From: Candidatus Helarchaeota archaeon | GTDB lineage: Archaea > Asgardarchaeota > Lokiarchaeia > Helarchaeales > RDOG01 | Length of the DNA stretch: 64,000 nt | Direction: 5' to 3' | Assembly: GCA_019058315.1 (NCBI GenBank) | Contig: JAHPZH010000002.1 | Location: 973,910-1,037,909 of the forward strand | Part shown: positions 1 through 64,000 of the stretch, piece after piece | How the letters are laid out: every line of letters starts with the position of its first letter | Position numbering within the stretch: position 1 is the first letter of the stretch | Program-made: the position numbers and the translations under genes | Notes under the pieces: generated by a model | What the model saw: the letters and a program-made list of their open reading frames with translations, nothing else | Database searches by the model: none | What the model was told of the DNA's origin: nothing

Positions 1-289
1 ATTTCAATTTTTCCCATCCTGTTTTTCCCTTGTTAATTGCCTTATTGAATCCATCATTCATAATATTTAAGCCCTTTGCTAGTATAGCAAGGTATAAATC
101 TTGCTTGCTTTGAAAATATATATACAAAGTGCCCTTCGCGATTTTTAGATCATCCGCAATTTCCTGCATCTTCGTATTTTCGTATCCTTTATTAAAGAAT
201 AACTTCTCTGCAGCCTCAATTATCTTGGTTCGTTTTTTTTCTCTCTTTTTTAAACGAATATTATCATTTTTTGAGATCTTATTTGACAT
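1..289 (-). CDS. TetR/AcrR family transcriptional regulator (3' end outside window)
   Basis: Not in the ORF track. Manual translation from ATG at 289 gives MSNKISKNDNIRLKKREKKRTKIIEAAEKLFFNKGYENTKMQEIADDLKIAKGTLYIYFQSKQDLY..., a classic TetR HTH; the frame is open to the window edge. Confidence 0.93.
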   Translation of the reverse strand, partial: MSNKISKNDNIRLKKREKKRTKIIEAAEKLFFNKGYENTKMQEIADDLKIAKGTLYIYFQSKQDLYLAILAKGLNIMNDGFNKAINKGKTGWEKLK

Positions 290-313
290 GATTAAATCAC
301 TTACATATTATTG

Positions 314-371
314 TGACCAAGGGTCATATTTAAATATGACCGATGGTCATTGTAATTATGACCAAAAGTCA
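314..371. promoter_or_regulatory. Three TGACC-N3-GGTCA palindromic operators (314-326, 337-349, 359-371) around a palindromic TATA-like box, probable TetR binding sites
   Basis: TGACCaagGGTCA, TGACCgatGGTCA and TGACCaaaAGTCA, spaced 23 and 22 bp, lie between divergent genes. 322-341 (GGTCATATTTAAATATGACC) is a perfect 20-bp palindrome containing TTTAAATA. Confidence 0.8.
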
Positions 372-399
372 TCTAATAAAAAGCACGAGGTGTTGTGAA

Positions 400-1185
400 A
401 TGAATAAGCAAAAATTTAGATTTGGATTGATAATTTTCATGTTTTTAATCTTTCCAATAATAATGAACTATTTTTCACCATATATAATTATTGATGCAAT
501 AGCTCAAGGCATAATTGCAGGATCGTTCATTACTTTCGTTTCCATGTTCATCGGATCACTATTTTTTGGAAGGTTCTGGTGTGGATGGTTATGTCCTGCT
601 GGAGGTTTGCAGGAAATATGTTCAAAACGAAAGGATAAACGGGTACCAGCAAAATATAGAAAGATCAAATATTTTATTTGGGTACCTTGGTTAAGTATCA
701 TCGTTATTTTGGGAGTATTGGCTGGAAGTATCCAAACAATTGATCCATTTTTTAATACGGACTATGGAATCTCAGTAACTAACATACCAATGCTCATTAT
801 ATATCTTGCAGTTGTCTTTGGAGTTCTTATACTCTCTTTAACTGTTGGAAAACGTGGTTTTTGTCATACGGCATGTTGGATGGCACCTTTTATGATAATG
901 GGCACGAAAATTAGGAATTATTTCAAAAAATGGCCTTCATACCACCTAGAATGTATATCTGAAAAGTGTAAACAATGCAAAAAATGCGATAGAATATGTC
1001 CTATGAGTTTGGAAGTTTCAAAGATGGTGCTGGACGGTTGTATGGATAATGTAGAATGCATTCAATGCGGAACTTGTGTAGCAAATTGTCCCCAAGCAGC
1101 AATTACGACTGCTTGGAAATGGAAAAAGAAAACAAAAACTACGGAATTAAGTCAAAAAATTCCCATTGTTGTTACAATTAAATAA
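400..1185 (+). CDS. 4Fe-4S binding membrane protein (NapH/MauN-like polyferredoxin)
   Basis: GRFWCGWLCPAG and FCHTACW motifs, several TM helices, and C-terminal CKQCKKCDRICP and CIQCGTCVANCP. Start moved to ATG 400 because GAGGTG lies just upstream. Confidence 0.88.
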   Translation: MNKQKFRFGLIIFMFLIFPIIMNYFSPYIIIDAIAQGIIAGSFITFVSMFIGSLFFGRFWCGWLCPAGGLQEICSKRKDKRVPAKYRKIKYFIWVPWLSIIVILGVLAGSIQTIDPFFNTDYGISVTNIPMLIIYLAVVFGVLILSLTVGKRGFCHTACWMAPFMIMGTKIRNYFKKWPSYHLECISEKCKQCKKCDRICPMSLEVSKMVLDGCMDNVECIQCGTCVANCPQAAITTAWKWKKKTKTTELSQKIPIVVTIK

Positions 1186-1226
1186 TTTAAATTTTTTCTT
1201 TTATTTCTTTGAAATAGATTGGTATT

Positions 1227-1643
1227 TTAATCTTCTTTAAATATCCTGTAATAATTCGTTTTTAAAGAGGGAAAAGAATAAATCTTAACATTTGGAAGAT
1301 ATTTTTTTATTTTCTGCTTAATCTTGCAATTATAATTAACAGGTTGATTACAATTGAACACTCCGATCTTTTTTATGGCATTAGGGGCACCTTTATTTAG
1401 GAGTTTGCCTAATTTTTTAATGTATGCAGATGTTTTTTGGAAATAACAAGGCCACTTGCAATCGTGGGTTGGGGTAACGACCAAGATCATTTCAGGGTCA
1501 AAATTAATAAGTTCTCGTGGATTTTTATTGTGTACTTTAAAAAGTTCAACCTTATTGCCATTAATTTTAACTTGATGAGTTAAGAATTGCGCTAAATGCT
1601 CAGTTTCTTCAAATTTATTTTCATAAAATATTGCAATTTTCAT
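1227..1643 (-). CDS. Flavodoxin-fold protein, degenerate FMN loop
   Basis: MKIAIFYENKFEETEHLA...LVVTPTH...KIGVFNC follows the flavodoxin pattern; GGTGA RBS upstream. Confidence 0.65.
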   Translation of the reverse strand: MKIAIFYENKFEETEHLAQFLTHQVKINGNKVELFKVHNKNPRELINFDPEMILVVTPTHDCKWPCYFQKTSAYIKKLGKLLNKGAPNAIKKIGVFNCNQPVNYNCKIKQKIKKYLPNVKIYSFPSLKTNYYRIFKED

Positions 1644-1961
1644 TAAATCACCTTTTTAATAATCAATCTAAAATATCGACTTCTAATTTTTGCCTATTTA
1701 GTAATTGAGCGAAATTTAAATATATATTCATGTTCTCCCTTCATTAACAAAACGTAATTGAAGTATCCTCGTTTTATGTGGTCTATTCAACTTGTTGGAG
1801 AAAAATGATAAGTTATATAGTGCTTTTTTCCACCTTCTCGTAATAAAATAACACATTTTCAAAGGCAAAATTGCAGTATTTTCTACCTAAAATTAAACTT
1901 AGAATAATATTGGGGAAAAATGAATGTTATTCAAGCATCAAAAATCAACATGGTGAAAAAA

Positions 1962-2240
1962 ATGGAATGGAAAGAAACAATAAATAAAATTCTGAAATTT
2001 TTTCTACTAGTATTATACTTGACGTTGGTCATTGCACTCGTTGTTGCTCCAATAGCACCTGCAATCATGACTTTGATTCCTGCTCAAGCAAGCAAGCCAA
2101 ATTACTTAGGTTACTATTCCATCTGCTCGTTTACTCCTTTCAGTACAATAATTTTATTGTTACTTATCGTTATAGGAGTGGTTCTGCTGGTAAAAACCAA
2201 ACCAATACATCGAGTAATTAAAATTTTTAAAAGTGAGTAG
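1962..2240 (+). CDS. Small two-TM membrane protein
   Basis: Two hydrophobic helices flank TLIPAQASKPNYLGYYSICSFTPFST; GGTGA RBS before ATG 1962 (the track starts it at 1920). Confidence 0.65.
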   Translation: MEWKETINKILKFFLLVLYLTLVIALVVAPIAPAIMTLIPAQASKPNYLGYYSICSFTPFSTIILLLLIVIGVVLLVKTKPIHRVIKIFKSE

Positions 2241-2302
2241 CCAAAAAATTACAGAAAAAAAACCTTCAATAACTTTATTTTTTTTAATATCTCATTTAAT
2301 GT

Positions 2303-3214
2303 ATGGATGAAATAGATTTCAAGATTAATTTATTATTAATGCTCAATTCAAGGTTATCCTATAGAGAACTAGCAGATCACTTGGATTTGACGGTAAATGC
2401 AGTATACAAGCGTGTGCAAGCATTAGTCGAATTAGGCATAATTCAGAAATTTACTGCAAGAATAAAGCCGGCTGCGTTAAACGCCATCTATAGCCTCATT
2501 TTTGGTAAAAGTGAGGTAACTGACTTAAATCAAGTAATAGCAAAACTGGGTAACCACCAAAATACTGCACAAATTATGTTATCAAGTAGAAATTATGTTT
2601 ATATTGGAGGTTATTTAAAAAATATTCATGATTTAGAAGATTACTCATCCTTTATCTCACAAACTGCGAAAATAGAATCCCCCAAAATTGGCTTTCTTCA
2701 TAGGGTTTACTCAGCATCTCCGATTTCATATACAATTCCCCAGTCAAGCTCTCTAAATCTAGATGAGTTAGATCGAGCTATAATTCAATCCTTACATGAT
2801 GATTCACGAAAACCCATATCTGAAGTAGCTGAAATTGTAAATAGAACACCAAATACTGTTCGCAGAAGATTATCTAGAATGTTGGAGGAGGGATCGATTG
2901 ATTTGACTATTAATTTTAACCCTATATCATCAAATGACATTTTCTCATTATTTCAAATAACCTTAAAACCTTCTGTAGACAAGCATGAAGTTGCCCAACT
3001 TATCCTTGACAATTATAAACCCAATATCTTCTTTATTTGGACTTTTAGCAATCTTCCAAATTTAATAACATGTTTTGTTTGGTGTAATACCATGAAACAA
3101 CTTCATGAAATGATTGAGGGGTTGAAAAAAGAAAAAGTAGAATCTATAATTCCTGATGTGCTTTATGAAGGACTGTTTTTTGATACATGGATAGATAAAC
3201 TATTTTCTTTATAG
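2303..3214 (+). CDS. Lrp/AsnC family regulator with tandem wHTH domains
   Basis: MDEIDFKINLLLMLNSRLSYRELADHL and LDELDRAIIQSLHDDSRKPISEVAE are two AsnC-type HTHs. Confidence 0.88.
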   Translation: MDEIDFKINLLLMLNSRLSYRELADHLDLTVNAVYKRVQALVELGIIQKFTARIKPAALNAIYSLIFGKSEVTDLNQVIAKLGNHQNTAQIMLSSRNYVYIGGYLKNIHDLEDYSSFISQTAKIESPKIGFLHRVYSASPISYTIPQSSSLNLDELDRAIIQSLHDDSRKPISEVAEIVNRTPNTVRRRLSRMLEEGSIDLTINFNPISSNDIFSLFQITLKPSVDKHEVAQLILDNYKPNIFFIWTFSNLPNLITCFVWCNTMKQLHEMIEGLKKEKVESIIPDVLYEGLFFDTWIDKLFSL

Positions 3215-3449
3215 AAATTTGAAGTTAGAAAATTACAATTTAATTATTTCTTGCTTAAATAAATTAGAAATTTCTGTTGAAATATCAATAAATTAGGTTT
3301 CTATTTAAAACTTTTTTACACCATCAAGAAACTTATAAATCTCTAAATTATATTAATTTATTAAAATCCCCGGAATACTATAAAAACCAGTTTACGATGA
3401 AGAATTTCAACATTAAATTGTTTTTTTATATTTAAAGGAGTGGTTTTAT

Positions 3450-4394
3450 TTGTATTTAAATGAAAATTCAATTTTACGGTCTATAACGGTAGATAATTTT
3501 CGCCGTGCAATTCCAATGTGGTTCAGGTCACAGAAAAGGAAGTTTTTAAAAGCCCCTATGTGGACAAATTACGATCTTACTTACAAATGTAATTTACGTT
3601 GTGAACATTGCTACTTTCATAAAGCAGTGGAGGAAAAGCGAATACAAGGTAAGCCATTAAACGATTTAACGAATGCACAATGGATTAAAATATTCAAGTA
3701 TCATCGATCAATAGGAATTCATTCTGCTACTTTTACAGGAGGGGAACCAACGCTACGAATGAACCTCCTATTTGAAGCTAAGAAAATCTTTGATAATATT
3801 CAAATAATTACTAATGGACTTATAAAAATACCAGAATTTCCTGGGAAGCAGCCTGTTATTTGGACATCGTTGGATGGAGGATCTGAAACACATAATGCAA
3901 TACGTAGAGCCGAAATTTTTGATCGGGTTATTGAAAACGTCCAAGATGATAAGCGAATTTATCTAATTTGTACTGTTAGTTCCTCTAATTATGATGAAAT
4001 TGGCGAGGTTGCAAAAATAGCTCATGATGCGAATACAGGCGGACTATTCTACAATTTCTATACGGGATATCCTAAAGATCCCTTACTATTAAAAGGAAAA
4101 TCCTTACAAAAGACAATAAAGGAACTTACCAAAGCAATGGCAGACTATGGTGATTATATATTATTATCTAAGAAAATGATAGAAACATATATTAAAAAAT
4201 CACATGTTAAAGACTGTTTTTTTAAAAATGGGGAGGTACAAAGCTTTTTTCCTAATGGAAGAAGAAAATTTTGTGTCATGGGAAATACACCTGCCCTTTG
4301 TGCTAATTGTGGTTGCGTAGTTCCCATTGTAGCGCACTGCTTAAAAAAATTCGATCCTGAAACAATCGAGAAATTCAAAAAAATTCCGTTTTAA
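3450..4394 (+). CDS. Radical SAM protein
   Basis: CNLRCEHC (CxxxCxxC), TFTGGEPTL, ITNG and SLDG motifs; C-terminal Cys cluster (C...C...CANCGC). Confidence 0.9.
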   Translation: MYLNENSILRSITVDNFRRAIPMWFRSQKRKFLKAPMWTNYDLTYKCNLRCEHCYFHKAVEEKRIQGKPLNDLTNAQWIKIFKYHRSIGIHSATFTGGEPTLRMNLLFEAKKIFDNIQIITNGLIKIPEFPGKQPVIWTSLDGGSETHNAIRRAEIFDRVIENVQDDKRIYLICTVSSSNYDEIGEVAKIAHDANTGGLFYNFYTGYPKDPLLLKGKSLQKTIKELTKAMADYGDYILLSKKMIETYIKKSHVKDCFFKNGEVQSFFPNGRRKFCVMGNTPALCANCGCVVPIVAHCLKKFDPETIEKFKKIPF

Positions 4395-4450
4395 TTTAAA
4401 AATTTCTCTAAATTCTCGTTCTTAATATCGATGAAAAAAAAGGTTTATTT

Positions 4451-7400
4451 TTAAAAATATTTTGGAATAAATTTTATGATTTTAGAAAAAGTCGATATTT
4501 TTCCAGAAAATGACTCCAGTTCTTCTGAATAAAAGTCTTCAACTTCATTAAGCAAATTTAATAATTTATTTCTTAATATATTCAAATTTTCTTCTGTTAT
4601 TAAAGCAACGGTAATATATTTACCATACTCAAAAAGTATTGTTACTTCTTCTTGTTCAATAATTTTAATTTTTGTCTGATTTTCAGTTAATTCTTGGATT
4701 AATGAAGATAATCCCATTAAACCTCCAGTAACCAAGCCAGGTGAAACTTCTTTATCCTTTCTAAATGAATGATCAAAGATACATACTCCTTGTGGCATGT
4801 AAAAATAAATATGGAGGATTCTATCCTTCCAATTAGCTTCTGATTCTGCTAGTTTATCGATGTTCTGCATTTCCCGAATATTCGTTGAGGAACTAATTTC
4901 GAGTGGACAAGAAGGTGCAGAAATTCCAACACTACTCTCAGAAATTAAGGGTTTTTCAATGAGATTTAATGCTGATGTTAGAATCATTTGTTCATTTTTT
5001 ATTAATTTCAGATATTTTAAGATTTCTTGTCTCCTTTTAATATATCCCGCATTTCCAAAAATATCAAGGGCACTATTAAGATAGTTTGTTGCTATGCTTA
5101 GATAATGATTCTTTTTATAATGATCTGTTTCATTATCTGATTGAATGATATGCCAAATACCATCAAAAAAAGTAGATGTTGCAATAGCCCATTTGGATTC
5201 TTGCGTAAAGCCCCCCAATTCGTAGTTCTTCGCTGAATCCCTCAAAAACATCTTAATTTTTTTGTAATATTCAGTCTTATCATCAAAATCTTTAGTTCTA
5301 TCAAATAAAGTCCCATATTGAATTGCAGAACAATAGGAAGAATTTCCTAAAGATAATTTTTTCATTCTATTTTCTGGAAAGATATTACTCGCTTTTTCAA
5401 ATAATTCCGAAGCACTTTTATAAAGGTCCGATTTCTGTTCAAAATCTGCTCGTTCCATCTGTTCCCAAGCCCTACATAAATAAAATATTGCGGTTAACTC
5501 CTCTTTTTCTCGTTGTAGTCTAAAAGTTTGGCATAATTTTTCAAAGAGAGAACTAGCCCTTACATATAATTCTGCTGCGAGTATTCGATTGCCTCTCAAA
5601 CTTTCCAACCTTGCCGTTTCTATCTGATAACGTGCATTACAATAGATCTCCCTGATCTGCGCCACCTGAATTAACTTCTTGAGTCTATCTATGACTTCAG
5701 GAGGTTTACCATCGGAAAGATATAAACTGATGATTTTAATTGCTTCTTCAAATTTCCTATTAGCAGCTTGATATTTCTCTGCCGATTCTTGGTGCTTATT
5801 TTCCTTGCTAAAACTTTCTGCTTTCTCTAAAATACTCCATGCACTATAAAATGCTGCTTCATAATTATATCCAGGAATTTTTTCTAAAATCGAGCTTGCT
5901 TTTTCATATTTTAATTGCGCATTATTATGATCTTCAACAATATGATACGATTTTGCAGTTTCAATTAGATTCCAAGCAGTCATGTAATCTTTTTCTTTTT
6001 CAATCTTTTGTACTAATTCAGTATGTGTGAGTGTAGCAATCGCTTTATCAAATGAATCGATTGCGTTCTTATAATTCACTGCTGCAGAAACGAAATTCCC
6101 TAATCTATCGTCTATTTGTGCTATTTGAATAAATCCAGATCCCATTAAATTGAAATATCCTTTATCTTTACAAAATTTAATAGCTTCTGTATAAGAATGA
6201 TATGATTCCTTGAAAATTTCAGCATCTTCTGTTAATCGTCCTATTTCATGATAAGAATCTCCTATTAAAAATAGGTTTTCAATATGAAATATAGCGACAA
6301 TCATCTTTTTGCTTTGTGTTAAATATTCTACCACATATTTATGGTATTCCAATTTTTCCGATATTTTTAATGCGTTTTTAGCCAATAACATTGCCGTTCT
6401 AGATGCACAAAACAAAAATCCAGAATAATAAAAGTAAGTATTAAATAGATTGGGATTTTGATAATCTTTAACTTCGTTAAAAATGTCCGCTGCAATTTTA
6501 AGGTGCTTTTGCCTTTCATTTTCATCCTTAAGTAAGTCCCCTAAGATCGTATTTACAGTACTCATTTCTACTTTAAATAATAAATTATATATTTTATGAT
6601 TTGGGTCATTTACAATAGATACCTTACTCTGAGCTAACTGGAGTAGTTCTAAAATCCTTTTTGCTAATTCAAGACGCTGGATCTCAGGAGATGAACGATT
6701 AAGAGCTCCAACTAAAAAGACTCCTGCAGTATAAAGGAGATTATGGGCTCCCAAAGTCTTAGGATATAATAATGTTGATGAAGCAATACAATGGGTTAAA
6801 TCATCTGTTATAAATTTAAAATCTTCTGCTGAAAATCCTAAATCTATTAAAAATATTGCAGTAGTGTATCTGGTGTAATAAAATAAAACCAAAGGATTAT
6901 GTGCACCAATACTTGGTAATAATTTTACTCCACTTCCAAGCCATTTCTGAGCTTTCTTTAACCATTTCTTTTGTTCAAATATATTTTTTGCATAATATGT
7001 CGAAAATGCTGAAAATGTCCATGAATAGAATGTATAAGCATAAAAAAGACTAAGAGTATTTGCTGAATTTTTGAATTTTTCAATCATTTCTTCAAACATT
7101 TCTTGCATTTTGTATAAAAACTGTTCAAGGTTTAAATATTCAGATGGTAGAAAGTGAGTAGTCCAATGGGTAAATTCCATGATACTATCAATTAGATAAT
7201 AAAGGTAAATGTCGGAAAATTCTTTTTGTTTTTTAATGTCATCCCATATTGAAGCCAATAAATTATCAAATTCTAAAACCATTTCCTTTAAATCTGCTTT
7301 TTCATCGATTTTGATAAGTTTTCCACCAATAAGTGAACTTAATGCCCGATTTTCTAATATTGCATTTTTTAACGATTCATTCGGATTTCCCTTTTCTAAA

Positions 7401-7825
7401 TTAATTATTTTTGATTTACAGAATAATTTTTTTGCATTAAGTAATAAAATCTCTTCTGATTCAAGGTTAGATTCAATAATACTCTTTATTAAATTTATCA
7501 AACCTGAACAAGCATTCATTTTTTCCTCAATTTTTAATTCTTCAAATATTTTTAATGCTTCCTGAAAACTTGAAATTGATAATTGGAATTCTTTTAAGAT
7601 ATCTTCATCCTTTTTTCCATAATCTGCAGCTATCTGATGGATTTCACCTAGATTATAGCAGATTTCACCCCTTGATTTCATTAATTCCTTATTTTTGCAG
7701 ATTTTCTTAGCCTTTTCCATAAGCTCTATTGCATTTTCCCAATTATAAACTTTCTTTTCTTGTTCAGCTTTTAGCAATAACTCTTCTATTTGTTTTTGAT
7801 TTTCCGATAGTGAATTATTTGACAT
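4451..7825 (-). CDS. TPR/alpha-solenoid protein with C-terminal longin-like domain
   Basis: About 1000 aa of helical repeats (A..Y..A pattern), then WKDRILHIYFYMPQGVCIFDHSF...LVTGGLMGLSSLIQEL...ILFEYGKYITVALI...FSGKISTF, an Asgard longin-like pattern. Confidence 0.8.
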   Translation of the reverse strand: MSNNSLSENQKQIEELLLKAEQEKKVYNWENAIELMEKAKKICKNKELMKSRGEICYNLGEIHQIAADYGKKDEDILKEFQLSISSFQEALKIFEELKIEEKMNACSGLINLIKSIIESNLESEEILLLNAKKLFCKSKIINLEKGNPNESLKNAILENRALSSLIGGKLIKIDEKADLKEMVLEFDNLLASIWDDIKKQKEFSDIYLYYLIDSIMEFTHWTTHFLPSEYLNLEQFLYKMQEMFEEMIEKFKNSANTLSLFYAYTFYSWTFSAFSTYYAKNIFEQKKWLKKAQKWLGSGVKLLPSIGAHNPLVLFYYTRYTTAIFLIDLGFSAEDFKFITDDLTHCIASSTLLYPKTLGAHNLLYTAGVFLVGALNRSSPEIQRLELAKRILELLQLAQSKVSIVNDPNHKIYNLLFKVEMSTVNTILGDLLKDENERQKHLKIAADIFNEVKDYQNPNLFNTYFYYSGFLFCASRTAMLLAKNALKISEKLEYHKYVVEYLTQSKKMIVAIFHIENLFLIGDSYHEIGRLTEDAEIFKESYHSYTEAIKFCKDKGYFNLMGSGFIQIAQIDDRLGNFVSAAVNYKNAIDSFDKAIATLTHTELVQKIEKEKDYMTAWNLIETAKSYHIVEDHNNAQLKYEKASSILEKIPGYNYEAAFYSAWSILEKAESFSKENKHQESAEKYQAANRKFEEAIKIISLYLSDGKPPEVIDRLKKLIQVAQIREIYCNARYQIETARLESLRGNRILAAELYVRASSLFEKLCQTFRLQREKEELTAIFYLCRAWEQMERADFEQKSDLYKSASELFEKASNIFPENRMKKLSLGNSSYCSAIQYGTLFDRTKDFDDKTEYYKKIKMFLRDSAKNYELGGFTQESKWAIATSTFFDGIWHIIQSDNETDHYKKNHYLSIATNYLNSALDIFGNAGYIKRRQEILKYLKLIKNEQMILTSALNLIEKPLISESSVGISAPSCPLEISSSTNIREMQNIDKLAESEANWKDRILHIYFYMPQGVCIFDHSFRKDKEVSPGLVTGGLMGLSSLIQELTENQTKIKIIEQEEVTILFEYGKYITVALITEENLNILRNKLLNLLNEVEDFYSEELESFSGKISTFSKIIKFIPKYF

Positions 7826-8147
7826 AGATAAACTATCCCACTCAATTATCCAGTTTTACCTAATTTTCTTCTATACAATGTTTGGCATTTTTAAAGTTTT
7901 TCATAATTTATCATTTTATATACTTTGGAGGAAAAATCAAAATAAATTCAAACGAAATAGTTAAAATCTTTTAGCTTTATAATTTTCTTTTCTAAAGCAG
8001 ATAATATTTCACTATATTCTTCACTAAACCTTAAATCTGCAAAATTTTCGAGTATAGTTATTTCATGATAAATTATAATTAACTTAGCTCTTTTCTTTTT
8101 TGCCAACGTTTGAAAATTGCCAGCTGCTTTTGTAACGGGGCATTCTT

Positions 8148-9077
8148 TTAGTCTAATTTAAATCTGGGGAATAGAGCAAGAATATTATCTCTCTCAATAG
8201 CTCTATGTTGCTGTAAATCGAATCCATCATATTTTTCAAATTCTTTAATTAATATGGATGTAAGTGGTTCGGGAAGAAATGGATAATCGCTACCAAAGAG
8301 AATATGGGATGGATCCGCTAACTCTTGAAGAGATCTTAAAGAATATGGAGTCGAAGAGAGTGCAAGATCATAATATAAACGTTTGAGGTATTTTATAACT
8401 CTCTTTTCTCCAAATGAAATTCTCCATGTTAGAAATGGAACCGCCCCTCCTGCATGTGGAAAAATGAAACGGATATTTGGGAACTTTTTCAAAGTCTGGT
8501 TATAAACGAGATTAGCCACAGCTCGAGTTGTATCAAAAACAAATTCCATTACCGCAGGCGGGACCTTAGTATTGGGTAATTTTTCTTTTGGAGGAGTATT
8601 TGGATGCACAAAAACTACGGCGTTTCTACGATTCAATTCATTATAAAGATCGTTTAATTCCGAATCTCCAAGATAATGCTCATCTACATTCGAAAGTAAT
8701 CCAACTCCATCTAATTTCAGAGTATCTAATGCATATTCCAATTCAAGTAGAGAGGCATTTATATCGGGTAATGGTAAAACTGCAAATGCCCCAAACCGTT
8801 TTGGGTATTTTTTAATAAGATCAGCTGAGAACTCGTTACAATGACGAGCCAATTTTCTGGTAAAATCGGTCTCTCTAAAATAAATTCCTGGAGCAGAAAT
8901 TGATACTACTGCTGCTTCGATATTTTGTCTATCCATAAATTTAATTGAGCTTTCTACATCCCATTCTGGGAAGTTTATGCCCGCACTTTTAATAATGCCT
9001 TTTTTAGCTAAAGATGAAATATATTCAGGTGGTAAAATATGATGATGAACGTCTATTTTTGGGGGAATGGTTGACAT
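8148..9077 (-). CDS. Amidohydrolase family 2 (ACMSD/6-methylsalicylate decarboxylase-like)
   Basis: IDVHHH, VFVHP, HAGG, YYD and LFGSDYPF motifs. Confidence 0.9.
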   Translation of the reverse strand: MSTIPPKIDVHHHILPPEYISSLAKKGIIKSAGINFPEWDVESSIKFMDRQNIEAAVVSISAPGIYFRETDFTRKLARHCNEFSADLIKKYPKRFGAFAVLPLPDINASLLELEYALDTLKLDGVGLLSNVDEHYLGDSELNDLYNELNRRNAVVFVHPNTPPKEKLPNTKVPPAVMEFVFDTTRAVANLVYNQTLKKFPNIRFIFPHAGGAVPFLTWRISFGEKRVIKYLKRLYYDLALSSTPYSLRSLQELADPSHILFGSDYPFLPEPLTSILIKEFEKYDGFDLQQHRAIERDNILALFPRFKLD

Positions 9078-9229
9078 TACATAAACTCCAGTTTAATAAT
9101 TTATTACGAATTAATATATTCAATATATTTTTATTTTCTTTGTTATTTTCGTAAATATTTTTGCCAAATAAAAAAAGAAAGAAATTTAGATGGAATTGAA
9201 CGACATTGTATTAAAAGTTTAAGATATTG

Positions 9230-9772
9230 TTAAATATATGATTGAATTAACAAATTCTGACCGTAACCAGCTGCGGGATAACCAACCCGGACTGAAGCAC
9301 CACCACTAATACTGGCTTGTATTTGTATTGTATGCGTACCTGGCTTTACACCCGTTACTACAGTTTGTAAAGATATTGAAGTCCAATTATTATTCAGACC
9401 TGTTCTTATAAGTCCTACTGGACTTCCATCAACAAGGAATTGGAGAGAATACATATTAATACCATTTACTATAAGTACTTCAGACATGAAGCAGAGGTAA
9501 AGATTTACATCTTCGATACCTGTTATTACTATTGTTGCTGATGCACCGAGTATTAAGGTGCCAGAAGTTATATCCGAACCTGAATAAGAAATAAACCAAG
9601 TTTCTAGTATTTCTGTTGGGGGATCTAACCATTCTGTTAAAAGAATATAACTAGTAAGGGGATCCACACTTCTTGGGCGTAATCTATCGTAGATTTCAAA
9701 ATATCCAAAGCCAAATGTAGTCAAACCAACTACTAAAGCAATTATAGATAATGCAGTTGCTCCTTTAGACAT
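9230..9772 (-). CDS. Hypothetical N-terminally anchored beta-sandwich surface protein
   Basis: N-terminal TM helix followed by a beta-rich domain (LQFLVDG...GVKPGTHTIQIQA...NLLIQSY); GAGGTGA RBS. Confidence 0.7.
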   Translation of the reverse strand: MSKGATALSIIALVVGLTTFGFGYFEIYDRLRPRSVDPLTSYILLTEWLDPPTEILETWFISYSGSDITSGTLILGASATIVITGIEDVNLYLCFMSEVLIVNGINMYSLQFLVDGSPVGLIRTGLNNNWTSISLQTVVTGVKPGTHTIQIQASISGGASVRVGYPAAGYGQNLLIQSYI

Positions 9773-9959
9773 TTAAATATCACCTCATAATTTTATACAT
9801 GAGATTCTATTTAAGTTTTAATTGTAATTAGAATCTTATTTCAAATTAAGATTTTAAATGCTAATGATTATAAGAATTTAGATGTTTTAAGTATCTCATA
9901 CTATTCAAGCTATTGTTTATTTAAATTAATCCAATACCCTAAAAAATTGTTTCAAATTA

Positions 9960-10565
9960 TTAATTCTCATTTTCTTCTTCAATGATTAATTCTTTGTCAG
10001 GAGTTATGATTTTAACTGCGAAACCTTTAATTTTTTTACTTTGCTTTCCTAACCAATCTTTCATTTGTATTAAAGGTTTTTTAACTGGTTCTAATTTATT
10101 AATGAATTCTCTGATTGGATTTCTACGTCTCTTAATTGAAATTACTTCCTCGGAAAACCCAATTTCATGATTAATAATCTCCCGAACATCTTTCGAAAAA
10201 GGTTCAAATACTCTAACATTGCCTTTGTATGCTGAAATTTCGTCTCTATACTGTTGCTCAAATGCATCTGCAACTTTATGGAGAACGTTTTTAATTTTAG
10301 TTAATTTATCTTGTAGATCAGAAATAGAAATGTATAATAATTTCATATCACTAGTGATCCCTGTCACATACACTATTCTTGTTGAAGACAAACGAATCTC
10401 ATCAATTCTTTCGCTTCGAGTTTCCTCACTTAAATCATCTATGGCTTTTAAAAATCCAGAGAATAGATTTTGATCAATTCTCTCTGATTTATCCACCTCT
10501 ATAAGATCCAAAGTAAACAGAGGTATTCCCGAATTCTGGTCTATGATATATATACTTTCAATCAT
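9960..10565 (-). CDS. Stand-alone longin-like domain protein
   Basis: MIESIYIIDQNSGIPLF...LFSGFLKAIDDLSEE...IDEIRL...FEQQY...YKGNVRVFEPF matches the Asgard longin-like (Mon1/Ccz1/Fuz-type) pattern. Confidence 0.75.
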   Translation of the reverse strand: MIESIYIIDQNSGIPLFTLDLIEVDKSERIDQNLFSGFLKAIDDLSEETRSERIDEIRLSSTRIVYVTGITSDMKLLYISISDLQDKLTKIKNVLHKVADAFEQQYRDEISAYKGNVRVFEPFSKDVREIINHEIGFSEEVISIKRRRNPIREFINKLEPVKKPLIQMKDWLGKQSKKIKGFAVKIITPDKELIIEEENEN

Positions 10566-10871
10566 TTTGTATTGGACTCCTATTTTAAAAAATTAAAATA
10601 ATAGTTATATTTAACCTTTAGATTAAATTATTCATTTAGGAATTTCAACAAGTTTTGATTTCCATTGCAATCTTAAATTATTAGAATATAATAAAGATAA
10701 ATGAGATTTTCTTTTTTAAAATCTGATTTTAATAAAGGGAAATAAACATAAATTTAAATAAATTTTTATTATTTTTAATATATCATTAGGATGGTTGAAT
10801 TTCTAATTTTAGGCTTTGAAATGTCAAAATTAGGGTTTTAATCACAATAATACTAAAATTGGTGAAAAATA

Positions 10872-11027
10872 TTGGATACAGGAAGAAAAGATGAACGTGG
10901 TAGAGAGCTATACAAAGTGACTTGTGCAGATTGTGGCAAGGAAACCGAAGTTCCATTTAAACCAGACGGATCAAGGCCTGTATATTGCAGGGATTGTTAT
11001 AGGAAACAAAGACCTAAAAGGTATTAG
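10872..11027 (+). CDS. CxxC-x17-CxxC zinc-ribbon small protein
   Basis: Below the ORF track cut-off. TTG start after GGTGA; MDTGRKDERGRELYKVTCADCGKETEVPFKPDGSRPVYCRDCYRKQRPKRY (51 aa) has the family signature CADCG..TEVPF.P...RPVYC..C. Confidence 0.92.
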   Translation: MDTGRKDERGRELYKVTCADCGKETEVPFKPDGSRPVYCRDCYRKQRPKRY

Positions 11028-11122
11028 AAAATTAATGTCATGTAAAACGAATTAAAGTCATTATATCTTTCTATTTAAATCAATTTTTTTATTTTAAATT
11101 AATTAATATTATTTAATTCTGC

Positions 11123-11854
11123 TCAGGTTTTCCAGACTTCGTCTAAATATTTCATTAGGACGAAATTTTCAACATCTCTTAGAGATTTTATTGAATTATC
11201 CTCCCGAAGTGCTGTTTCCATACTTTTTTGAATATCTTCATTTATCTTTAATTTTTTTGCTTTATATTTCAATAATTCTATTTTGACATCTATGGACGGA
11301 TCGGGGAATTCAATTTCATATAAACGGTCACGAATAGCATTATCAATAAGGTCTACTCGGTTAGAAGTTAATAGAATAAATTCTTTAGCGGTATTAAGAT
11401 TATCAATTTGGTGGAAAAATACATTCAAATGCCCTAGATACCAAGCTTCCAGCTTTATTCCCCAATCTCTAGTTATAAACAAGCCATCAGCGTCATCAAA
11501 CATATATATTATCGGAGAAATTTTTTTAGTTTTCTCCTGTCCACGTTTAAACACATTTCTAATTCTCTGTTCAGTCTCTCCGTATTTATGATGTGCAAGA
11601 TGTCCACAATCAGTGAAAATCATATTTTTCTGCCAAATATCTTCAGCTCCAATTTCAGTAACAACCCGTTCAATGACTTTAAGCGCTGTTATTGTTTTAC
11701 CATTTCCCGGAACGCCATAGAATAAGACTCCTTTTATTCCATCGGTAATTCGATTATCATATTGATGTTTTATTAAGGAAACACATTTAGAACAAACCTC
11801 GTTATGAAATGTTCCTAGTAGAGGTGTATCTTGTAATTCTTCTATTCGAACCAT
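11123..11854 (-). CDS. Minimal single-domain AAA+ ATPase
   Basis: Walker A GVPGNGKT, pore loop KYGETE, Walker B IYMFDD, sensor 1 LTSNR, SRH IDNAIRDR. Confidence 0.88.
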   Translation of the reverse strand: MVRIEELQDTPLLGTFHNEVCSKCVSLIKHQYDNRITDGIKGVLFYGVPGNGKTITALKVIERVVTEIGAEDIWQKNMIFTDCGHLAHHKYGETEQRIRNVFKRGQEKTKKISPIIYMFDDADGLFITRDWGIKLEAWYLGHLNVFFHQIDNLNTAKEFILLTSNRVDLIDNAIRDRLYEIEFPDPSIDVKIELLKYKAKKLKINEDIQKSMETALREDNSIKSLRDVENFVLMKYLDEVWKT

Positions 11855-11965
11855 TTAAGCCACAGCTCTATTGTTGGCATAATTAGCTAATAATTTTAAA
11901 TTTTTGTGAAATATTAAAATTTAATATAATTAAAAATATTTTTAATTGCTAATTTACATTTTTAG

Positions 11966-12658
11966 ATGATTAATATGAATAATGAGGAATATGAAGATAC
12001 ACCACCGGAGAAAATGACTATCTCCATAATGCTTCGCTTGGTAGGATTAGCATTCATTTCTGGAGCTCTACTGGGACAAGCAATCGATTTTGCCTACCCT
12101 ATGTTTGGTGCTTTGCATTATCATGATCCTACTATACAAATTCCAAGTCTGGGTATTGAATTTTGCTGGTGGATCCCGATCTTGTATGGGACTGCTGGAG
12201 TTATATTAATGCTTGGATATGTGTTATTTGATAGATGGACACATCAGAAACCACGCGGAGGGTTTAACCCGAGATGGAGATTTGTACTTGCAGGAATAGG
12301 ACTTTTTGCCCTACAATTTTACGGAGGACCCTTTTTGTATGGTATAGGAGTCCCCAATTTTTGGCTCTTTTTTATCACAGTTTCGACTGGTCTACTTGTT
12401 TGGTGGGTGTTTGACCGGACGTATGGAGGTTTATTCATGCTCTTTCTGGTCGCCACTATTGGACCTTTACTTGAGTTCACAATGATTAACGTTCTAAATC
12501 TTTACCATTACTCCGGACCGGATATAGTTGGTCTCCCTCTGTGGATTATAGGCGCATATATGTGCGGGGCCGCTCCCAATGGCATCTTGGCTCGTAAATA
12601 TCTTGTTTATCTCCAAAAAACCAAGTCGAAAGATCTTGTAAAGGGAAAAGAACTCTAG
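11966..12658 (+). CDS. INSIG-family (insulin-induced gene-like) six-TM membrane protein
   Basis: WWIPILYGTAGVILMLGYVLFD and WWVFDRTYGGL...LYHYSGPDIVGLPLW...GILAR parallel the recalled INSIG motifs WWVPPCCGTA..V.GLLYPCID and WWTFDRSRSG...YQYTSPDFL...W...GNIGR. Confidence 0.8.
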   Translation: MINMNNEEYEDTPPEKMTISIMLRLVGLAFISGALLGQAIDFAYPMFGALHYHDPTIQIPSLGIEFCWWIPILYGTAGVILMLGYVLFDRWTHQKPRGGFNPRWRFVLAGIGLFALQFYGGPFLYGIGVPNFWLFFITVSTGLLVWWVFDRTYGGLFMLFLVATIGPLLEFTMINVLNLYHYSGPDIVGLPLWIIGAYMCGAAPNGILARKYLVYLQKTKSKDLVKGKEL

Positions 12659-12736
12659 TTAAAATTACAATTTAGTTGAAATTCATTTTTTTTTGTAACT
12701 TCAAAATAATAAAATCCAAGTACATGGGAAATTCTA

Positions 12737-13396
12737 ATGAGCCAAAAAAAAAAGATATTTTTTAAGGTTGTAATAATTGGAGATTCTGGTTCAGGGAAGA
12801 CTTCTTTATTATATAGATATTTTCCACATAATTGGGGAATATATGCTACGCTAGGAGTTAATATAGAAAACAAGAAAATCGAAAGTGCTAAAAATAAGAA
12901 TATATCATTTTCATTTTGGGAAATAGTGGGAGATCCAAAAAAATATGACTCAGTATTTTTTAAAAAATTATATGCTGGAGCAAAAGGCATTATATTAATA
13001 TTTGACGTTGGAAATACAGAATCTTTTAGAAATCTTTCTTATTGGCTAAATGATATCAATAAATACATTGATTATGAATTTGCTGGAATCCTAGTAGGAA
13101 ATAAGATGGATAGGGCAGATCGAAAAATAACTTATTCACAAGGTCAAAAATTTGCAGATAAAATTGGCTTTGAATATATCGAAACATCTGCAAAGACAAA
13201 TATAAATGTAAAGGAAGCATTTCAATACATTATTGAGGAAATTTTACATCCTAAAAAAGAAAAAATAAATGAAATTGTAAAAAGGATTAAATATATTGAA
13301 TCATTACTTAAAGAAAAAAGTTTAAAATTAGAAGATTATCAACACCTAAAAAAAGAATTAGATGATCTCTCTGAAAAATTAGAAAAAATTTCATAA
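12737..13396 (+). CDS. Rab-like small GTPase with divergent G3 box and C-terminal helical extension
   Basis: FKVVIIGDSGSGKTS, ATLGV, WEIVGD (G3), LYAGAKGIILIFDV, GNKMD and ETSAK. Confidence 0.92.
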   Translation: MSQKKKIFFKVVIIGDSGSGKTSLLYRYFPHNWGIYATLGVNIENKKIESAKNKNISFSFWEIVGDPKKYDSVFFKKLYAGAKGIILIFDVGNTESFRNLSYWLNDINKYIDYEFAGILVGNKMDRADRKITYSQGQKFADKIGFEYIETSAKTNINVKEAFQYIIEEILHPKKEKINEIVKRIKYIESLLKEKSLKLEDYQHLKKELDDLSEKLEKIS

Positions 13397-13490
13397 TTTT
13401 AAGGAAAAAATTAAAGTGAATAAAATTCTTGTTTAAAAATAAGAAAAAAGAGAATAGTTTATTTTAATATTAAAGAGAAAGAGTGATTAT

Positions 13491-14579
13491 TTGTTTCAAA
13501 TAAATTTTGTTGAATTAACCTCGTTATTTCTCTATATTGTGTTTGCTTTTAATTCATTTTTTCTCGCATTCATGTTTTTCTTAAAGTTAAAGCGAGCGAG
13601 GGGATCTGGAATCGATCTAACACCATTTTTGGGGTTAGAAATTTTTTTGCTTCTTTTTGGTTTAGTACATATAGTGTGGGCATATTACCATTTCTATATT
13701 TACACATTTGAGTTAGCATTATATGGATTTGATTTTGAATTAGTAGGTATCTACAAAGTTTCTATTTTAATGACATATTTGGGACTTATAGGGTTTATTT
13801 TCTTTTCGGAAAAAATGGTGGGAAAAACCAAATTTATATTCACTTTTTTTAGTATTGGTTGTTGTATTTATGGAATATTTTTCACATTTACAATACAAGA
13901 CTTACGATTATTTACTTATTTCACTAATCCGGTTAATGTGACCGTTATATTCGCAAGTTTTTTATATACTCTTGTATTTAAAACGAAAGGGAAGATTCGG
14001 CAAAAAATGGCATTTAGTTTTATAGCTTTTTTAGGTTTTACTTTCTTTTTTGTTCTCGACACAAATATAGGTAGAAATCTTTTAAAATTACCTATCGAGG
14101 TCACATCTGTAATAGCGAAAATTGGTTTAATAATTACTTTAAATATTCAAGGAATCATTTTTCTCAGTTTTGAAACATTTACAGAGTTTGGGTGGAAGGA
14201 AAGACTAAAAGAACTTTATATTATTGCTCCTAGTGGAGCAACTCTTTTTCACCATTCTTTTATATCCAATATAGAAACTCCAACTCATGACTTAATATCA
14301 AGTGGTCTTATAGGAGTAAAGGGGATCTTGGGTGAGATCATGGAAAGTAGACAACATTTAAAAATTGTGGACCATGAAGATGTAAAAATTATTTTTGAAT
14401 ATGGTCGATATACCACAATGGCTCTAATTGTTTATGAAAATCTAAGTATTTACCACTCAAAACTAGCATCCCTAAGCAATCAATTTGAGGATTTATTTCA
14501 AGATATTCTTGCAAATTGGGCCGGTGAAATTGAGGTCTTCCTCCCAACAAAACGATTAATAGAAAAAACCTTTGATTAA
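13491..14579 (+). CDS. Seven-TM membrane protein fused to C-terminal longin-like domain
   Basis: About 7 hydrophobic helices, then WKERLKELYIIAPSGATLFHHSF...LISSGLIGVKGILGEI...IIFEYGRY...WAGEIEVF, which aligns by eye with the C-terminus of 4451-7825. Confidence 0.8.
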   Translation: MFQINFVELTSLFLYIVFAFNSFFLAFMFFLKLKRARGSGIDLTPFLGLEIFLLLFGLVHIVWAYYHFYIYTFELALYGFDFELVGIYKVSILMTYLGLIGFIFFSEKMVGKTKFIFTFFSIGCCIYGIFFTFTIQDLRLFTYFTNPVNVTVIFASFLYTLVFKTKGKIRQKMAFSFIAFLGFTFFFVLDTNIGRNLLKLPIEVTSVIAKIGLIITLNIQGIIFLSFETFTEFGWKERLKELYIIAPSGATLFHHSFISNIETPTHDLISSGLIGVKGILGEIMESRQHLKIVDHEDVKIIFEYGRYTTMALIVYENLSIYHSKLASLSNQFEDLFQDILANWAGEIEVFLPTKRLIEKTFD

Positions 14580-14649
14580 ATTCATGTGAATTTAAGAAAT
14601 CTGTAAAAATGTAATTAATATTAATCCGTATATTATAAAGGGAATTAAA

Positions 14650-15336
14650 TTGTCTCCTGATATCAGTAAAGATCCGAGAATTTTAATGGTAGAGCATGTA
14701 TTAAAGAGATTAAAAGACCTAACCGTTAACAAGAGGTATAAGCTTCCAGCTAGCAAGGAAAATACAATGGAAGCGATTTCTAAATTAAATTCTGCAATTA
14801 AAACGATAAGATATAGTTATACAGCTCCTTTAGAACTTGTAGATAATCAAGTCGTAAAAGAATTTGATTTAATGACAAATCAATTTTGGGATGCAATATT
14901 AAAAAATTATGGAGAAATCGAGAAAAATAAATTAATGGCAGCGGAGTTAAAATTTATTTTTAATATTTTAAAAGGTTTTAGAGAAAGATTAAGGATGGGC
15001 AATGAAATTTCAATAGAAAAATCGATAGATCTAATCGCAGTTAAAATTGTAGCTGTTACGAAATTGGATCAGAACTTGAAACTATGCCGAGTTGGTGACG
15101 GGAAGGGAATTATTACGATAATTACAAATTTATCCGAAATTAAGAAAGATATGGTGGTTCCTGCCGCAATATTACCTCCTCGAGAATTCGGAGCTGAAGT
15201 GAGTGAGGCAATGTTCTGTTCTGGCAAGGATCTGCTTGAAATGCATGATCATGTAGGAGAATATGTTTCTAATCTACCAGATACTGATTTAAAAGAAGTA
15301 AAACATACTATCGTGAATTTATTGAAAGATATTTAA
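14650..15336 (+). CDS. Archaeal tRNA-binding protein with C-terminal EMAP/Trbp111-like OB fold
   Basis: DISKDPRIL N-terminus, TIRYSY, IITNL...AILPPREFGAEVSEAMF. Confidence 0.85.
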   Translation: MSPDISKDPRILMVEHVLKRLKDLTVNKRYKLPASKENTMEAISKLNSAIKTIRYSYTAPLELVDNQVVKEFDLMTNQFWDAILKNYGEIEKNKLMAAELKFIFNILKGFRERLRMGNEISIEKSIDLIAVKIVAVTKLDQNLKLCRVGDGKGIITIITNLSEIKKDMVVPAAILPPREFGAEVSEAMFCSGKDLLEMHDHVGEYVSNLPDTDLKEVKHTIVNLLKDI

Positions 15337-15440
15337 GATTTTAGCATTTTTTGAATTCAGAACATTAAATAAAAAAATGATGTTTTATAAAAAGAATTTA
15401 AAGAAAATTACTCACTGAAATAAGGAGGATAATAATTAAA

Positions 15441-16790
15441 ATGAGTTCAAAATCTACAGGGCTCTCGGTAGAGACAGTTCGTGTTATTGTATTTAAAGAT
15501 GGATATTGTATGTTTGTGAAGAAGGCCAAAGGTAGGGTTGATTCTACTAATAGAGCAATTATAAATAATGTTCCCGAGTCAATGGTTCTTGGATCATTCT
15601 GGGCAATTCCAGTTAATGGAAATTTAGCTAATATTATTGCGAAACAACAAATTATTACTCGGAAAGCGAAACAAGAAAAAGAAAAATGTCTTTTACTTAA
15701 ATTTAATGCAGATATGTCAGATAAAGATGTTGAAGTAGTTTTAAATTATTTTGGACCTGGAATTCGATGGATTCCTACTTATAGAATTACATTAGAAAAT
15801 GATGAACAATGTCACTTGATGATGCAAGCTGTTGTTCTCAATGAAGCTGAGGATCTTGATGATATTCCAATGGATCTAGTTGTGGGAGTTCCAAACTTTC
15901 GTTTTAAACAAATAATCTCACCAATGAGTCTAGAAGCGACTCTTCGAAATCCCCTCCAACAAATTGCTCCCCAACTTGAATCACAAACTCTTGGAAACGT
16001 TGTTATGACGCAACGAATGGGATATATGCCAGAAAGTGGACCTGCAATAGGAGGTACTCCTTCAACAGTTCCGGCATTGCCTTCTGAGCTAAGTGGAGAA
16101 GGATCCCAAGACTTATTTCTTTATAAAATACCAAAGATTTCGTTATTTGTGGGTGAGAGGGCAGTTATACCCTTAGTTTCTACTAAACAATCATTTCAAC
16201 ATCTTTATACCTGGGAAGTTCACCTAAGTCGATCAAGTGTGGATTTAATGCCAGGAAGTGTAAGTATTTCACCGATAAAATTAACTAGAAATGAGATCTG
16301 GCACCAAATAGAACTAACTAACCAAACTGAGGTCCCTTGGACAACAGGGGCTGCTTTAATCATGGAAAAGCTTCTACCAGTTGCTCAAGAATTATTAACT
16401 TATACTCCGATTGGTGGTATAGTCCGGATACCCCTTTCAGTTGCGATTGACATTAGAGGAAATTATTTTGAAGAGGAATTAACCCGTGAACCCAAAGCAA
16501 TTCATTTTGACAGAGATGATTATGCTAAAATAACAAAAAAAGGAACACTAAATGTAATTAATTATAAAGATAAAACCATAGATCTAATAATCAAATGCGA
16601 GTTTGGTGGCAACGCGAACCAAGCCTCACATGATGGTAAAATAAAAATATCCGATTTCCAAAATGACGATTGGACCGATTTTCGTGGGGCAAGGGCACTT
16701 ACTGGTCATAGTTCAATTCAATGGAAACTCCAATTTGCACCAAAAGAAAAACGAGAAGTAACGTTTAAATATCATTATTATATCAGGTAA
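15441..16790 (+). CDS. DUF4139 domain protein
   Basis: VIVFKDGY N-terminal strand, GIRWIPTYRI, LVVGVPNF, DLFLYKI, ELTNQTEVPWTTG; GGAGG RBS. Confidence 0.8.
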   Translation: MSSKSTGLSVETVRVIVFKDGYCMFVKKAKGRVDSTNRAIINNVPESMVLGSFWAIPVNGNLANIIAKQQIITRKAKQEKEKCLLLKFNADMSDKDVEVVLNYFGPGIRWIPTYRITLENDEQCHLMMQAVVLNEAEDLDDIPMDLVVGVPNFRFKQIISPMSLEATLRNPLQQIAPQLESQTLGNVVMTQRMGYMPESGPAIGGTPSTVPALPSELSGEGSQDLFLYKIPKISLFVGERAVIPLVSTKQSFQHLYTWEVHLSRSSVDLMPGSVSISPIKLTRNEIWHQIELTNQTEVPWTTGAALIMEKLLPVAQELLTYTPIGGIVRIPLSVAIDIRGNYFEEELTREPKAIHFDRDDYAKITKKGTLNVINYKDKTIDLIIKCEFGGNANQASHDGKIKISDFQNDDWTDFRGARALTGHSSIQWKLQFAPKEKREVTFKYHYYIR

Positions 16791-16856
16791 TTCTCCCAAC
16801 TCTTTTTTTTGCTCTATTCTTTATTTTTGTTATTAAATGATTATAAAAAACATTAA

Positions 16857-17060
16857 ATTCTAAAAAAGATTGAAAATTGTGGTCAATGCTCCAAATACTA
16901 TTGCCTCAAAATTAAGAGAGCATTTGAAATTAATGAAGCGAACATTAAAAAATTTAGAAAAATCTTATCAAAAAAAGAATATGAGACGTGTTATAACGCT
17001 TATTTCTTAAAAAAAGAGCATTTAGATAGGGAAATAGAAAAAAAAATTAACATTTTTTAA
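16857..17060 (+). pseudogene. 3' remnant of a DUF3795-like Cys-rich gene
   Basis: The frame reads ILKKIENCGQCSKYYCLKIKRAFE...YETCYNAYFLKKEHLD* and is preceded by an in-frame TAA (16854-16856), with no proper start and no N-terminal Cys motifs. Confidence 0.6.
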
Positions 17061-17073
17061 AGGTATAAATATC

Positions 17074-17511
17074 TCATAAACAATAACCGACAACTTCAGT
17101 TAATAAGGTCTTAGTTCTTATGTAAGTTCCGGAACCTCTGCCAATTTGTTGTCCATTTGAGTCAAAAATAATAGATTCTGCTATAAAATAGCTTTTTCCT
17201 CTATATACTACGTTGCCAACAGCTTGTAACACGCCGGAATCGATAGGGTGTATAAAATAAATCGTATAATTTCCTGTTAATAGGAAATAATCCGAAACAA
17301 GCGATTGAGCACTAAAAAAGCCTGCATCATCTGCTGCTTTAAAATAAACGGAACCATGAGTTGTTCTACCTGCTTGATAAAATTTTTCAGTAATTGGTAT
17401 ATATATTTCAGCTTTTGCTTTGGAAACTTTAATTTTTAAATTATAATATTCATTGCATGGGGCTATTAAATACATATGTTCTAATTTACGAAAATGGGTT
17501 TCTTTATCCAT
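17074..17511 (-). CDS. PaaI family hotdog-fold thioesterase
   Basis: HFRKLEHMYL and THGSVYFKAADDAGFFSA...IGRGSGTY. Confidence 0.9.
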   Translation of the reverse strand: MDKETHFRKLEHMYLIAPCNEYYNLKIKVSKAKAEIYIPITEKFYQAGRTTHGSVYFKAADDAGFFSAQSLVSDYFLLTGNYTIYFIHPIDSGVLQAVGNVVYRGKSYFIAESIIFDSNGQQIGRGSGTYIRTKTLLTEVVGYCL

Positions 17512-17557
17512 ATTTCATCTCTCCCATATGATTTAATTTTTATTTTTTAAAATTTTT

Positions 17558-18985
17558 TTATTTTGAAATAAAATTAGCGTATTCAACTACTTTAGACAGA
17601 GAATTCGTCAAATCTTTTATACTAGTAAAAAATGGAATACCAATATCTACCATCGTTTTCCTAAAATTATTAAATTGAGTAAAATCACCAAATATCCAGC
17701 AAAAGATAGGTTTTTTTATTGATTTTAAAATCCCACTAAACATTTCATTTCCCGCCATATCCCACCCTCGTTCTCTAACTGCAATAATCGTTAATATTAT
17801 GACATCCACGTTTTGGTCTCTCGACAAAGCGACAAGAGTGTCACCCAAAGCCACACCACCACTTTTATCAATTGCTGGCCATATATCGCATGGGTTATCT
17901 TTTCCAGTTTTCATCCAATCTGGAAAATATTTTGAAATTCTCTTTCTAATTTTTTCTTCATACACTGCCATTTTAAGATTTGGATTTTTTTCTACGTTAT
18001 CCGATAAAACAACGCCTGCCCCACCGCTTATTGTGAGGATTGCTACTCGATTATTTTTTGGAAGTTTACTTTCATTATCTAACAAGATAGAAAATACATG
18101 TAATACTTGTAAAAATTCGTTAAAATCATTCACTCTAATGATTCCCGTTTGTCTTATAACTCCATTTAAAATATCATCATTAGTTGATAATGAACCTGTA
18201 TGTGATAATGCAGCTTTAGATCCCCCTGCTGATGTTCCTCCTTTAAGAAGAATTATAGGTTTTTCTTTTACAATTTCTTTTGCGAGTTTAAAAAATCTCC
18301 TTCCGTCCATAAAACCTTCTAGATATAACCCAATTACCTTAGTTTTAGGATCTTTAGCCATATATTTCAGCGCATCACATTCATTTACATCAAGTTTATT
18401 TCCAATTGCTAAGATCTTATTAACTGGAGTATAATGTTTTGAAGGATTACCAGTAATAATCTGTAACATCATGCCTCCCGCCATCATACCACTCTGGGAA
18501 GCAATAGATACCGATCCCTTGAGCTCTTCTATATCAACCTCCCGCAAAGCCGGTTTCAAAGGCACAAATGGGGTAAAAAGTTGATTATGAAAATCTGCAT
18601 AACCAGTACAATTAGGGCCCCAAACTCTAATTCCAGCATCATTTGTCAGTCGTTTTATTTCGTTAAATAATTCAAGGTTTCCGACTTCATTGAATCCTGA
18701 TGATTCAATTAAGATAACTTTCACTTTTTTTTGGACGCATTCTTTTACTACTTTTGAAACGTTAGTAGGTGGAATGAATACTATAACAAGATCCAAGTCT
18801 ACTTCTACATCAAGAACTGAAGGATAAGCTTTCATATCCAATATTTTAGTTGCTGATGGGTTAATTGGGAAAATTTTTAAATTTTTTTGTAATGTTAAAT
18901 TTCTTATAATGTTATTGGAATCTTTATTAGGGTTCCGACTTGCCCCTACAATTGCAACGGTTTTAAATGAAAAGAATTTCTGCAT
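17558..18985 (-). CDS. NDP-forming acyl-CoA synthetase alpha-subunit-like (CoA-binding + ligase domains)
   Basis: VAIVGAS, VWGPNCTG, SQSG, IGNKLDV, YLEG, ALSHTGSL (phospho-His), TISGGAGV and NPCD; no ATP-grasp domain. Confidence 0.9.
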   Translation of the reverse strand: MQKFFSFKTVAIVGASRNPNKDSNNIIRNLTLQKNLKIFPINPSATKILDMKAYPSVLDVEVDLDLVIVFIPPTNVSKVVKECVQKKVKVILIESSGFNEVGNLELFNEIKRLTNDAGIRVWGPNCTGYADFHNQLFTPFVPLKPALREVDIEELKGSVSIASQSGMMAGGMMLQIITGNPSKHYTPVNKILAIGNKLDVNECDALKYMAKDPKTKVIGLYLEGFMDGRRFFKLAKEIVKEKPIILLKGGTSAGGSKAALSHTGSLSTNDDILNGVIRQTGIIRVNDFNEFLQVLHVFSILLDNESKLPKNNRVAILTISGGAGVVLSDNVEKNPNLKMAVYEEKIRKRISKYFPDWMKTGKDNPCDIWPAIDKSGGVALGDTLVALSRDQNVDVIILTIIAVRERGWDMAGNEMFSGILKSIKKPIFCWIFGDFTQFNNFRKTMVDIGIPFFTSIKDLTNSLSKVVEYANFISK

Positions 18986-19116
18986 ATATTATTTTTAAAA
19001 ATTCTTAACAAAAATTCTTCGATTAATTCTAAATTCCTCCATAATATTACCAAAAATAAAAAATAGATATTCATAAATTATATTTACAAATTACAAAGAA
19101 GTCTAAGGAGGTTATC

Positions 19117-20724
19117 ATGAAAAGTAAAAAAACTAGATTATTTGTAATTCTACAAATTCTCCTAATCTTTTCTTATATTATTGGAAATAATATATTAAGA
19201 CAAAGCTATATCATCTCAATTAATAACAATATAAATGAAACTAAAATTAAAATTCGAAATTCTCTTAATTTGGTATGGGAAAAAACCGGAAAAGCAATTT
19301 GTATCAGTTTAGATGATCAGATGTATCCTCAAATATGTAATGATGGTGCTGAAGGTATGATTATAACATGGCGAGATGAGAGATTTGGAAATTATGATAT
19401 TTTTGCACATCGAATAAATTCAAATGGTGATAATATATGGGTAAACAACGGAATGCCTGTAGTCATCGAAAGTAATTCTCAGAAAGATCCTCAAATATGT
19501 AGTAATGGTGAAGGAGGTGCAATTATAACTTGGGAGGATAATCGGATAGGATCTAATGGTTATGACATATATGTACAAAGATTAAATTCTACTGGATTCT
19601 GGAATTGGACATTGAATGGTGTTGTCGTATGTAATATGACGGGTAGTCAATATGATCCTAAAATTTGTGTAAGTAATGATAGTAGTGCAATAATTGTATG
19701 GAAAGATTCAAGGATATCTAATTATGATATTTATGCTCAGTTAGTTAATGTTTCTGGTCATATGAAATGGGATACCAATGGAACTATTGTTTGTAATGAA
19801 CAGAGCCTTCAAGATTATCCAGAAATTTGTAGTGATGGTTTTGGGGGAGTTATTATTGTTTGGGAAGATAATAGAACTGGTAATTATGATATATATGCCC
19901 AAAGAATTAATTATATGGGTCAAGCGATTTGGGGCAATAACGGTACAAGAATATGCAATGAAAGCGGTCATCAAAGAACTCCCAAAATTTGTAGTGATGG
20001 CTTAGGCGGAGCTATTATAACTTGGGATGATAATAGAAGTATTAATTATGATATTTATGCCCAAAGGATAAATAGTACTGGACATGTTCAATGGATTAAT
20101 AATGGGATAATAATCTGTAATGAAATTGATATTCAAGGTGGAGTAAAGATATGTGAAGATGGAACTGGAGGTGCTATTATATCCTGGATGGATAAAAGAA
20201 TTGGTACCAATTTTGATCTTTATGCTCAAAGGATTAATTCAACAGGTTTCACATTATGGATAAAAAATGGTACGGCTTTATGTATTTCGACGACTGATGA
20301 TGAATTTCATAAATTATGTTATATCGGTAATGGGGACGTAATAATTACTTGGTCGAATCAAGAAAGTGGACTTGGTTATGACTTAAATGCTCAATATATC
20401 AGTTCAGATGGAATTATTAAATGGGGATCAAAGGGTGCTGTTGTATGCAATATGGATAGTAGTCAAATATATCCTGATCTCATTAATTATCAAGATGGTG
20501 GAGCCTTTATAGCTTGGTCTGATTACAGAAATACCAATTATGATATATTTGCACAAAGAATTAGTGATCAAAATACAAAACCTCCATTTCTATATGAATT
20601 AATTGTCTTGTTTCTTATACAACCATCATCTTCGCTATTAAATATTATATTGAAACCATATATGTTAGGAATAATAATTGGAGTGATAATAATTTTTGTT
20701 ATCATTATTAAAAAGAAACGGTGA
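19117..20724 (+). CDS. Membrane-anchored surface protein with eight ~55-aa repeats (probable beta-propeller)
   Basis: N-terminal hydrophobic helix; 8 copies of W..NG..IC.....Q..P.ICSDG.GGAII.W.D.R...YDIYAQRINS.G; C-terminal TM + KKKR. Confidence 0.88.
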   Translation: MKSKKTRLFVILQILLIFSYIIGNNILRQSYIISINNNINETKIKIRNSLNLVWEKTGKAICISLDDQMYPQICNDGAEGMIITWRDERFGNYDIFAHRINSNGDNIWVNNGMPVVIESNSQKDPQICSNGEGGAIITWEDNRIGSNGYDIYVQRLNSTGFWNWTLNGVVVCNMTGSQYDPKICVSNDSSAIIVWKDSRISNYDIYAQLVNVSGHMKWDTNGTIVCNEQSLQDYPEICSDGFGGVIIVWEDNRTGNYDIYAQRINYMGQAIWGNNGTRICNESGHQRTPKICSDGLGGAIITWDDNRSINYDIYAQRINSTGHVQWINNGIIICNEIDIQGGVKICEDGTGGAIISWMDKRIGTNFDLYAQRINSTGFTLWIKNGTALCISTTDDEFHKLCYIGNGDVIITWSNQESGLGYDLNAQYISSDGIIKWGSKGAVVCNMDSSQIYPDLINYQDGGAFIAWSDYRNTNYDIFAQRISDQNTKPPFLYELIVLFLIQPSSSLLNIILKPYMLGIIIGVIIIFVIIIKKKR

Positions 20725-23700
20725 ATGAAAATAAGAAATCAATTTTTTAAAAGGAATAAGATTTTTTTTTCTTTATTTTTTTTGATAATAACTATATCAA
20801 CATTAATCATATTATTTTTACAGATCCAAAATTCAAAATTTGATTTAAATGAATCCTTTAAAAACAAAAAATTCGTTCCTAAATATTATATTAACAGTTT
20901 AAATAACCAAATCATTAATTTCAATGATTCTAGCAACTTTGATAAAACTATAGTACCTAATACAAATCCGCTTGAAAGTAGTATAAATATCCCGAATTCT
21001 TCTGATCTTATTATTGAATATAAGGTCTCTTATAAGAGTGCCACTATAAATTTTATTAATAATATGGGTGGAAGAATAAAAAGAATATATCGTTATTCAA
21101 ACCAAATGGCTATTTATATTCCAATTGAGAATTTAACTTTATTAAAAGAATACAAAGGTCTTATTAGAGTAACTAAAGATAGGTTATTTAGAGCTTTTTT
21201 ACAATCCTCCGTCCCAATTATAAAACCAACAGCTACTTGGGCTCAAATAGAAACTTATTTTGGCTGTGCAATTAATGGTAGTGGAGTGCGTGTGGCAGTT
21301 CTAGATACTGGTATTAATGGAACTCACTGGGATTTTTGGCCTCGTGTTATACATAATGTTAGTTATGTTATAGGTGAGTCATGGGCTGATCTAAATGGGC
21401 ATGGTTCGCATGTGGCAGGAATTATTGCTGGAAATGGAAATAGAAGCTTTGGACAAAATGTTGGAGTAGCTCCTAGAGCATATCTTATGAATTTCAAAGT
21501 TTTAAATAAAGATGGTGCTGGATTTGAAAGTGATATTCTCGCTGCGTTAGAAGATTGTGTATCAAATGCGACTGATATAATAAACCTTTCTTTGGGTACA
21601 TATGAAAGTTCAAATGGAACAGATCCATATTCAGAAAAAGTTCGTTGGGTTGTAGAACAAGGAATCCCAGTAATTACTGTTTCTGGAGTGAATCATATAG
21701 GGAACTATAATATATCCATTCCAGGTACTTGTCCAACTGCAATTACTGTAGGGGCAACTACTGATTTAGATGTCATATATAGCCCCCAATCAAATGGACC
21801 AACTTTACCACCCTCGTATGATGTAAAACCAGATTTATTAGCTCCAGGGGACCATATTACCTCAGTTTATAAAAATGGAACACCTGGGGAATATTATATA
21901 GAAGGTAGTGGCACCAGCATGGCCTGTGCCCATGTTAGTGGCATGATCGCCTTAATTAAACAAGTTCATCCTACTTGGTCTCCAAAAATGATTAAAGATG
22001 CACTTATGAATAATGCTTTGAATCTAAATAAAGATGTCTTTAGCCAAGGTGCAGGACGGATTCAAGGTCCACAGAGTATTAATACAACAGTTATTGTAAA
22101 TGGAAGTATCAATTTTGGCTTAGTGGGTTCAAATAGGTCGAGAACATCCTTTTTAACCATTATAAATCTGGACACCACAGCAAAATCTCTGATAATAAGT
22201 CATAGTAATCCTAATTATCAAACTATCCCTTTTATAAACCTCCCTGCATCTACTAGAATAACCATACCTATCAATTTGTCATTTAATTCATTTAATAATT
22301 ATCATAATTATGATTTCCTTAAATTAGATTTTGGTATTAATTCAATTCACTCTGTTATAAGTAGTATTTGTCCAAATATAACTTTGAATTATCCAAATAA
22401 AATAAAATATAATCAAATTTCCAACTTCAATGGCTCTCTAATTATTGATAATGCCACTACTTTTAATTACACGGGTTATAAAGCAAAACTTTATCTAAAT
22501 TCCATTTTAAGTAAAGAACAATTCCTCAATAGCTCTGGATATTTTAACTTAAATTATTCATCATTTTTAAGAGGTAATTATAACGTCAGTATAGCTATCT
22601 ATGATCAATACAATAATTTTATTCATCAAAATGATAAAATATTGAAAGCAGAGGGAAATGATGTTGATATATTTAGTTTTGGTATTACGGAACAGGAAAA
22701 AATTGGCTTTATCTATTTAGAATTTTCTAATTTGGATGTTGGAAATGCAGTTGTAGATATTTTCACTCTTACTCATGCTTGGGTTAGATATACTGTAAAA
22801 GTCATCGATGGTAGAGCCATATTTTATACATTAGGGGTACTACCTGTGGGTTCATATCCTATACGAATTGAATTCAATGGTTCGTTAAAAGCAAATCCAG
22901 CAAGTGATAATTCCTTTTTATTTATTATTCCAAATAATGAAAAAGACACCCAAACAAGAAATAATTTAATAATTTTTGGAGTTCCTATAGTTGCATTCGC
23001 AATAATATCAATTGCAGTAATTTTAGAAAAAAGAAAACCAAAAATATTAAAAATTAAGAAAACAAAAAAAGTTATTGAGGAAACTAAAGATGAAGGAGAG
23101 GTAAGAGAAATAATTGAATTTGCCAGGTTACATTATGACAATAAACTGATTCAATTAAGTTGTTTTCGTAAATTATTTGATAAAGCTAAGGAAATGAGAG
23201 AAAAAAAAGATCCGTTCAATAAAAAAATATTTAGAGAGATAATTTATCATTTTAATTTTTATTCGAAGAATATTTCAATGAACGATCCTCAAGTCTATAC
23301 TACTGCTCAATTCAAAGAACTGTGGGAAATTAAGATGTTCTCATATTTATATATAGGTAACACTGAAAGAGCACAAAAATTAATGAAAAAACTAATTGAT
23401 TTCTGTAAAGATTCTAAAGACCCTGAATATAAAAAATGGCAACAAATATACAAAGATTATTTTTCAAGTGATTACATCCAAGAAGATCATTTGGTCTCCG
23501 AACAATTAAAAAAGTCTACAGAAAATGAAGTTCGAGAAAACACCTTATTGTTTGGAGATGAAAAAAGTATAATAAACAATTATCAAGAGATATTATTTGA
23601 AATCATGGGATTAATAAAAACACGGGAAAGAAACAAATTAATTAACGAGAGAATTTCAAAGAAAATTATCCAGATTTATGAAAATTGGAAAAAAGAATAT

Positions 23701-23922
23701 AATATAAATTTTAAGCAGCTATCTAAAATTCAATATAATGATCTATGTAAAATTCTTTGTTGGTCTTATATCAATATAAATAAATTAAAAAATGCTAGGG
23801 AAATTGCTAGGGATGCAATAGATTATTTCAGGAAAAGAAAAGAAAAGGATAACATATTATTTTGGAAGAATGGTATATATCTAATTTCGTTAATTATTAA
23901 AAGTAAGCATAATAAAAGATAA
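20725..23922 (+). CDS. Membrane-anchored S8 (subtilisin-like) serine peptidase with cytoplasmic helical tail
   Basis: N-terminal TM, propeptide, catalytic VAVLDTG / HGSHVAG / GTSMA, Ig-like domains, TM (LIIFGVPIVAFAIISIAVIL), then ~295 aa Lys/Glu-rich helical region. Confidence 0.93.
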   Translation: MKIRNQFFKRNKIFFSLFFLIITISTLIILFLQIQNSKFDLNESFKNKKFVPKYYINSLNNQIINFNDSSNFDKTIVPNTNPLESSINIPNSSDLIIEYKVSYKSATINFINNMGGRIKRIYRYSNQMAIYIPIENLTLLKEYKGLIRVTKDRLFRAFLQSSVPIIKPTATWAQIETYFGCAINGSGVRVAVLDTGINGTHWDFWPRVIHNVSYVIGESWADLNGHGSHVAGIIAGNGNRSFGQNVGVAPRAYLMNFKVLNKDGAGFESDILAALEDCVSNATDIINLSLGTYESSNGTDPYSEKVRWVVEQGIPVITVSGVNHIGNYNISIPGTCPTAITVGATTDLDVIYSPQSNGPTLPPSYDVKPDLLAPGDHITSVYKNGTPGEYYIEGSGTSMACAHVSGMIALIKQVHPTWSPKMIKDALMNNALNLNKDVFSQGAGRIQGPQSINTTVIVNGSINFGLVGSNRSRTSFLTIINLDTTAKSLIISHSNPNYQTIPFINLPASTRITIPINLSFNSFNNYHNYDFLKLDFGINSIHSVISSICPNITLNYPNKIKYNQISNFNGSLIIDNATTFNYTGYKAKLYLNSILSKEQFLNSSGYFNLNYSSFLRGNYNVSIAIYDQYNNFIHQNDKILKAEGNDVDIFSFGITEQEKIGFIYLEFSNLDVGNAVVDIFTLTHAWVRYTVKVIDGRAIFYTLGVLPVGSYPIRIEFNGSLKANPASDNSFLFIIPNNEKDTQTRNNLIIFGVPIVAFAIISIAVILEKRKPKILKIKKTKKVIEETKDEGEVREIIEFARLHYDNKLIQLSCFRKLFDKAKEMREKKDPFNKKIFREIIYHFNFYSKNISMNDPQVYTTAQFKELWEIKMFSYLYIGNTERAQKLMKKLIDFCKDSKDPEYKKWQQIYKDYFSSDYIQEDHLVSEQLKKSTENEVRENTLLFGDEKSIINNYQEILFEIMGLIKTRERNKLINERISKKIIQIYENWKKEYNINFKQLSKIQYNDLCKILCWSYININKLKNAREIARDAIDYFRKRKEKDNILFWKNGIYLISLIIKSKHNKR

Positions 23923-23995
23923 TTATTAAAAAAAAATCTAAATAAATTTAAAAAAAAATATTTATAAATAATAAAAAATACTAATGTGATTAAAT

Positions 23996-25894
23996 TTGAG
24001 GGAAAAAAAAGCATTCTGGTTAATTTTAGCATGTATTATTTTTGTCTTGTGTTCTCCAGCAATGAATAAACGGATTATATTCAATTATTTTTCATATAAT
24101 GAAAAAAATAATCGCTATACTCAATTGTCTACGAATCAAGTTCCAAATTTCTTATGGGAAGACAATGGTACTCCTATATGTACCGAAAATAATCATCAAA
24201 CTTTAGGGAGAATATGTACAGATACTACAGGAGGTGCAATAATAGTATGGGGTGATACAAGGAATATAGAATCGGACATTTATGTTCAGAGAATCACCGC
24301 CACTGGTCAAAAATTATGGAATAATAATGGAACTGTAATAACTAATGCAAGTGGAGATCAAAAACTCCCTAAGATTACCAGCGATGGTATAGGAGGTGCA
24401 ATTATCACTTGGATTAATGGTAGTGGTCTTAGCCAAGATATTTATTCTCAATATATAAACTCTACAGGAAATATTCAATGGAATCGCAATGGTACAAAAA
24501 TTTGTAATGAGAGTGGAAATCAGGATAAACCTCAAATCTGTTCTCCTATGAATGAAAATGCAATTATAACTTGGCAAGATCAACGTTTTTCAGATTGGGA
24601 TATCTATGCTCAATTAATAAATTCTTCCGGAAACATAAAATGGAAACCTAACGGAGTAGTCATTTCTAATGCTAGTAGTGATCAAGAAGAACCTCAAATA
24701 TGTAGTGATGGAAAAGATGGTGCAATTATAGTTTGGATGGATCATAGAGGCACTGATTATGATATCTATGCACAGAAAATAAATGCGACAGGTCATACCA
24801 AATGGGATAAAAATGGAACAGTAATATGTAACGTAAGTAATGATCAGAAGTCCCCTCAATTATGCTCAGACGGAAATGGTGGTGCATTTATTATTTGGAT
24901 TGACAACCGTACTGGAAATTGGGACATATTTTCACAAAGAATAAATAGTTCAGGTTATGTTCAATGGACTAAAAATGGTATTATAATTTGTAATGCAAAT
25001 CAAAGTCAAGTATATCCTCAGATATGTAATGATGGTTTCTTAGGTGCAATAATTACGTGGAGTGACTATAGGAGTGAAATTGATTTCGATATTTTTGCAC
25101 AACGAATAAATTCTTCGGGAAATGGATTATGGGGTAATAATGGTACTATAATATGTAATATGAGCAATGATCAAGCTTTTTCAAAGTTATGTACTGATGA
25201 GAATGGTGGCGCAATCATCGGTTGGCAAAGTTCTGGAGGTGCTTCTGGTACAGATATTTATACACAGCGTATTAATTCAACTGGGGATATTAAATGGGTA
25301 TCTAATGGTATATCCATTTGTACAGAGTCTGGTAATCAATTTGGTCCCTTAATGGTGAGCGATAACACTGGCGGTGTAGTTTTAACATGGCATGATTATA
25401 GAAATTCAGAATGGGATATTTTTGCTCAGCATATAAAAAACATTATACCGACTACAAACCAACCTGAATATATTACAACGACTATAAATAGTACAGAAAG
25501 TATCAATTGGACGGTATTTGACGATTTTGGTGGGGGTATGTTCCGAATTTGGACAAATGACACTAATAACAACAATTATATTTGGATAAATTGGACATTT
25601 TGGACTAAAAATACATCATATTTAATTCCAATCAATACTTCATATCCTGGAGTTTACAATTATACAATTGAATATTATGATGAACAATTACAATTTGGAA
25701 TTCCAAATACTGTGATAATTACAATTACAAATAGAACTAAATCTGGAGCTAATTTGGATTTATTATTGATTTTAGCTTTAGGTTTAAAACAACCCCAATT
25801 TTTAGATAAATTATTTGATCCTCTAGTAACTTTAGGCGGCATAATTGTCTTAACAATAATAATTATAATTGTAATTTATAAAAAGAAACAATAA
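23996..25894 (+). CDS. Paralogous eight-repeat propeller surface protein with Ig-like stalk and C-terminal anchor
   Basis: Signal-like N-terminus, 8 copies of the same repeat as 19117-20724, an Ig-like domain (GVYNYTIEYYD), TM + YKKKQ. Confidence 0.88.
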   Translation: MREKKAFWLILACIIFVLCSPAMNKRIIFNYFSYNEKNNRYTQLSTNQVPNFLWEDNGTPICTENNHQTLGRICTDTTGGAIIVWGDTRNIESDIYVQRITATGQKLWNNNGTVITNASGDQKLPKITSDGIGGAIITWINGSGLSQDIYSQYINSTGNIQWNRNGTKICNESGNQDKPQICSPMNENAIITWQDQRFSDWDIYAQLINSSGNIKWKPNGVVISNASSDQEEPQICSDGKDGAIIVWMDHRGTDYDIYAQKINATGHTKWDKNGTVICNVSNDQKSPQLCSDGNGGAFIIWIDNRTGNWDIFSQRINSSGYVQWTKNGIIICNANQSQVYPQICNDGFLGAIITWSDYRSEIDFDIFAQRINSSGNGLWGNNGTIICNMSNDQAFSKLCTDENGGAIIGWQSSGGASGTDIYTQRINSTGDIKWVSNGISICTESGNQFGPLMVSDNTGGVVLTWHDYRNSEWDIFAQHIKNIIPTTNQPEYITTTINSTESINWTVFDDFGGGMFRIWTNDTNNNNYIWINWTFWTKNTSYLIPINTSYPGVYNYTIEYYDEQLQFGIPNTVIITITNRTKSGANLDLLLILALGLKQPQFLDKLFDPLVTLGGIIVLTIIIIIVIYKKKQ

Positions 25895-25950
25895 TTCACG
25901 TTCTTTCTTTTTATTTTTCAAAAATTTCTAAAGATTTGTAATATACATCC

Positions 25951-28900
25951 TTATGAAAATGGAGAATAACCAACTATTCTTCCTATATCTCTCTTAAACG
26001 TATCCCAAGACATACCTAACATTATTTCACTCCTAAATTTTTTGGTTCTAGTTATTTTATATGAATAATATAAAGATCTTTGCAGACTACGAATATTGTT
26101 TTCCATAGTCTTTGGAATAAAAGTATAATCATCTCCAAATGGATTATAAAATAGTTTGGCATCAGGAAATTTATAAACTTGTGGTTCAGTAACTCTACGA
26201 CCAAATAAAAAGGAGGGTTTCTCTATAAGTTGACCAAAAATTTCAATTGACGCTCCTGCTTGTAATGGTCTTCCAAGAATATCCTCATCTAATTTACTAA
26301 CCCGCTCTAAAGGTTCGTAAAACGTCTCTCTGATTGATGGGATGTCGCCCGCTCCTTCCAGACTTGTCAAATAAGCTCTCTGAGCTCTGACCTCCTCTGC
26401 CTTCTCAGCTTTAGACCTCATATCAAAACCTAATTTTCCACCGACCTTTTTAATGGCAGTATCTATACCTTCATCTAAAATATAGGAAATAACTGCACCA
26501 ATAACATAATTTACTACATGACCATAGAAAAATTTAGGAGCATAACCTCCAATTATTGGTCCTGTGTTTATATACCATTGTGCTGCTTGAGGGATAGGAT
26601 TAGAAAATTCGAAATTCGCAAATGCATATCCCGTTCTTGGGGATCCTGCCAATTCTCCAGCTAAACCAGCTATTCCTCTAGCTGCAAGGGTTAAAAGTCC
26701 AGCGTGTAAAAATAATTCTGAAACAGTATCTGCTACAGTATAAGCTATCAATGCTATTGCAGCAGGTGAGGTTGCCCCATAAGAAATAATTGTTGAAGCG
26801 ATAGCGGCAATACAGACTCCGATTTTTACAATTGGTTCGAAATAAGCTGTATACCACTCCCAATCCTTCATAGTGAGTTTATGTAATGCTTTATAACTTG
26901 AATAAGCAAGTTTATAATCCTTATCGATTTCCAGAGGTATACCCATATATTTTACATCTAATAAATGACCTCTACGAAATTCATTCTGTTGTTCTAAGGT
27001 TAAGGAATTGAAATCTTTTCCATAGTTTTCCATTGCATATTGTTCTGGGTCGTAATCGTATATTTTAATTGTCAACCATGGTATTTGAACTTCTGCTCCA
27101 AGCATACTTAGCCAAGAATTCCAAATAAAATTATCTAATGGATAACCAAGAGAAACTTTATGGATATCTTTATTTAGATCCAGTTTAAATGGTTCTGCTT
27201 CATTTGAGGCATATACATAGGTAATATAGAACGTACTATCTGCCTTAGGAGTGTCTCCTACCCATTGGATCGAATTATAATATGGACTCTCTTCATCCTT
27301 TATATGTTTATAGTCAATATCTTTATAAAAGACCGTCTCATATTGAATAGTTATGTCATTTCCACCAGGAGAGTAAGGGGCTCCGTCCAGATAAAGGTGG
27401 ATGGTAAAAATGGGTGATTTTAATAGAAATTCCTCGATTTCGACGGTATACTGGTATCCTGAATTTATTTCATCTGTATAATCAAATGGTTGATTAATAT
27501 TTTGATCAATAATAATCATATTTTCATGATCTAAAGGGATATGAGTTAATTCATAAGAATTTGAGGTTGTAGATTCAAAAGTGTCAAGTTTTATGCCTTC
27601 TACATTAATAATATTTCCAGATTTAAGTAAGAAATTATATTCTTCTGAAGGTAGATATTCATATGCATCTCTTGCTTCTTTCATCCAGGAAGAATCTTCT
27701 TCCTCACCATATGAATTTTGAAAATTGCTCTCAATCCATATATATGCATTATTCACATCTGGGAAATGGGCTTTTAACGCAGCATCGAGTCTAATTTCGA
27801 ATGTTATATCCTGCAAAATAACGAATGGTAATCTTAATAATGTACCATAAGTATTAAACATTTCCCATTCTAATGGCTCTGAGGTAGCTATCCTTAATTG
27901 TAATGGTTCTCCAAATTCAGACCAACCAAATCCAGGGTCCCGTAAGGTTTTTTCATTAAATGGCATATCCGGATCTGTATATTGCTCATATAATTCCCAG
28001 TCTGTGTAATAACTCCTATAATCATGATCATTTATCCCCATATGACTAAAACCAGTGAAATACCCATACCAATCAGCACCCCATACACCTCCAAATAAAC
28101 CAGGTTCCGCAAGGTCAGAAAGTGGGAGCGGAGGACCAAATAGAACTTCTGGCATCATTAAAAATGCAGTAATTGGCATGACAAGAAAGTTTAAAGCATG
28201 AAAAAGTGGAGCATACCAAGTTGGTAATACAGTACCCCAAGCTTTGTTATAGATTGGTCTATTAAATGAATAAGTAGCAGGAATAAAGTCAGTCGTGACT
28301 GCTGGCCAATATCCTTCCCAATCAATACCAAAAGCACCAGTAGACGGATTCATATCAAGTAAATCGAAGCCAAATACACGTTTATGGATATTCCCAATCA
28401 TATTCTTATATCTATTACTTGTTATTGTGGTTAATTGTTGAAGTGTAATGAAATTTGTTATATATGCAGCGGTGAAACTAGTATTTAAATGGAACAAAGT
28501 AATCGGGTTTTGACTCATAGTATATGCTACAAATCCTCCACCATTATCATTTGCTTGAATAATACAAGGTATAGTGACTCCATCATATGAATTTCCAAAT
28601 CGGGCAAAATCAACTATTATTCTATCATAATAATCAATCAATGGTCTAACAAGTACTCCATAATTGGGAATATAGGGATCATTTAGACCTTCCCACATAT
28701 ATTTTCCATTATCAGTAGGTATTACTTCTCCTATACTTTTATTTATTTTGTAAGATGTATCAAGCAACGCCCATTTTATCCAATCCATATCCCTATTTTC
28801 TTCAAATTCGTCTTTATCCCTAAAATTAGTCTCTGCAGCCCAGTAATAATTAAATTCCATAGTTATTGATGGTGTAATAATGACTCTATAAGAATTATAT

Positions 28901-31900
28901 TTGTTAACCCAAATTCGGAGTTTATTTGTTTTTCCATCTTTTATATATTCATTAAAAGTAATGTCATTTACATGCCCCTCAAATAATACAGTATCTTGCA
29001 AACCGTGAAATTCCTTCCACATGTCAATTATTTTTACATGCATTAATGGTTCTTCCATATTAGGAGGTAGATTATAATTAACATTAAGTATGCTTAACTC
29101 CTCTAGAACTCCATAAGTCTGCGGGATAAATCTAAATTCTATAGATCTTCCGGGAGCAACTCTTTTCTTAAAGTCTATATCTATAATAAGACTATTCAGA
29201 TAGAATTCTTGCCTTATTAGATTAAGAAGTACCCAAATTTCATCAGATTGTAGGTGCATTAAGATATGTGGATCATCATCTATATAACCACTGAAGCCCG
29301 TTAACCAAAACAAACTAGACCAATCAAAAACAAAATGAGCCCCAATAGGAATACCAGCACCGTCAATATCTGGTATAAAGCTTACCAATCTTCCATCAAC
29401 CCAAATTCCACCTTTTAACCAAGCACCTCCAAACCCAAACTCGGGTGGACATCCACCAGATATAATCATGCTGTTAATCTTACCACCAGGCATTATGGGA
29501 ACTTCTACAGATTCATGTCCAATAGTTTCAGTATATGGAAATTCGCCACAGTAATAATAATACCATATATTCATGATTCCATGATGAATAGAGACAGTCC
29601 ATGAGAATGATGGCTCATATGCAGCTTGAGGACCGAATATTTGGTAGTGGTATGAATGACCATTTACATATAATCCCGTATAAGATTCTTTTTTACCATC
29701 TTGATCTCTATCAGGAGCATAAAGGTCGAATGGTGTAAATTCTACAAAACTTCCTTGTTCTGAGAATATGGGATAATAATATTCTTTCATTTCATTTATA
29801 TTTTGATAGAAAATCTCTCCTGGAATATCTAATACAGTATCAATTCCAAACATATCTGGTGATGTCTCTCGTGGTGTACCTTTGGGATGAGAAATATGAG
29901 TAAATGGACGATTACCAGTAAAAATAAATGATCCATAACTTTCGAGATATATTTCTAATAATGAAGCCTGAGCAAAGAAATGAATCCTGTCCTCATAACT
30001 ACCAGATAGAGAGCTCTGATAATCATTATAACGACGTGCATATATGTCTGGATAAAGATCCGAAACTTGTATTATTATTCCATTATATTCAGAAGTCATC
30101 GGTGTAAATGGTCTTCCTCCAATTCCACCCAGAGACCAAACACAAGTAAATATGTCTCTATACATATAGTCTGCAGTTACATTATATCCTCCAATGATAT
30201 GGATTTGATTTGTCATTAATAATGCTGTTGATGTATAGATAGCATGTTCCTTCATAATCATTTCAGAAGCATAATAGGAACTATCGGAATACCATTGATA
30301 AGTAGGATCATAAGCAATTAGTTTAAACCTGCCAGAAGGTAAATTTGTAATATAAATTGGAGAGGTCAAACCATTCCTTGGCGAAAGGCTTTCAATGCAA
30401 AACCTAAACCAATTTCCTGGCTGATGCTCTCCTTCTGCATCGGTCCATGGTATTTCTGATATTTTAATTAAAAAAGTATGTATTTCTCTTTCCAAAAGTA
30501 ACGTATATGTAGCCGTACAAGTTAAATCGGTTGCAATATTGAGTGTGTTATATTCTATTTCTTCCCCATCAACCCATAAAGATACAGGATTTTTCTTGGT
30601 TTGGATAGTAAATGTATACTCATCTGTTGAAGTGATTAGTAGATTGGTGAAGTAATATTTGTTATAGTTTATTTTTAATTCATCAGCAGCATAATGATAG
30701 CCGGATATAGTGACATAATCCATTTCTGAACGAATTATTGGATTATACCATCCATTCATCATTTCAGTTTGTGCATATCGTCCATTTTGGCTTAAGTGGT
30801 TTAAATTAAAATTATAACTAAAAGGTTCATCACTTATATCATCACCGTCTATGTCTCCAAATTTATGGGGTTCAGTGGGTGATACACGCCAATCAATAAC
30901 ATAATTATTTCTCGCATCCGTTCTATAATCTATTCTAATAATTACTGCTTTTGACGGTGCTTTTTTAAATTCTATGATTCCTAATGACTCAAATACATCA
31001 TATGATGAGGGATCTTGTTTTAAATCATCGAAATAGACACCATCTTTATCATTATCCCATGTTAATATTGGAGTATATTTAAGTTGGAATACAGCATTAA
31101 TTCCATCATTACCATATATTCGCTCTTTTTCAATTCTTTCAGGATTAAAAGCTATTGGTCTTTCTAAAAATTTATTAAAATAGAATGTAGTAAGCCCGAA
31201 GCTAGTTAAAGGTTCACTATAAGGTGCGTATTCACGGTATATTAAGTCGAAATATCCATCCACACCTGTCGATTGATATGAATTTAAATATATATTTCCG
31301 TAATAATATGGTTTCTCTACACTATTCTCTTTACACATCTGATCCACATAATATGGCAAAAATACATTGACAAAATTCCATGATTCTATATCTGTTTCCA
31401 ATGGAATTTCCCAATCAATGATTGAAGACTCAAAACTCTCCGCACTTGTGAACCAAATGGTTCCGAGCAATGTTGAAGCATCAAAACCATATAGATCGAC
31501 ACCTAAAGCGAGGGGTGGGGTTTTTATTCGTTCTATATAAATTAAATACTCACCATCAAGGAGATTCCAATGATCACCATCATGGAATTGAGAATTTGAA
31601 AAGCCATTTAATTCAGGATCGTATGCTATCATTATAGTTTCATTGGGTGGACCATACAATTCAATTATATTTGTACTTCCTATTAAAAGTTCAGAACTTG
31701 GAATGTCAATTGAACACCAATACCATTGATTATTTAAAACTTTGACTTTGAACTCATAATTATTTACTCTACCTTGAATTCTAGGTGATGTAGAATAGAT
31801 TAAAGCTTTAAGAGAAATAGAATTATATTTTAAATCCTCTGGATTATTACCAATTATTATTGACTTTTGCAATTTCTCGTCAGTTATCAACTCCAAATAG

Positions 31901-34900
31901 AAATCAAACTCCCCATTAATTTCCGTAGCTCCTGTTTCCCATGCTATATATGAATAAAATCGTTCCTTATCTTTATAAATTATCCCCATATAAAATGGAT
32001 CAAAATTTTGCGATGTTATACCTATACTGTTCAATCTAGCTTTTCTAAAATTGATTATAAAAATTGTCCCATCAGAATAAATATTTAAAAATTCAATTTC
32101 TGCATCTCCATTTTCATTAATTGTCACTAAATAATCTTGATTATAATTGAGTTCAACACCATCAATCATAACATTATCAATTTCGGAACTCCACTCCAAT
32201 ACTGGATAAGATGCAAAAATATATTTACTAGTTCCCATTTGATATGTTATAGATGTACTTTGGGAATTAAATCCATAAAATAAATCGGTTGGATTTATCT
32301 CTAGAGTGTATTCTTTCCCTATATTTTCCTCAACAGTCATAGGATAGGATATTCCATTAATTGTTAAGATAATGTCTTCAACAGTGCTATTGATATTAAA
32401 GTGTAAATATGCCTTTTCTACGACTTCATGATTTAATATTTCAATATTTGACGCAATTTCTTTTGTTGCGATACCATTTGTGTAATATCTATAATTACTA
32501 TAAAGATTAAAACCTTCAATAGGATGGAATAATTGTATAATTCCCCTACCATCTATATCATAAACGACTTCAAAGTCTACATCTTCAATTAGTCTGTCAT
32601 AATCTGAATAAAGATTGTCGATTTCATCATCCCAATCTACAATTGGATATTCTAATAACTCATATTCTCGATCAATTTCAAGAGTTTCAATATCGAGTTC
32701 ATTATTATATACCCTATAATGGAAGGTTAAATCATGACCACCCGATCCCAAATTATTTACCCAACTTTCAGCATCTTGAGTTAATATTATTTGAAGTTCT
32801 TCGTTTATTTCATTAATTTGTACTGTATAATCAGTTCCATATTCTAATATCTGTTCATTAGATGATCCTTCATTATCAATTACTGTGTCAATTATAGGGT
32901 CCCATACCACAGCAGGAGAATAGATTAAATCATATATGAAAACTCCAACGATAAAAGTCTGGGTTTCTATACGATCCTCGGATACCCTATAAGTAGCTTG
33001 AATTTCACCATCGAAGTAATTAAGTAGTTTAATTACAGCTCTTGAGTCAGGAAGGATATAAATTTCAAAGTCGATTCCTAATTGAAGCGGATTTCCATCA
33101 AGTAATACCGAATCAATACTATCATCCCATGGCAATATAGGGTATTGATCTAATGCAATTTCCCAGCTTGAGGGATCATAACCTAAATTTTCATCCTTTA
33201 TACTTAAAGTATTATTTATTATGTAATAGCTTTTATACTGGCTTTCTTCATATCCATAAAAGTAGTTATATTTCACCTTTTCTGCAAAGAGTCTCGTATC
33301 TTCAATATTTTCGATACCAGATGATGTTAATTCTATTTCAGCTAATTTTATTCCTGTCAAGAAATTAGGAGGTATTGCATCCTCTATCTCTTCTATTTCT
33401 TCTCCTGAAATAAGGAATACCCCAGTTTTATTTACAATAACCAGATCAATTCTTTTAAATCCAACTGTAGGTAGTGGGGTCTCTATCGTTCCATAATTAA
33501 ATTCTGTAGTATGGATGTAGCGTCTATCACTATTTGGGAACTCAATATAACCGTTATTTATTAATAATTGAGTAGCAGTTACTGTTTCGACTTCTAGTTC
33601 ATCATCTCGAGTCGGATCATCAACGATAGATCCTACCCTTGCCCAGTCTGAAAATTCACCTGGCCATTCTGAGCTCTCGGTAGAATCTGCAGGGTCTTTT
33701 ATGATTTCTGTTGGTTTCCAGAACCATTTTAATGATGGATTGTCTTCAATAAATAATGGGGAGATTGGATATGTTACCATAGAATCTATTATTCCAGAAT
33801 ATAAACCTTCAATAACTTCAGAATCACTTTGGATAAATGATCCTGTAGTCTCAAAATCTTCAATTAATTTATGTAATGGAATTTTTTGATTAAAATTCAC
33901 TGTTGGAAATTTAACAGTCGTATCATAGTTCAAGCAATTTCCAAACCAGAGCCTTAAGACATAACTAAAACTATCACCCTTTTGCACTATGGGATGGTCT
34001 TTACAGAATAAAATTTTGGTATTGTTAGCGTTTTCAAGCGTTCCCAAATGAGTTATTGAGATATCATCATAAGATGTCTTATATTCTCCTTCGATTTTAA
34101 CTTGTCCCAAATAATTACAATAATTCTGGAACCAAGTTGGGTCTAGACTGAATAATGTTGAATCATATGTATTTCCATTGATAGTTGCTGTCCATGAATC
34201 TTCTTCGATATTTAAGTCAATTTCTAAGTTATATGGTAAAGTTGCAGAACTTTCTATGAATACTTGCCTCTCTTCTATTATTCCATCTTTTGCTATCACG
34301 AATTTATAATATATATCATAACCACATGCTCCATCTGCTACTGCCTTAATATAAAATTTGAAGTAGTTATTTTCATCAAAATAATAAGGATAAAAATTGG
34401 CTAATTCGTATAATTCGCCCGCGGGAGGAACCCACGCACTACCCGTATCTAACTCTTCTATGACGAGTTTCAAATTGTAACCTTTATGCCAACTCCTTTT
34501 AGTAATTAGATTTTGCTCACCCGTTAATATTAATTTTTCATCCTCAAATGAAGGAGTACCTCCCCCGTCAATATAATCCCAATCCGATAACTCGTCTACA
34601 TTTTCGATATTAGTAAAGAACTCATAGAATTCTTTTGTGCCCTGAATTAAATCAAGACTGTCAATAGCTCCAGATAATAATTGAGCTCCCATTCCAAGAC
34701 CATTATCATTAAATATAGCTACCCAATCACTACCCTCTTGATATGTATCAAATAACATTGAAGAAGTTAAGTTGAATGGAATTGTCTTGACATCGTAACC
34801 AGTTTCTTCAGAATTCCATGTCATTGTTCTTTTAAGTTCAGTCATACCCCCAGAATAAAACATTGTATTATCTTCGATATCCCAATTCTTACCACTTCCT

Positions 34901-37900
34901 TTTGATTCGGTTATGACATAATCCTCACCCTCGGATATTATTTGAGTATCTGGAATTATATCATAAGAATTGATAGGATATGAGACGATTTCTGACATTG
35001 TATACTCCATATTATCTGAATTTTTACCAAGATCGCTTGCATATTCCGGCATACCATGTGTATATATTCTATGGAGTATCTCACCATTTAGATCAGTTAT
35101 TGTTACATTATCAATATACATTATCAATTTTCCATAATCATGTTCCAAAGCTACCTCAAAACAGGATGTTGTTTTTGTTTCGAAATTAGATAAGTCGATC
35201 CTCCGATGATACCATTTATTCCCAAAAAGATCAGTCTGGGGTGAAGCACTTATTCCATTCTGATCAACTGCATTTCCAGAACTCATCCATGTAGCATCAG
35301 TGAAATATATATCTACTGCTGCTTGACATGGGGTAAATAGGTAATCGGGAATTATTTTTATATCATATTCCAGAAAATTATCTGATTGTATCGTAATTGT
35401 TTGTTGGCTAATATCTGGGTACCAATAAGAATCTACACTTGGATCTAGGGCTTGGGCGGTAAATTTAATATGGTCGGGTCCATTATTGGAACTCTCAAAA
35501 TTCACTTCTCCGTATAAAATTTTATATATAAAAGCAAGTCCCATTGACTCACCTTGAGAAAATTCCACACTGTCGGATTGAACTTCTACAATTTTTGATA
35601 AGTCAGATTCCTCAAATGGCGCATTTGATACAATCCAAGATCCAGATTTATAGCGATAATCCACTTGGCTATTAAATAGGAATGGGGTATCGACACCAAA
35701 ACTTTTTAACAAGATTTCCCATTGAATCCAGCTTTTTATAGTTCCTTGAAGGATAATGAATTTATCTTGCGAGTACCATGAACTCCACTCAATATCTCCT
35801 AGTTCAGCAATACTGTCTGCGGTCTTATATCTAAACTCGATTTCTGTATTAGGTGTATTTTGATCTATTTTGGTAATAGCTGCAAAATCAATTTTTTCAC
35901 CCAGATATATCGGTTCCGTAGTTATGTTACCAGTTGGATAATACGCATCTATATGAACCGGATATAGACATATCCATGAATAATAGTTTGAAGTATAACT
36001 TTTTTTCGGCACCCGTCCATCTGAATAAAATCTAAAAGCTACCCTCTTCTCACCGCTATAACTGGAAACGTCTATATTGGCATAACCATAATCGAACTCA
36101 ATATAATTAGTCCAGTAGTTATGTATTTGCTCGACTGGTATCTCTGTGGTTATGTCTAGGTTCGTCCCAGGATCGTAAATGTATAATTCTAAATATAAAT
36201 CAATGTATCCCGTCCCCCTCGATGTGTAATTCATACTCCAGAGAAAATTTATTGAACCCGCACCAGTCAGATCTACGTCTTGGTATATAATATGCTCGAA
36301 AGTTCCAAGTTTAGCTTCGTTTTTAGAACTTAACACTTCATGAAAATTAACCGCATTATTGGTATGAATTATTTCACCTATATGACTTCCACCACTGCCG
36401 CTAGTTCTTGTCATTTGGGCTTTTTCACAAATCCAATAATCGGTATCCCACTCCCACTCCGTTAATGGATCGTCTGGATTTAAATCGTAAATTCCCTCAT
36501 TACCAGCATGATATAATCTTGTATCTGTAGAAAAATCGTAATCGGGTAAAATATCATCATTTGTATATTCTTTAAGTTGCCAATGCTCATCTATTACATC
36601 TCCGGTTGGATAATACACATCTATATTAACTGGATTCAAATATATATATGCAAAAAAGCCCCTTGTGTTGAGCATATCATCTGTTACCCACCCACTCGTA
36701 TAAAATCTAAAAGTGACTCTTTTTGTCCCTTCATAATTAGAAATATCTACATTGAGATACCCTTGATCAACTTGATTTGCAGTCCAGTGCTTATGTATTT
36801 GTTCTACTGGTGATATTGTATTTATATCATCTTCGGGCTCATGGATATATAGTTCTAAATTTAAATCACACCATGTTGATCCATCAACTTCATATTTCAT
36901 ACCCCAGAGAAAACTTATTGTGTCTGCACCCGTTAAATCTACGTCTTGGTATATAATATGTTCAAAAGTTGAACTTTTGCTACTACCACCCTTATTAGTG
37001 GTGTGATCCGAAAATTCTACTGCGTTATTAGCATGGGTTATTTCTCCTACATGATGTCCCCCACTACCACTAGTTCTTGTCATTTGAGCTTTTTCACAAA
37101 TCCAATTCGAATACCAATCCCCCGTAAAATCATCAAGGATGACATATTCTAAATTACTATCATGTAATAAGTGGGTATTGGTAGAAAAATCATAGTCGGG
37201 TAGTACCGTATCATAAGGATATTTTTCATACTCTAAATCTTCCTCGATAATTTCTATTGTATCAACTATTGTATGATCTATTGTATAATCGGTTAAATCT
37301 AAAACTTGTCTACTATCATAATAATCAGATTGTCTAAACATTACTAGACCTTTAGCCATTTTATTATTTACCCATCTATATTTCGCAGAAACCTTAGAAT
37401 TAAGTGGTGCGGGAGCTGAAAGTGTGACAATGCTTGTATCTAGATTAACACTATAACCCGTCTGTTCTACATCCCCAGATCCGGTATCAATATAAATATG
37501 ATCATTACTACCCCATGCTATTGGCAAATGAGATAATTGATATGTATCTGTCAGACCATCCGCACTTTCATCTAAAACTTCGTATTCATTAATAATTGCA
37601 AATGGTTCTTGTGAAAACCACCAGTATTGGGAATATCCATTCTTGACGGGAGAGAAGAATGTGCTTTGGCTCGAAAATGAACTGTTAAGTTGTATAAAAT
37701 CTATATATAATCTTATTTTTTCGGTCGTAGCTTTTGCAGCTATTAATTTTATTTTTAAAGTGTTTGATCCATCTATATAATCTTGTAAGTTTTCAATTTC
37801 AAATGGTTCGGTCAAGGAAAGTATATTAGAATCACCTTGTTCTATTATATCCCAATTTGTGGTAAGGGGATTATATATAGCAATCCATGTTTGCGGTATA

Positions 37901-40900
37901 TATGAATTGCATATACCATATATATCCAAGTAACTAGTCTCAGCTTGGGAAATATCTGATAATGGACTTGGATCGACAATTTCAAATTCGAAATCGACTT
38001 CGATATATTCAAACCCAGTATATGGTGAATTGTGAACACTCTCTATTTTGAGGAATTTTCCATCCATATCAAATAATGTGGATAATCCTTCAATATTCTC
38101 GTAGACTGAGCTTCCAAGTAGGATGTTAAAGTCATTCGGTTTATAAGTGGTAAAATTTGTAAGTGGGAACGTGAGTACAATCTCATTTTCGTCATACTGC
38201 ATATATCTTGTAATATTTATATTACCGAACACAGTATCTATCACATATATATCTTCTACTAATAATAATTCACTCCACATTTTTTGAACTATTTTAATAT
38301 TATCGCCCTCTGTCATATTTGCAGTTAATTTTGTGATATGAAAATCTCTTGGTCCAACTATATTATTGGTATAAAAATTGTTCTCAAATTGACCGAATTC
38401 AATTTGATCAATTTTAATTCGTTGACTTATGGCAGTAAGCATGAAAGCTGTAATATCGCCATATTCCCGAAGGTCTATTATATGTTCACCTTCTCCCCCA
38501 TCAACAAATATCGGCTGCAAAAATCCATAATTAACTGCAATATTTATCATTAATTGACCACCCGAACCCGCAGCACACACAATTTTAATTTTGTTATAAC
38601 CCTCTTCGATTAAATTACCAGTATATGTGAGTGTATAATATGCAATATTTAATATACCATCTGTTATATCGGTAGGATCTGTATTAATAACAAGAATCGG
38701 AGCCCCACCCCCACCGGATAATTCCTCATATGTCCACGAATTGTCTAATTCTTCCCATGATCTAAATTCTTCAACATCTGGAGAGTCTGGTATAATAGTA
38801 GAATTCAAGCTGAATAAAGCATCGAAACCATCCATGACTGTCCCATTTAATGACCAAATGTTAAATCCAAGACTTTGAGTATTCCATGAATAGCCCTCTA
38901 TTGATGAATCTTCAATATTATATGGTATGCTGATTTGAGATCTTGGTGAAAACGTTAAAAAGTCAAAATTGGCAATAGCTAATTCATATGATGGAGTCTG
39001 TAGTGGAGTATGAGTTGGTGATGGATGGCTTACTTCTTCGAGTCTAATGCTTCTGCAAATTAGTAACACATCAGTTATTACAGTTGCATTAATAGTAAAG
39101 GCTTCGTTTCTTTTGTTAAATACATCAATGGCTGAAAGCAAATCATATTCGAAACTCTTTACACCAATTTCATCATCCGCTATTTGAATATTCCATACAT
39201 AATCGTATAGGTCAAAATCATAAGATATTTGACTCTTAGGACCCCATACGAAATTGATAAGTATGTCATTTAATACAAAACCTATTGAAGGTATTGTGTT
39301 ATAATTAATTCGTTCAATTGTAAAACGAACCACGGGATTAGAATTGATATTGATATTGACTTCATCAGTTGAATTGACTATAAAAAATTCACTTGAATAA
39401 GCAGGACCAGTTTCTAGATTCATACAATATTGTCCTTCCAGACCATCATTTTCTAATCTATAGATTCCATCTCCATCTCTTACTTTCCATCCAAATTTAT
39501 ACATTCCAATTCGATCAATATAAAAATGTTTCACTCCCGTAAAATGACTAACTTCCGGACTAACATCTCGAGCTTTTATTCTAATAGAAGTCTTTAAAAT
39601 TGTCTTTGGTTCATCAATTCCATTTTGTTTAAACAAATCAAAAAGATTCAAATTATAATTTAACCATTCACCAGATTCTGTAAGGCTAATTGTAGATGTT
39701 AATGTAGTTGTAATATCATATTGTATATTTGAAATAACTCCATCTTCATCTGAAATTTCAAATATAATATATATTAGAAAATTAGGCATTTGAGAATCAG
39801 GAAATTCAGGTTCGGTAAATATCCCCGTAGGCAGTTTCGCCCTCATATGGAAAACCATATCTTCTTCAATTGCCAAATTAAAATCCCTATAAAGTGTAAG
39901 CCATGCACCCGCGTCAAAGTCGCCATAAAAGTCTAATATACCAGTATTTACACCATCTTTAGTAACAGTCTTATCATAAGATGTCATTATCAAGCTACTA
40001 TCAAATTCCCAAGATGGGTCAATATCTTTAAAATCATCCAACCAGTAATAATGTCTATTTATATCCTGCTCAAAATCATCCAAAATAATGCTATTACTAA
40101 GTTTTCTATATGGCATATAAAATCCAGTTAGACATGTTGGATGAATCAACATAACATCACTATCCCAGTCTGATGTATATGCGGAATGAGCACTATGGTC
40201 AGTCACAGCAAATCTATATTCTAATTGAGCATTATCTGGCAGATCTGAAATTTCAATAAGGTATGTACCGATTACATTTTCAAAAGCCGAACTAATTTTA
40301 GATCCTTCATTAATATTCTTTGAAGTATAGATTAAATTCATTTCAGCATTATATATTCCTTGATCTGGGTAAGAACCTTGATAATCATCAACAGGAACCC
40401 AATTCCCGTTTTCATTACATACGTATAAAGTCCCGTTTACTGTTACTTTATATTCGAGGTTCACTGTAACTAATTCGAGACAGTCATCTGCCAGCTCGAC
40501 TGAAAATTCCATACCACCATTCGCTGTAGCAAGCCCTCTTGTATTAATCACTTTCGGATGTCTCAAATCGATTTGTAATACAATCGAAGTTATTCCTATA
40601 TGCCCCGATTTATCAATAGCTGCGATAGTAATTACTTGGTCAGATCCTTCAAATAATTCCAATAATTCAAAATTTAGATCAGTTATAGATCCAAGGATTA
40701 TGTCATTATAATAGATTTTATAGGTTTCAATTTCGTTGAGATAATTTTCGACATAACTCCAAGAAAACTGATCAATATTTTCATATTGTAAAATAAGGTC
40801 TGTTATCAATAATTGCCCAACATTAGAATTAGGTTTTAAATCTTCATTGAATTTAATAATATTTGCGATATATGCAAAGACCTTCTCCATAGGTGCATAA

Positions 40901-43900
40901 TTAGGATTTATTATTTGAACTTCTCCTACATCAGAAATCGTTGCTATCTCGATTCCTTCATATTCGATACTGAAATATCTATTCTTATAGATAATTATGA
41001 TTTCATAACTGTTTAAAATATCATGTATCTGTTCCTCTAGAATAGGATCTTGTGATCCCTCAGGTGTATACCATTGCCAATTTCTAAATTGTGCATTTAT
41101 CTCTACAATTGGTGCTGTAGTATCAGCCACACCGGTGACTTGTATAGTCGCCTCATTACCCGCTTTATCGTGAGTTTTAATAATTATTGTAATTGTATTT
41201 CCATCAGTGCTAGGGATTGGTAGATCTTTATAGTAATTGTTAGTTGTGGTAAACTCGTACATATTTGTACCATCATCAAATATGATAGTGTAATAATCCA
41301 AGTTAATTTCGGTACATTGCCAAATGATATCTATATAATAGTCCCAATAATCACCAGAATCAAATGTTATATCTGATACAGCATCAGCATGAGTATCGTA
41401 GTGGATGTTAGTAATTGAATGAGTTTGTGGTGGTGCGGAATCAGAATAGAGAGTTACAATAATTTCATAATTACCATCTGGCATTCCAAGAATGGAGTGA
41501 GTAGAATCGGTTAATTTTTCGCTTGTATATACAATTTGTGAAGTATCTAAATTAAGTAGGCTTACTATGAAATAATCTAACTGATAAATACCTTCTTCAT
41601 ATATCCATTCTATATCTAGGTTATTTACAAAGTTATTTTCTAATAGATTTGTTATAAGTATAGTAGGCAGTTCAGGTTGGAAATTATATATTAGATAATC
41701 TGAACCGGTATTCCCAGCGAGGTCGACAGCTGTTAAAGTAATTACATGTATTCCCTCAACTAAATTTAAGTCGTAATTATAAATACCCTCTAATATCTCT
41801 ACTGGCTCATTATCATCTATTGCTAAAAAATAATTTCCAATCCCACCCTCGTCGTAACTTGACCAACCAAGGCTAAGTATGTGCTGATTAGTACACAAAA
41901 ACCCATTGTTTATTGGAGAATCGATCTGAATGGTCGGGGATTCAAGATCTACAACAATATTCCTTGTAACTTCCTTGATATTGCCAGCCATATCAGCAAC
42001 TAGTATTTTTATCTCGGTTGAATCTTTACTTAATTCAACCTCGTAACTGGCAGTCTGAGAAGAGCTTGTAGTAAAAGTGCCTTGAAGCTGACCATCTATT
42101 AATACTTGACAAATATAAGTTTCTTCCAAATCTGGAATTTCCGAGTATAAAGCTTGCTCAATGAAGTCCCATTTCACAACGTAATTTGTAGATCCGATTC
42201 GTTCTCCTTCTAGTGGTAGTATATTAACCAGCTCAGGTTCACCTACGTCTACAAATATATCAAAATCATAAGTATCCGAATTTCCGACAAGATCGTAGAT
42301 ATCGAGTTTCATTGTATGATGACCTTGAACAGTTTCATCATATGGCAAAACACAAGGTTGTTCATAAAATATTCCAGATTGATAATAATATGTATAATAG
42401 ATTGAAATATCAAAGAGATACGGCGTATCAAGATCATTGAGATTAGTATATAATATAATCGCGACTTGAATCCAATCTTTCACTAAATTATCGGGTATAG
42501 TCTGTTGTTCACTCGATTCTAAATTAATCCAAGCATTTCCTAATAATTCTGTTTCTGAATCCGCAGTTCTATATGCCATATTTATTGATGTGTCTGTGGG
42601 GGCATATCCCGTTCTGTAAAATTCAATTGAGTCTACATTTTCATGAAGGTTAATTGGTTGTAATGTTAAATATCCATATTCATGTAATCGCTCTATTTTT
42701 ATCGGATAGAGTGTTACTTGAATGCTGTTTACACCGTTACCACTATCAGCCTCGTTATTGAGACGAACTATAAACCTTAATTCCTTCATTCCAGTATATG
42801 TGGTGGTGTCAATTATCACAGTGTCACTTATTATTTCATCAAGACCGAGCAAATTATAATATTCTTCATACCATACCAATTCATTTTCTATGTAAAATTC
42901 TATCTCTGCAGATTGTGAATTATATAAATCCAGTTCAGTACAAATTTCCCAATTAAATGACATTAAATCTGCATTGGTAAAATTTGCATACTGATATGTC
43001 TCATGTAATAACCTCCCTTGTACACTATCACTACCACTTGTACTTGAGGAACGACTAAAAATTTGTCTATATGTTCCGTCGGGAACCGAGTGTGAACCGC
43101 TATGCACAACACCAGCCGTATGTGCTCCCGACCCCCAAATATTAGAAGACATAGCCGCGATTTGGTTTAACCAGTCTGATTCATAAGTTCCAGTTAATTC
43201 ACCTCCAAAATCTCCTTGATAATCAGTCCTAGCTAAATTTACTACTGATGACCAATCATAATCAAGTAATGCTTTTTCATACTCATATTCATCCATAGGA
43301 ACTTCCCAATGACCTCCACTCTTAACCATATTTTGTAAAGTATACAGACTTGGATCACTCAGAGTGTTAATTTCGATAGTATCTTCATAATCTTCTTTAT
43401 ACCAATCCGTTAACATGAAATATGCCAAATTAAGCTCAGAATAATCAAATCTGACACTACATTCCTCATCAACGAATATTAATTTTGTAACAGCAGGATA
43501 TTTCCCATTCACGAAAACTGAATCCTTGTAAATGATTGGGGGTGTCGTATCAACATTTAAAGACAAAGCTACTTCTCTATAATTACCACTCTCATCCACC
43601 ACTATAAAATTAAGATCATTAATCCCCTCATTTAAAACGAAGTTGAATGTATATGAATTTCCTATTGGATTTTCAATAACTATATCAACAATTCCTTGTA
43701 CAAGGCTAATTATTCTTGCTATTTTATTCAAATCGCTAAAACCTACCTCTACCGCAACTACCTCCGTATTAATTAATGAAGAGATTGGTGTAGGATCAAT
43801 ATTTAAAATGTTGATTTCAGGGGGTGTATTATCAATTATTATTTCTACATATTTTGAGACTAATGTGTTTAAGTGATCTTTCAACTCTATATAAACCTTG

Positions 43901-46900
43901 AATTTACCTTCTGCGAGATTTACATTAATGTTTAAAGGTGGAGGAAAATTCTCATATCTATTTCTATATGTTACCTCTCTCACAAATTGAGCACCATCCC
44001 ATTCTTCTACCCAAACTTCTAGATATAACGGAAAATCTTCATCAAAAATATATTTCAAGTTAATTGTCTCAGTAGTAACATATCCACTTTCGGGACTCAA
44101 TATTGTTAGGAATGGAGATTTAATATCTACAAAAAGGGTTATTTCATCAGAAGATTCTCTTCCAGCCTCATCTATAGCCTCCACACGAATAATATAGGTA
44201 TTCTCTTTATCAAAATCTAGTTCGGTATAATATAGTTGAGTTGTTGGATTATAATCTATTGTGAGATCATTTATTAATTTCCCATTTTTAAATATATTAA
44301 ATTCTGATACATCACTTTGCCACTTTAATGTTACTATTTCACCACAATAACTTTGGGAAATAGGTGAAATAATTTGAACTACAGGATCGGTCAAATCAAT
44401 TTCTATATCTATGGTTTCGCTATTATAATTACCAGCTATATCCCAGACAGTCGCTCTAATTTGCCAATTACCCGCAATCGGAACAGAAATAGTGTAATTT
44501 AATTTAAATTGTTCAGATACAGTCTCCCAAGGATCATTATCATATCTTTTTTCAATCAATACATTTTCTATACCACTTGGACAAGTATCATCATCATGGA
44601 CTATCCAATATAATTCAATTGAATCATCTGGTATGTGTTCATTTTGTGTCGGTGCTAATATTATACATGACGGATCTGTTTTATCTACTCCAATAAAGAT
44701 ATTCTTTCTTGCAATACGCCCAGATTCGTCCTCGGTATAAAGTTGTATATTGTGAAACCCCTCATCTAAGTTCAACAAATATGATCTTGTATTTTTTGGA
44801 AGAAATTCTTCTATAGCTACATCAAAATTTGTAATATTCCAATATTGAATTTCTACTTCACTTGAAGCTGTCCATTCCAATAAAATTTGACCATTAGAAG
44901 TATAATAGGAAGGTGGTATTGGATTTGTAATTTCCACAATCGGATCTTGTAAATTGATTTTAAAATTCCCTGTTACTTCTGCCTCATTTCCCGCATAATC
45001 GACTGCTACGATTTTTACTGTATGTTCTAAAATAGCTGGATCTGGAATATAAATGGTGATAACTTCATCATATTGATATTCTTCAAACGGTGTTTCGAAT
45101 GGATATGCTTCAACATATATAGGAGCTTCATCATCAATATAGATCAGGTGATAATCTACGAATACGTTATCTTTGCTTGTGAAAACGAATTGTAATATCT
45201 CGTGTCGGTGATATATTGTTGGATCTGGAAAAAGTATGTTAACTTCGGGAGGTGTGGTATCGATTACGTTCATTATACCTTCCACTGAATAAGGAAGGAA
45301 AAATTCATTTCCTTCAAAGACAGCACGGATTATGTATTCACCTGGAAAGAATGTAATAAATAGCTCCAATTCTGCTATTCCAAAATCATTAGTATAAGCA
45401 GTACCTAAAGATATGAACTCTCCTAATACATCATCATAATATTCGAAAATTATTTCGAGTCCTGCACCTACACTATTACCATAATAATCTTGAACACTAA
45501 CACTTAATATCTCTGTTTCATAAAAACTTACATCTTTAGATGGATCTGATATTATAACAGGTATTCTTTTGGAATAATAGACTTCTAGATATGGATTATT
45601 CATATAAGCATCAGATGAACTAAAACTCCACTCAGATTTATCACCTTTAAATAAGAATGTAGCATATTCTTCTCCAGTTTTCGCCAAGTCAGTTAAAAGA
45701 GTAGAAAATTCAAGCGATTTAAATGAATACCATTCATTAAAAGACACATCTTGGATTTCATCAATGAAGGAATCACTTAAATCAGATATAACGATACTTT
45801 TATCAAGATGCATCTTGAAAGACCATAAGCCCACTCTGGCAAACCAATACCTTATTCGAACTAACTTATTCATCACATACTTCCCAAAATCTGTATTTAT
45901 TATATTTGAACACTTAATTTTACAAAGTTTATTCAAATCTTGTTTATACCAAATACTTAATGTTTCCCAAGAACAAGTATCCCAATTGAATATTTGTAGT
46001 TCAAAATGCCCCATATCATCATTATATTCTGATGTTAGGTTGAAGTCAGTTTCTATTTCTATATAATTACAAGTCTCTTTTATATCATAGTCATAGGTAA
46101 CACTTATATAAGATGTGTTATCCACCGGATTATATTGGGATTCAATAACTTCATATATCCCATCTGAATGATCGGTAACTCTATAATCGTTTTCTAAAAT
46201 GTTACCATAAGTAACAATCTCACCCGATGTTACATAAGAATAAATATCATCAAATGTAATAGTATCATTTATAATATCACTGTTCAGAAAATAATACATT
46301 GAGACTTTATCATTATAATTATCAATTTTTGTTTCAGTATTAAAAATATTAAATGAAGTATCTTCATATACTATTTCTATGTCATTTTCCAGAGGCAATG
46401 GGAATTTAATGAAAGAATATTTGAAAATATTCTTATAATTTACTATCAAATTCAAATAATCCAAATTATAATTATTCGGTTGTAAATTATCATAATATTT
46501 ATTCTTAATACGAATGATAACTTGCCCATTGCTGCTTGCAAATTCATGAATATACATTATATTGCTTATGGTATAATTATACCATTTTTCACAGCCTCTA
46601 ATTGTTTTACCGAGCTCGAACCAGTCATTTTGTGCCCAATTCCAGATACTAATTTGTAAATCTGGGAACCATAAAAACCAGTTATTATCATCTGAAATGT
46701 AAGTCTCTAAACCCAAGTTCATAATGTGTGATGCCTCTATACCAGTATCAAAATAAAATAAGGCTTCTAAATTATCAGAGCTATCTTCAGTTAATATTAA
46801 TGAGTTATCATCTCTTTCATGAGTGTCTATCAAGTCTCCGCTACTATCGCCTACTTGCTGATAGAAGTTATTGGCTTTTAACGCGACAAAATTTCCCTCA

Positions 46901-49900
46901 GCATCTGGGAATAAAGCTGTATTGTCTATATAATTCACTTGTAAAGTATCTTTATATCCATAAAAAGTCGCAGGATTTTGATTGGAGACATATGTATCAT
47001 TACAGATCGGTTCTCTTGTAGATAATGCGGCTAGAATTTTAACTTCTTCTTGGGCATCCAGATTAAAATTACCAAAAGTAATTGATGCTCGTTCTCCTAA
47101 ATCTGTGAAATGATGAAATTTGTCAATTTCATAGTTTAATCTCACAATAAGTTCACCATTTGCTGATGTAATTGTGCCTCCATCGTTACTTAGAATATAT
47201 ATGTCATTTTCATAACCCTCAAGATTCCATTGGATTCGATATTCCCTTTTATAAATTGATATAAAATTAATTTCATATTTAGTAGACCCGCTTCCCATGA
47301 TATATTTGATTTTTAACAGACTCCCATCTGTTAAGGTTTGTATTGAAGTTATATTTATATAATTACTATCTTGGTTGATTTGGTAATTAATGGTATCTAC
47401 ATCCATATCACACCAACCCCATATCCAATTTTTATATTGAACTTGAAAATTTTCTAATTCCTTCAAACTTGTTCCAGTTATATCAAAAATCTTAACTCCA
47501 TTTGGTGTAAAGTGATATAGAGATGTCGGATTTTTAACAATAAAATCATTATTTGAAATTGGAGTATATTCATAGCTTACCCAATAACCATCGACATTAA
47601 TATATTCATAATTGGAAAAAATTAGCTGTTTATACCTATATATTTCGGGATCATAATATAACTCCCAATATTCTCCCATTTCCAAAAGATTATAATTTGA
47701 TTCTGTCTTAAAAGAGGTAAATACATCTCCAGCTGCATACGATGATAGTGAACCCGCTGCATAAACATTATTTTCGAAATTATAATCATATTCAGGAGTG
47801 GCTATAGGAACCATTTCTTCATATTTATTATTATATATCTTAATTAATTCAGAATCCAAATACTCATAAGTAATGTCATAAAAACCTATAGGTGGATCGG
47901 TTAAGATTAATTTCTTTTCTAACTCATTTATGATATAATCATTAAAAGGTGTACCATCTATTAGCAGGTTTTTGATATTAATTGGGATCTTTAATAATAT
48001 AATCTCATCATTAACTATCGATCCCGTCTCCACAGTCTCTTTTCTTAATTTAATAACATCTTTAATTCGAATATTGAATTTAAAATCCCCATCTTCAATT
48101 CCATTCTTTATAAATAAATAATTATAACCTTTTTCTAACCATACCAATATTTCTTTTTCTATATATTCATTATTACCAAAATTTTCGTTGATAATCTCGT
48201 ATCCATTAAAATTCACAACAGCGCATCCCTTCATTTTAAATACTAAGGTTGCTGTGGATTCTACTGGACTCCATATCCCAGTCCAACCATATGCCATTAC
48301 ATTTATAGGTTTTACCAAATAACTTACAAAATAATTATCATCTCCCCAGGGAATACTTTGACCACCAATAGTTATTAGCCCTGTTTCATAGTCAAGATGA
48401 TAATAACCTCTACCAAGACTATATAATTCATCTAAAGTTGCTACTTGAGTTAAGTATATATGTTCGTCAGTAACACCATCTTCATCAGTATCGCTATAAT
48501 CATTATAATACACATAATATATCTCATAAATAGGTCTACATGAAAGAACGAATTTTTGATTAGTTTTTGCTAATCCACGAAAACTATCTCTTTTAATTGC
48601 TTGTGTTGGGTAGATATTTTTCATATAATCATTAATATCGATCCAATTACTAGATGAAGTGTAATAATTCCATTTCACTTCCAAGTTTTCAACTTTATAT
48701 TCTCCAGCATTATCTATATATACATATTCACCATCCCAAGATTCATTAATCGGAATTAAATAAGTCTGGTATAACTCTTCTGCTATTTCTTCAATTTCTA
48801 TTGCTGTTTCTTTTATTGGATCATGATAAAAAGTAGCTAATGCAGTTAATGAAGTAATTTCATTATTTGTTGTTAATTGATTTTCTATCAAAGAATTAAA
48901 TATTTTTAATTTCCACTGAACCATTGGGTCAGATGTCTCGATACGGACCATTATATAGTGATATCCCTCATTTAAAAATATATGATCTCCTTGTTGTATC
49001 GATCTTGAATCTAAATATATCTCAAAGTCGGAAATTCCTCTATAATATTCAGGGATAAGTGCGATCCATGCATTACTATCCATATATATGACTGTATAAT
49101 AGTATTTGATTACGTCTGCTTCAGCAATTACAGTATCTACAATATAAAATTCTGAAAAATTCGGGATTACTTGGTTGTTTGTAAATGTCATTGAATCAAG
49201 GGTGTTTCCTTTCTCCTTTATTATACGATAATGAGTTAAGAAACACATGAATTCAGAATCTCGTTCATTTAATTCTTCTAATTTAAATTTAATTTTTTCT
49301 AATTTTTTAGATGAACTAATTTGTATCGGAGATTGGATTTTTGCAAATTGATTAAGGGGGACTAAGTTTGTTGCTAAATTAGGATGAGTACTAAATGAAA
49401 ATTGATCCTCTGTTCCATCATCATAAACTAATATTATACTAAAACGTCCATGGTCAAAAATACTTGAATCAGAATCATAAAGCATAATTTCTGATTGTAA
49501 TATATAACTGTTTTCAGGTTCTAATTCTTCATCAACAATGATTTCTATTTCATTTTTTTCTAGATCATCACTTTCTGCTATATTCAAGATTAAAGTGCCA
49601 TCATCCATCAAACTATAAAAAGAATTTACATTGGTATTGATGTTAGTATTATCGAGTGAAGTAATATAATATTGTTCATCTAATTCAATCCCGTATACAG
49701 AGATAAAATCAAATAATGAGTAACCTTGATCATGATTATTGAATCCTATTCCCAAAAGTTCGAAATCATGTTCATCTAAATTTGGAGGTGGTGTAGGTCC
49801 ATAAATTTGTGTTACATAGTATTCATAAATTAATTTATGTAAATTAATACTTTTTAATTCCCAATCTATGGGTATACCGTAATTGGAATTATCAATAGTT

Positions 49901-52900
49901 ATAGTAGCAGATACGCCAGTCTCCGTATCTCTTACATATAACTCGATACTCAGATCAGTCCCCGCTGAGTCTGAGTATGAATATGTTATATTATAGTTAT
50001 CCACCCCAATATACGGTTCTCCACCAAATGTTATTAAATGATTTTCTAAATCCACCGTATATTCATTATCAATAGGATTCTTTTTTACTCTTTTAAGAAC
50101 TTTCCCTGTATTTAACTCTGTAATTGAAATGATATTTTGTATTTCATCCCAAGTATCATATTTTGTCCCAATAAACCATGAATAATCGTATACATAATTA
50201 ATATCAAATAACATATCATTTCTATCAATAAGTTCAAAATCTTCTGAAGTTATCCCTCCTTTTTTCCACGCCCAAGTCATGAAGGGGGATTGTGTAATAT
50301 TAACTGGCTTAAAGTTATATGTCCAGTTTCTCACAACATGATTTAAACCATCTAATATTGATTGAGAAATATTGTAGGATATAGATTGATAAAAAGCATC
50401 AAAAGAAGTAGAAAAACAATCATCTCCCTCTTCCCAATTAATACCTTCTTCTCCAAACATTAAGGTTTCATTTAATGTAAAATATGTGTCAGAGATTATT
50501 GTATCTAATGAGTCTTCAAAAGGAGAAAGCCAAGTAGAAATTGTCCCATCAGCTTGAATATCAGTTAAAAACAGTTCTGTATAAGGTGGCGTTCGCCCAT
50601 TGATATGACTTTCACTAATAGGACCCACTCTTATAGTAGTTGAAGATTCCGAACCTATATTCATTCCATAACTCAATGCTTGATATTTTGGTGAGTTAAT
50701 CCACCAAGTGGAACGGAGTGGAATAGTACTTAGACTATAGGGATGATAACCCCACATTGATATGCCCCATAGATTTTCATCATCGCCTAAAATCATCCAT
50801 TCAGGATTATGAGACATTAACCAACCCATGTCACTATATTCAAATGTATTTTCAATATCCAAATTTCCATAAGGAAGTAGATCATCTGAATAAACATGGG
50901 CAGAAGAATTTAATGAAAAAATTGCTCTTACTAATTCGCTTTCATCTATGTCATATGTTTTGACTTTTATATCAACAAAACCTGAATCGTATATGGTGAA
51001 ATAACAATCTGCATGTTTTGAGTTATCTTGAGTGGATGTTTCAACAAGAATTTCAACCCAATCTAATGTCTGGTCAATAAGCTCTATATTGTTTACTTTA
51101 TCTAAATATCCTTCAGTAGTCGCAATCATAAAACTACTATTTAGATTATTTCCAAAATATGTTATATTCATAATCCCCGGTCTAGATGTCGGAATTTGAA
51201 AAGTATCAAGACTATTATCAAATAAATATCCAATTGTATATTGTGGTGTTTCATAATAATCATCAGTTCCAACAAATTCTGCTTTAATTTTATATACAAA
51301 TGGGTAAGAACCACCAAATTCTAAGTTGCATAAGTAATCATATTCTGCCCAGCCGTCATCATTTGTTAAAGCTACCATATTATCTACTAATGGAACATCA
51401 TCAGCATAATTAAGTATTGAGAATTTGATATTTCTATTCGCCACAGGGATGCTATAATCTGATTGTAATAAACGAGCTTGTAGTTTTATAGTCTCAAGAG
51501 TATTACCATATTTATCCTTTACATTAATTGCCAAATTGTCATTTTTAGTTGCAGTCTTAATAATATAAACGAAATTTGGTTTGTAATAATCATTCCCTAA
51601 AAATTCTGCTTTAATTGAAAATGTCAAATCAGGTGGTAGGAAATCAAGATAAGTTTCAATAAAATTAATCCCATTTGAATCCAAATTACTCTCACCTATC
51701 TCAATCCAATTTATAGGTTGACCATTTGTATCAAAATCGATAGAGTAATGATATTTTACACATCCTTCTGTAATAGGACTGTTAAATGGAGTCACCAATT
51801 GTGAGCCCATTATCACCAAGTCGTAAAATTGGATTGGTCTCCCTTTATTTGATTGTATATAGATATTATTATCATTGAATATAGCATCTTGTTTTGTTAT
51901 TACAATGTTATATATTGGAGATATTCCGTGATTGCCTTTCCCAACATCACTTATTTGTGCACCCTTTAATCTTGGATTATCATAAATCCCACTCTTAGCC
52001 CTAAGTGTTACCTCTCCATCTGTGAATAAATAATTTTTCAATTTTGCAGCTGGTACATTGAATGGAATTGTATAGCTACCATCTGAATTTTCTATTATTG
52101 CATTTGTCCCATCTGATTTTTTTAATGGTGTATATTTATATGACGAATCTAAAGTGCCGTATTCAAAATTCATAAATCCTTCAGCCCAACCATCTGGTTT
52201 TATTTCTGGAGTTACATCTGATAAAGCTAAATAAACATAGATAGCATACTCGCCTGCTACCTCTTCTAAATACCAGTCACCTGTATAAAGTAAATCATCT
52301 ATTGAATCTTTTTGTGTCCAAATAAAAGTTGAAGGACCACTTCCCAACCCTAAAATTGGTTCTGTTGACATTTCAAAAATGGGATTTAATCCATGCAATT
52401 TTATTTTCATCCCGATAATTTCATCATATATGTCTCTTATGATTATAGTATCAGGATTAACTAGTAATTGATTTATAATCACAGAATAACTATCAGTTCT
52501 ATATATTATATCATCATCATGCCATAGATATACATAACCATCAACTACACTGTGTTCAGGATAGACTACAGGTGGAGGATTAATTGTGGGTATCACAAGA
52601 AGTTCTGGATCATAGGCTGTGACTTGTAATTGGATTTCTTCTCCATATTCGGCGACTCCATCATTGTCTGCTTCACCAATATCAGTTACAGTTATATCAT
52701 TAACTATTGGAGATGTTGTATCTAATTCAATATACAACACAAATAATTCTTTTTCTTCAACTTGAGACAACCAACGTTGTTTATCATAAGGATTTAATGT
52801 ATCTACCTCGATTCGATAAACTGTATCACCTACAGGAGCGTTTAAATCAAATTCAAAGTTACGATCAATTATATCATACTTCCAATCTTCGATTAATTCT

Positions 52901-55900
52901 TTTGGATCTGTATTATGCTGCCACCAATTTGTGTGTGTGTCATGGAACAACCATTCACTTGTACTCCAGTCCCAGTAATATACATTAATTTTAATAGCTT
53001 CTACATGCCGATCCCACTGATAGATACCTCCAAATAAATCTTCTTGATAACTACTATGATGATGTGTTTCAATAGATTCCTCAGCATCATCAGGAATTTC
53101 ATCTGAATTAAAGCCATAGTCATCATTTGTTGATACTTGAAAGATAATTTTTTTCGAACTTGTAGAGATAGTATCTCCCTGTTCATAATCTCCTTTATCA
53201 TCATTTTCATTTAATTTTATATAAGCAGTTTTCCAAGCTTCTCCAGAATAATCTAACATTACAGCACTAATATTTGCTTCTGGTGGAAAATCCTCAGTAT
53301 ATTGAACTACAAGTTGTGGTCTCCTATTTGGGTTAGGGTTATTCGAAGTACCAATACTTTTTTGTTTCCAATGGAAGGGTTGGTGAAATTCTCCACGAAT
53401 GGGTGGAGTATCTGTACCTGTATATAACGGATCAAATAAGTCCTCGAATTCATCATTATTAGACCAAGGGATATTCCAACCGTTTTCTCGTAGGGAATCT
53501 ATTTGATACCAATCCAATAAAGCTTTATTGCTTCCTGTATTTGCGTGTAATATCATTTGAAAATATTCTTCATTAAACTTATCACGCATTTTATAATCAG
53601 GATCATAATTTTTAGTTTCCCCAGAAGCTAAACCAGCTTCCATATTGAACCAAAATTTATATCTACCTGTATCAGTCATAACAGTAGATGTTATCCTATC
53701 ATCCCAATCCCCTGAATCTACATGCCATTGACTACCTTCCCACCGATCACCTTTCGGGTAACCAAAACCTGGAATTGGATATGGACACCAAATAAAATGA
53801 TTTGGATAATCTCCTTGATCATTTCCTCCTCCATCGCTATCTGCCCCGTAAGAGAAGAAATTATTCATCCAATCCATTAATTGATATTCACCACCTGGAT
53901 TCAATGTAGGTTCATAATAATAATAAGGACCACCGGGAAGGGAACTGCTAAGATCCCATTCTGTTATTGAAAAAGAAAATTCTAGAAACTGAGAACCCAA
54001 ATTCGGACCGAATTCGGGGTTGTAAGTTCTATAACTTACAGTGGAGAGCTGATCCATTATTACATAAGGAGGCGAAGTTAAAAATAATATTTTAGCATAG
54101 CCCTCTCCTAAATATTCGATATCATAATCGACTCCATATTCAAGGTAACCTGTACCAGGGATATATACGGAATCGACAAGAGGATCCCATGGAATAACAA
54201 ACTGATGAGTGAGAGTATAATCCTCAAAGTCGAACCAAAATTCATCTATCCTATTTAATATCGGATCAATTTCTTCAAATCGAAATTTGATTTTATTTAA
54301 TTCCTTTATTATAAAGCCTAATGGCTCTGTTTCGGGTAAAAGATATTCATAAAGATTAAAATAATCCATAATGGTTAAGTCAATTTCTATTGGATTGGAT
54401 GTCCACTTGATACCTAGCTCATCTGTATATTCTTCAATAGTTAAACTCGTGATTGCAAAATCTGATTGAAATATTTTCCCTTGAAAAAAGGTATCAGGAT
54501 TAATTTCAATTGTTTCTGAACTTATTATTTCAAACCAATCGAATTCTTCAGTCCCTGTAAGATATACCCCAGTCCTTTCTAATTCAAAATATATGGGCTC
54601 ATGTTGGTAACTAACTGAGATCTCAGAGCCTTCTTTTGGTGGATATTTGAAAAATACAGTTTCACTATCTATTATTGAATATTCTGCTTCTAATATGTCT
54701 CCTCCTAAGACTATATATTTGATATTTACTAGATCATCCCCTGATGGTAAATATGGGTCCACTCCTTGGAATAAATTGATAATTTCGCTGTTGTCTCCTG
54801 TCCGAGTATACTGAAATCCACCAGTGGAACTAGGACTATCAGTATAAATAAATTCATAGGTTTGTATTGCTTGTGGATCTGGTGGATCGAGAAGAGCATT
54901 TAAAGTTACAGTGACTTCTTCGATTGAATCTAAATCAAGATCAGGTTTTATGGTTAATATAAAGCTATTGACTAACCCATCACCTTCAAAATGTTCTTTC
55001 ATTTTAACATTGTATAATGTATCAATTCTTTTACCTAATTGATAAGCATTTTCGGAACCACTTGCAATGAAATATTGAGTTATATCTTCGGGTTCTAAAG
55101 TCTCTGAGGCGTCAGTATTGAGAGAAAAACTCCAAGTTCCATCAGTTAAATCTGATTTATATATTAATTCGCGATCAACTTGAGCTGGTCTGTCATCAAA
55201 ATTAGACCACTCAGGGATAATTAAATGCCCTTCGACACCATAATTATCCCTATCATGTGGATTCTCCACCCAACCTCCTGGTAAACCCGGGCCTGGATTT
55301 GAGACATAATACCAATCAGAAAAACCATCAATTCCGTTATCTATTGGCAAATCACGAACCCACACATCCAAATATGAAAGTGGTGAAGGTTGCTGGTTTT
55401 GATCCCAGATTATATCAGTTCTTTCCCAATTTTCAATCTGTTGTCCCGAATATACAAAAATATTCATAGGGTAATGAGTTTGGGGGTCAATTATATGTGC
55501 AAAATCTCCATAATATCCAGGAAATATATGAAAAGGGATATTAGTTCCCATAGCACACCAATCGCCTATTAACATTTCGGGATCTGCAAAATCACCCCAA
55601 TAAGCATCACTTTGCATTATTCTAGGGTCATAAACATTTACTAAATTATTAAGTAGATAATGTGTTCCACCCATATAATTAAAACTCGTTCTTGAAAGCG
55701 GAGTACCTAAATCATCATGGTTATCAAATAGACTGTTTCCTGAATCGGGTAACGGGGCAAGTGGATAACCAACTGGGTAAAGTTGCGAACCTCTATTATT
55801 TCGCCTATAAGGAGGATACCAACACCAATCATATAATTTAATTGGCCACAAAACTATCCACTTGACCGGAATTCCCCATGGGCCTGGTAACCATACTTCA

Positions 55901-58900
55901 ATTGGGATATATGCCCAATCCCAATCCCAGTTAGAATATGTACTCCAAAATGTCCAAGACCAATCTTCAACAAGTTCGTCCTTGAAGATTTTCTCATTAG
56001 GATCGATTTTTATTGATTGACCTTTCTGTAATGTTAGATTATAGAAAATTATATTGAATTTGACATTATTTAATCCAGGATTTATATTAATTTTTCGTGA
56101 AATATTATTAGAGACATCGTTAAAATCTATATTCAAAAAGAATGTATCATTTTTATAAAAATTTACAGAAGAAAGAGAATCAATTTCTAAAAATGAATCT
56201 GTAATATATTGTGTTTTATACCATTCAGAAATACCAAAACCTAAATAGAGAAAGAAATGGTTATGGGGATCATCGGAATATGTGCAATTAGTAAAATCGG
56301 TATAATTCCCAACTTCTTCGTAATGAATCCAGATTTGATTAATTTTATTTGCCTTAGTACCTATCTTTTTTGCAATATAATCATATATATTTAATGTATT
56401 AGTCTCATTTAGATTAAAATTTATTTGTTCAGTCTCTAAGACTGTACCGTTTTCTAATGTGACATTATTAAAATAAAGTTCTGCTGAAACACAAGGACAA
56501 TGATCAGGTTGGTATGTTAGGATACAATTTTCATTTATATCTATACTGACATTTGATTTCCAATCGAACCAGTCAAATATTTCAGTTTGATTAAATTTTA
56601 TTCCATAGGAAGTGCTATTGAAAAAATTAGGAGGATGACTACTATTAAGTACCCAAGATCCATCAGAAAAGTCAGAATCATATAATGGTTTATAAGGAGA
56701 TGGATACCCTACTTCAATATTATCAATATTGGGCACGTAACCTGACCACCTAATTTGATATTCCTTAGTTTCATCAGCTGTTGAAAGAAAATCCACTGTA
56801 ATTTTAAAATCTCCGAATCCAAACCTCCAATCTGTTGATAATATACCTGAATTTGTATAATCTTTTCTTCTAATTATTAATGGATCTTGTAATCCATCCA
56901 CAGATGTACTATTAGTTATAGTGACTAAAGTACCATCTATTTCAATATAAGTTTCAAATTCTGTTTTTATCGACTCTTCTAATTGCCAACCTCCGTTATT
57001 AACATATAAATCCCAATGACTTTTATTTAATATCAGTTCTGTATTGTTAAAAATATAATATCCAGTTGAATTAATTATAAAGGTTCCACTGGGATGCTTA
57101 ATAAAGAAATCATCAATCGAATTTTCGTGAAAATGATATGGAAGCCAAAAGTCGCCATAATTTATGAATACATTACTTGAATAATAGTATTTTGAATAAG
57201 TTCCATCAGTAGTGTTCATAACTTTTTCCCAATTAGGTCCTCTCTCGATTAGTTTTATGTTCGGTGCACCTGCTGCATAAGATGTAAACTGATAGGTAAG
57301 TCCAGAACCTGGTACTTCTACTATTACATCCTCTATACCATCACCATCTTTATCTGTGGATTCTACATTTAATCCATAATCACCCTTTTCGAATAATGAA
57401 TATAATCCACTTAAACCTCCTTTCCATAAATCATACTCATTTGCTGTGATAGAAGTTGATAGAGGAATTCCTGTTATCATACTAAATAAAATCTTAGAGG
57501 TTTGTTGGCATTCGTCATTAAAATTAATACTATATTTAGTATTTTCTGTCGGATACATATGAACAAAACTAACTAATCCTTTACCCCATTGCCCAGTGAA
57601 TGGATCCGAAAAATCTTCTGATTTAGCCCATTCAATCTTTAGATCTTGCTCAGAAAATTGGGTTGTATCAATTGGATATTCGGATATCCAGAAAGACTGT
57701 GTACTAGTAATTCCCTCAAATATTGTACAATCAGTTCTAAATAAAACTTGATTATCAACTGTAAGTTGTTTATTATAGACATCCATCTCAGCAATATGAT
57801 TTTTTGCATAGTTGAAGTCATTAAAATTATCTATCGAATGTATTTTTATATTTAGAAAGTCAAAAAATATTTGATCATTATACATAACATCTTCATCCAA
57901 CTTGAAAATTTTTACTTTTATTTCACCGTCTTCAGATATGATTGGGTATATATTATCATTTAATACAGAATGAATCTCGAATAATTCCTCTTCATCTTCT
58001 ATATATATCGAACTATAACTGTTCCAATTATTCTCATCATAGTCGTAAAATGCAATAACTAGATCACAATATCCAACACCAGTAAATTGATTAGTGACTC
58101 CTCCATCCATTGTACTTGGATTATCAACAAGGATATCTTGATCATAACGATTAGATGATGATGGGATATTGAATGACCATTCAATATAGTCCCTAGGAGT
58201 CACAGGGTATTGTGGAATTTTTGATATTATTGGTAGCCAAAGTACCCCTCCTGATGGTATTTCATATCCCCAAAATGGTGGATCTGGGTCGTTTATTTCA
58301 AATTCAGCGTCTCGCCCATTAATAGTGGTAGAAAAAACAGTGTCTTTATGGACGTATTTTGATGAAGTGCCACGAATTCGAATATAACCAGTTGAAAGTT
58401 CAGCGTACTTATAAGCTTCAATTTCTAGATCTATATGATAATTCCTTAATTCTGGAAGTGGAATCCCATTAAATATAAAAGTACTTTCAAGATATCCACC
58501 TTCTGGAGTTAATGTATAATAATTATTATCTTTCATTTCAAGAGGTGTAATATCATTAAATTTTTCTAAAAATATATTTGAAATTGTAATATTTCCAGCA
58601 TTTTTAATTCCAAATACCAAAGAGAAATCATCAGATATAAAACCAGAAGTTGGAACTGTAAATTCAATTTCTTTTGTACTAATCATTTCAGAATCATCAG
58701 TATTCCAAGTAGTCCATCCTGCAGTCTCAGGCCTATCTTCGTAAAGGAGTCCATTTTCATTTGGATAATCTGTAACAATAAAATAGAAATATGAATTAGC
58801 ATAATTTTCTAAAATAGAATAATCAAACTTCAGCTTATATGAAACTCCTTTATCCAATATTAAATTTATAGGATCACTCACTAAATAATTGTAATAATAA

Positions 58901-61900
58901 TCAGGACCTTCGAAATCATGCTTTATATTATTACGGGCCTTAATTTTATTACTTTCTTCATAACATTCATATTTTGGTGTTGTGGATTCATAATAATTTG
59001 ATTCAATTTTTAATTTATCAATTAAAATTTCAAGTGTTAAACCATTTGTTAATTTTGTAAATAGGATAATTTTAACACGAATTATTCCATTCTTTATAAA
59101 TGCTAGATTTATCTCTTCTGATAAGTCATTTGGGACAGTAGTGATATCCTTTGGAATAATTGTTGTCAAGTTAGTCCAAGAATTGAATTTCCAATTGTAC
59201 ACCATTATATAAAATGAAGTTTGATCTTCCGCATCACGGTTTGTTCCAATTTTATATTCTAGAGAAGTATCAATTATATCTTTATCTAATTTTTCTAAAT
59301 TAAATTCAAAACCAACTTGGGACATGTAAGCAGTTTCATCTCTTAATTTCAAATAATCCGTATCTAATTTATTAGAAATTTTATAATATTCGCTATCTGA
59401 ATTGTCAAGATCATTAAGATCATTATTAGGATCATCTTGACCAAATAAGATTAAAGATGATTCAGGAATTTTGTCTATATACAATTGATCCCAACCAACT
59501 CTATTAATATTAAATATTGAATTATAATTTTCTGTTAAACTCAATATTTCTTCTACTATTTTACTTGGTCCTACAGGGGTTGGGATATACGATTCTAATT
59601 GATACTGTTTAAGATAGTTTTGGTAAGATTGATAAAATATTTCACTGTATGGAACAACTTTATTTTTATAAAATACAAATTCAAGTGGTCTTGTATAAAC
59701 ACTCACGTATTGATTACCTAATATATTAACCCAAGTCTTAAAAGTTGTATGTTTCTGTCGATCATCATTAATATTTAAAAACGTGTATGGTAGAATACCA
59801 TTTAAATTTATAAAAATACCTGAATGAGATGTGAAAATCTCTTGTAGTTCCAAATAATTGACTATGCGAGTATTTAAATAACCTTCTAAATATAAATTTT
59901 CTAATAACATGTAGGCAGTCGTTAGAGCTACATCTAGTGAAGTTCCCATAAATGGTAAATCTGGATCCGCAAATATGTAAATTGGAACTAATTTATTATC
60001 AGAGGGATCGTATATAATCGAAGAATAAGTTTTTGCTGCGGGAAATTCTTTATACTTTTCTATTATGACATTATTTTGTGTTAGATTCAACTCATTTGTA
60101 ATTACTCCTATTATATAAATTTCTTTAAATTCTGTCTCAACTTTTTTCTGAGGGTTCATAGAAATGAAATGATCTACATGGATTTTTGCTTGACCCAAGA
60201 TGAATTGTTCAACATTATTTTCATTTAATCCAGCCCATATTATTAAGTCGCTCGTTCTGTATACTGCTCTAATTGAACTACCTAAACTTAGAAGGTTTGG
60301 CTCAATAAAGATGACTTTTTGTTCAAATAGATCGATATCGTAATGAACATTTAATTCTAATATGGTCGACACTCCGTCTTTTTCCATAATAATAGAATCC
60401 CCTTCAGTAGTATCCCATTCATAAGGTATCTGGGCTAGTTGTAGATCAGTCTCTAAATTATAATTGTAAGTTAGTATTTCATTTTGTGTTAATAATTGCC
60501 CCTCTACTATTTGTTTTCCTTCTTCATTATCAAAAAAGTAGGAGATAAATTCATCTACATTATTTTCAAAATTACCATCTGTATCTTTGGCAATTTTTAT
60601 ACTATCTGGTATATTATTCTGATTATAATCTGAAATAATGCATCCTTTTGTTACAGTAGCAAATGCAATCGTACCTGATAAATCCTCCACATTTTCCTCT
60701 AATAACGACAAATAAAGTATATCCACATCTTTCACGAACACTGTAGAGTCTTCATAGTGGATTTCAACATATTGCTGATTAACGCCAGCTTCATTATCAT
60801 TAATTGCTGGGATCATTATAAACGAGTCTCTGGGGACTCTGTCAAATATAATTTCTATTGTATCTCCTTTTTCAACAAAAATATCAAATTTTGCCAAACC
60901 TTGTTCATCTCTTGATATATAACCATTATAATGGTCAGTGTTATTATATATCATACTTGAAAAGTCGAATTCGCCGTATCCTATCTCGTCAGTTCTTAAA
61001 TTTCTAATAGAAAATCCCATTTTCGCTGTCGAGGAATAATATGTCCCATTTTGAACTAAGAAAACTCCTCTTATTCCAGCATAATCTCCACTCTCGTCTA
61101 CCTGGGTTCTAACAACCACGTTATGTCTAGATAGGTCATACCAAGTCGATACATAACCATATGCTTCGCTTAAGGGGTGAATGGGATTACTATCACTATC
61201 TTTATATGCACCAAATTCTAAGCCCCAGTTCTTTATTTCATCGAAAGGCCAAGTTTCCATGATTTCGAACTCAGGTATCAATGATATTAGTCCTGAAATC
61301 CCTAAAGTCCTCAGTGCAGTATTTCTGAGAGAAGTTTCAAGAGAGGAATCCAATTCTATTTCATCCATTACAAAATCATTAAAGATAGCATCAGATATCC
61401 ATCGATTTTCATATATTGTGGAAGCATAATCAAGATAATTTAGATATTCTACTTCTATAGGTATTTCTGGTAAAATTGGTTCTTCAATAGTTCCCAAATC
61501 AATCAAATCCATTAAACCTGAGACGAATTGAACAAATACTTCAAAAATATCTCTATCATAATCAGTAAAAATTGGATTTCCTGGATCTTGCAAGCCAAAT
61601 TTTAAAAGATAGTTACTCAGGTCAGAAGATCCTAATAATAGTAATTGTAAGATTGATATCCCTAGATTATAATCTAGACCATTTCGAACCTCTTGTAATA
61701 ATCTGTAGTTCATTTGCCTCAATATTTCAGCAAAAACTTTTAGAAATTGTTTTTTAGTTAAATTTGGATCTTTCAAAATATCTTCTACTGGCTTAAGAAC
61801 TTCTAAAATTAATGGATCTTGGGTAGATTTTGTGGTGGGGACAGAGGATGGAACTTCTCTGCCTTGACTCATCATCATTATAGCTCCTTTCATAAATTCA

Positions 61901-64000
61901 AGAGCTTCTGGAGTTGGATTGTTAAATATTTCTAAAATGTAATCATTATAGTGTATTACATACTTTTCCATACAATTTGCAATCTCTTCACATTGGTTAG
62001 GATTTAAGAAACTCTGTGAATCTTCAGGCGGAAATAATTCTCTTGGAGTTTCTTCAAATAATCGATGTAAGTTATTTTGATGAATAGATTCCCACTCATC
62101 TTCCCAATACTCCCTTTCTAGGCTGCTTTGGAACATAACGATTCTCTTTTCACGAAATGCGGCTAATACTTGACCCAATTTCAATTTTCTTTCATTCGAA
62201 GTGATTTTTCTTTCAATTTCCTCATTTATTTCATTACCATCTTTATCATAACCTATAGTAACTTCCACTATTTCTGATTTATGATTGGGGTCTGTTTTAT
62301 CTAAATACAAAGGTACGTAACGACGTCCATTCGGATGGGGCATATATCCTTCAGCACTTCTTTTTTCTCCACCAATAGATGATATATATTTTTCATTAAC
62401 TCTAATAATATCATCTTCCAAGACAATATAGGTTCGTTTGAGAAGATCCATTAATTCTTGTTGTGGTATTCCAATTTTAGCAAATATCTCCAGTAAAAAT
62501 CTTTGCCCTTCATCACTATATATATCAAAATTAGTCCAATCTTTCTTCGTCTTCTGTACAGTTATTTCATTTTTTATATTTAGTGGAGCAGTTTCTGTTA
62601 ACCATAAGGTTACAAGATAAGAGGGTATGATTAATTTATCATTGATTAAAATTGGTTTAGTTCCAGAGAATAAACTGTCTTTTTGAATAGAATGTTCATT
62701 TAATTCGACATCCTCCTCTGTTACACCTAAAATATTACCTTCAAGCATCTTTTTTTTAGGATATTGTGTAGATTTTGCTGAGAAATGTATTGAAATTACT
62801 TCTATTATTTGTTTTTCTACATTTAATGCTGGAACTAAAGCTACCGCATCAGCTAAAAATGTATTTTGATCTTGAAGATCAGGACCAGGAAAAGCTTGAA
62901 CATATTCAACTAAATTAGGGTAGAGGATATGACCTTGATCCTCAAATATCTTGCTCAATTCAGGTAATAAATGCGAAACTACTGCTAATTGAATTGCCTC
63001 TGTAAAATATTGGTATGAAGTATACATTTCAGAGTGAATAGGTTTTTGAAAATGACTGGGAGAAATTCTAAATGTCAATGCAGATAATAAATATAGAATA
63101 TAATCAAAAGAATATTGATATTCTTCTCCTATTTTTTCTCGATATTCATCAGGCAATTTATGTCTCTCCTTTTTTGGGAGAATTCTAGCCTCTATAATTT
63201 CTCCAGTTTGCACGTTTATTTTATTAAATGCAATACAAACAGGGTGCCTATCTACGGAAACTAATTTGTTTTGAATTGGATCCCAAACTCTTTTTGTCAT
63301 TAAGAAATTATATAATGAAGGAAAAGTATTGGCTAAAATTTCATAATCGTTTTTTTCATATAAAGAAACCATTTTTCGTATTTCTTCTTCAGTGAGCCCA
63401 CCAGGTCTAATCATGTATTTTAGGAGTATATTATGACTTGCTTTTCGAGTAGCACCCATTAAGCTGGAAAGTGATATTCTTCCAAGTGTAGGGGTATCTG
63501 GACTCGCTCTTTCTTCCATTAAATGTAAAAACTCAGCTAAATATAATACCTTAATATTATATTGTCCATCAATCGAATATTCTTTTTTATCCTGTAAACC
63601 TTCAATTATCCCAAATAATTTATTTTCAAATTTGAAATTATTTTTTAACTCATCATAAACCCATTCACAGTGTAATTTAGAATAATCATATTCTGCATCA
63701 TCTAATTGTTGAATTAATAATTTATTACCTCTCTTTTCAATAATAGTAGAGAGTGTAGATATAAATTCGACATATCGGTTATAAGCGATCCTTACTTGTT
63801 CTTGCTGTTGCTCAGTTAAAATTATTGTTTTTTCTGGTGAAATGATATCGGGGATATGAGGGATTGCAGGTAAATTTTCAATTTTCGACTTAAGATCATT
63901 TATGTCCTTATCAAATTCAATAAAATTATATTTTTTATATTCCTCCAATAAACTTGGATCTTTATCCAACTCTGCTAGTGCATATTGTTTAGCATCTTCT
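25951..64000 (-). CDS. Giant (>12,680 aa) multidomain extracellular/surface protein; 5' end outside window
   Basis: 38 kb stop-free frame in AT-rich DNA. The frame stays open upstream of the track's TTG at 63969 (EDAKQYALAE-LDKDP) to the edge. Contains Ig-like, CBM-like, PA14-like, DNRLRE-like and baseplate-like repeats and DxDxDG motifs. Confidence 0.95.
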   Translation of the reverse strand, partial: EDAKQYALAELDKDPSLLEEYKKYNFIEFDKDINDLKSKIENLPAIPHIPDIISPEKTIILTEQQQEQVRIAYNRYVEFISTLSTIIEKRGNKLLIQQLDDAEYDYSKLHCEWVYDELKNNFKFENKLFGIIEGLQDKKEYSIDGQYNIKVLYLAEFLHLMEERASPDTPTLGRISLSSLMGATRKASHNILLKYMIRPGGLTEEEIRKMVSLYEKNDYEILANTFPSLYNFLMTKRVWDPIQNKLVSVDRHPVCIAFNKINVQTGEIIEARILPKKERHKLPDEYREKIGEEYQYSFDYILYLLSALTFRISPSHFQKPIHSEMYTSYQYFTEAIQLAVVSHLLPELSKIFEDQGHILYPNLVEYVQAFPGPDLQDQNTFLADAVALVPALNVEKQIIEVISIHFSAKSTQYPKKKMLEGNILGVTEEDVELNEHSIQKDSLFSGTKPILINDKLIIPSYLVTLWLTETAPLNIKNEITVQKTKKDWTNFDIYSDEGQRFLLEIFAKIGIPQQELMDLLKRTYIVLEDDIIRVNEKYISSIGGEKRSAEGYMPHPNGRRYVPLYLDKTDPNHKSEIVEVTIGYDKDGNEINEEIERKITSNERKLKLGQVLAAFREKRIVMFQSSLEREYWEDEWESIHQNNLHRLFEETPRELFPPEDSQSFLNPNQCEEIANCMEKYVIHYNDYILEIFNNPTPEALEFMKGAIMMMSQGREVPSSVPTTKSTQDPLILEVLKPVEDILKDPNLTKKQFLKVFAEILRQMNYRLLQEVRNGLDYNLGISILQLLLLGSSDLSNYLLKFGLQDPGNPIFTDYDRDIFEVFVQFVSGLMDLIDLGTIEEPILPEIPIEVEYLNYLDYASTIYENRWISDAIFNDFVMDEIELDSSLETSLRNTALRTLGISGLISLIPEFEIMETWPFDEIKNWGLEFGAYKDSDSNPIHPLSEAYGYVSTWYDLSRHNVVVRTQVDESGDYAGIRGVFLVQNGTYYSSTAKMGFSIRNLRTDEIGYGEFDFSSMIYNNTDHYNGYISRDEQGLAKFDIFVEKGDTIEIIFDRVPRDSFIMIPAINDNEAGVNQQYVEIHYEDSTVFVKDVDILYLSLLEENVEDLSGTIAFATVTKGCIISDYNQNNIPDSIKIAKDTDGNFENNVDEFISYFFDNEEGKQIVEGQLLTQNEILTYNYNLETDLQLAQIPYEWDTTEGDSIIMEKDGVSTILELNVHYDIDLFEQKVIFIEPNLLSLGSSIRAVYRTSDLIIWAGLNENNVEQFILGQAKIHVDHFISMNPQKKVETEFKEIYIIGVITNELNLTQNNVIIEKYKEFPAAKTYSSIIYDPSDNKLVPIYIFADPDLPFMGTSLDVALTTAYMLLENLYLEGYLNTRIVNYLELQEIFTSHSGIFINLNGILPYTFLNINDDRQKHTTFKTWVNILGNQYVSVYTRPLEFVFYKNKVVPYSEIFYQSYQNYLKQYQLESYIPTPVGPSKIVEEILSLTENYNSIFNINRVGWDQLYIDKIPESSLILFGQDDPNNDLNDLDNSDSEYYKISNKLDTDYLKLRDETAYMSQVGFEFNLEKLDKDIIDTSLEYKIGTNRDAEDQTSFYIMVYNWKFNSWTNLTTIIPKDITTVPNDLSEEINLAFIKNGIIRVKIILFTKLTNGLTLEILIDKLKIESNYYESTTPKYECYEESNKIKARNNIKHDFEGPDYYYNYLVSDPINLILDKGVSYKLKFDYSILENYANSYFYFIVTDYPNENGLLYEDRPETAGWTTWNTDDSEMISTKEIEFTVPTSGFISDDFSLVFGIKNAGNITISNIFLEKFNDITPLEMKDNNYYTLTPEGGYLESTFIFNGIPLPELRNYHIDLEIEAYKYAELSTGYIRIRGTSSKYVHKDTVFSTTINGRDAEFEINDPDPPFWGYEIPSGGVLWLPIISKIPQYPVTPRDYIEWSFNIPSSSNRYDQDILVDNPSTMDGGVTNQFTGVGYCDLVIAFYDYDENNWNSYSSIYIEDEEELFEIHSVLNDNIYPIISEDGEIKVKIFKLDEDVMYNDQIFFDFLNIKIHSIDNFNDFNYAKNHIAEMDVYNKQLTVDNQVLFRTDCTIFEGITSTQSFWISEYPIDTTQFSEQDLKIEWAKSEDFSDPFTGQWGKGLVSFVHMYPTENTKYSINFNDECQQTSKILFSMITGIPLSTSITANEYDLWKGGLSGLYSLFEKGDYGLNVESTDKDGDGIEDVIVEVPGSGLTYQFTSYAAGAPNIKLIERGPNWEKVMNTTDGTYSKYYYSSNVFINYGDFWLPYHFHENSIDDFFIKHPSGTFIINSTGYYIFNNTELILNKSHWDLYVNNGGWQLEESIKTEFETYIEIDGTLVTITNSTSVDGLQDPLIIRRKDYTNSGILSTDWRFGFGDFKITVDFLSTADETKEYQIRWSGYVPNIDNIEVGYPSPYKPLYDSDFSDGSWVLNSSHPPNFFNSTSYGIKFNQTEIFDWFDWKSNVSIDINENCILTYQPDHCPCVSAELYFNNVTLENGTVLETEQINFNLNETNTLNIYDYIAKKIGTKANKINQIWIHYEEVGNYTDFTNCTYSDDPHNHFFLYLGFGISEWYKTQYITDSFLEIDSLSSVNFYKNDTFFLNIDFNDVSNNISRKININPGLNNVKFNIIFYNLTLQKGQSIKIDPNEKIFKDELVEDWSWTFWSTYSNWDWDWAYIPIEVWLPGPWGIPVKWIVLWPIKLYDWCWYPPYRRNNRGSQLYPVGYPLAPLPDSGNSLFDNHDDLGTPLSRTSFNYMGGTHYLLNNLVNVYDPRIMQSDAYWGDFADPEMLIGDWCAMGTNIPFHIFPGYYGDFAHIIDPQTHYPMNIFVYSGQQIENWERTDIIWDQNQQPSPLSYLDVWVRDLPIDNGIDGFSDWYYVSNPGPGLPGGWVENPHDRDNYGVEGHLIIPEWSNFDDRPAQVDRELIYKSDLTDGTWSFSLNTDASETLEPEDITQYFIASGSENAYQLGKRIDTLYNVKMKEHFEGDGLVNSFILTIKPDLDLDSIEEVTVTLNALLDPPDPQAIQTYEFIYTDSPSSTGGFQYTRTGDNSEIINLFQGVDPYLPSGDDLVNIKYIVLGGDILEAEYSIIDSETVFFKYPPKEGSEISVSYQHEPIYFELERTGVYLTGTEEFDWFEIISSETIEINPDTFFQGKIFQSDFAITSLTIEEYTDELGIKWTSNPIEIDLTIMDYFNLYEYLLPETEPLGFIIKELNKIKFRFEEIDPILNRIDEFWFDFEDYTLTHQFVIPWDPLVDSVYIPGTGYLEYGVDYDIEYLGEGYAKILFLTSPPYVIMDQLSTVSYRTYNPEFGPNLGSQFLEFSFSITEWDLSSSLPGGPYYYYEPTLNPGGEYQLMDWMNNFFSYGADSDGGGNDQGDYPNHFIWCPYPIPGFGYPKGDRWEGSQWHVDSGDWDDRITSTVMTDTGRYKFWFNMEAGLASGETKNYDPDYKMRDKFNEEYFQMILHANTGSNKALLDWYQIDSLRENGWNIPWSNNDEFEDLFDPLYTGTDTPPIRGEFHQPFHWKQKSIGTSNNPNPNRRPQLVVQYTEDFPPEANISAVMLDYSGEAWKTAYIKLNENDDKGDYEQGDTISTSSKKIIFQVSTNDDYGFNSDEIPDDAEESIETHHHSSYQEDLFGGIYQWDRHVEAIKINVYYWDWSTSEWLFHDTHTNWWQHNTDPKELIEDWKYDIIDRNFEFDLNAPVGDTVYRIEVDTLNPYDKQRWLSQVEEKELFVLYIELDTTSPIVNDITVTDIGEADNDGVAEYGEEIQLQVTAYDPELLVIPTINPPPVVYPEHSVVDGYVYLWHDDDIIYRTDSYSVIINQLLVNPDTIIIRDIYDEIIGMKIKLHGLNPIFEMSTEPILGLGSGPSTFIWTQKDSIDDLLYTGDWYLEEVAGEYAIYVYLALSDVTPEIKPDGWAEGFMNFEYGTLDSSYKYTPLKKSDGTNAIIENSDGSYTIPFNVPAAKLKNYLFTDGEVTLRAKSGIYDNPRLKGAQISDVGKGNHGISPIYNIVITKQDAIFNDNNIYIQSNKGRPIQFYDLVIMGSQLVTPFNSPITEGCVKYHYSIDFDTNGQPINWIEIGESNLDSNGINFIETYLDFLPPDLTFSIKAEFLGNDYYKPNFVYIIKTATKNDNLAINVKDKYGNTLETIKLQARLLQSDYSIPVANRNIKFSILNYADDVPLVDNMVALTNDDGWAEYDYLCNLEFGGSYPFVYKIKAEFVGTDDYYETPQYTIGYLFDNSLDTFQIPTSRPGIMNITYFGNNLNSSFMIATTEGYLDKVNNIELIDQTLDWVEILVETSTQDNSKHADCYFTIYDSGFVDIKVKTYDIDESELVRAIFSLNSSAHVYSDDLLPYGNLDIENTFEYSDMGWLMSHNPEWMILGDDENLWGISMWGYHPYSLSTIPLRSTWWINSPKYQALSYGMNIGSESSTTIRVGPISESHINGRTPPYTELFLTDIQADGTISTWLSPFEDSLDTIISDTYFTLNETLMFGEEGINWEEGDDCFSTSFDAFYQSISYNISQSILDGLNHVVRNWTYNFKPVNITQSPFMTWAWKKGGITSEDFELIDRNDMLFDINYVYDYSWFIGTKYDTWDEIQNIISITELNTGKVLKRVKKNPIDNEYTVDLENHLITFGGEPYIGVDNYNITYSYSDSAGTDLSIELYVRDTETGVSATITIDNSNYGIPIDWELKSINLHKLIYEYYVTQIYGPTPPPNLDEHDFELLGIGFNNHDQGYSLFDFISVYGIELDEQYYITSLDNTNINTNVNSFYSLMDDGTLILNIAESDDLEKNEIEIIVDEELEPENSYILQSEIMLYDSDSSIFDHGRFSIILVYDDGTEDQFSFSTHPNLATNLVPLNQFAKIQSPIQISSSKKLEKIKFKLEELNERDSEFMCFLTHYRIIKEKGNTLDSMTFTNNQVIPNFSEFYIVDTVIAEADVIKYYYTVIYMDSNAWIALIPEYYRGISDFEIYLDSRSIQQGDHIFLNEGYHYIMVRIETSDPMVQWKLKIFNSLIENQLTTNNEITSLTALATFYHDPIKETAIEIEEIAEELYQTYLIPINESWDGEYVYIDNAGEYKVENLEVKWNYYTSSSNWIDINDYMKNIYPTQAIKRDSFRGLAKTNQKFVLSCRPIYEIYYVYYNDYSDTDEDGVTDEHIYLTQVATLDELYSLGRGYYHLDYETGLITIGGQSIPWGDDNYFVSYLVKPINVMAYGWTGIWSPVESTATLVFKMKGCAVVNFNGYEIINENFGNNEYIEKEILVWLEKGYNYLFIKNGIEDGDFKFNIRIKDVIKLRKETVETGSIVNDEIILLKIPINIKNLLIDGTPFNDYIINELEKKLILTDPPIGFYDITYEYLDSELIKIYNNKYEEMVPIATPEYDYNFENNVYAAGSLSSYAAGDVFTSFKTESNYNLLEMGEYWELYYDPEIYRYKQLIFSNYEYINVDGYWVSYEYTPISNNDFIVKNPTSLYHFTPNGVKIFDITGTSLKELENFQVQYKNWIWGWCDMDVDTINYQINQDSNYINITSIQTLTDGSLLKIKYIMGSGSTKYEINFISIYKREYRIQWNLEGYENDIYILSNDGGTITSANGELIVRLNYEIDKFHHFTDLGERASITFGNFNLDAQEEVKILAALSTREPICNDTYVSNQNPATFYGYKDTLQVNYIDNTALFPDAEGNFVALKANNFYQQVGDSSGDLIDTHERDDNSLILTEDSSDNLEALFYFDTGIEASHIMNLGLETYISDDNNWFLWFPDLQISIWNWAQNDWFELGKTIRGCEKWYNYTISNIMYIHEFASSNGQVIIRIKNKYYDNLQPNNYNLDYLNLIVNYKNIFKYSFIKFPLPLENDIEIVYEDTSFNIFNTETKIDNYNDKVSMYYFLNSDIINDTITFDDIYSYVTSGEIVTYGNILENDYRVTDHSDGIYEVIESQYNPVDNTSYISVTYDYDIKETCNYIEIETDFNLTSEYNDDMGHFELQIFNWDTCSWETLSIWYKQDLNKLCKIKCSNIINTDFGKYVMNKLVRIRYWFARVGLWSFKMHLDKSIVISDLSDSFIDEIQDVSFNEWYSFKSLEFSTLLTDLAKTGEEYATFLFKGDKSEWSFSSSDAYMNNPYLEVYYSKRIPVIISDPSKDVSFYETEILSVSVQDYYGNSVGAGLEIIFEYYDDVLGEFISLGTAYTNDFGIAELELFITFFPGEYIIRAVFEGNEFFLPYSVEGIMNVIDTTPPEVNILFPDPTIYHRHEILQFVFTSKDNVFVDYHLIYIDDEAPIYVEAYPFETPFEEYQYDEVITIYIPDPAILEHTVKIVAVDYAGNEAEVTGNFKINLQDPIVEITNPIPPSYYTSNGQILLEWTASSEVEIQYWNITNFDVAIEEFLPKNTRSYLLNLDEGFHNIQLYTEDESGRIARKNIFIGVDKTDPSCIILAPTQNEHIPDDSIELYWIVHDDDTCPSGIENVLIEKRYDNDPWETVSEQFKLNYTISVPIAGNWQIRATVWDIAGNYNSETIDIEIDLTDPVVQIISPISQSYCGEIVTLKWQSDVSEFNIFKNGKLINDLTIDYNPTTQLYYTELDFDKENTYIIRVEAIDEAGRESSDEITLFVDIKSPFLTILSPESGYVTTETINLKYIFDEDFPLYLEVWVEEWDGAQFVREVTYRNRYENFPPPLNINVNLAEGKFKVYIELKDHLNTLVSKYVEIIIDNTPPEINILNIDPTPISSLINTEVVAVEVGFSDLNKIARIISLVQGIVDIVIENPIGNSYTFNFVLNEGINDLNFIVVDESGNYREVALSLNVDTTPPIIYKDSVFVNGKYPAVTKLIFVDEECSVRFDYSELNLAYFMLTDWYKEDYEDTIEINTLSDPSLYTLQNMVKSGGHWEVPMDEYEYEKALLDYDWSSVVNLARTDYQGDFGGELTGTYESDWLNQIAAMSSNIWGSGAHTAGVVHSGSHSVPDGTYRQIFSRSSSTSGSDSVQGRLLHETYQYANFTNADLMSFNWEICTELDLYNSQSAEIEFYIENELVWYEEYYNLLGLDEIISDTVIIDTTTYTGMKELRFIVRLNNEADSGNGVNSIQVTLYPIKIERLHEYGYLTLQPINLHENVDSIEFYRTGYAPTDTSINMAYRTADSETELLGNAWINLESSEQQTIPDNLVKDWIQVAIILYTNLNDLDTPYLFDISIYYTYYYQSGIFYEQPCVLPYDETVQGHHTMKLDIYDLVGNSDTYDFDIFVDVGEPELVNILPLEGERIGSTNYVVKWDFIEQALYSEIPDLEETYICQVLIDGQLQGTFTTSSSQTASYEVELSKDSTEIKILVADMAGNIKEVTRNIVVDLESPTIQIDSPINNGFLCTNQHILSLGWSSYDEGGIGNYFLAIDDNEPVEILEGIYNYDLNLVEGIHVITLTAVDLAGNTGSDYLIYNFQPELPTILITNLLENNFVNNLDIEWIYEEGIYQLDYFIVSLLNLDTSQIVYTSEKLTDSTHSILGMPDGNYEIIVTLYSDSAPPQTHSITNIHYDTHADAVSDITFDSGDYWDYYIDIIWQCTEINLDYYTIIFDDGTNMYEFTTTNNYYKDLPIPSTDGNTITIIIKTHDKAGNEATIQVTGVADTTAPIVEINAQFRNWQWYTPEGSQDPILEEQIHDILNSYEIIIIYKNRYFSIEYEGIEIATISDVGEVQIINPNYAPMEKVFAYIANIIKFNEDLKPNSNVGQLLITDLILQYENIDQFSWSYVENYLNEIETYKIYYNDIILGSITDLNFELLELFEGSDQVITIAAIDKSGHIGITSIVLQIDLRHPKVINTRGLATANGGMEFSVELADDCLELVTVNLEYKVTVNGTLYVCNENGNWVPVDDYQGSYPDQGIYNAEMNLIYTSKNINEGSKISSAFENVIGTYLIEISDLPDNAQLEYRFAVTDHSAHSAYTSDWDSDVMLIHPTCLTGFYMPYRKLSNSIILDDFEQDINRHYYWLDDFKDIDPSWEFDSSLIMTSYDKTVTKDGVNTGILDFYGDFDAGAWLTLYRDFNLAIEEDMVFHMRAKLPTGIFTEPEFPDSQMPNFLIYIIFEISDEDGVISNIQYDITTTLTSTISLTESGEWLNYNLNLFDLFKQNGIDEPKTILKTSIRIKARDVSPEVSHFTGVKHFYIDRIGMYKFGWKVRDGDGIYRLENDGLEGQYCMNLETGPAYSSEFFIVNSTDEVNININSNPVVRFTIERINYNTIPSIGFVLNDILINFVWGPKSQISYDFDLYDYVWNIQIADDEIGVKSFEYDLLSAIDVFNKRNEAFTINATVITDVLLICRSIRLEEVSHPSPTHTPLQTPSYELAIANFDFLTFSPRSQISIPYNIEDSSIEGYSWNTQSLGFNIWSLNGTVMDGFDALFSLNSTIIPDSPDVEEFRSWEELDNSWTYEELSGGGGAPILVINTDPTDITDGILNIAYYTLTYTGNLIEEGYNKIKIVCAAGSGGQLMINIAVNYGFLQPIFVDGGEGEHIIDLREYGDITAFMLTAISQRIKIDQIEFGQFENNFYTNNIVGPRDFHITKLTANMTEGDNIKIVQKMWSELLLVEDIYVIDTVFGNINITRYMQYDENEIVLTFPLTNFTTYKPNDFNILLGSSVYENIEGLSTLFDMDGKFLKIESVHNSPYTGFEYIEVDFEFEIVDPSPLSDISQAETSYLDIYGICNSYIPQTWIAIYNPLTTNWDIIEQGDSNILSLTEPFEIENLQDYIDGSNTLKIKLIAAKATTEKIRLYIDFIQLNSSFSSQSTFFSPVKNGYSQYWWFSQEPFAIINEYEVLDESADGLTDTYQLSHLPIAWGSNDHIYIDTGSGDVEQTGYSVNLDTSIVTLSAPAPLNSKVSAKYRWVNNKMAKGLVMFRQSDYYDSRQVLDLTDYTIDHTIVDTIEIIEEDLEYEKYPYDTVLPDYDFSTNTHLLHDSNLEYVILDDFTGDWYSNWICEKAQMTRTSGSGGHHVGEITHANNAVEFSDHTTNKGGSSKSSTFEHIIYQDVDLTGADTISFLWGMKYEVDGSTWCDLNLELYIHEPEDDINTISPVEQIHKHWTANQVDQGYLNVDISNYEGTKRVTFRFYTSGWVTDDMLNTRGFFAYIYLNPVNIDVYYPTGDVIDEHWQLKEYTNDDILPDYDFSTDTRLYHAGNEGIYDLNPDDPLTEWEWDTDYWICEKAQMTRTSGSGGSHIGEIIHTNNAVNFHEVLSSKNEAKLGTFEHIIYQDVDLTGAGSINFLWSMNYTSRGTGYIDLYLELYIYDPGTNLDITTEIPVEQIHNYWTNYIEFDYGYANIDVSSYSGEKRVAFRFYSDGRVPKKSYTSNYYSWICLYPVHIDAYYPTGNITTEPIYLGEKIDFAAITKIDQNTPNTEIEFRYKTADSIAELGDIEWSSWYSQDKFIILQGTIKSWIQWEILLKSFGVDTPFLFNSQVDYRYKSGSWIVSNAPFEESDLSKIVEVQSDSVEFSQGESMGLAFIYKILYGEVNFESSNNGPDHIKFTAQALDPSVDSYWYPDISQQTITIQSDNFLEYDIKIIPDYLFTPCQAAVDIYFTDATWMSSGNAVDQNGISASPQTDLFGNKWYHRRIDLSNFETKTTSCFEVALEHDYGKLIMYIDNVTITDLNGEILHRIYTHGMPEYASDLGKNSDNMEYTMSEIVSYPINSYDIIPDTQIISEGEDYVITESKGSGKNWDIEDNTMFYSGGMTELKRTMTWNSEETGYDVKTIPFNLTSSMLFDTYQEGSDWVAIFNDNGLGMGAQLLSGAIDSLDLIQGTKEFYEFFTNIENVDELSDWDYIDGGGTPSFEDEKLILTGEQNLITKRSWHKGYNLKLVIEELDTGSAWVPPAGELYELANFYPYYFDENNYFKFYIKAVADGACGYDIYYKFVIAKDGIIEERQVFIESSATLPYNLEIDLNIEEDSWTATINGNTYDSTLFSLDPTWFQNYCNYLGQVKIEGEYKTSYDDISITHLGTLENANNTKILFCKDHPIVQKGDSFSYVLRLWFGNCLNYDTTVKFPTVNFNQKIPLHKLIEDFETTGSFIQSDSEVIEGLYSGIIDSMVTYPISPLFIEDNPSLKWFWKPTEIIKDPADSTESSEWPGEFSDWARVGSIVDDPTRDDELEVETVTATQLLINNGYIEFPNSDRRYIHTTEFNYGTIETPLPTVGFKRIDLVIVNKTGVFLISGEEIEEIEDAIPPNFLTGIKLAEIELTSSGIENIEDTRLFAEKVKYNYFYGYEESQYKSYYIINNTLSIKDENLGYDPSSWEIALDQYPILPWDDSIDSVLLDGNPLQLGIDFEIYILPDSRAVIKLLNYFDGEIQATYRVSEDRIETQTFIVGVFIYDLIYSPAVVWDPIIDTVIDNEGSSNEQILEYGTDYTVQINEINEELQIILTQDAESWVNNLGSGGHDLTFHYRVYNNELDIETLEIDREYELLEYPIVDWDDEIDNLYSDYDRLIEDVDFEVVYDIDGRGIIQLFHPIEGFNLYSNYRYYTNGIATKEIASNIEILNHEVVEKAYLHFNINSTVEDIILTINGISYPMTVEENIGKEYTLEINPTDLFYGFNSQSTSITYQMGTSKYIFASYPVLEWSSEIDNVMIDGVELNYNQDYLVTINENGDAEIEFLNIYSDGTIFIINFRKARLNSIGITSQNFDPFYMGIIYKDKERFYSYIAWETGATEINGEFDFYLELITDEKLQKSIIIGNNPEDLKYNSISLKALIYSTSPRIQGRVNNYEFKVKVLNNQWYWCSIDIPSSELLIGSTNIIELYGPPNETIMIAYDPELNGFSNSQFHDGDHWNLLDGEYLIYIERIKTPPLALGVDLYGFDASTLLGTIWFTSAESFESSIIDWEIPLETDIESWNFVNVFLPYYVDQMCKENSVEKPYYYGNIYLNSYQSTGVDGYFDLIYREYAPYSEPLTSFGLTTFYFNKFLERPIAFNPERIEKERIYGNDGINAVFQLKYTPILTWDNDKDGVYFDDLKQDPSSYDVFESLGIIEFKKAPSKAVIIRIDYRTDARNNYVIDWRVSPTEPHKFGDIDGDDISDEPFSYNFNLNHLSQNGRYAQTEMMNGWYNPIIRSEMDYVTISGYHYAADELKINYNKYYFTNLLITSTDEYTFTIQTKKNPVSLWVDGEEIEYNTLNIATDLTCTATYTLLLEREIHTFLIKISEIPWTDAEGEHQPGNWFRFCIESLSPRNGLTSPIYITNLPSGRFKLIAYDPTYQWYSDSSYYASEMIMKEHAIYTSTALLMTNQIHIIGGYNVTADYMYRDIFTCVWSLGGIGGRPFTPMTSEYNGIIIQVSDLYPDIYARRYNDYQSSLSGSYEDRIHFFAQASLLEIYLESYGSFIFTGNRPFTHISHPKGTPRETSPDMFGIDTVLDIPGEIFYQNINEMKEYYYPIFSEQGSFVEFTPFDLYAPDRDQDGKKESYTGLYVNGHSYHYQIFGPQAAYEPSFSWTVSIHHGIMNIWYYYYCGEFPYTETIGHESVEVPIMPGGKINSMIISGGCPPEFGFGGAWLKGGIWVDGRLVSFIPDIDGAGIPIGAHFVFDWSSLFWLTGFSGYIDDDPHILMHLQSDEIWVLLNLIRQEFYLNSLIIDIDFKKRVAPGRSIEFRFIPQTYGVLEELSILNVNYNLPPNMEEPLMHVKIIDMWKEFHGLQDTVLFEGHVNDITFNEYIKDGKTNKLRIWVNKYNSYRVIITPSITMEFNYYWAAETNFRDKDEFEENRDMDWIKWALLDTSYKINKSIGEVIPTDNGKYMWEGLNDPYIPNYGVLVRPLIDYYDRIIVDFARFGNSYDGVTIPCIIQANDNGGGFVAYTMSQNPITLFHLNTSFTAAYITNFITLQQLTTITSNRYKNMIGNIHKRVFGFDLLDMNPSTGAFGIDWEGYWPAVTTDFIPATYSFNRPIYNKAWGTVLPTWYAPLFHALNFLVMPITAFLMMPEVLFGPPLPLSDLAEPGLFGGVWGADWYGYFTGFSHMGINDHDYRSYYTDWELYEQYTDPDMPFNEKTLRDPGFGWSEFGEPLQLRIATSEPLEWEMFNTYGTLLRLPFVILQDITFEIRLDAALKAHFPDVNNAYIWIESNFQNSYGEEEDSSWMKEARDAYEYLPSEEYNFLLKSGNIINVEGIKLDTFESTTSNSYELTHIPLDHENMIIIDQNINQPFDYTDEINSGYQYTVEIEEFLLKSPIFTIHLYLDGAPYSPGGNDITIQYETVFYKDIDYKHIKDEESPYYNSIQWVGDTPKADSTFYITYVYASNEAEPFKLDLNKDIHKVSLGYPLDNFIWNSWLSMLGAEVQIPWLTIKIYDYDPEQYAMENYGKDFNSLTLEQQNEFRRGHLLDVKYMGIPLEIDKDYKLAYSSYKALHKLTMKDWEWYTAYFEPIVKIGVCIAAIASTIISYGATSPAAIALIAYTVADTVSELFLHAGLLTLAARGIAGLAGELAGSPRTGYAFANFEFSNPIPQAAQWYINTGPIIGGYAPKFFYGHVVNYVIGAVISYILDEGIDTAIKKVGGKLGFDMRSKAEKAEEVRAQRAYLTSLEGAGDIPSIRETFYEPLERVSKLDEDILGRPLQAGASIEIFGQLIEKPSFLFGRRVTEPQVYKFPDAKLFYNPFGDDYTFIPKTMENNIRSLQRSLYYSYKITRTKKFRSEIMLGMSWDTFKRDIGRIVGYSPFS
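35920..37205 (-). repeat. Tandem intragenic duplication of a ~215-aa jelly-roll-like domain
   Basis: LPDYDFST...WICEKAQMTRTSGSGG...FEHIIYQDVDLTGA...PVEQIH...KRV.FRFY...YYPTG occurs twice (about 37205-36595 and 36550-35920); a diverged third copy lies near 42670-43270. Confidence 0.9.
40550..45262 (-). repeat. Array of ~12-13 bacterial-Ig-like domains within the giant ORF
   Basis: Recurrent D.T.P.V.I.SP ... A.D.AGN units (DTTPPEVNI, DKTDPSCII, DLTDPVVQI, DIKSPFLTI, DNTPPEINI, DLESPTIQI, DTTAPIVEI; DYAGN, DIAGN, DMAGN, DLAGN, DKAGN). Confidence 0.85.

Follow-up and report, generated by a model that had tools for sequence, protein, structure and literature searches.

An INSIG-family membrane protein gene of an Asgard archaeon, shared with a small prokaryotic branch

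The locus

The window analysed here is a stretch of 64,000 nucleotides from a Candidatus Helarchaeota archaeon, and the gene under study is an open reading frame on its forward strand (11966–12658, + strand in the list of open reading frames) that encodes a six-helix membrane protein of 230 aa belonging to the INSIG family. Homologues align only from the second ATG onwards, so translation may in fact begin at 11975. The earlier note on this DNA had placed the sequence in an apparent Asgard archaeon, and an actin scoring 448 bits on the same 1.4-Mb contig bears this out.

On the opposite strand lies a divergent gene for a small AAA ATPase (11123–11854, − strand; Pfam AAA, E 2e-15). The intergenic region between the two (11855–11965) has a GC content of 17%, contains TATA-like AT boxes and is a putative promoter. 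Downstream, a Ras/Rab-family small GTPase (12737–13396, + strand; Pfam Ras, E 5e-37) and a 7TM-longin protein follow on the same strand with gaps of 78 bp and 94 bp, respectively. The direct adjacency to a Rab-like gene, to which attention had been drawn before, is thus real, and it is specific to this species-level lineage: the same gene order recurs in a contig from another study that is ~97% identical and spans 12383–14487. The spacer ahead of the Rab gene (12659–12736, + strand) carries nine consecutive T, about 27 nt past the INSIG stop codon, in a run that resembles an archaeal terminator, and a TATA-like AAAATAATAAAAT box some 21–34 nt ahead of the Rab ATG; in a related strain, 4 nt are inserted at 12691. 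The T run and the TATA-like box between the genes point to separate transcription units.

Base composition

The hand-counted GC values of two 60-nt lines, given as 40% and 52% and said to exceed the flanks, proved exact (40.0% for 12481–12540 and 51.7% for 12541–12600). Over its whole length the INSIG gene has a GC content of 41.4%, whereas the window as a whole stands at 31.4%; the gene is richer than both of its neighbours, the AAA gene (32.7%) and the Rab gene (25.5%). Codon usage had been suggested as a check, and the excess is real at synonymous sites: GC3 is 0.365 compared to a genome mean of 0.208 ± 0.04 (99.2nd percentile), and 67 GC-ending codons are observed where 39 are expected given the amino acid content (z 4.9).

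Such an excess might be taken as proof of recent import. That use of GC3 was rejected, as the same excess is found in diverged orthologues, namely those at loci L009 (0.476 vs 0.231), L003 (0.539 vs 0.439) and L006 (0.569 vs 0.405), and the orthologue at L022 has a GC3 of 0.577 on a contig of 40% GC. Synonymous sites have nearly saturated between the window and L009, in the INSIG gene as in the flanking AAA gene, yet the AAA gene stays at background GC3. Since the excess recurs across diverged orthologues, it is a lasting property of the gene rather than the signature of a donor.

Membership of the INSIG family

In animals and fungi, feedback control by sterols centres on INSIG. The resemblance of the window protein to it had been read from four motifs, and these are present in the right order: WW.P...GTA.....L.Y...D at residue 68, WW.FDR..G at residue 146, Y.Y..PD at residue 180 and G..AR at residue 206. 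In the phmmer alignment the first three agree with INSIG-2 column for column, and the last reads G..GR in INSIG-2. This agreement is far above chance. Searching the sequences of the PDB with phmmer returned only INSIG-2 chains, human and hamster, with E 9.5e-10 and 2e-9 (about 1e-9) and an essentially full-length match of residues 18–219 to residues 25–217; a profile of the clade to which the protein belongs matched INSIG-2 with E 2.3e-13.

The Pfam INSIG model gave a divided answer. The window protein alone reaches 24.1 bits (E 3.1e-5) over residues 68–173 only, or 22.5 bits in a scan of the whole genome for PF07281, and so falls short of the gathering cut-off of 28 bits. At the level of the clade the model does match, with 18 of 20 members at E ≤ 0.01 (best 3.9e-10), and the bacterial member P0011, at 39.4 bits, exceeds the cut-off. 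By sequence, profile and fold, the window gene is a true member of the INSIG family.

Predicted fold and conserved residues

The AlphaFold2 (AF2) model of the window protein (pLDDT 88.7, pTM 0.85) consists of six long helices (residues 19–41, 69–92, 104–126, 131–149, 153–176 and 193–228), which are predicted to span the membrane with both termini in the cytoplasm, the latter because the TM2–TM3 loop and the tail are basic. By the helix limits of the model and the alignment of the clade, TM1 (12020–12088, + strand, as are all features of the gene) ends in the motif GQxIDxAYP and contains the invariant residues G33, G37 and D41. It is followed by the WWIP..YGTA motif together with TM2 (residues 68–92; 12167–12241), and by a putatively cytoplasmic loop of the form P-R-G-G-F-N-P-x-W, which is invariant in the clade alignment (residues 96–104; 12251–12277). 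In TM3 (12275–12343), F114 aligns to F115 of INSIG-2. The segment WWVFDRT, placed by the INSIG-2 alignments (residues 146–152; 12401–12421), forms the predicted cytoplasmic end of TM4, and TM5 (12422–12493) bears the invariant G166-P167-x-x-E170. An outer loop with the motif Y-H-Y-S-G-P-D (residues 180–186; 12503–12523) leads to TM6 and a basic C-terminal helix containing G..AR-K-Y (12542–12649).

Structural comparison with MvINS and INSIG-2, which had been proposed as a check, showed that the predicted fold matches both. The top five Foldseek matches in the PDB are MvINS (4xu4, 4xu6) and INSIG-2 in Scap complexes, with TM scores of 0.67–0.80; these two are the only proteins matched with E below 1e-3, and the next match has E 0.47. 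The best structural match is MvINS of Mycobacterium vanbaalenii (E 1.5e-6, TM 0.80 by target, rmsd 3.7), the crystal of which reportedly shows a trimer. The mammalian INSIG-1/INSIG-2 proteins (PF07281; PDB 6m49, 7etw, 9pxb) likewise have six helices, with TM scores of 0.67–0.78 by target and three of the motifs in common, yet identity to INSIG-2 is only about 18–19% in the structural alignment.

Residue by residue, G39, F115, W145 and D149 of INSIG-2 correspond to G33, F114, W146 and D150 of the window protein, all four of them invariant or almost invariant across the clade. We take G39, Q132, T136, W145 and D149 of INSIG-2 to be needed for partner binding, as F115 is; Q132 and T136 are not kept and are W133 and I137 in the window protein. 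For F115, the F115A mutant of INSIG-2 loses binding to Scap (Scap/Insig preprint). Further, seven residues (G37, D41, Y52, A77, G166, E170 and Y198) do not vary among the archaeal, bacterial and algal rows of the alignment. At the positions of G166-P167-x-x-E170, INSIG-2 reads A-T-V-V-T, so that E170 has no acidic equivalent there but a Thr; at D41 it has an Asn (N47), less surely, as the pairings of D41 with N47 and of G33 with G39 fall in a low-confidence part of the phmmer alignment. INSIG-2 also lacks the longer outer loop with short strands.

Occurrence in archaea and bacteria

Among the Asgard archaea surveyed the gene is rare. It was found in one of 161 genomes of the class and one of 400 species genomes of the phylum, in both cases the genome of the window. 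For metagenome-assembled genomes (MAGs) that are 66–94% complete, failure to find the gene does not prove that it is missing; closed genomes of the class are also among those without it. A genome of the same family (G128) carries the AAA orthologue (76% identity), but no INSIG gene adjoins it. A search of 185,579 species genomes recovered just two further loci, both in bacterial MAGs (G400 and G401) that have sigma-70, lack TBP and have a GC content of 57%; their copies are 57–58% identical to the window protein. Identities across the clade range from 45 to 81%, the bacterial members included (within 55–60%). Two further clade members, at loci L019 and L020, lie on contigs of 54–58% GC beside a peptidoglycan amidase or an FadL-type outer-membrane protein. 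Collectively, the clade is a small, distinct prokaryotic branch with members in a handful of Asgard archaea of the Loki/Hel type and in several bacteria from sediment. A literature search found no work linking INSIG with Asgard or other archaea, or describing the algal branch discussed below.

Gene context did not reveal a conserved operon or partner, the neighbours in ten other loci being unrelated. At L009, whose INSIG-family protein is 79% identical, an AAA orthologue (77% identity) again flanks the INSIG gene, on the same strand in this case. An AAA gene near a bacterial copy, at L015, was considered as a further orthologue of the window AAA gene and rejected (BLASTP E 0.008).

Phylogenetic position

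Outside the clade, the best profile matches (E 1e-49 to 1e-44), from the best 150 of 711, belong to a clade in which the sequences with names are proteins of Edaphochlamys, Chlorokybus and Tetraselmis; six matches were named overall. These green-algal INSIG-like proteins (Edaphochlamys KAG2501978.1 among them) are uncharacterised. At 32–37% identity they are the nearest relatives outside the clade, and they have the same loop lengths and the motifs GP..E and Y.YT.PD, including a G-x-x-P-x-W loop equal in length to the P-R-G-G-F-N-P-x-W loop of the clade; unlike the clade, they carry N-terminal extensions of 40–100 residues. In the ESM Atlas, a Chlorophyta INSIG cluster is the best shape match (TM 0.83, rmsd 2.3 over 207 residues), and bacterial INSIG clusters rank first in the ESM feature search (0.91). 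Other bacterial PF07281 proteins (the P0126/P0140 clade and clusters from Myxococcota and Actinomycetota) share the fold class, but are only 25–31% identical, have shorter loops (in the distant bacterial clade, the TM2–TM3 loop is one of them) and form a separate clade in the tree.

In a C20 tree inferred with IQ-TREE, which is unrooted and left out opisthokont INSIG and MvINS-type sequences, the prokaryotic clade groups with green-algal rows to the exclusion of stramenopile-type rows (support 98/98) and stands next to the Edaphochlamys-type rows (96/87). Its stem is long (1.08), and its TM1 motif, GQxIDxAYP, is derived compared with the GPxxDxxHS of the algae and the distant bacterial clade. 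A grouping of that distant bacterial clade with the Asgard-type clade in FastTree (support 84) is absent from the C20 mixture-model tree. In approximately unbiased (AU) tests, neither the monophyly of the eukaryotes (p 0.068) nor that of the green algae (p 0.149) was rejected, nor was the union of the archaeal members of the clade in one group (p 0.36). The phylogeny called for earlier, with eukaryotic, algal and bacterial homologues, therefore places the clade with green algae and not outside the eukaryotes, while leaving eukaryote monophyly unrejected. A search with a mixed alignment returned clade members and bacterial forms only, with no opisthokont or MvINS-type sequences, and MvINS itself had no sequence match to the window protein (protein search to E 10) or to the clade profile (to E 1).

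Sterol-related partners in the host

Eukaryotic INSIG controls SCAP/SREBP and the turnover of HMG-CoA reductase, a known role that the earlier note had cited. In this archaeon its customary partners are missing. No match to the sterol-sensing domain (PF12349) was found at E 0.01 in the host genome, which is 94% complete, while a control search was positive in seven of 14 genomes. HMG-CoA reductase is present as a single copy in an open frame of 461 aa, which has no space for a membrane domain. For a sterol cyclase, the genome offers only a 29-bit partial match, within a frame of 328 aa, to the repeat of squalene/oxidosqualene cyclases, and the two bacterial host genomes have no such repeat. 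Unlike the hosts of mammalian INSIG, then, this archaeon lacks a Scap-type sterol-sensing domain, a membrane-anchored HMG-CoA reductase and a sterol cyclase, so that the SCAP/HMG-CoA reductase logic does not apply as such and a role in sterol, SREBP or ERAD control cannot be the same.

Origin and possible roles

The earlier note had offered two readings, a little-noticed eukaryotic signature protein or a transfer, and the evidence favours transfer for the window gene. Its occurrence in one genome among 400, the close bacterial copies, the algal kin and the missing partners together make it look like a transferred accessory protein. It is probably a stand-alone accessory INSIG-type protein with a lipid pocket, belonging to the small prokaryotic branch and working in the manner of MvINS. 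The branch would have moved between archaea and bacteria; a transfer from a eukaryote to a prokaryote, followed by exchange between bacteria and archaea, is one possible course of events.

For the way in which the archaeal protein might work, MvINS offers the best model. Although it represents a different bacterial branch, it too is prokaryotic and stands alone without a Scap partner, and diacylglycerol-like density was seen in its central pocket. The likeliest mode of action would be to bind a lipid of the membrane in a pocket within the bilayer, after the manner of MvINS and INSIG. The ligand would be a non-sterol lipid, for example an isoprenoid or a lipid of the diacyl- or dialkyl-glycerol type. 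Further, the conserved TM3–TM4 surface formed by F114, W146 and the juxtamembrane D150 may be offered to a second protein of the membrane. A sterol-sensing domain, whether of Scap or of HMG-CoA reductase, cannot be this partner, as none was found in the genome. A compact and well-conserved prokaryotic INSIG branch without a sterol-sensing-domain partner is a clean system in which to study what the fold does on its own, including the lipid that it binds and the surface that it offers to a partner.

A passive lipid sensor is not the only role that the residues allow. The invariant acidic residues D41 and E170 are missing from INSIG-2 and would suit an enzyme or a transporter at least equally well. 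The algal and prokaryotic branch could consist of membrane enzymes or lipid-handling proteins that act on an isoprenoid or another lipid through the invariant D41, E170 and Tyr residues, in the manner of membrane proteins of carotenoid synthesis with a related structure, and opisthokont INSIG would be a derived, non-catalytic adaptor; we consider this unlikely. The seven residues kept across the archaeal, bacterial and algal rows argue for it, as does a likeness in shape to DUF2878 clusters, annotated 'carotenoid biosynthesis protein family' (TM 0.69), and a weaker one to PF04240 Caroten_synth (TM 0.52 over 151 residues). A bacterial INSIG homologue also overlaps the start of a 4HBT thioesterase gene. 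The DUF2878 and Caroten_synth proteins share the fold class without a link at the level of sequence, however: none of 20 members matches PF04240 or PF11086 at E 0.01. Nor is a carotenoid- or lipid-synthesis gene a conserved neighbour at any of the loci examined, and no member of PF07281 has a known activity. Acidic residues lost from the animal proteins are invariant here, a hint that animal INSIG may derive from an older lipid-handling protein.

An INSIG gene in an Asgard archaeon also invites the claim that the sterol control system derives from an archaeal ancestor, and the evidence gathered here argues against it. On this account an Asgard ancestor passed the gene on to become eukaryotic INSIG, nearly all sampled Asgard lineages lost it, and the bacterial copies are later exports, a history that we regard as very unlikely. 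The host is indeed an Asgard archaeon, and vertical retention within one sub-lineage is suggested by the AAA–INSIG adjacency, which persists at 79% protein identity and near-saturated synonymous sites. Further, INSIG-family proteins occur widely in opisthokonts and eukaryotic algae, and the AU test leaves the monophyly of the eukaryotes standing. The distribution in one of 161 class genomes and one of 400 phylum genomes would, however, demand very many independent losses. The maximum-likelihood tree puts the clade with green algae instead of outside the eukaryotes, the stem of the clade is long and its TM1 motif derived, and its bacterial members lie within 55–60% identity. To keep the Asgard copies as relics of the source gene of eukaryotic INSIG, the green-algal affinity would have to be a long-branch effect in addition to the bacterial copies being exports, which is highly improbable. 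If it were true, INSIG-type lipid sensing would be older than eukaryotes and sterols, and the rarity of the gene would reflect massive loss. Of the two readings first proposed, transfer is thus favoured and the signature protein is not supported, given the count of one in 400 genomes, the bacterial clade members and the green-algal grouping.

Finally, little credence can be given to the idea that the INSIG-like protein is a lipid-sensing input module for the products of the two genes that follow it, the Rab-like GTPase and the 7TM-longin protein: the shared strand, the short gaps and the arrangement kept in the ~97% identical contig speak for it, but no small GTPase directly adjoins the INSIG-family gene at any of the ten other loci examined, L009 keeps the AAA neighbour with no GTPase nearby, the T run and TATA-like box intervene between the two genes, and the bacterial hosts have no such trafficking-like system. 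In the L003/L004 locus set, an Arf/RagA-type GTPase lies about 2 kb from the INSIG-family gene.

Membership of the INSIG family

The gene at 11966..12658 (+) is an ORF of 230 aa; the second ATG, at 11975, may be the true start, since this is where its homologues begin. The four INSIG motifs that an earlier note had read by eye occur in the claimed order, at residues 68, 146, 180 and 206. The Pfam INSIG model (PF07281) does match residues 68-173, but the score of 24.1 bits lies below the curated cut-off of 28. The same family matches 18 of the 20 close homologues (45-81% identity, aligned as A1), and one bacterial member of the clade that they form with the window protein reaches 39.4 bits, exceeding the cut-off. 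A phmmer search of all PDB sequences returned solely hamster and human INSIG-2, aligned over nearly the full length (E 9.5e-10 and 2e-9), and the clade profile matches INSIG-2 at E 2.3e-13. The AlphaFold2 model built from A1 (pLDDT 88.7, pTM 0.85) has six long helices. When compared with the PDB by Foldseek, it gave the structural match anticipated in the note: five significant chains, all MvINS (the Insig homologue of Mycobacterium vanbaalenii) or Scap-complexed INSIG-2 (TM by target 0.67-0.80), with the next match at E 0.47. On these grounds, family membership is secure despite the single sequence missing the Pfam threshold, and the window gene is a bona fide INSIG homologue in a small branch of prokaryotic proteins.

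Conserved residues and possible function

Residue equivalences were read from the phmmer alignment. G33, F114, W146 and D150 are the counterparts of INSIG-2 G39, F115, W145 and D149, and all four are invariant or nearly so in the clade; W133 and I137 stand where INSIG-2 has Q132 and T136. G39, Q132, T136, W145 and D149 of INSIG-2 are residues needed for partner binding. The conserved F114/W146/D150 surface may dock a membrane partner. In INSIG-2, the F115A substitution abolishes Scap binding, and in MvINS a diacylglycerol-like density sits in the central pocket (Scap/Insig preprint).

By analogy with MvINS, the most likely function would be that of a lipid-pocket membrane protein binding a non-sterol lipid. 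An enzymatic role through D41 and E170 competes seriously with this reading. Both residues are invariant, together with G37, Y52, A77, G166 and Y198, in archaeal, bacterial and algal relatives, whereas INSIG-2 carries Thr at the position of E170 and Asn at that of D41, the latter in a low-confidence stretch of the alignment. The enzyme reading also draws on a similarity in shape, a weaker one, to DUF2878 and carotenoid-synthesis membrane proteins.

The sterol-sensing-domain family has no match in the host genome (94% complete), the single HMG-CoA reductase lies in a frame whose 461 aa cannot accommodate a membrane domain, and the squalene-hopene cyclase repeat gave only a 29-bit partial match (G000:C3:886241-886495, (-), in the host genome) within a 328-aa frame whose product is more likely a prenyltransferase-like alpha-alpha toroid protein than a cyclase. 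The canonical sterol/Scap/reductase mechanism therefore cannot apply as such.

Distribution and phylogeny

The host is indeed an Asgard archaeon: actin (448 bits) is encoded on the INSIG gene's own 1.4-Mb contig, EAP30/ESCRT-II matches in the genome are above cut-off, and NCBI labels two homologues as Helarchaeota and Lokiarchaeota MAG proteins. The gene is single-copy in this genome of 5.79 Mb and 12 contigs. With A1 as profile, the host alone gave a match, both in a set of 400 species genomes from the phylum and in the complete set of 161 from the class, in the latter even at E 1e-3; some of the class genomes that lack the gene are closed. Just two further loci came out of a pattern scan over 185,579 species genomes. 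Both belong to 'Proteobacteria' MAGs of lake-sediment origin, which have sigma-70 genes, no TBP and contigs of 57% GC. Two further clade members lie on contigs of 54-58% GC, adjoining a peptidoglycan amidase or a FadL-type outer-membrane protein. Given this rarity and the bacterial copies within the clade, the suggestion of an ancestral eukaryotic signature protein is unlikely. Archaeal and bacterial members fall in one clade at 46-60% identity, and this requires one or more transfers between the domains; sediment bacteria and a few Asgard archaea have exchanged genes of this branch.

Searched by profile, 1.84 billion representatives yielded 711 matches. Among the best 150 of these, the best non-clade matches carry long N-terminal extensions, and those that can be named are algal: Edaphochlamys, Chlorokybus and Tetraselmis (green), Cyanidioschyzon (red) and Scytosiphon (brown). 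Gene context marks a separate set of short proteins as bacterial. Green-algal sequences are 32-37% identical to the window protein, and those of this short bacterial group 25-31%; by shape, the closest ESM Atlas match is a Chlorophyta INSIG cluster (TM 0.83). In an unrooted IQ-TREE phylogeny (LG+C20 PMSF, 64 rows, without opisthokont and MvINS-type sequences), the Asgard-plus-bacteria clade comprises 27 rows on a long stem (support 100/100), groups with green-algal rows at 98/98 and adjoins the Edaphochlamys pair at 96/87; the other bacterial INSIG clade is placed far from it. Green-algal INSIG-like proteins share loop lengths and the GP..E and Y.YT.PD motifs with the clade. In TM1, the clade has GQxIDxAYP, a derived form, whereas both algae and distant bacteria have GPxxDxxHS. 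AU tests, on groups chosen after inspection of the tree, gave p 0.068 for eukaryote monophyly, p 0.149 for green-algal monophyly and p 0.36 for one archaeal group inside the clade, so that none of the three is rejected. Algal affinity has the best support of the placements, though it is not proven, and the prokaryotic branch probably either descends from the green-algal branch or is sister to it.

Base composition

GC values counted by hand on two 60-nt lines of the gene, 40.0% and 51.7%, proved exact. GC3 is 0.365 against 0.208 +/- 0.04 for 2,739 long ORFs, and with amino-acid content allowed for, 67 GC-ending codons are observed against 39 expected (z 4.9). The excess over neighbouring genes recurs in every archaeal lineage examined (window 11966-12658 and homologue loci L009 8001-8690, L003 8001-8654, L006 7626-8303 and L022 2239-2901); the bacterial copies have GC3 in line with their hosts. 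Between the window and L009 copies, synonymous sites are near saturation, and the co-inherited AAA ATPase gene is at background GC3. The raised GC, common to diverged orthologues, is thus a lasting gene-specific feature rather than a donor signature; codon selection and mRNA structure are among its candidate causes.

Gene neighbourhood

As noted earlier, a Ras/Rab-family GTPase gene (12737..13396, (+)) follows the INSIG gene on the same strand; 78 bp separate the two. A ~97% identical contig from another study bridges the INSIG, Rab and 7TM-longin genes, making this order a species-level trait. The INSIG-Rab spacer holds a nine-T run followed by a TATA-like box, so that separate transcripts are likely. 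A small GTPase directly adjoins INSIG in none of ten other loci examined, which have no common neighbour, and a coupling of the INSIG-like protein to Rab is unlikely.

The sole recurring neighbour is the small AAA ATPase gene (11123..11854, (-)), present in L009, the locus of a 79%-identity relative (77% identity, same strand as INSIG), and in near-identical strains. Three arrangements are seen: divergent in the window (11123-12658), co-directional with INSIG downstream in L009 (7174-8690), and INSIG absent in the same-family genome G128 (94% complete). There, the AAA orthologue (76% identity) is followed by a 125-aa ORF and an SMC-like gene (L025, G128:C80:32580-36302). These arrangements suggest an inversion at this locus as well as a gain or loss.

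At the loci of more distant archaeal homologues, further eukaryote-like genes are close by: an Arf/RagA-type GTPase lies ~2 kb upstream of the INSIG homologue in L003/L004 (L003 5022-5915), and a TPR-PCI-JAB protein is encoded nearby in L018 (10645-12285). Within 6 kb, both L003 and L018 also have genes for an amine-oxidase-type flavoprotein and an alpha/beta hydrolase. In bacterial loci L010-L013, whose INSIG homologue is widespread (at least 24 contigs), the gene (6001-6585) runs 8 bp into the beginning of a 4HBT-type thioesterase gene (6578-6979). Such an overlap might reflect translational coupling, possibly tying the fold to acyl-lipid metabolism.

Other features of the window

A 51-aa CxxC...CxxC zinc-ribbon ORF with a basic tail (10872-11027, (+)) is found on by far the most metagenome contigs of its 7-kb stretch, many from other organisms. 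A depth spike covers 10872-11105 in all four runs, and one related strain has 91 other letters in place of segment 10567-11127. One uninterrupted frame of 12,672 codons (25951-63969, (-)) takes up more than half of the window.

Follow-up and report, generated by a model that had tools for sequence, protein, structure and literature searches.

A candidate giant membrane-anchored surface protein of an Asgard archaeon and its family with two conserved ends

The RTX and BIg-repeat adhesins LapA, SiiE and MpIBP are built from tens to hundreds of nearly identical repeats and depend on type I secretion, and CdiA/CdiI, Rhs and MafB are bacterial polymorphic toxin systems. Asgard archaea have no regular S-layer but expose complex surface proteins, which are thought to mediate cell-cell contacts that are important for syntrophy and for models of eukaryogenesis, and almost none of them has been characterised. 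In a cultured Lokiarchaeon, cryo-tomography revealed complex protruding surface proteins and no S-layer (PMC9834061). Giant Asgard genes have been presented by Wu et al. 2022 (PMC8813620, Extended Data Fig. 7), archaeal proteins of >10,000 aa were observed more often in Asgard than in other archaea (West-Roberts et al. 2023, bioRxiv 10.1101/2023.11.21.568195), and Laminin_G_3 or Big_3_5 domains are typical of archaeal huge proteins (PMC11573180).

Here we describe a gene of about 43 kb, among the largest archaeal genes on record, most of which lies in the window, the stretch of 64,000 nucleotides that we analysed (positions 973,910-1,037,909 of its contig). In the ORF listing, a minus-strand frame with its TAA stop at window 25951-25953 stays open to the window edge over 12,682 codons, and on the genome contig its upstream in-frame stop is found 14,439 codons back. 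Such a run is not due to chance, because at 30% GC about 0.08 stops are expected per random codon. Counted from the first ATG (aa 1), which is at window coordinate 69195, 5.2 kb beyond the window end, the protein has 14,414 aa, a mass of 1.66 MDa and a pI of 4.4. Window 25501-45500 (20 kb) shows 0 differences, joints or indels against a 132,615-bp Logan contig (depth 18) of run X1, a sediment metagenome that is probably the source sample, the Logan contig being the work of a second assembler rather than independent data. No RNA run is listed among the public runs that contain the sequence. One of the neighbouring genes has 65% identity to Ca. Helarchaeota Hel_GB_B. The original prediction of one gene of more than 38 kb, encoding more than 1.4 MDa in an Asgard archaeon, was correct: the gene is real and undivided, and its host is an Asgard archaeon of Lokiarchaeia/Helarchaeales type.

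We propose, with a probability of roughly 0.6, that its product is a membrane-anchored giant surface protein, held at its N-terminus and serving as an adhesion or tether fibre of great length. Topology, extracellular location and adhesive role are what we infer as most likely from the sequence rather than from experiment, and surface attachment, as first predicted, appears to be the most plausible function; adhesion is argued from the architecture, because no ligand-binding domain was identified by family and PDB-sequence searches. The features of the gene, in window coordinates, are as follows.

25951-63999, minus strand: giant ORF, window part (aa 1733-14414 plus the TAA stop)
61456-63999, minus strand: helical zone, distal part (aa 1733-2580 of 902-2580), rich in Glu, Leu, Lys and Ala
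26896-61455, minus strand: acidic beta-rich body (aa 2581-14100), pI 4.2, with little internal repetition and depleted in sequons
59572-60201, minus strand: conserved island 1 (aa 2999-3208), aligning by blastp with G336 aa 2155-2344 and G384 aa 2103-2196
54025-54258, minus strand: fifth copy of the 80-aa module (iterated HMM search)
48835-49131, minus strand: conserved island 2 (aa 6689-6787), aligning with G336 aa 4853-4931 and G384 aa 5453-5549
41086-45153, minus strand: Ig-like repeat region (aa ~8015-8480 and 8950-9370), the sole Pfam adhesin-type matches
35896-37260, minus strand: tandem duplication of a ~230-aa unit (aa 10646-10876 and 10864-11100), 51% identical by self-blastp
32041-33228, minus strand: four tandem copies of the 80-aa module (iterated HMM search, alignment A8), the 'baseplate-like' repeat of the original prediction
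29710-31725, minus strand: conserved island 3 (aa 12491-13162), common to P0004 and the giants of G336, G384 and G325
26434-29211, minus strand: conserved C-terminal module (aa 13329-14254), 46-48% identical to P0001 (1,347 aa)
26434-26859, minus strand: weakly hydrophobic Gly/Ala-rich helices (aa 14113-14254), 44% identical to P0001
25954-26433, minus strand: basic C-terminal tail (aa 14255-14414), pI 9.0, unlike the P0001 tail

By composition, the protein does fall into the three zones noted at first, a helical one, an acidic one rich in Tyr, Trp and Thr, and an end that is first hydrophobic and then basic. Recovery of the 5' end added, beyond the window, a basic N-terminal domain of 420 aa, three strong TM helices (aa 421-439, 858-876 and 883-901; Kyte-Doolittle peaks 2.6-2.8) and an alpha/alpha toroid domain. 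The flank before TM1 is rich in Lys and Arg and the six-residue loop between TM2 and TM3 is rich in Lys, a placement that fits the positive-inside rule; both termini are basic (pI 9.6 at the N-terminus, 9.0 at the C-terminus) and the putative ectodomain is acidic (pI 4.2-4.9). The toroid scored 27.2 bits against Pfam Prenyltrans (PF00432) on a 750-aa tile (GA 26.5) and 23.7 on a long chunk, and its profile matched geranylgeranyl-transferase beta repeats in the PDB with E = 1e-5, while phmmer with the whole protein against PDB sequences gave sub-significant GGTase matches only. At the sequence level its hairpin repeats resemble those of the prenyltransferase beta and terpenoid-cyclase toroids, but it differs from the PF00432 enzymes in having a single Cys in 418 aa and, if the proposed topology holds, in being placed extracellularly between TM helices, and it is probably a structural or binding domain. 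The helical zone that follows (aa 902-2580, ~1,680 aa) gave no family matches in Pfam or NCBIfam, and its window part contains 1 sequon where 9.8 are expected.

Put together, the basic N-domain would lie in the cytoplasm and be followed by TM1, the toroid would sit outside the cell, and TM2 and TM3 would form a hairpin around a cytoplasmic Lys-rich loop. The next ~13,200 residues would be extracellular, forming a helical base of ~1,680 aa and then ~11,500 aa of acidic, beta-sandwich-type domains that are mostly unique in sequence. The N-terminal helices would root this fibre, hundreds of nanometres long if extended, in the cell's own membrane, which the C-terminal helices would probably re-enter, leaving the tail in the cytoplasm. 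This re-anchoring is uncertain because the C-terminal helices are only weakly hydrophobic, with Kyte-Doolittle peaks of 1.5-1.85 against 2.6-3.0 for the N-terminal TM helices and the anchors of neighbouring proteins; of the membrane-inserting helices that had been predicted, conserved hydrophobic helices at the C-terminus are indeed present, though weak ones. Export of the C-module by the Sec pathway also fits poorly with P0001, which is apparently a stand-alone protein of 1,347 aa and has no N-terminal signal.

About 90% of the giant protein has no match in Pfam, NCBIfam, PHROG or PDB sequences, and only the Ig-like (Big_13) repeats and, on the 750-aa tile, the toroid rise above threshold. 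Big_13 (PF19077) reached 40 bits in a chunk of 4,000 aa and 31 bits in a tile of 750 aa (GA 27), with Big_7 and Glucodextran_B staying below the Pfam threshold in the same region; of the predicted glycan and Ig adhesion, the Ig-like domains are upheld, and glycan binding is kept as a conjecture. The 80-aa module is marked by a conserved Trp-Asp, the motif 'DG..L.YG.DY' and YR at its end; its match to PDB 6xi1 (E = 3.6e-8) was rejected as independent evidence, because the score adds up four equal matches of 7.8 bits each to repeats that are themselves identical. Against PHROGs, the entire 14,414 aa gave no known function and a single family below threshold (E = 0.0018) whose function is unknown, and the five copies of the module gave nothing below E = 0.1. 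Viral contigs scanned with two patterns from the C-terminal module yielded no relative. The phage-tail or baseplate-like modules that had been suspected are not supported by these searches. A candidate PD-(D/E)xK nuclease at aa ~2056-2272 fared no better, having no Pfam, NCBIfam or PDB-sequence match and a presumably extracellular position. Fold searches returned generic beta-sandwich matches only, and both AlphaFold2 models were poor, with a mean pLDDT of 49.7 for aa 13215-14414 (28-sequence alignment) and of 38.8, unusably poor, for aa 11866-13065 (11 sequences). ESM-Atlas feature searches, run with the last 700 aa, with the first 420 aa and with the 160-aa tail, gave scores of 0.79-0.84, no better than noise, and a word-index homology search with aa 1733-6732 against proteins of 5,500-17,500 aa found no relative, a method that is insensitive here, as with the C-module profile it retrieved P0001 alone.

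Judged by its alignments, the protein is a member of a family of giant Asgard proteins that had no annotation so far and is defined by two conserved ends. The N-module, comprising a TM helix, the alpha/alpha toroid and the TM-TM hairpin, occurs also in G336, in G384 and in a paralogue within the same genome (alignment A5), and it starts ORFs of 9,987, 9,749 and 10,138 aa in G336, G384 and G313, respectively, which its profile matches with E values of 7e-29 to 6e-196. The basic 420-aa domain ahead of TM1 is particular to the present copy among those compared, and the G336 and G384 homologues have signal-anchor-like N-termini. The C-module, which spans about 900-1,700 aa and closes in the Gly/Ala-rich helices, is common to P0001, P0003, P0004, P0007 and others; phmmer gave 11 representatives with a best identity of 48%, and profiles of it matched 14 of 400 genomes across the phylum and, in one distant order, 19 of 87 genomes, but nothing in the PDB. 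Both end modules recur collinearly in ~10,000-aa giant ORFs of a distant Asgard family and did not turn up in 160 other genomes of the present archaeon's own class. Related-locus scans with the C-module, or with the alignment of its close relatives, found no relatives in collections of genomes, metagenomes and viruses. Between the ends, the three islands occur in the same order in G336 and G384, and a gene pair on a ZHAO22 scaffold shares at least five collinear segments with the giant protein, so that anchor points are collinear over its full length, at identities of only 22-31%. The genome's second giant ORF was also considered and is not a paralogue. The conserved end modules offer starting points for antibodies, tagging and cryo-ET and for directed structural work.

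The giant protein contains 63 N-x-S/T sequons where 112 are expected (z = -4.7; the same counts hold for the acidic body), and control motifs are neutral, showing that the depletion is specific to sequons. The observed to expected ratio is 0.56 in the giant protein against 0.93 in cytoplasm-like ORFs and 1.76 in membrane or secreted ORFs of the genome, in which nine other large ORFs reach z values of +8 to +18 and the other large surface proteins carry roughly twice the expected number. Sequons are likewise enriched in the distant homologues (z = +4.5 and +7.6). Because a cytoplasmic protein is not expected to avoid sequons, the depletion suggests exposure to the glycosylation machinery, and its best reading is that the giant protein is largely unglycosylated. 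This property may set a binding or tethering fibre apart from coat proteins.

These surface features also bear on the possibility that the protein is an intercellular tether, in which the N-terminus would sit in the producer's membrane and the amphipathic Gly/Ala helices of the C-module would insert into the membrane of a syntrophic partner or of kin and thereby form a physical bridge reaching several hundred nanometres. We give this an outside chance: the hydrophobicity of the C-terminal helices is far below that of the N-terminal TM helices or of the anchors of neighbouring proteins, yet these helices are conserved in the family, an unglycosylated surface is unusual for the resident coat proteins of this genome, and Asgard cells depend on close cell-cell contacts (PMC9834061), but the tail, with its pI of 9.0, is as basic as the cytoplasmic N-domain would lead one to expect if the chain re-entered the membrane of its own cell, searches of folds and families brought up no fusogen or pore-former, and the helices may be no more than a small-residue-packed bundle. 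Slightly more doubtful still is the specific proposal of a single-polypeptide cell-cell bridge with its N-terminal helices in the producer, its C-module in the partner membrane and its fibre kept free of N-glycans to bind or thread; if true, archaea would have a cell-cell contact device of a new kind, with a bearing on Asgard syntrophy.

We regard as improbable a polymorphic-toxin-like, contact-dependent delivery device with a swappable 160-aa effector tail and the hydrophobic helices as its translocation device. Its support comes from one close pair, in which 44-48% identity to P0001 extends to about aa 14,254 and then gives way to unrelated tails of 163 and ~67 aa; a breakpoint is seen in this pair, whereas the more distant P0003 and P0006 stay alignable across the whole C-terminal region, as ordinary divergence predicts. 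Pfam and NCBIfam gave no family or toxin match for the tail, its Atlas score of 0.84 is at noise, and neither a tail paralogue nor an orphan cassette is present in the genome. Downstream of the stop at 25951 there is no co-directional, immunity-type gene; the next gene, 56 nt off, is convergent (23996-25894) and encodes an ordinary anchored, sequon-rich surface protein. The toxin-like ends of the original prediction are not supported by these searches, though a toxin of a novel kind is conceivable. The protein is like CdiA/CdiI, Rhs and MafB in being a very large surface protein with hydrophobic helices near its C-terminus and a tail unlike that of its close relative, but it differs from them by having no recognisable toxin domain, adjacent co-directional immunity gene or orphan cassettes.

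A giant cytoplasmic or cortical scaffold, in which TM2 and TM3 would not form a hairpin and the chain would be kept inside, is more improbable again. Few sequons, unlike in the clearly exported proteins of this genome, and the missing signal of P0001 would suit it, but sequons fall under the cytoplasmic baseline (0.56 vs 0.93), which points to selection against them and not to neutrality, the distant homologues are sequon-enriched, the Lys-rich TM2-TM3 loop and the signal-anchor-like N-termini of G336 and G384 fit an outside location, and Big_13 repeats and a pI of 4.2 are typical of exported proteins. Finally, an assembly artefact or a decaying pseudogene taken for one frame is hardly credible, for although the genome is of MAG type (12 contigs, 6.6% estimated contamination) and relatives are frequently split or fragmentary, 14,439 codons without a stop at 30% GC, an identical 20-kb stretch within the 132-kb contig of a second assembler and collinear homology to other giants, both ends included, all stand against it.

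The membrane-anchored surface fibre thus remains our preferred reading, and it can be compared with the systems described so far. An aloposon (Otus/Ephialtes; PMC8813620), marked by two giant genes in tandem, a tRNA integration site downstream and a ParA-like gene upstream, was rejected on gene layout: the locus has a single giant gene and no tandem pair, its neighbours are LRR, WD40 and S8 genes, and neither the window nor the 20-kb locus L001, which holds the 5' end and ~10.7 kb upstream, contains a tRNA gene. Compared with locus L010, the gene neighbourhood matched in a generic S8 catalytic domain only. Like the Asgard giants of Wu et al. and West-Roberts et al. (PMC8813620; 10.1101/2023.11.21.568195), which range from >3,000 to >10,000 aa, the present protein is non-repetitive and poorly annotated; those papers list genes of this sort but do not delimit the present family, which is defined here by an N-module, a C-module and collinear islands. 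With halomucin and the archaeal huge proteins (PMC11573180) it shares a presumably extracellular location, a length of >5,000 aa and a presumed coat or adhesion role, but Laminin_G_3 and Big_3_5 were not found in it by Pfam search and it avoids sequons. Its likeness to LapA, SiiE and MpIBP lies in an acidic, beta-sandwich-rich, very long chain with Ig-like (Big) domains that would be anchored to the cell at one end, together with the weak summed match of the 80-aa module to the tandem-repeat chain of PDB 6xi1. No RTX or T1SS signal was found in it, and it differs from these adhesins in being almost free of repeats, in its N-terminal TM anchor and in its unique conserved end modules.

Proposed from the window alone as a single gene of more than 38 kb, the giant ORF indeed proved to be one gene, larger than first read. 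From the TAA at positions 25951-25953 to the window edge it occupies a single minus-strand frame of 12,682 stop-free codons, and in the contig it extends to 14,439 codons without a stop, giving a protein of 14,414 aa from the first ATG with a computed mass of 1.664 MDa and pI of 4.37. The host genome consists of 12 contigs (5.79 Mb, 30% GC), and the window corresponds to G000:C5:973910-1037909 in it. Based on composition and hydropathy, we defined the following zones in the protein:

aa 1-420: basic N-domain, Lys/Glu-rich, pI 9.6
aa 421-439: TM1, with a Lys/Arg/Pro-rich stretch just before it
aa 440-857: acidic alpha/alpha toroid
aa 858-876 and aa 883-901: TM2 and TM3, joined by a Lys-rich linker of six residues
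aa 902-2580: helical zone, its final third being the Lys/Glu/Leu zone of the window
aa 2581-14100: acidic body, abundant in Tyr, Trp, Thr, Asp and Gly
aa 14113-14254: helices, Gly/Ala-rich and only moderately hydrophobic
aa 14255-14414: basic tail

The positive-inside rule would place the N-domain and the TM2-TM3 loop in the cytoplasm, with the toroid and all that lies beyond TM3 outside the cell. Self-BLAST revealed a body almost without repeats (a single tandem duplication, 51% identical, plus some weaker pairs), with Ig-like repeats at about aa 8015-9370, and an iterated HMM recovered an 80-aa module in five copies, four standing in tandem at aa 11990-12385.

About 90% of the giant is dark to databases. 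Applying Pfam both to long chunks and to 750-aa tiles brought only Prenyltrans (27.2 on a tile vs GA 26.5) and Big_13 (31-40 bits vs GA 27) above threshold, with Big_7, Glucodextran_B and P_proprotein below it as hints. NCBIfam gave no match to the giant, PDB sequences gave weak GGTase-beta repeats and nothing else, and the toroid profile matched prenyltransferase beta repeats at E = 1e-5. A likeness of the 80-aa module profile to PDB 6xi1 was discounted, as its score sums four identical 7.8-bit matches. The virion-like parts of the original prediction gained no sequence support: PHROGs yielded no family of known function for the full-length giant (one sub-threshold family of unknown function, E = 0.0018) and nothing below E = 0.1 for the five module copies, and a viral-contig scan with two patterns from the conserved C-terminal module (C-module) found no relative. 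The AlphaFold model of the stretch described as tail-like and baseplate-like was unusable (pLDDT 38.8). The proposed nuclease likewise gained no support, and the predicted topology would place its region outside the cell.

An exhaustive phmmer search, run with the last 1,200 aa on 1.84 billion representatives, returned 11 proteins. P0001 (1,347 aa), the closest relative of the C-module, is 46-48% identical to the giant across 1,040 residues; it is encoded by an apparently stand-alone gene within L006 1-4231, lacks an N-terminal signal or TM, and is preceded by 187 nt holding no + strand frame of at least 40 aa, which raises the question of how, or whether, the C-module gets exported. Another relative, P0004 (2,677 aa), lies on the ZHAO22 scaffold 52 nt downstream of a gene that the contig end truncates and that codes for more than 10,255 aa, and the pair is collinear with aa 7972-14190 of the giant. 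At the split (L007 9749-10001) the two open frames share 200 nt, a pattern that a single frameshift would produce, and the split may be a genuine pseudogene or split gene, or an assembly error. A profile of the most conserved C-module motif matched 14 of 400 genomes of the phylum, mostly from one distant family, f31, and 0 of 160 other genomes of the host's own class; a longer C-module profile matched 19 of the 87 genomes of f31's order, and both ends of the giant were absent from the 40 nearest genomes. Many f31 matches lie at contig ends or carry internal stops.

At the other end, the giant's own TM-toroid-TM-TM module also begins all three homologous giants, those of G336 (9,987 aa, complete), G384 (9,749 aa, C-terminus lost at the contig end) and G313 (10,138 aa), and three islands occur in the same order in our giant, G336 and G384. 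The 420-aa putatively cytoplasmic N-domain is found in the host copy only, not in the other family giants. The host genome also encodes a 379-aa toroid paralogue (TM plus toroid; 32% identity to aa 411-738 of the giant):

L004 1501-2484 = G000:C3:1452568-1453551, minus strand: toroid paralogue ORF, 379 codons

Small toroid ORFs akin to it are present in f31. Judged by these alignments, the giant is not an orphan, and two conserved ends define its family.

We favor, with a probability of roughly 0.6, the reading that the giant, a member of a new Asgard family, is an extracellular fibre for adhesion or tethering, anchored at its N-terminus and mostly unglycosylated. The N-terminal part would hold it in the membrane with the long chain outside, and the C-terminal helices probably re-enter the cell's own membrane, because both termini are basic and the remainder is acidic; we regard as improbable the reading next in order, a trans-membrane tether reaching another cell. 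Polymorphic-toxin-like delivery, in line with the toxin-like end originally proposed, is more doubtful still. Identity between the giant and P0001 runs at 44% through the hydrophobic helices and then stops; the tails beyond, 163 and about 67 aa long, are unrelated, a break that tail exchange could explain in this one pair. However, the giant's tail has neither a family match nor a paralogue in the host genome, the next gene lies convergent 56 nt past the stop, and P0003 and P0006, a more distant pair, can be aligned right up to the end.

The glycosylation part of the fibre reading draws on N-x-S/T sequons, for which expected counts were obtained from shuffles. The giant's body holds 63 vs 112 expected (observed/expected 0.56, z = -4.7), with four control motifs at expectation and D-x-S/T raised, and its helical zone holds 1 vs 9.8. 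Comparison sequences gave:

Nine other large ORFs of the host genome: z = +8 to +18
ORFs with strong hydrophobic segments: observed/expected 1.76
ORFs without hydrophobic segments: observed/expected 0.93
Distant homologues G336 and G384: z = +4.5 and +7.6
P0001: 4 vs 9 expected
G000:C3:1001347-1042584, minus strand, outside the window: second giant ORF, 13,746 codons, 420 vs 222 expected

The second giant has no BLASTP similarity to the first at E <= 1e-5; a further large ORF of 6,782 codons lies at C1:219122-239467. Because the first giant's sequons fall below the cytoplasmic baseline, these counts argue for selection against glycosylation acting on it, which would in turn imply that it is exposed to the glycosylation machinery. 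A cytoplasmic scaffold is thus very unlikely, the ratio of 0.56 lying below the 0.93 of ORFs without hydrophobic segments. That the gene is an artefact is scarcely credible, since the one public run found to contain its sequence, a sediment metagenome and the probable source sample, has a 132,615-bp Logan contig (depth 18) with 0 differences, 0 joints and 0 indels against window 25501-45500, so that this 20-kb comparison, a second assembler on the same rather than independent data, gives no sign of misassembly.

Genes flanking the giant encode LRR, WD40, AsnC/HTH, radical-SAM and S8 subtilase proteins:

L001 11809-12705, + strand, opposite to the giant: LRR protein, 298 aa
L001 15834-18149, + strand, opposite to the giant: WD40 protein, 771 aa
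Window 19117-25894, + strand: tight row of three genes (535 aa; 1,065 aa, S8 subtilase; 632 aa), convergent with the giant's 3' end

None of the flanking genes matched phage, secretion-system or integrase families, and both the window and the 20-kb L001 locus (the giant's 5' end plus about 10.7 kb upstream) are free of tRNA genes. Upstream of the giant, the LRR and WD40 genes are 2.6-6.6 kb away from its start, and the LRR gene is not next to its C-terminus. The three row proteins share an N-terminal signal-anchor, a C-terminal TM of strong hydrophobicity and a KKK-type end, and their sequons number 14, 26 and 27, respectively. At the L010 locus, a 1,177-aa S8 gene is likewise convergent with the C-module homologue P0007. 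An acyl-CoA synthetase-like neighbour is 65% identical to its counterpart in Ca. Helarchaeota Hel_GB_B. A 230-aa protein (window 11966-12658, + strand) has a sub-threshold Pfam match to INSIG, insulin-induced protein (24.1 bits vs GA 28), which, if real, would mean a eukaryote-type membrane protein family. Weak, sub-threshold TPR_12 and MIT-domain matches occur in a 1,124-aa protein (window 4451-7825, minus strand); MIT, a domain associated with ESCRT, is of interest in Asgard archaea.

Giant, poorly annotated Asgard genes are already on record (PMC8813620; bioRxiv 10.1101/2023.11.21.568195), and surveys of huge archaeal proteins show that Laminin_G_3 and Big architectures predominate among them (PMC11573180). 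New in this analysis are the definition of a family through conserved modules at both ends, the patchy spread of that family, this member's size and its sequon avoidance.

Follow-up and report, generated by a model that had tools for sequence, protein, structure and literature searches.

It is well established that Ig-like domains occur both in virions and in proteins of the cell surface. The closest described counterparts of the repeat analysed here are the GTA-type distal tail proteins (Dit; RcGTA g12 Rcc01695, PDB 6tba, 6teb and 6teh, and R4C Dit, 8gtc_G), proteins of about 200 aa encoded beside tape-measure and hub genes, in which one module per subunit accompanies a tail-tube-like core. 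For the Dit insertion domain, which points outwards and is flexible, sugar binding has been proposed (PMC7296036), and the version in roseophage R4C is similar to a portion of the T7 tail fibre (PMC10276861). This insertion domain probably corresponds to residues 87-175, approximately. The same module occurs at the N-terminus of T7-type tail fibres and in tailspike adaptors; in T7 this N-terminal domain attaches the fibre to the tail. The Ig-like decoration domains of phages (DII of the T5/DT57C head-completion protein, Gp23-type capsid insertions and those of tube proteins), which represent either a structural match or the same module, are single accessories on symmetric assemblies. Finally, multi-copy reuse in cells is seen in tandem-module surface proteins (Chloroflexota P0004, P0005, P0022 and the pilin/archaellin-like P0023), which also carry other Ig-like domains and anchors of the membrane or pilin type.

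The DNA analysed here (the window) comprises 64,000 nt of Candidatus Helarchaeota archaeon (GCA_019058315.1, contig JAHPZH010000002.1, positions 973,910 to 1,037,909, forward strand). The modules are carried by a single giant ORF on the minus strand, extending from 25951 to 64000 and continuing upstream past the window, and both the ORF and the motif are located where the original prediction had placed them. The reading frame remains open to window coordinate ~69270, with a first ATG at ~69195, 5.2 kb outside the window, giving a protein of 14,414 aa. A hydrophobicity scan identified transmembrane-like segments at full-protein aa 421-439, 858-876 and 883-901 and a weaker one at 14119-14137, while the body of about 13,000 aa is acidic (D+E 15-17%, K+R 5-7%). 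The giant is probably a surface-type protein with an N-terminal membrane anchor and a beta-rich body. Pfam searches on 14 pieces of 1000 aa and on single copies gave weak Ig-type matches only and left nearly the whole body unrecognised, and a BLAST self-comparison returned two module pairs only, the protein being mostly non-repetitive. No orthologue of the module-rich segment was found among database proteins of 1354-3865 aa.

Some 15-16 dispersed units had been claimed, of which nine are firm and three probable. When the copies were aligned and built into an HMM they recognised each other: seven of eight core copies were regained in leave-one-out tests at i-E values of 4e-4 to 1e-11 (the eighth at 0.1 only); their mutual identity is just 14-25%. 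The core copies score 61-89 bits, whereas no score above 7.5 bits arises when the giant is locally shuffled 20 times, and iteration of the HMM within the giant remains at eight copies; a ninth was gained once database homologues were included in a broader HMM. W25, D30 and R74 are invariant across the eight core copies and absent from the wider family. The signature of the copies is W...D and Y-R, and the G-x-G-D-G start is mostly missing.

All copies lie on the minus strand. The firm copy at 60226-60483 (window-aa 1173-1258) has a leave-one-out i-E of 3.9e-4, scores 45 bits with the broad HMM and reaches 2.8e-4 with an HMM built from homologues alone. The added ninth copy, at 54583-54762 (window-aa 3080-3139), is confined to the C-terminal two thirds of the module, has no W signature and lies nearer the general family consensus; it scores 9.5 bits with the broad HMM, a value reached by none of 200 shuffles, and has an i-E of 1.3e-5 with the homologue-only HMM. 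The copies at 53998-54255 (window-aa 3249-3334; leave-one-out i-E 7e-9, 47.7 bits) and 37345-37584 (window-aa 8806-8885; homologue-only HMM i-E 2.7e-9, broad HMM 57.9 bits) are equally firm, and the latter is the nearest of all to the database family. A run of three back-to-back copies opens at 32953-33201 (window-aa 10267-10349; leave-one-out i-E 1.3e-11), which also self-matches window-aa 10427-10513 in BLAST (E 6.5e-7), and continues through 32680-32976 (window-aa 10342-10440; 3.6e-5, 33 bits), a copy with a longer loop, to 32455-32703 (window-aa 10433-10515; 5.6e-7, 44 bits). The remaining firm copies are located at 32002-32265 (window-aa 10579-10666; leave-one-out i-E 5.7e-11, 53.6 bits) and 30883-31131 (window-aa 10957-11039; homologue-only HMM 8e-9), the latter retaining the N-terminal G-x-D-G motif of the family.

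Three diverged copies are considered probable, being the next-ranked independent peaks along the giant; three matches of at least -0.3 bits were observed, with 0.18 expected per shuffled giant. These are 49954-50232 (window-aa 4590-4682; tile score 8.6 with the broad and 7.9 with the homologue-only HMM, rank 8, and not significant alone), 47836-48045 (window-aa 5319-5388; 2.9 bits, 0.035 expected per shuffled giant, tile score 12.5) and 27322-27591 (window-aa 12137-12226; 1.5 bits, 0.06 expected per shuffled giant, tile scores 9.8 and 6.7). The four other units, namely the first unit of 54600-55090, 48315-48585, 47565-47690 and the second unit of 27210-27640, are by sequence indistinguishable from background. 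Site 47565-47690 falls within another internal repeat resembling window-aa 2238-2318, site 48315-48585 has a weak language-model lead only, and a single-sequence AlphaFold prediction of 47815-48612, a region with two doubtful copies modelled without family bias, gave a pLDDT of 29.7, too low to be informative.

Profile comparisons identify the units as very diverged copies of a module family, about 65-85 aa in size, that is common to the middle region of DUF2460 (PF09343, the GTA-type distal tail protein; about positions 90-175 of 205) and the N-terminal region of Phage_T7_tail (PF03906; about positions 7-73). The profile of the giant's copies retrieves just 24 of 1.84 billion representative proteins, and in seven of ten scanned matches PF09343 covers, above its gathering score, the matched stretch or an adjacent tandem copy (E 1.5e-8 to 6.4e-37). 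Conversely, the homologue-only HMM recovers the giant's copies (2.7e-9, 8e-9, 1.3e-5 and 2.8e-4), and hhalign aligns them to modules from virus-like loci over 63 columns (probability 88.7%, E 2.6e-6). The copy at 30883-31131 is matched weakly by phrog_11431, a 'virion structural protein' (E 9.8e-5) and the sole virion-protein model of Pfam or PHROG to match the copies above threshold, and the atlas clusters nearest to it are all DUF2460 and 64-71% viral. PF27067 (YomF_N) is annotated on the tandem-module homologues P0004, P0005 and P0034 and is also named by the atlas.

The originally proposed likeness to DUF2460 holds by way of this module family, but PF09343 (gathering score 30.4 bits) has no direct match on the 1000-aa pieces (E<=0.1), on single copies (E<=1) or in the whole genome (E<=10), so that the link is transitive and not direct. 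PF03906 is likewise without a match in the genome at E<=10 and in the Pfam scans of the giant. For the suggested resemblance to DUF4815 (PF16075), a genome-wide search at E<=10 was negative. The search for the SprA N-terminal repeats (PF14349) gave no match either but is uninformative, as the control genomes also fail to match. A PDB sequence search with the copy profile gave non-significant malectin matches only, and a tblastn search with one giant copy and one viral-contig module gave no match among 50,697 GenBank phage records.

Compared to the systems described above, the giant shares a module family with GTA-type Dit but has the module alone, without the tail-tube-like core, at 9-12 copies per chain and in a host protein of 14,414 aa with cellular neighbours. 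The T7-type fibre N-termini and tailspike adaptors give the best BFVD superpositions, and PF03906 is found on many members of the module family, whereas no docking partner is known for the giant. Unlike the phage decoration domains, its copies are scattered along one chain that is probably monomeric. In the tandem-module surface proteins, from 15 to 60 times shorter than the giant, the copies are near-consensus, strictly tandem and scored by Pfam DUF2460, while those of the giant are far more diverged and mostly dispersed over about 11,000 residues.

Most well-characterised carriers of the module are virion proteins, in at least six classes including tube-like, sheath, Gp23-type capsid and tailspike-type proteins. 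Among 300 other Asgard genomes, three carry the module, each time in a tailed-virus-like locus: inserted in a Gp23-type capsid protein (G187, E 7e-53), in a tube-like protein close to a PhageMin_Tail tape-measure gene (G298, E 2.6e-36) and in a T7-tail-like protein (G044). In a further notation these loci include L008 (G187) and L017 (G298), and the module of Asgard locus L007 aligns with PF03906 positions 7-73. The loci are on short MAG contigs (4-26 kb), and mis-binning is possible. As other Asgard carriers are found in virus-like loci only, a tailed virus of Asgard archaea is the likeliest source, and the domestication of a virion-derived module that had been suggested for the giant is plausible, although the same module also occurs in cellular tandem arrays.

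These arrays raise the possibility, less likely in our view but a serious one, that the module is an old and freely exchanged surface element of no particular viral origin, which the giant obtained from a cellular protein or which viruses obtained from cells. Tandem copies are found in archaeal and bacterial surface proteins of archaellin/pilin-like, PKD/CARDB, beta-propeller and SBP_bac_5 substrate-binding types, on contigs of up to 770 kb, with one carrier (P0004) from a Chloroflexota bacterium. Since the module is also present in such clearly cellular proteins, the donor need not have been a virus; moreover, the non-giant rows nearest to the giant's copies in the module tree (P0005, P0075 and P0081) are of cellular architecture. 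This tree, however, has long branches and few columns, and its support is too weak for a donor to be named; free exchange also has to be weighed against the restriction of the other Asgard carriers to virus-like loci, the predominance of viral members in the module-bearing clusters and the presence of the module in at least six virion protein classes.

A second alternative is an ordinary cellular Ig-like adhesin repeat, its phage likeness reflecting a common fold and a chance motif. The AlphaFold model of the copy at 30883-31131 is an Ig-like beta sandwich (pLDDT 85.3, pTM 0.76) that can be overlaid on the Dit, neck and tailspike domains of phages and about equally well on cellular Ig domains. 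T7-like fibres and tailspikes give the best BFVD matches (probability 1.0, rmsd 2.4-4 A, identity 20-27%), and sequence identity after structural alignment reaches 15-27% with phage matches versus 4-9% with most cellular Ig matches. The model also matches 9ilp_a and residues 46-113 of 8hqo, which correspond to domain DII (44-111) of a head-completion protein (PMC10713586). Counterparts with solved structures belong to Dit, a head-completion protein, the N-termini of tailspikes and a capsid protein, where they are decoration or insertion domains; the earlier label of 'baseplate wedge' is imprecise for them. Given this difference in identity, the profile homology, which is independent of fold, and the coincidence of the database matches of the copy profile with those of DUF2460, an adhesin repeat of purely cellular kind is very unlikely.

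That the giant gene itself belongs to a virus or mobile element, with its modules still serving as virion or element proteins, is extremely improbable: giant genes of some Asgard archaea are located on mobile elements (PMC8813620) and no orthologue of the module-rich segment was found in 40 relatives, but the surrounding genes are of cellular types (subtilase, CoA ligase, amidohydrolase, radical SAM, AsnC-type regulators), the GC content is in line with the genome, no capsid, portal or terminase gene lies nearby, and a PHROGs scan of window-aa 2851-12400 gave no further virion-type domain, phrog_11157 over Ig repeats being the sole other match.

The reading we favour, and consider likely, is a single capture of a promiscuous virion decoration module that was amplified within the gene and now acts as a bead of a stalk or adhesion structure. 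The giant gene would have gained the module once, most likely from a tailed virus of Asgard archaea, and duplication within the gene would then have multiplied and scattered it. A single origin of the eight core copies is suggested by the invariant W25, D30 and R74 and by a tree in which these copies, forced into one clade, fit better than in the free tree (AU p = 0.84). The modules may now form exposed structural beads of an extracellular stalk, probably with a weak capacity to bind glycans or proteins that, by analogy, could aid adhesion to partner cells or particles; this putative role is drawn from the sugar binding proposed for the Dit insertion domain and the docking function of the T7 fibre N-terminus. 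We infer in this way both the direction of transfer and the function of the modules. A more specific version, which we regard as improbable, is that the Asgard cell took over the module with which its own tailed viruses adhere to their hosts and expanded it to many copies within a giant surface protein. In this way the cell would bind those surface glycans that are recognised by the viruses. If true, this could help it to attach to syntrophic partners, or could provide a decoy or shield by which virus-receptor contacts are sequestered or blocked.

As the sharing of Ig-like domains between virions and cell surfaces is already known, the result is useful and not surprising. It is a genuine example of a cell protein that reuses a building block associated with viruses, documents that Asgard archaea and their little-known tailed viruses exchange structural modules, and directs attention to specific virus-like loci in the bins of three Asgard genomes. 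It also provides a first handle on an otherwise unannotatable Asgard protein of 14,400 residues and about 150 domains, at least some of which belong to a recognisable family of exposed virus tail and capsid modules.

The giant gene is a single open reading frame on the minus strand, running from 25951 to the end of the window, and its frame stays open in the assembly to window coordinate ~69270 (window = contig C5:973910-1037909), giving a protein of 14,414 aa from the first ATG. In the full protein, a hydrophobicity scan marks residues 421-439, 858-876 and 883-901 as TM-like, all three within the N-terminal 1732 aa outside the window (L018:110-5305, minus strand), and residues 14119-14137 less strongly. 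The ~13,000-residue body between them is acidic (D+E 15-17%, K+R 5-7%), and the protein resembles an acidic extracellular stalk with a membrane anchor. Just behind the first TM segment and likewise outside the window, residues 461-559 weakly match PF00432, a prenyltransferase/terpene-cyclase-type alpha-alpha toroid (E 1.6e-5, just under threshold). Pfam otherwise finds almost nothing on the giant, apart from a few Ig-like matches below or barely above threshold at window-aa ~6350-7500 (numbering of the in-window part). The locus is flanked by ordinary cellular genes (subtilase, CoA ligase, amidohydrolase, radical SAM, AsnC-type regulators), and the host genome comprises 5.8 Mb at a GC of ~30%. 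Giant genes are known generally in Asgard archaea (PMC8813620); neither 40 relatives nor database proteins of <=3,865 aa yielded an orthologue of the module-rich segment.

Every site at which the original prediction had placed a phage-baseplate-like module translates in frame to the motif described. Pairwise identity among the eight core copies is only 14-25%, with W, D and R invariant (alignment A1), and leave-one-out HMMs recovered seven of them (i-E 4e-4 to 1e-11), the eighth (37375-37575) reaching an i-E of only 0.1. With the full HMM the core copies score 61-89 bits versus <=7.5 bits in 20 locally shuffled giants, and the eight recognise each other. A ninth copy (54583-54762) scores 9.5 bits with a broader HMM, built from the giant's copies and 20 module segments of database homologues, a value reached by 0 of 200 shuffled giants. 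Next in rank along the giant come three independent peaks (49954-50232, 47836-48045 and 27322-27591), all on predicted sites; they are graded as probable copies, because three hits of at least -0.3 bits were observed against 0.18 expected per shuffled giant. Thus, nine of the ~16 predicted units are firm and three probable, while four cannot be distinguished from the giant's own background: the first unit of 54600-55090, 48315-48585, 47565-47690 and the second unit of 27210-27640. At 48315-48585 a language-model atlas returns the family set (T7 fibre N-terminal, DUF2460, YomF_N) that a firm copy also receives; at scores of <=0.82 this is only a lead, and an unbiased single-sequence fold of this stretch gave a low-confidence model (pLDDT 30). 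The site at 47565-47690 overlaps another repeat family, unrelated to the module, in which 47482-47745 (window-aa 5418-5506) pairs with 57046-57285 (window-aa 2238-2318), both on the minus strand (28% identity, E 5e-6). Three copies lie back to back at 32455-33201 and a fourth follows ~65 residues downstream, the others being dispersed. A recent internal tandem duplication is also present at 35896-37260 (minus strand, window-aa 8914-9368); its ~220-aa blocks are 45-61% identical, by far the most alike repeat pair in the giant.

Among 1.84 billion representative proteins, the eight-copy profile retrieved only 24 at E<=1e-3. Seven of the ten hits scanned with Pfam carry DUF2460 (PF09343) above the gathering score, within profile positions ~87 to 187 of 205; in most of the seven this is the stretch hit by the profile, in the others a neighbouring tandem copy, and one of them begins with an archaellin/pilin-type N-terminus. 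Conversely, an HMM from the homologues alone finds the giant's copies (2.7e-9, 8e-9, 1.3e-5, 2.8e-4), and hhalign of the giant-only alignment against modules exclusively from virus-like loci gives a probability of 88.7% (E 2.6e-6, 63 columns). One copy matches phrog_11431, 'virion structural protein' (E 9.8e-5). The Pfam models DUF2460, Phage_T7_tail and DUF4815 match neither the giant nor anything else in the genome; SprA_N has no match in the genome, but its controls do not match either, so that this negative says little. As these models score nothing, the copies are diverged relatives of the module rather than members of those families by Pfam's criteria. The predicted DUF2460-type affinity thus stands indirectly, through profiles and DUF2460-carrying homologues but with no direct match, and the DUF4815-type one finds no support. 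Window-aa 2851-12400 yields a single further PHROG match, over Big_13-like Ig repeats: phrog_11157, a phage family with 3825 positions and uncharacterised function (44065-44514, minus strand, aa 795-944 of the piece 43900-46899; E 9.7e-9). The 1000-aa piece enclosing 33285-33600 has no PHROGs match (E<=0.01) or Pfam match (E<=0.1).

Given a 12-row alignment, AlphaFold2 predicts a beta-sandwich of seven strands for the copy at 30883-31131 (pLDDT 85.3, pTM 0.76). Foldseek E-values for this 83-residue model are weak, as expected at that length, and the best-superposing matches are phage proteins, namely the head-completion protein of DT57C and T5 and the HRP29 tail; in DT57C the part matched is the inserted domain DII, residues 44-111 (PMC10713586). 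In BFVD, T7-like tail fibres, tailspikes and phage proteins without a characterised function predominate among the matches (probability 1.0, rmsd 2.4-4 A, 20-27% identity). In structural comparisons the modelled copy scores 6.7 with domain DII of T5, 6.4 with CBA120 TSP4 and 5.4 with the Dit of roseophage R4C (8gtc_G, residues 87-175; rmsd 2.5 A over 69 aligned aa, 19% identity). The R4C insertion domain points outward and has been likened to a portion of the T7 tail fibre (PMC10276861). Phage Dit, neck and tailspike domains thus superpose, but cellular Ig domains score alike (Internalin K 7.3; VEGFR1-D2 and titin 5.7-6.4). The predicted structure alone says 'Ig-like sandwich' and no more, and the family assignment depends on the sequence profiles. 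The homologue P0005 weakly matches RcGTA g12 (Rcc01695; E 0.0055), a tail-tube-like protein whose additional insertion domain is flexible and a proposed surface-sugar binder (PMC7296036).

A profile of the virus-locus modules reaches 305 proteins at E<=1e-5, whose precomputed Pfam annotations include both virion types (DUF2460, Phage_T7_tail, Gp23 capsid, Phage_tube_2, phage sheath, beta-helix) and cellular ones (archaellin, SBP_bac_5, PKD/CARDB), besides PF27067, YomF_N in the atlas. This mixture makes the module a promiscuous surface domain, shared by numerous virion proteins and some cellular surface proteins. Only three of 300 other sampled Asgard genomes match it, all in virus-like contexts and on short contigs that may be mis-binned. 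In G187 it is inserted at ~aa 201-264 of a Gp23-type major capsid protein (L008:396-1940, G187:C280, minus strand; PF07068, E 7e-53), a capsid-surface version of the module in an Asgard genome bin. In G298 it sits in a 222-aa tube-like protein whose gene cluster includes a tape-measure gene (PhageMin_Tail, E 2.6e-36). This locus (G298:C134:9000-25872, on a 26-kb contig) also has a second tube-like protein and a weak capsid match of SU10 type, its genes are co-directional throughout, and it looks like a tailed virus or provirus. In G044 a small protein with the module (24.5 bits on Phage_T7_tail) adjoins a weak TMP_C match, and on an IMG/VR contig a two-module protein lies near a beta-helix and a tube protein.

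Residues W25, D30 and R74 are common to the eight core copies and absent from the wider family. On a tree of 123 rows, just two label changes suffice for the 12 copies of the giant, and forcing the eight firm copies into one clade gave a better likelihood than the free search (AU p = 0.84). These sequence comparisons are consistent with one acquisition followed by duplication inside the giant gene, falling short of proof because of long branches and only 73 usable columns. The donor cannot be named from the tree. The predicted virion-derived module domesticated as a repeat is plausible but unproven. The giant's copies add a diverged member to an already known kind of surface module shared by viruses and cells. 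Because virions always carry the module as an exposed accessory domain and the giant is stalk-like, the giant's copies may serve as structural or adhesive beads within a surface protein, perhaps binding glycans weakly.

Follow-up and report, generated by a model that had tools for sequence, protein, structure and literature searches.

Two copies of an orphan domain, one continuous and one interrupted by two in-frame inserts, in a giant protein of an Asgard archaeon

About one in five multidomain proteins (20%) shows domain insertion, which can be nested up to six levels deep, and both A1-B-A2 and nested A1-B1-C-B2-A2 insertions have been catalogued in ECOD/AlphaFold (PMC13114784, which cites an earlier treatment of domain insertion by Aroul-Selvam et al., 2004). 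In Si3 of the cyanobacterial RNA polymerase beta' subunit (rpoC2), hybrid-motif domains are inserted recursively, up to six levels deep, whereas the E. coli counterpart consists of three linear domains; cryo-EM and AlphaFold both confirm the nesting of Si3, which has also been compared across species (PMC13114784). Here we describe a giant protein of an Asgard archaeon in which a continuous and an interrupted copy of the same domain occur within one polypeptide.

The window, i.e., the whole stretch of 64,000 nucleotides that was analysed, contains one giant open frame:

25951-63999, minus strand: giant frame without stops, of which 12,682 aa lie inside the window; it runs on upstream past the window edge, and the whole gene in the genome encodes 14,439 aa.

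An independent assembly of the likely source run (a Logan contig of 132 kb, depth 18) is identical across 53900-56750. The likely source DNA run is the only sequencing run with this stretch, and no RNA run is listed. The peptides quoted by an earlier sequence-only reading of this DNA were all found where that reading had placed them, on the minus strand and within this single frame. Pfam found almost nothing on the whole giant protein, and Pfam together with PHROGs, applied to the whole protein and to each piece, gave nothing usable, the pieces being either empty or matched at E > 0.1. No useful relative was detected in the genomes of 40 relatives, among 1.84 billion protein representatives searched with a 1000-aa query, or in JGI metagenome contigs. 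The protein is an orphan of this Asgard archaeon, acidic, beta-rich and built of lineage-specific domains, and is presumably located at the cell surface.

The two copies of the host domain and the inserts of the second copy are arranged as follows:

56221-56688, minus strand: copy 1 (aa 2438-2593), in which the host domain is uninterrupted, with 9 N-x-S/T sequons.
55114-55167, minus strand: copy 2, N-terminal host piece (aa 2945-2962), located by the match to the first 11 residues of copy 1 and by host profile positions 1-19.
54619-55113, minus strand: insert 1 (aa 2963-3127, about 165 aa), either nested or two tandem modules.
54268-54618, minus strand: copy 2, host core (aa 3128-3244), located by BLASTP and the host profile.
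53992-54267, minus strand: insert 2 (aa 3245-3336), a single YP-x-x-W-D beta-module, assigned by jackhmmer, HMM, shuffles and alignments.
53956-53991, minus strand: copy 2, C-terminal host piece (aa 3337-3348), located by the match to the last 11 residues of copy 1 and by the host profile.

Copy 2 (aa 2945-3348) is made up of three collinear host pieces separated by inserts of ~165 and 92 aa. The sequence-only reading had described copy 1 as continuous and copy 2 as the same domain carrying two in-frame inserts, and this description holds. With the inserts taken out, the two copies do align: positions 2-156 of copy 1 match positions 2-153 of copy 2 (BLASTP, E 8e-15), and the global alignment score of copy 1 against insert-free copy 2 lies 12.6 SD above 1000 shuffles. 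The core of copy 1 (aa 2454-2563) matches aa 3132-3244 with 25% identity, at E 2e-9 pairwise and at E 1.6e-7 against the whole protein; across the host sequence the copies are 25-27% identical. Of ~12,670 possible ungapped placements of the N-terminal 11-mer from copy 1, the best is at aa 2946, with a score of 43 against 25 for the runner-up, and the C-terminal 11-mer is placed best at aa 3338 (score 35 vs 28 in 12,682 aa). Simple motifs for the ends of the host domain are present at copy 1 and copy 2 only. Run on the genome, the host profile recovered copy 2 as three collinear pieces and gave no other match; its positions 140-166 match aa 3322-3348, including the last residues assigned to insert 2. 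MAFFT did not align copy 1 with copy 2 across the inserts. The host segments that flank the inserts are thus collinearly homologous to the continuous domain. A language-model search gave CBM27, CBM30 and CBM_4_9, with scores of 0.85-0.88, as leads towards a jelly roll of the carbohydrate-binding-module kind for the host domain, and there was no Pfam hit.

The collinear order of the three host pieces of copy 2 suggests that they fold as one domain. Alternatively, the terminal pieces could be linkers or edge strands of neighbouring units, in which case the protein would be linear beads with extra beads in a duplicated multi-unit segment. The case for a single fold is one of sequence logic, and the AlphaFold2 models are of low confidence: copy 2, modelled from its own sequence, reached pLDDT 33, and insert 2, modelled together with five paralogues, pLDDT 50. 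On the other hand, the terminal pieces are 12-18 aa long, which is too short to fold alone; they are strand-like, with alternating hydrophobic residues, and they are better conserved than most of the core, as expected of strands closing a beta-sandwich. We therefore consider the linear arrangement improbable. At the site of insert 1, copy 1 has a short polar segment with the sequon NSS, and at the site of insert 2 a short polar segment with the sequons NYT and NCT; an 18-aa loop is also present at the latter site. Such polar, sequon-bearing segments are what would be expected of exposed loops, as which we interpret both insertion sites.

Insert 2 belongs to a module family that recurs elsewhere in the protein:

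32014-33228, minus strand: array of YP-x-x-W-D modules, four in tandem (aa 10258-10662) and paralogous to insert 2.
27334-27582, minus strand: distantly related module of this family (aa 12140-12222; HMM score 10.0, z 5.4, 0/300 shuffles).
60235-60477, minus strand: another distantly related module (aa 1175-1255; HMM score 14.3, z 6.1).

Within the giant protein, jackhmmer and HMM searches place insert 2 in the YP-x-x-W-D family, and its similarity to members of the tandem array, which sits ~7,000 residues downstream of copy 2, has a shuffle p of about 1e-5. Judged by these profiles and shuffles, insert 2 is a clear member of this family, i.e., a domain that also occurs by itself. The module copies share a mutual identity of only 21-29%. 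Outside the protein, the module profile gave no useful relative among PDB sequences or in a 5.8-billion-cluster collection of longer proteins, and the host and module profiles, run on 300 Asgard genomes each, gave chance-level matches only. Two module matches in other Asgard giant frames (11,803 and 12,880 aa) failed re-scoring and are likewise at chance level. When the flanks of the other module copies were spliced together, no significant collinear match was obtained, and the same was true for a candidate split CBM-like host around the tandem array.

The sequence-only reading had called the inserted module baseplate-like, and a language-model feature search with both inserts did lead to phage tail-fibre and baseplate families. 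Like the inserts, PF03906 (Phage_T7_tail), PF09343 (DUF2460), PF13799 (DUF4183) and T4 gp10 are small all-beta modules. For the three Pfam families the likeness to the giant protein is a weak lead and not membership: their HMMs gave no match on the whole genome even at E 10. Fold searches with the low-confidence model of insert 2 (pLDDT 50) pointed weakly to the same kind of protein and gave no significant match, with all E > 0.1; the best Foldseek hits had E 0.38 (PDB) and 0.12 (BFVD), and the TM-score in the ESM Atlas was at most 0.54. In tblastn against phage genomes, insert 1 matched only integrase genes, at E 0.5. The label is weak for both inserts. That the inserts are a recurrent module stands for insert 2, as detected by jackhmmer, HMM and shuffles, and could not be upheld for insert 1 as a baseplate-like module.

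Insert 1 resembles two other modules of the protein:

46093-46284, minus strand: module (aa 5906-5969) whose alignment with the final 62 aa of insert 1 is unbroken (SW 67, z 7.7, p 3e-5).
37366-37566, minus strand: contiguous module (aa 8812-8878) like the C-terminal half of insert 1 (SW 46-50, z 6.4-7.1).

The relatives of insert 1 are dispersed modules that match its last ~60 aa only, at borderline significance (BLAST E 0.045 against the whole protein for aa 5906-5969), and most of the insert has no significant relative in the protein searched. When profiles of the insert-1-type modules and of the YP-x-x-W-D family were compared with each other, no relationship emerged. According to the sequence-only reading, insert 1 itself contains a second module resembling the nested one near 27335-27580. 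The stretch aa 3070-3131 aligns with aa 5906-5969 unbroken across the proposed border between inner and outer module, and in comparison with aa 8812-8878 the outer part, once spliced, reaches a score of 50, while its C-terminal half by itself already reaches 46. The inner part does have aa 12140-12222 as its top non-self match, at E 0.56 against the whole protein and a pairwise shuffle p of 0.004, so with the whole protein as search space the resemblance is not significant. Because the aa 3070-3131 match crosses the proposed border, two modules in tandem would account for insert 1 no less well than one module nested in another.

The same reading had concluded that some mechanism mobilises the module. 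The module type does recur at dispersed sites, which would be in line with an in-frame cassette that is actively mobilised by dedicated recombination or retro-homing, or with inserts that are removed as an intein or as a bulge-helix-bulge intron of the tRNA type. At the DNA level, no nucleotide similarity was found between the inserts and the rest of the gene, and no repeats at the insert borders or terminal repeats. Both inserts have a 13-nt near-repeat at their C-terminal borders, but seven further repeats that occur by chance within this 1.5 kb are at least as good. An intein would show Hint blocks, Cys/Ser/Thr as the first residue of both intein and C-extein, and a terminal His-Asn; no Hint/intein family was detected, and the insert ends lack the required residues. 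An archaeal intron of the bulge-helix-bulge type would show paired junctions with two 3-nt bulges and a 4-bp helix between them, and the junction duplexes lack this geometry. Insert 1 shows a modest complementarity between its two ends at the RNA level, to a degree equalled or exceeded by 1.5% of random window pairs, which is probably chance. Moreover, both inserts are stop-free and a multiple of three in length, insert 2 is conserved as protein with the plainly translated modules of the array, and the module copies are only 21-29% identical. A special mobilising mechanism consequently finds no support in these sequence signatures, and we regard active mobilisation or splicing of the inserts as very unlikely.

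We consider it probable that an old intragenic duplication produced the two host copies and that one of them carries small beta-domains in two loops, without dedicated mobilising machinery. A host domain of about 150 aa would have been duplicated inside the gene long ago, and two surface loops of copy 2 would now bear small beta-domains, so that the pieces follow each other as A1-B-A2-C-A3. Of the two inserts, C is one unit of the family that also forms the tandem array, and B would comprise one or two units of a looser type. Rare illegitimate or intragenic recombination may have copied module-coding DNA into loop-coding DNA, with selection retaining only in-frame insertions in tolerant loops, and a dedicated machinery would not be needed.

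The inserts were likely gained by copy 2 rather than lost from copy 1. No orthologue or outgroup of the giant protein was found in the genomes, protein and metagenome sets searched. An ancestor with loop inserts, from which copy 1 lost both by precise in-frame deletions that left short glycosylated loops, would be compatible with this, and the 18-aa loop of copy 1 at the site of insert 2 could be a remnant. This reverse order requires two separate, exact, whole-domain deletions, whereas the independent existence of the insert 2 module as a tandem array makes gain by copying simple; we hold the reverse order to be unlikely.

Under duplication followed by insertion, the split of copy 2 suggests that the protein has local branches and is not simply a string of beads. 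To this extent the branched architecture put forward in the sequence-only reading is retained; second-level nesting in insert 1 is not part of it. That the protein grew mainly by repeated insertion of a phage-tail-fibre-like beta-module into surface loops, yielding a tree-like branched surface protein, is doubtful. If it were true, the pair of copy 1 and copy 2 would be the sole place where such growth is still readable from the sequence, and the inserted modules of copy 2 and the dense N-glycosylation of copy 1 (9 sequons) would be alternative ways of diversifying the same exposed loops.

The comparison of the two copies provides an internally controlled demonstration, made from sequence alone, that at least part of an orphan protein of >14,000 aa would consist of discontinuous, loop-decorated domains. 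This matters when pieces of the giant are parsed, folded or expressed, as cuts placed at what look like 'repeat' borders would divide the host domain. Since inserted domains, also nested over several levels, are frequent and have been well catalogued, the split host domain is ordinary, and the case is a clean but ordinary domain insertion with no new molecular mechanism. As in domain insertion in general, a host is interrupted by a smaller, independently occurring domain and can carry more than one insert. Unlike the general case, neither the host family nor the insert families have detectable relatives beyond this protein, which makes all of them orphans, and the insertion is recognised through a continuous paralogue in the same polypeptide and not through structure. 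With the giant genes of Asgard archaea (PMC8813620) the locus has in common a product of >10,000 aa in an Asgard genome that largely lacks recognisable domains; no homology of the present protein to other giants was found. With Si3 the locus shares one type of small beta-domain that occurs both in linear series and in loops, and a continuous form for comparison; it differs in that the comparison is made within one protein and that second-level nesting, in insert 1, is only a candidate.

Both domain copies lie in a single stop-free frame on the minus strand (window 25951-63999; 12,682 aa), in which we found all the peptides quoted in the sequence-only reading. The frame extends 1,757 aa upstream of window 63999 on contig C5 of the source genome (G000), giving a total of 14,439 aa; unless stated otherwise, residue numbers start at the first codon inside the window (position 63999). 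A frame of such length in AT-rich DNA (12 contigs, 5.79 Mb, G+C about 30%) is not due to chance. Moreover, the likely source run, assembled independently, gave the identical sequence for window 53900-56750 at a depth of 18, showing that the architecture of the two copies is not an assembly artefact. Three strongly hydrophobic 19-mers toward the start of the frame (full-frame positions 446, 883, and 908) suggest that everything past about full-frame residue 930 probably resides on one side of the membrane. The youngest internal duplication of the protein consists of two adjoining units of ~220 aa with 53-60% identity (window 35896-37260; aa 8914-9368); the remaining internal repeats show at most about 35% identity. 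Directly downstream of the 3' end of the giant gene, on the opposite strand and convergent to it, are a subtilase, which could be a processing partner of a surface giant, and two ORFs without family:

19117-20724, plus strand: ORF without family
20725-23922, plus strand: subtilase, 1,065 aa (Peptidase_S8, E 3.5e-50)
23996-25894, plus strand: ORF without family

Copy 2 had been proposed to represent the domain of copy 1 carrying two inserts. The relevant features are:

56221-56688, minus strand: copy 1, continuous host domain (aa 2438-2593)
53956-55167, minus strand: copy 2, interrupted paralogue (aa 2945-3348)
54619-55113, minus strand: insert 1 of copy 2 (aa 2963-3127)
53992-54267, minus strand: insert 2 of copy 2 (aa 3245-3336)

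BLASTP aligned a 113-aa core of the two copies with 25% identity (E 2e-9 pairwise; E 1.6e-7 against the whole protein). We scored the two terminal strands of copy 1 (11 residues each) at every position of the in-window protein. The N and C strands each had a sole top match, at aa 2946 (score 43, runner-up 25) and aa 3338 (score 35, runner-up 28), respectively, as predicted for a split domain, and loose regular expressions for both domain ends matched at copies 1 and 2 only. Deletion of aa 2963-3129 and 3247-3330 from copy 2 resulted in an alignment to copy 1 from residue 2 to the final residue with an E-value of 8e-15, stronger than that of the core alone, and a global score 12.6 SD above 1000 shuffles; thus, the two copies do align once the inserts are removed. 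Similarly, a host-domain profile matched copy 2 in three collinear segments (profile positions 1-19, 17-135, and 140-166) and detected no additional copy in the genome. The agreement of end strands, insert-free alignment, and three-piece match confirms, at the sequence level, that the domain is continuous in copy 1 and split in copy 2. Between the copies lies an extremely Trp-rich stretch (window 55819-55968; aa 2678-2727) with 12 W in 50 aa, including W-x-W and D-W-D-W runs.

According to the alignment, insert 1 is flanked by two conserved motifs, L-N-S/T and H-x-P, between which copy 1 has only a few polar residues including the sequon NSS, and insert 2 follows a conserved E-E-V/I, where copy 1 has a polar stretch of 18 aa with two sequons (NYT and NCT). 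As expected of exposed loops, these segments are short, polar, and sequon-bearing, which makes it reasonable to infer that both inserts occupy exposed loops of the host domain. The in-window protein has 64 N-x-S/T sequons, nine of which fall in copy 1, a segment making up 1.2% of the protein length, and none in copy 2; sequons of copy 1 are present at both positions where copy 2 has inserts.

The claim that the inserts are copies of a recurrent module is borne out for insert 2, which clearly belongs to a family of ~85-aa modules with the pattern Y-x-L, YP-x-x-x-W-D, I-D-x-V, D-G, D-Y-x-V, Y-R-x-Y. Further members are:

aa 10258-10662 (window 32014-33228), minus strand: tandem array of four family modules, related to insert 2
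aa 12140-12222 (window 27334-27582), minus strand: remote member (z 5.4, 0/300 shuffles)
aa 1175-1255, minus strand: remote member (z 6.1, 0/300 shuffles)

Jackhmmer connects insert 2 and the array modules when started from either. Insert 2 scores 54 bits against the profile from an alignment seeded with an array member, a profile that already included insert 2, and pairwise shuffle p-values against family modules go down to about 1e-5, with 21-29% identity among members. For a split CBM-like host around the ~730-aa cassette holding the array (window 31238-33830, 49690-50300), the collinear matches were non-significant (E 0.35 and 3.7).

Insert 1 did not score against the family profile under any parse. 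A contiguous alignment joins its final 62 residues to aa 5906-5969 (Smith-Waterman 67, z 7.7, p 3e-5; BLAST E 0.045 against the whole protein), and its last 39 residues resemble the C-terminal half of a contiguous module that spans aa 8812-8878 (z 6.4). Insert 1 thus consists, at least in part, of a recurrent module type. The module inside a module described in the sequence-only reading is unproven; the alignment to aa 5906-5969 crosses the proposed border between inner and outer module. Joining the proposed outer halves lifted the score for aa 8812-8878 no further than from 46 to 50. The top non-self match of the inner part is indeed aa 12140-12222, the module it had been said to resemble, but with an E-value of only 0.56. 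Weak evidence therefore leans toward two tandem modules rather than a nested pair.

No relatives of the host domain or the modules were found in 40 related genomes, among 1.84 billion representative proteins, or in metagenome contigs, PDB sequences, and a cluster collection, and profile searches of 300 Asgard genomes gave no credible match. In these searches, detectable relatives are thus confined to the giant protein itself. Two further giant stop-free frames of the source genome (contigs C3 and C1; 13,746 and 6,782 aa) lack both the host domain and the module family. Two additional genomes from the same Asgard class have frames of 11,803 and 12,880 aa (L008, G251:C35, and L009, G272:C48), whose module-profile matches (E about 0.008 per genome) were lost on re-scoring. 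Without alignment depth, AlphaFold2 modelled copy 2 at a pLDDT of 33 and insert 2 at a pLDDT of 50, the latter as an all-beta structure with seven strands. Fold searches gave no significant match, with phage tail-fibre and T4 gp10 proteins recurring among the weak rows. For both inserts, a search by language-model features pointed to the N-terminal domain of the T7 tail fibre, DUF2460, DUF4183, and YomF_N, every score being below 0.9; the corresponding Pfam models matched nowhere in the genome, even with the threshold at E 10. The label "baseplate-like" is therefore a lead and not a classification; for the host domain, the sole lead is to jelly rolls of the carbohydrate-binding-module type.

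A mechanism mobilizing the module, as had been proposed, is unsupported. Neither insert shows nucleotide similarity to the rest of the 38-kb gene beyond chance matches of 13-21 nt, and no direct or inverted repeats above the background of short matches were detected at the insert borders. Protein splicing and tRNA-type RNA splicing left no signature in the sequence: there is no Hint/intein family, there are no intein end residues, and the junction pairs lack bulge-helix-bulge geometry. Insert 1 allows a 7+4-bp pairing between its first and last ~15 nt (duplex dG -23.5 kcal/mol), which is equalled or beaten by 1.5% of random window pairs of the same spacing and is treated as chance. The low identity of the host copies (25-27%) and of the modules (21-29%) indicates that the copies are old. 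Ordinary recombination and selection suffice as an explanation: in a gene this long and internally repetitive, rare illegitimate intragenic recombination could put module DNA into loop-coding DNA, and selection would retain only insertions that are in frame and in tolerant loops. There is no outgroup to set the polarity, and the inserts could have been lost from copy 1 instead; we rate this lower, since the module also occurs on its own in the array and two exact whole-domain deletions would be required. Insertion into copy 2 is thus the preferred reading. Overall, the interpretation is partly supported: the two loop inserts stand, one of them from the recurrent module family, while second-level nesting is unproven and the mobilizing mechanism unsupported.

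Domain insertion occurs in about 20% of multidomain proteins, and the Si3 region of cyanobacterial RNA polymerase shows nesting up to six levels (PMC13114784). Giant, largely unannotatable genes are found broadly in Asgard archaea (PMC8813620). For Si3 the continuous comparison is provided by three linear domains of E. coli (PMC13114784), whereas here it is a continuous paralogue in the same polypeptide; host and inserts both belong to orphan families. The giant protein is a further example of known domain insertion, with the orphan families and the same-polypeptide paralogue as its specifics.
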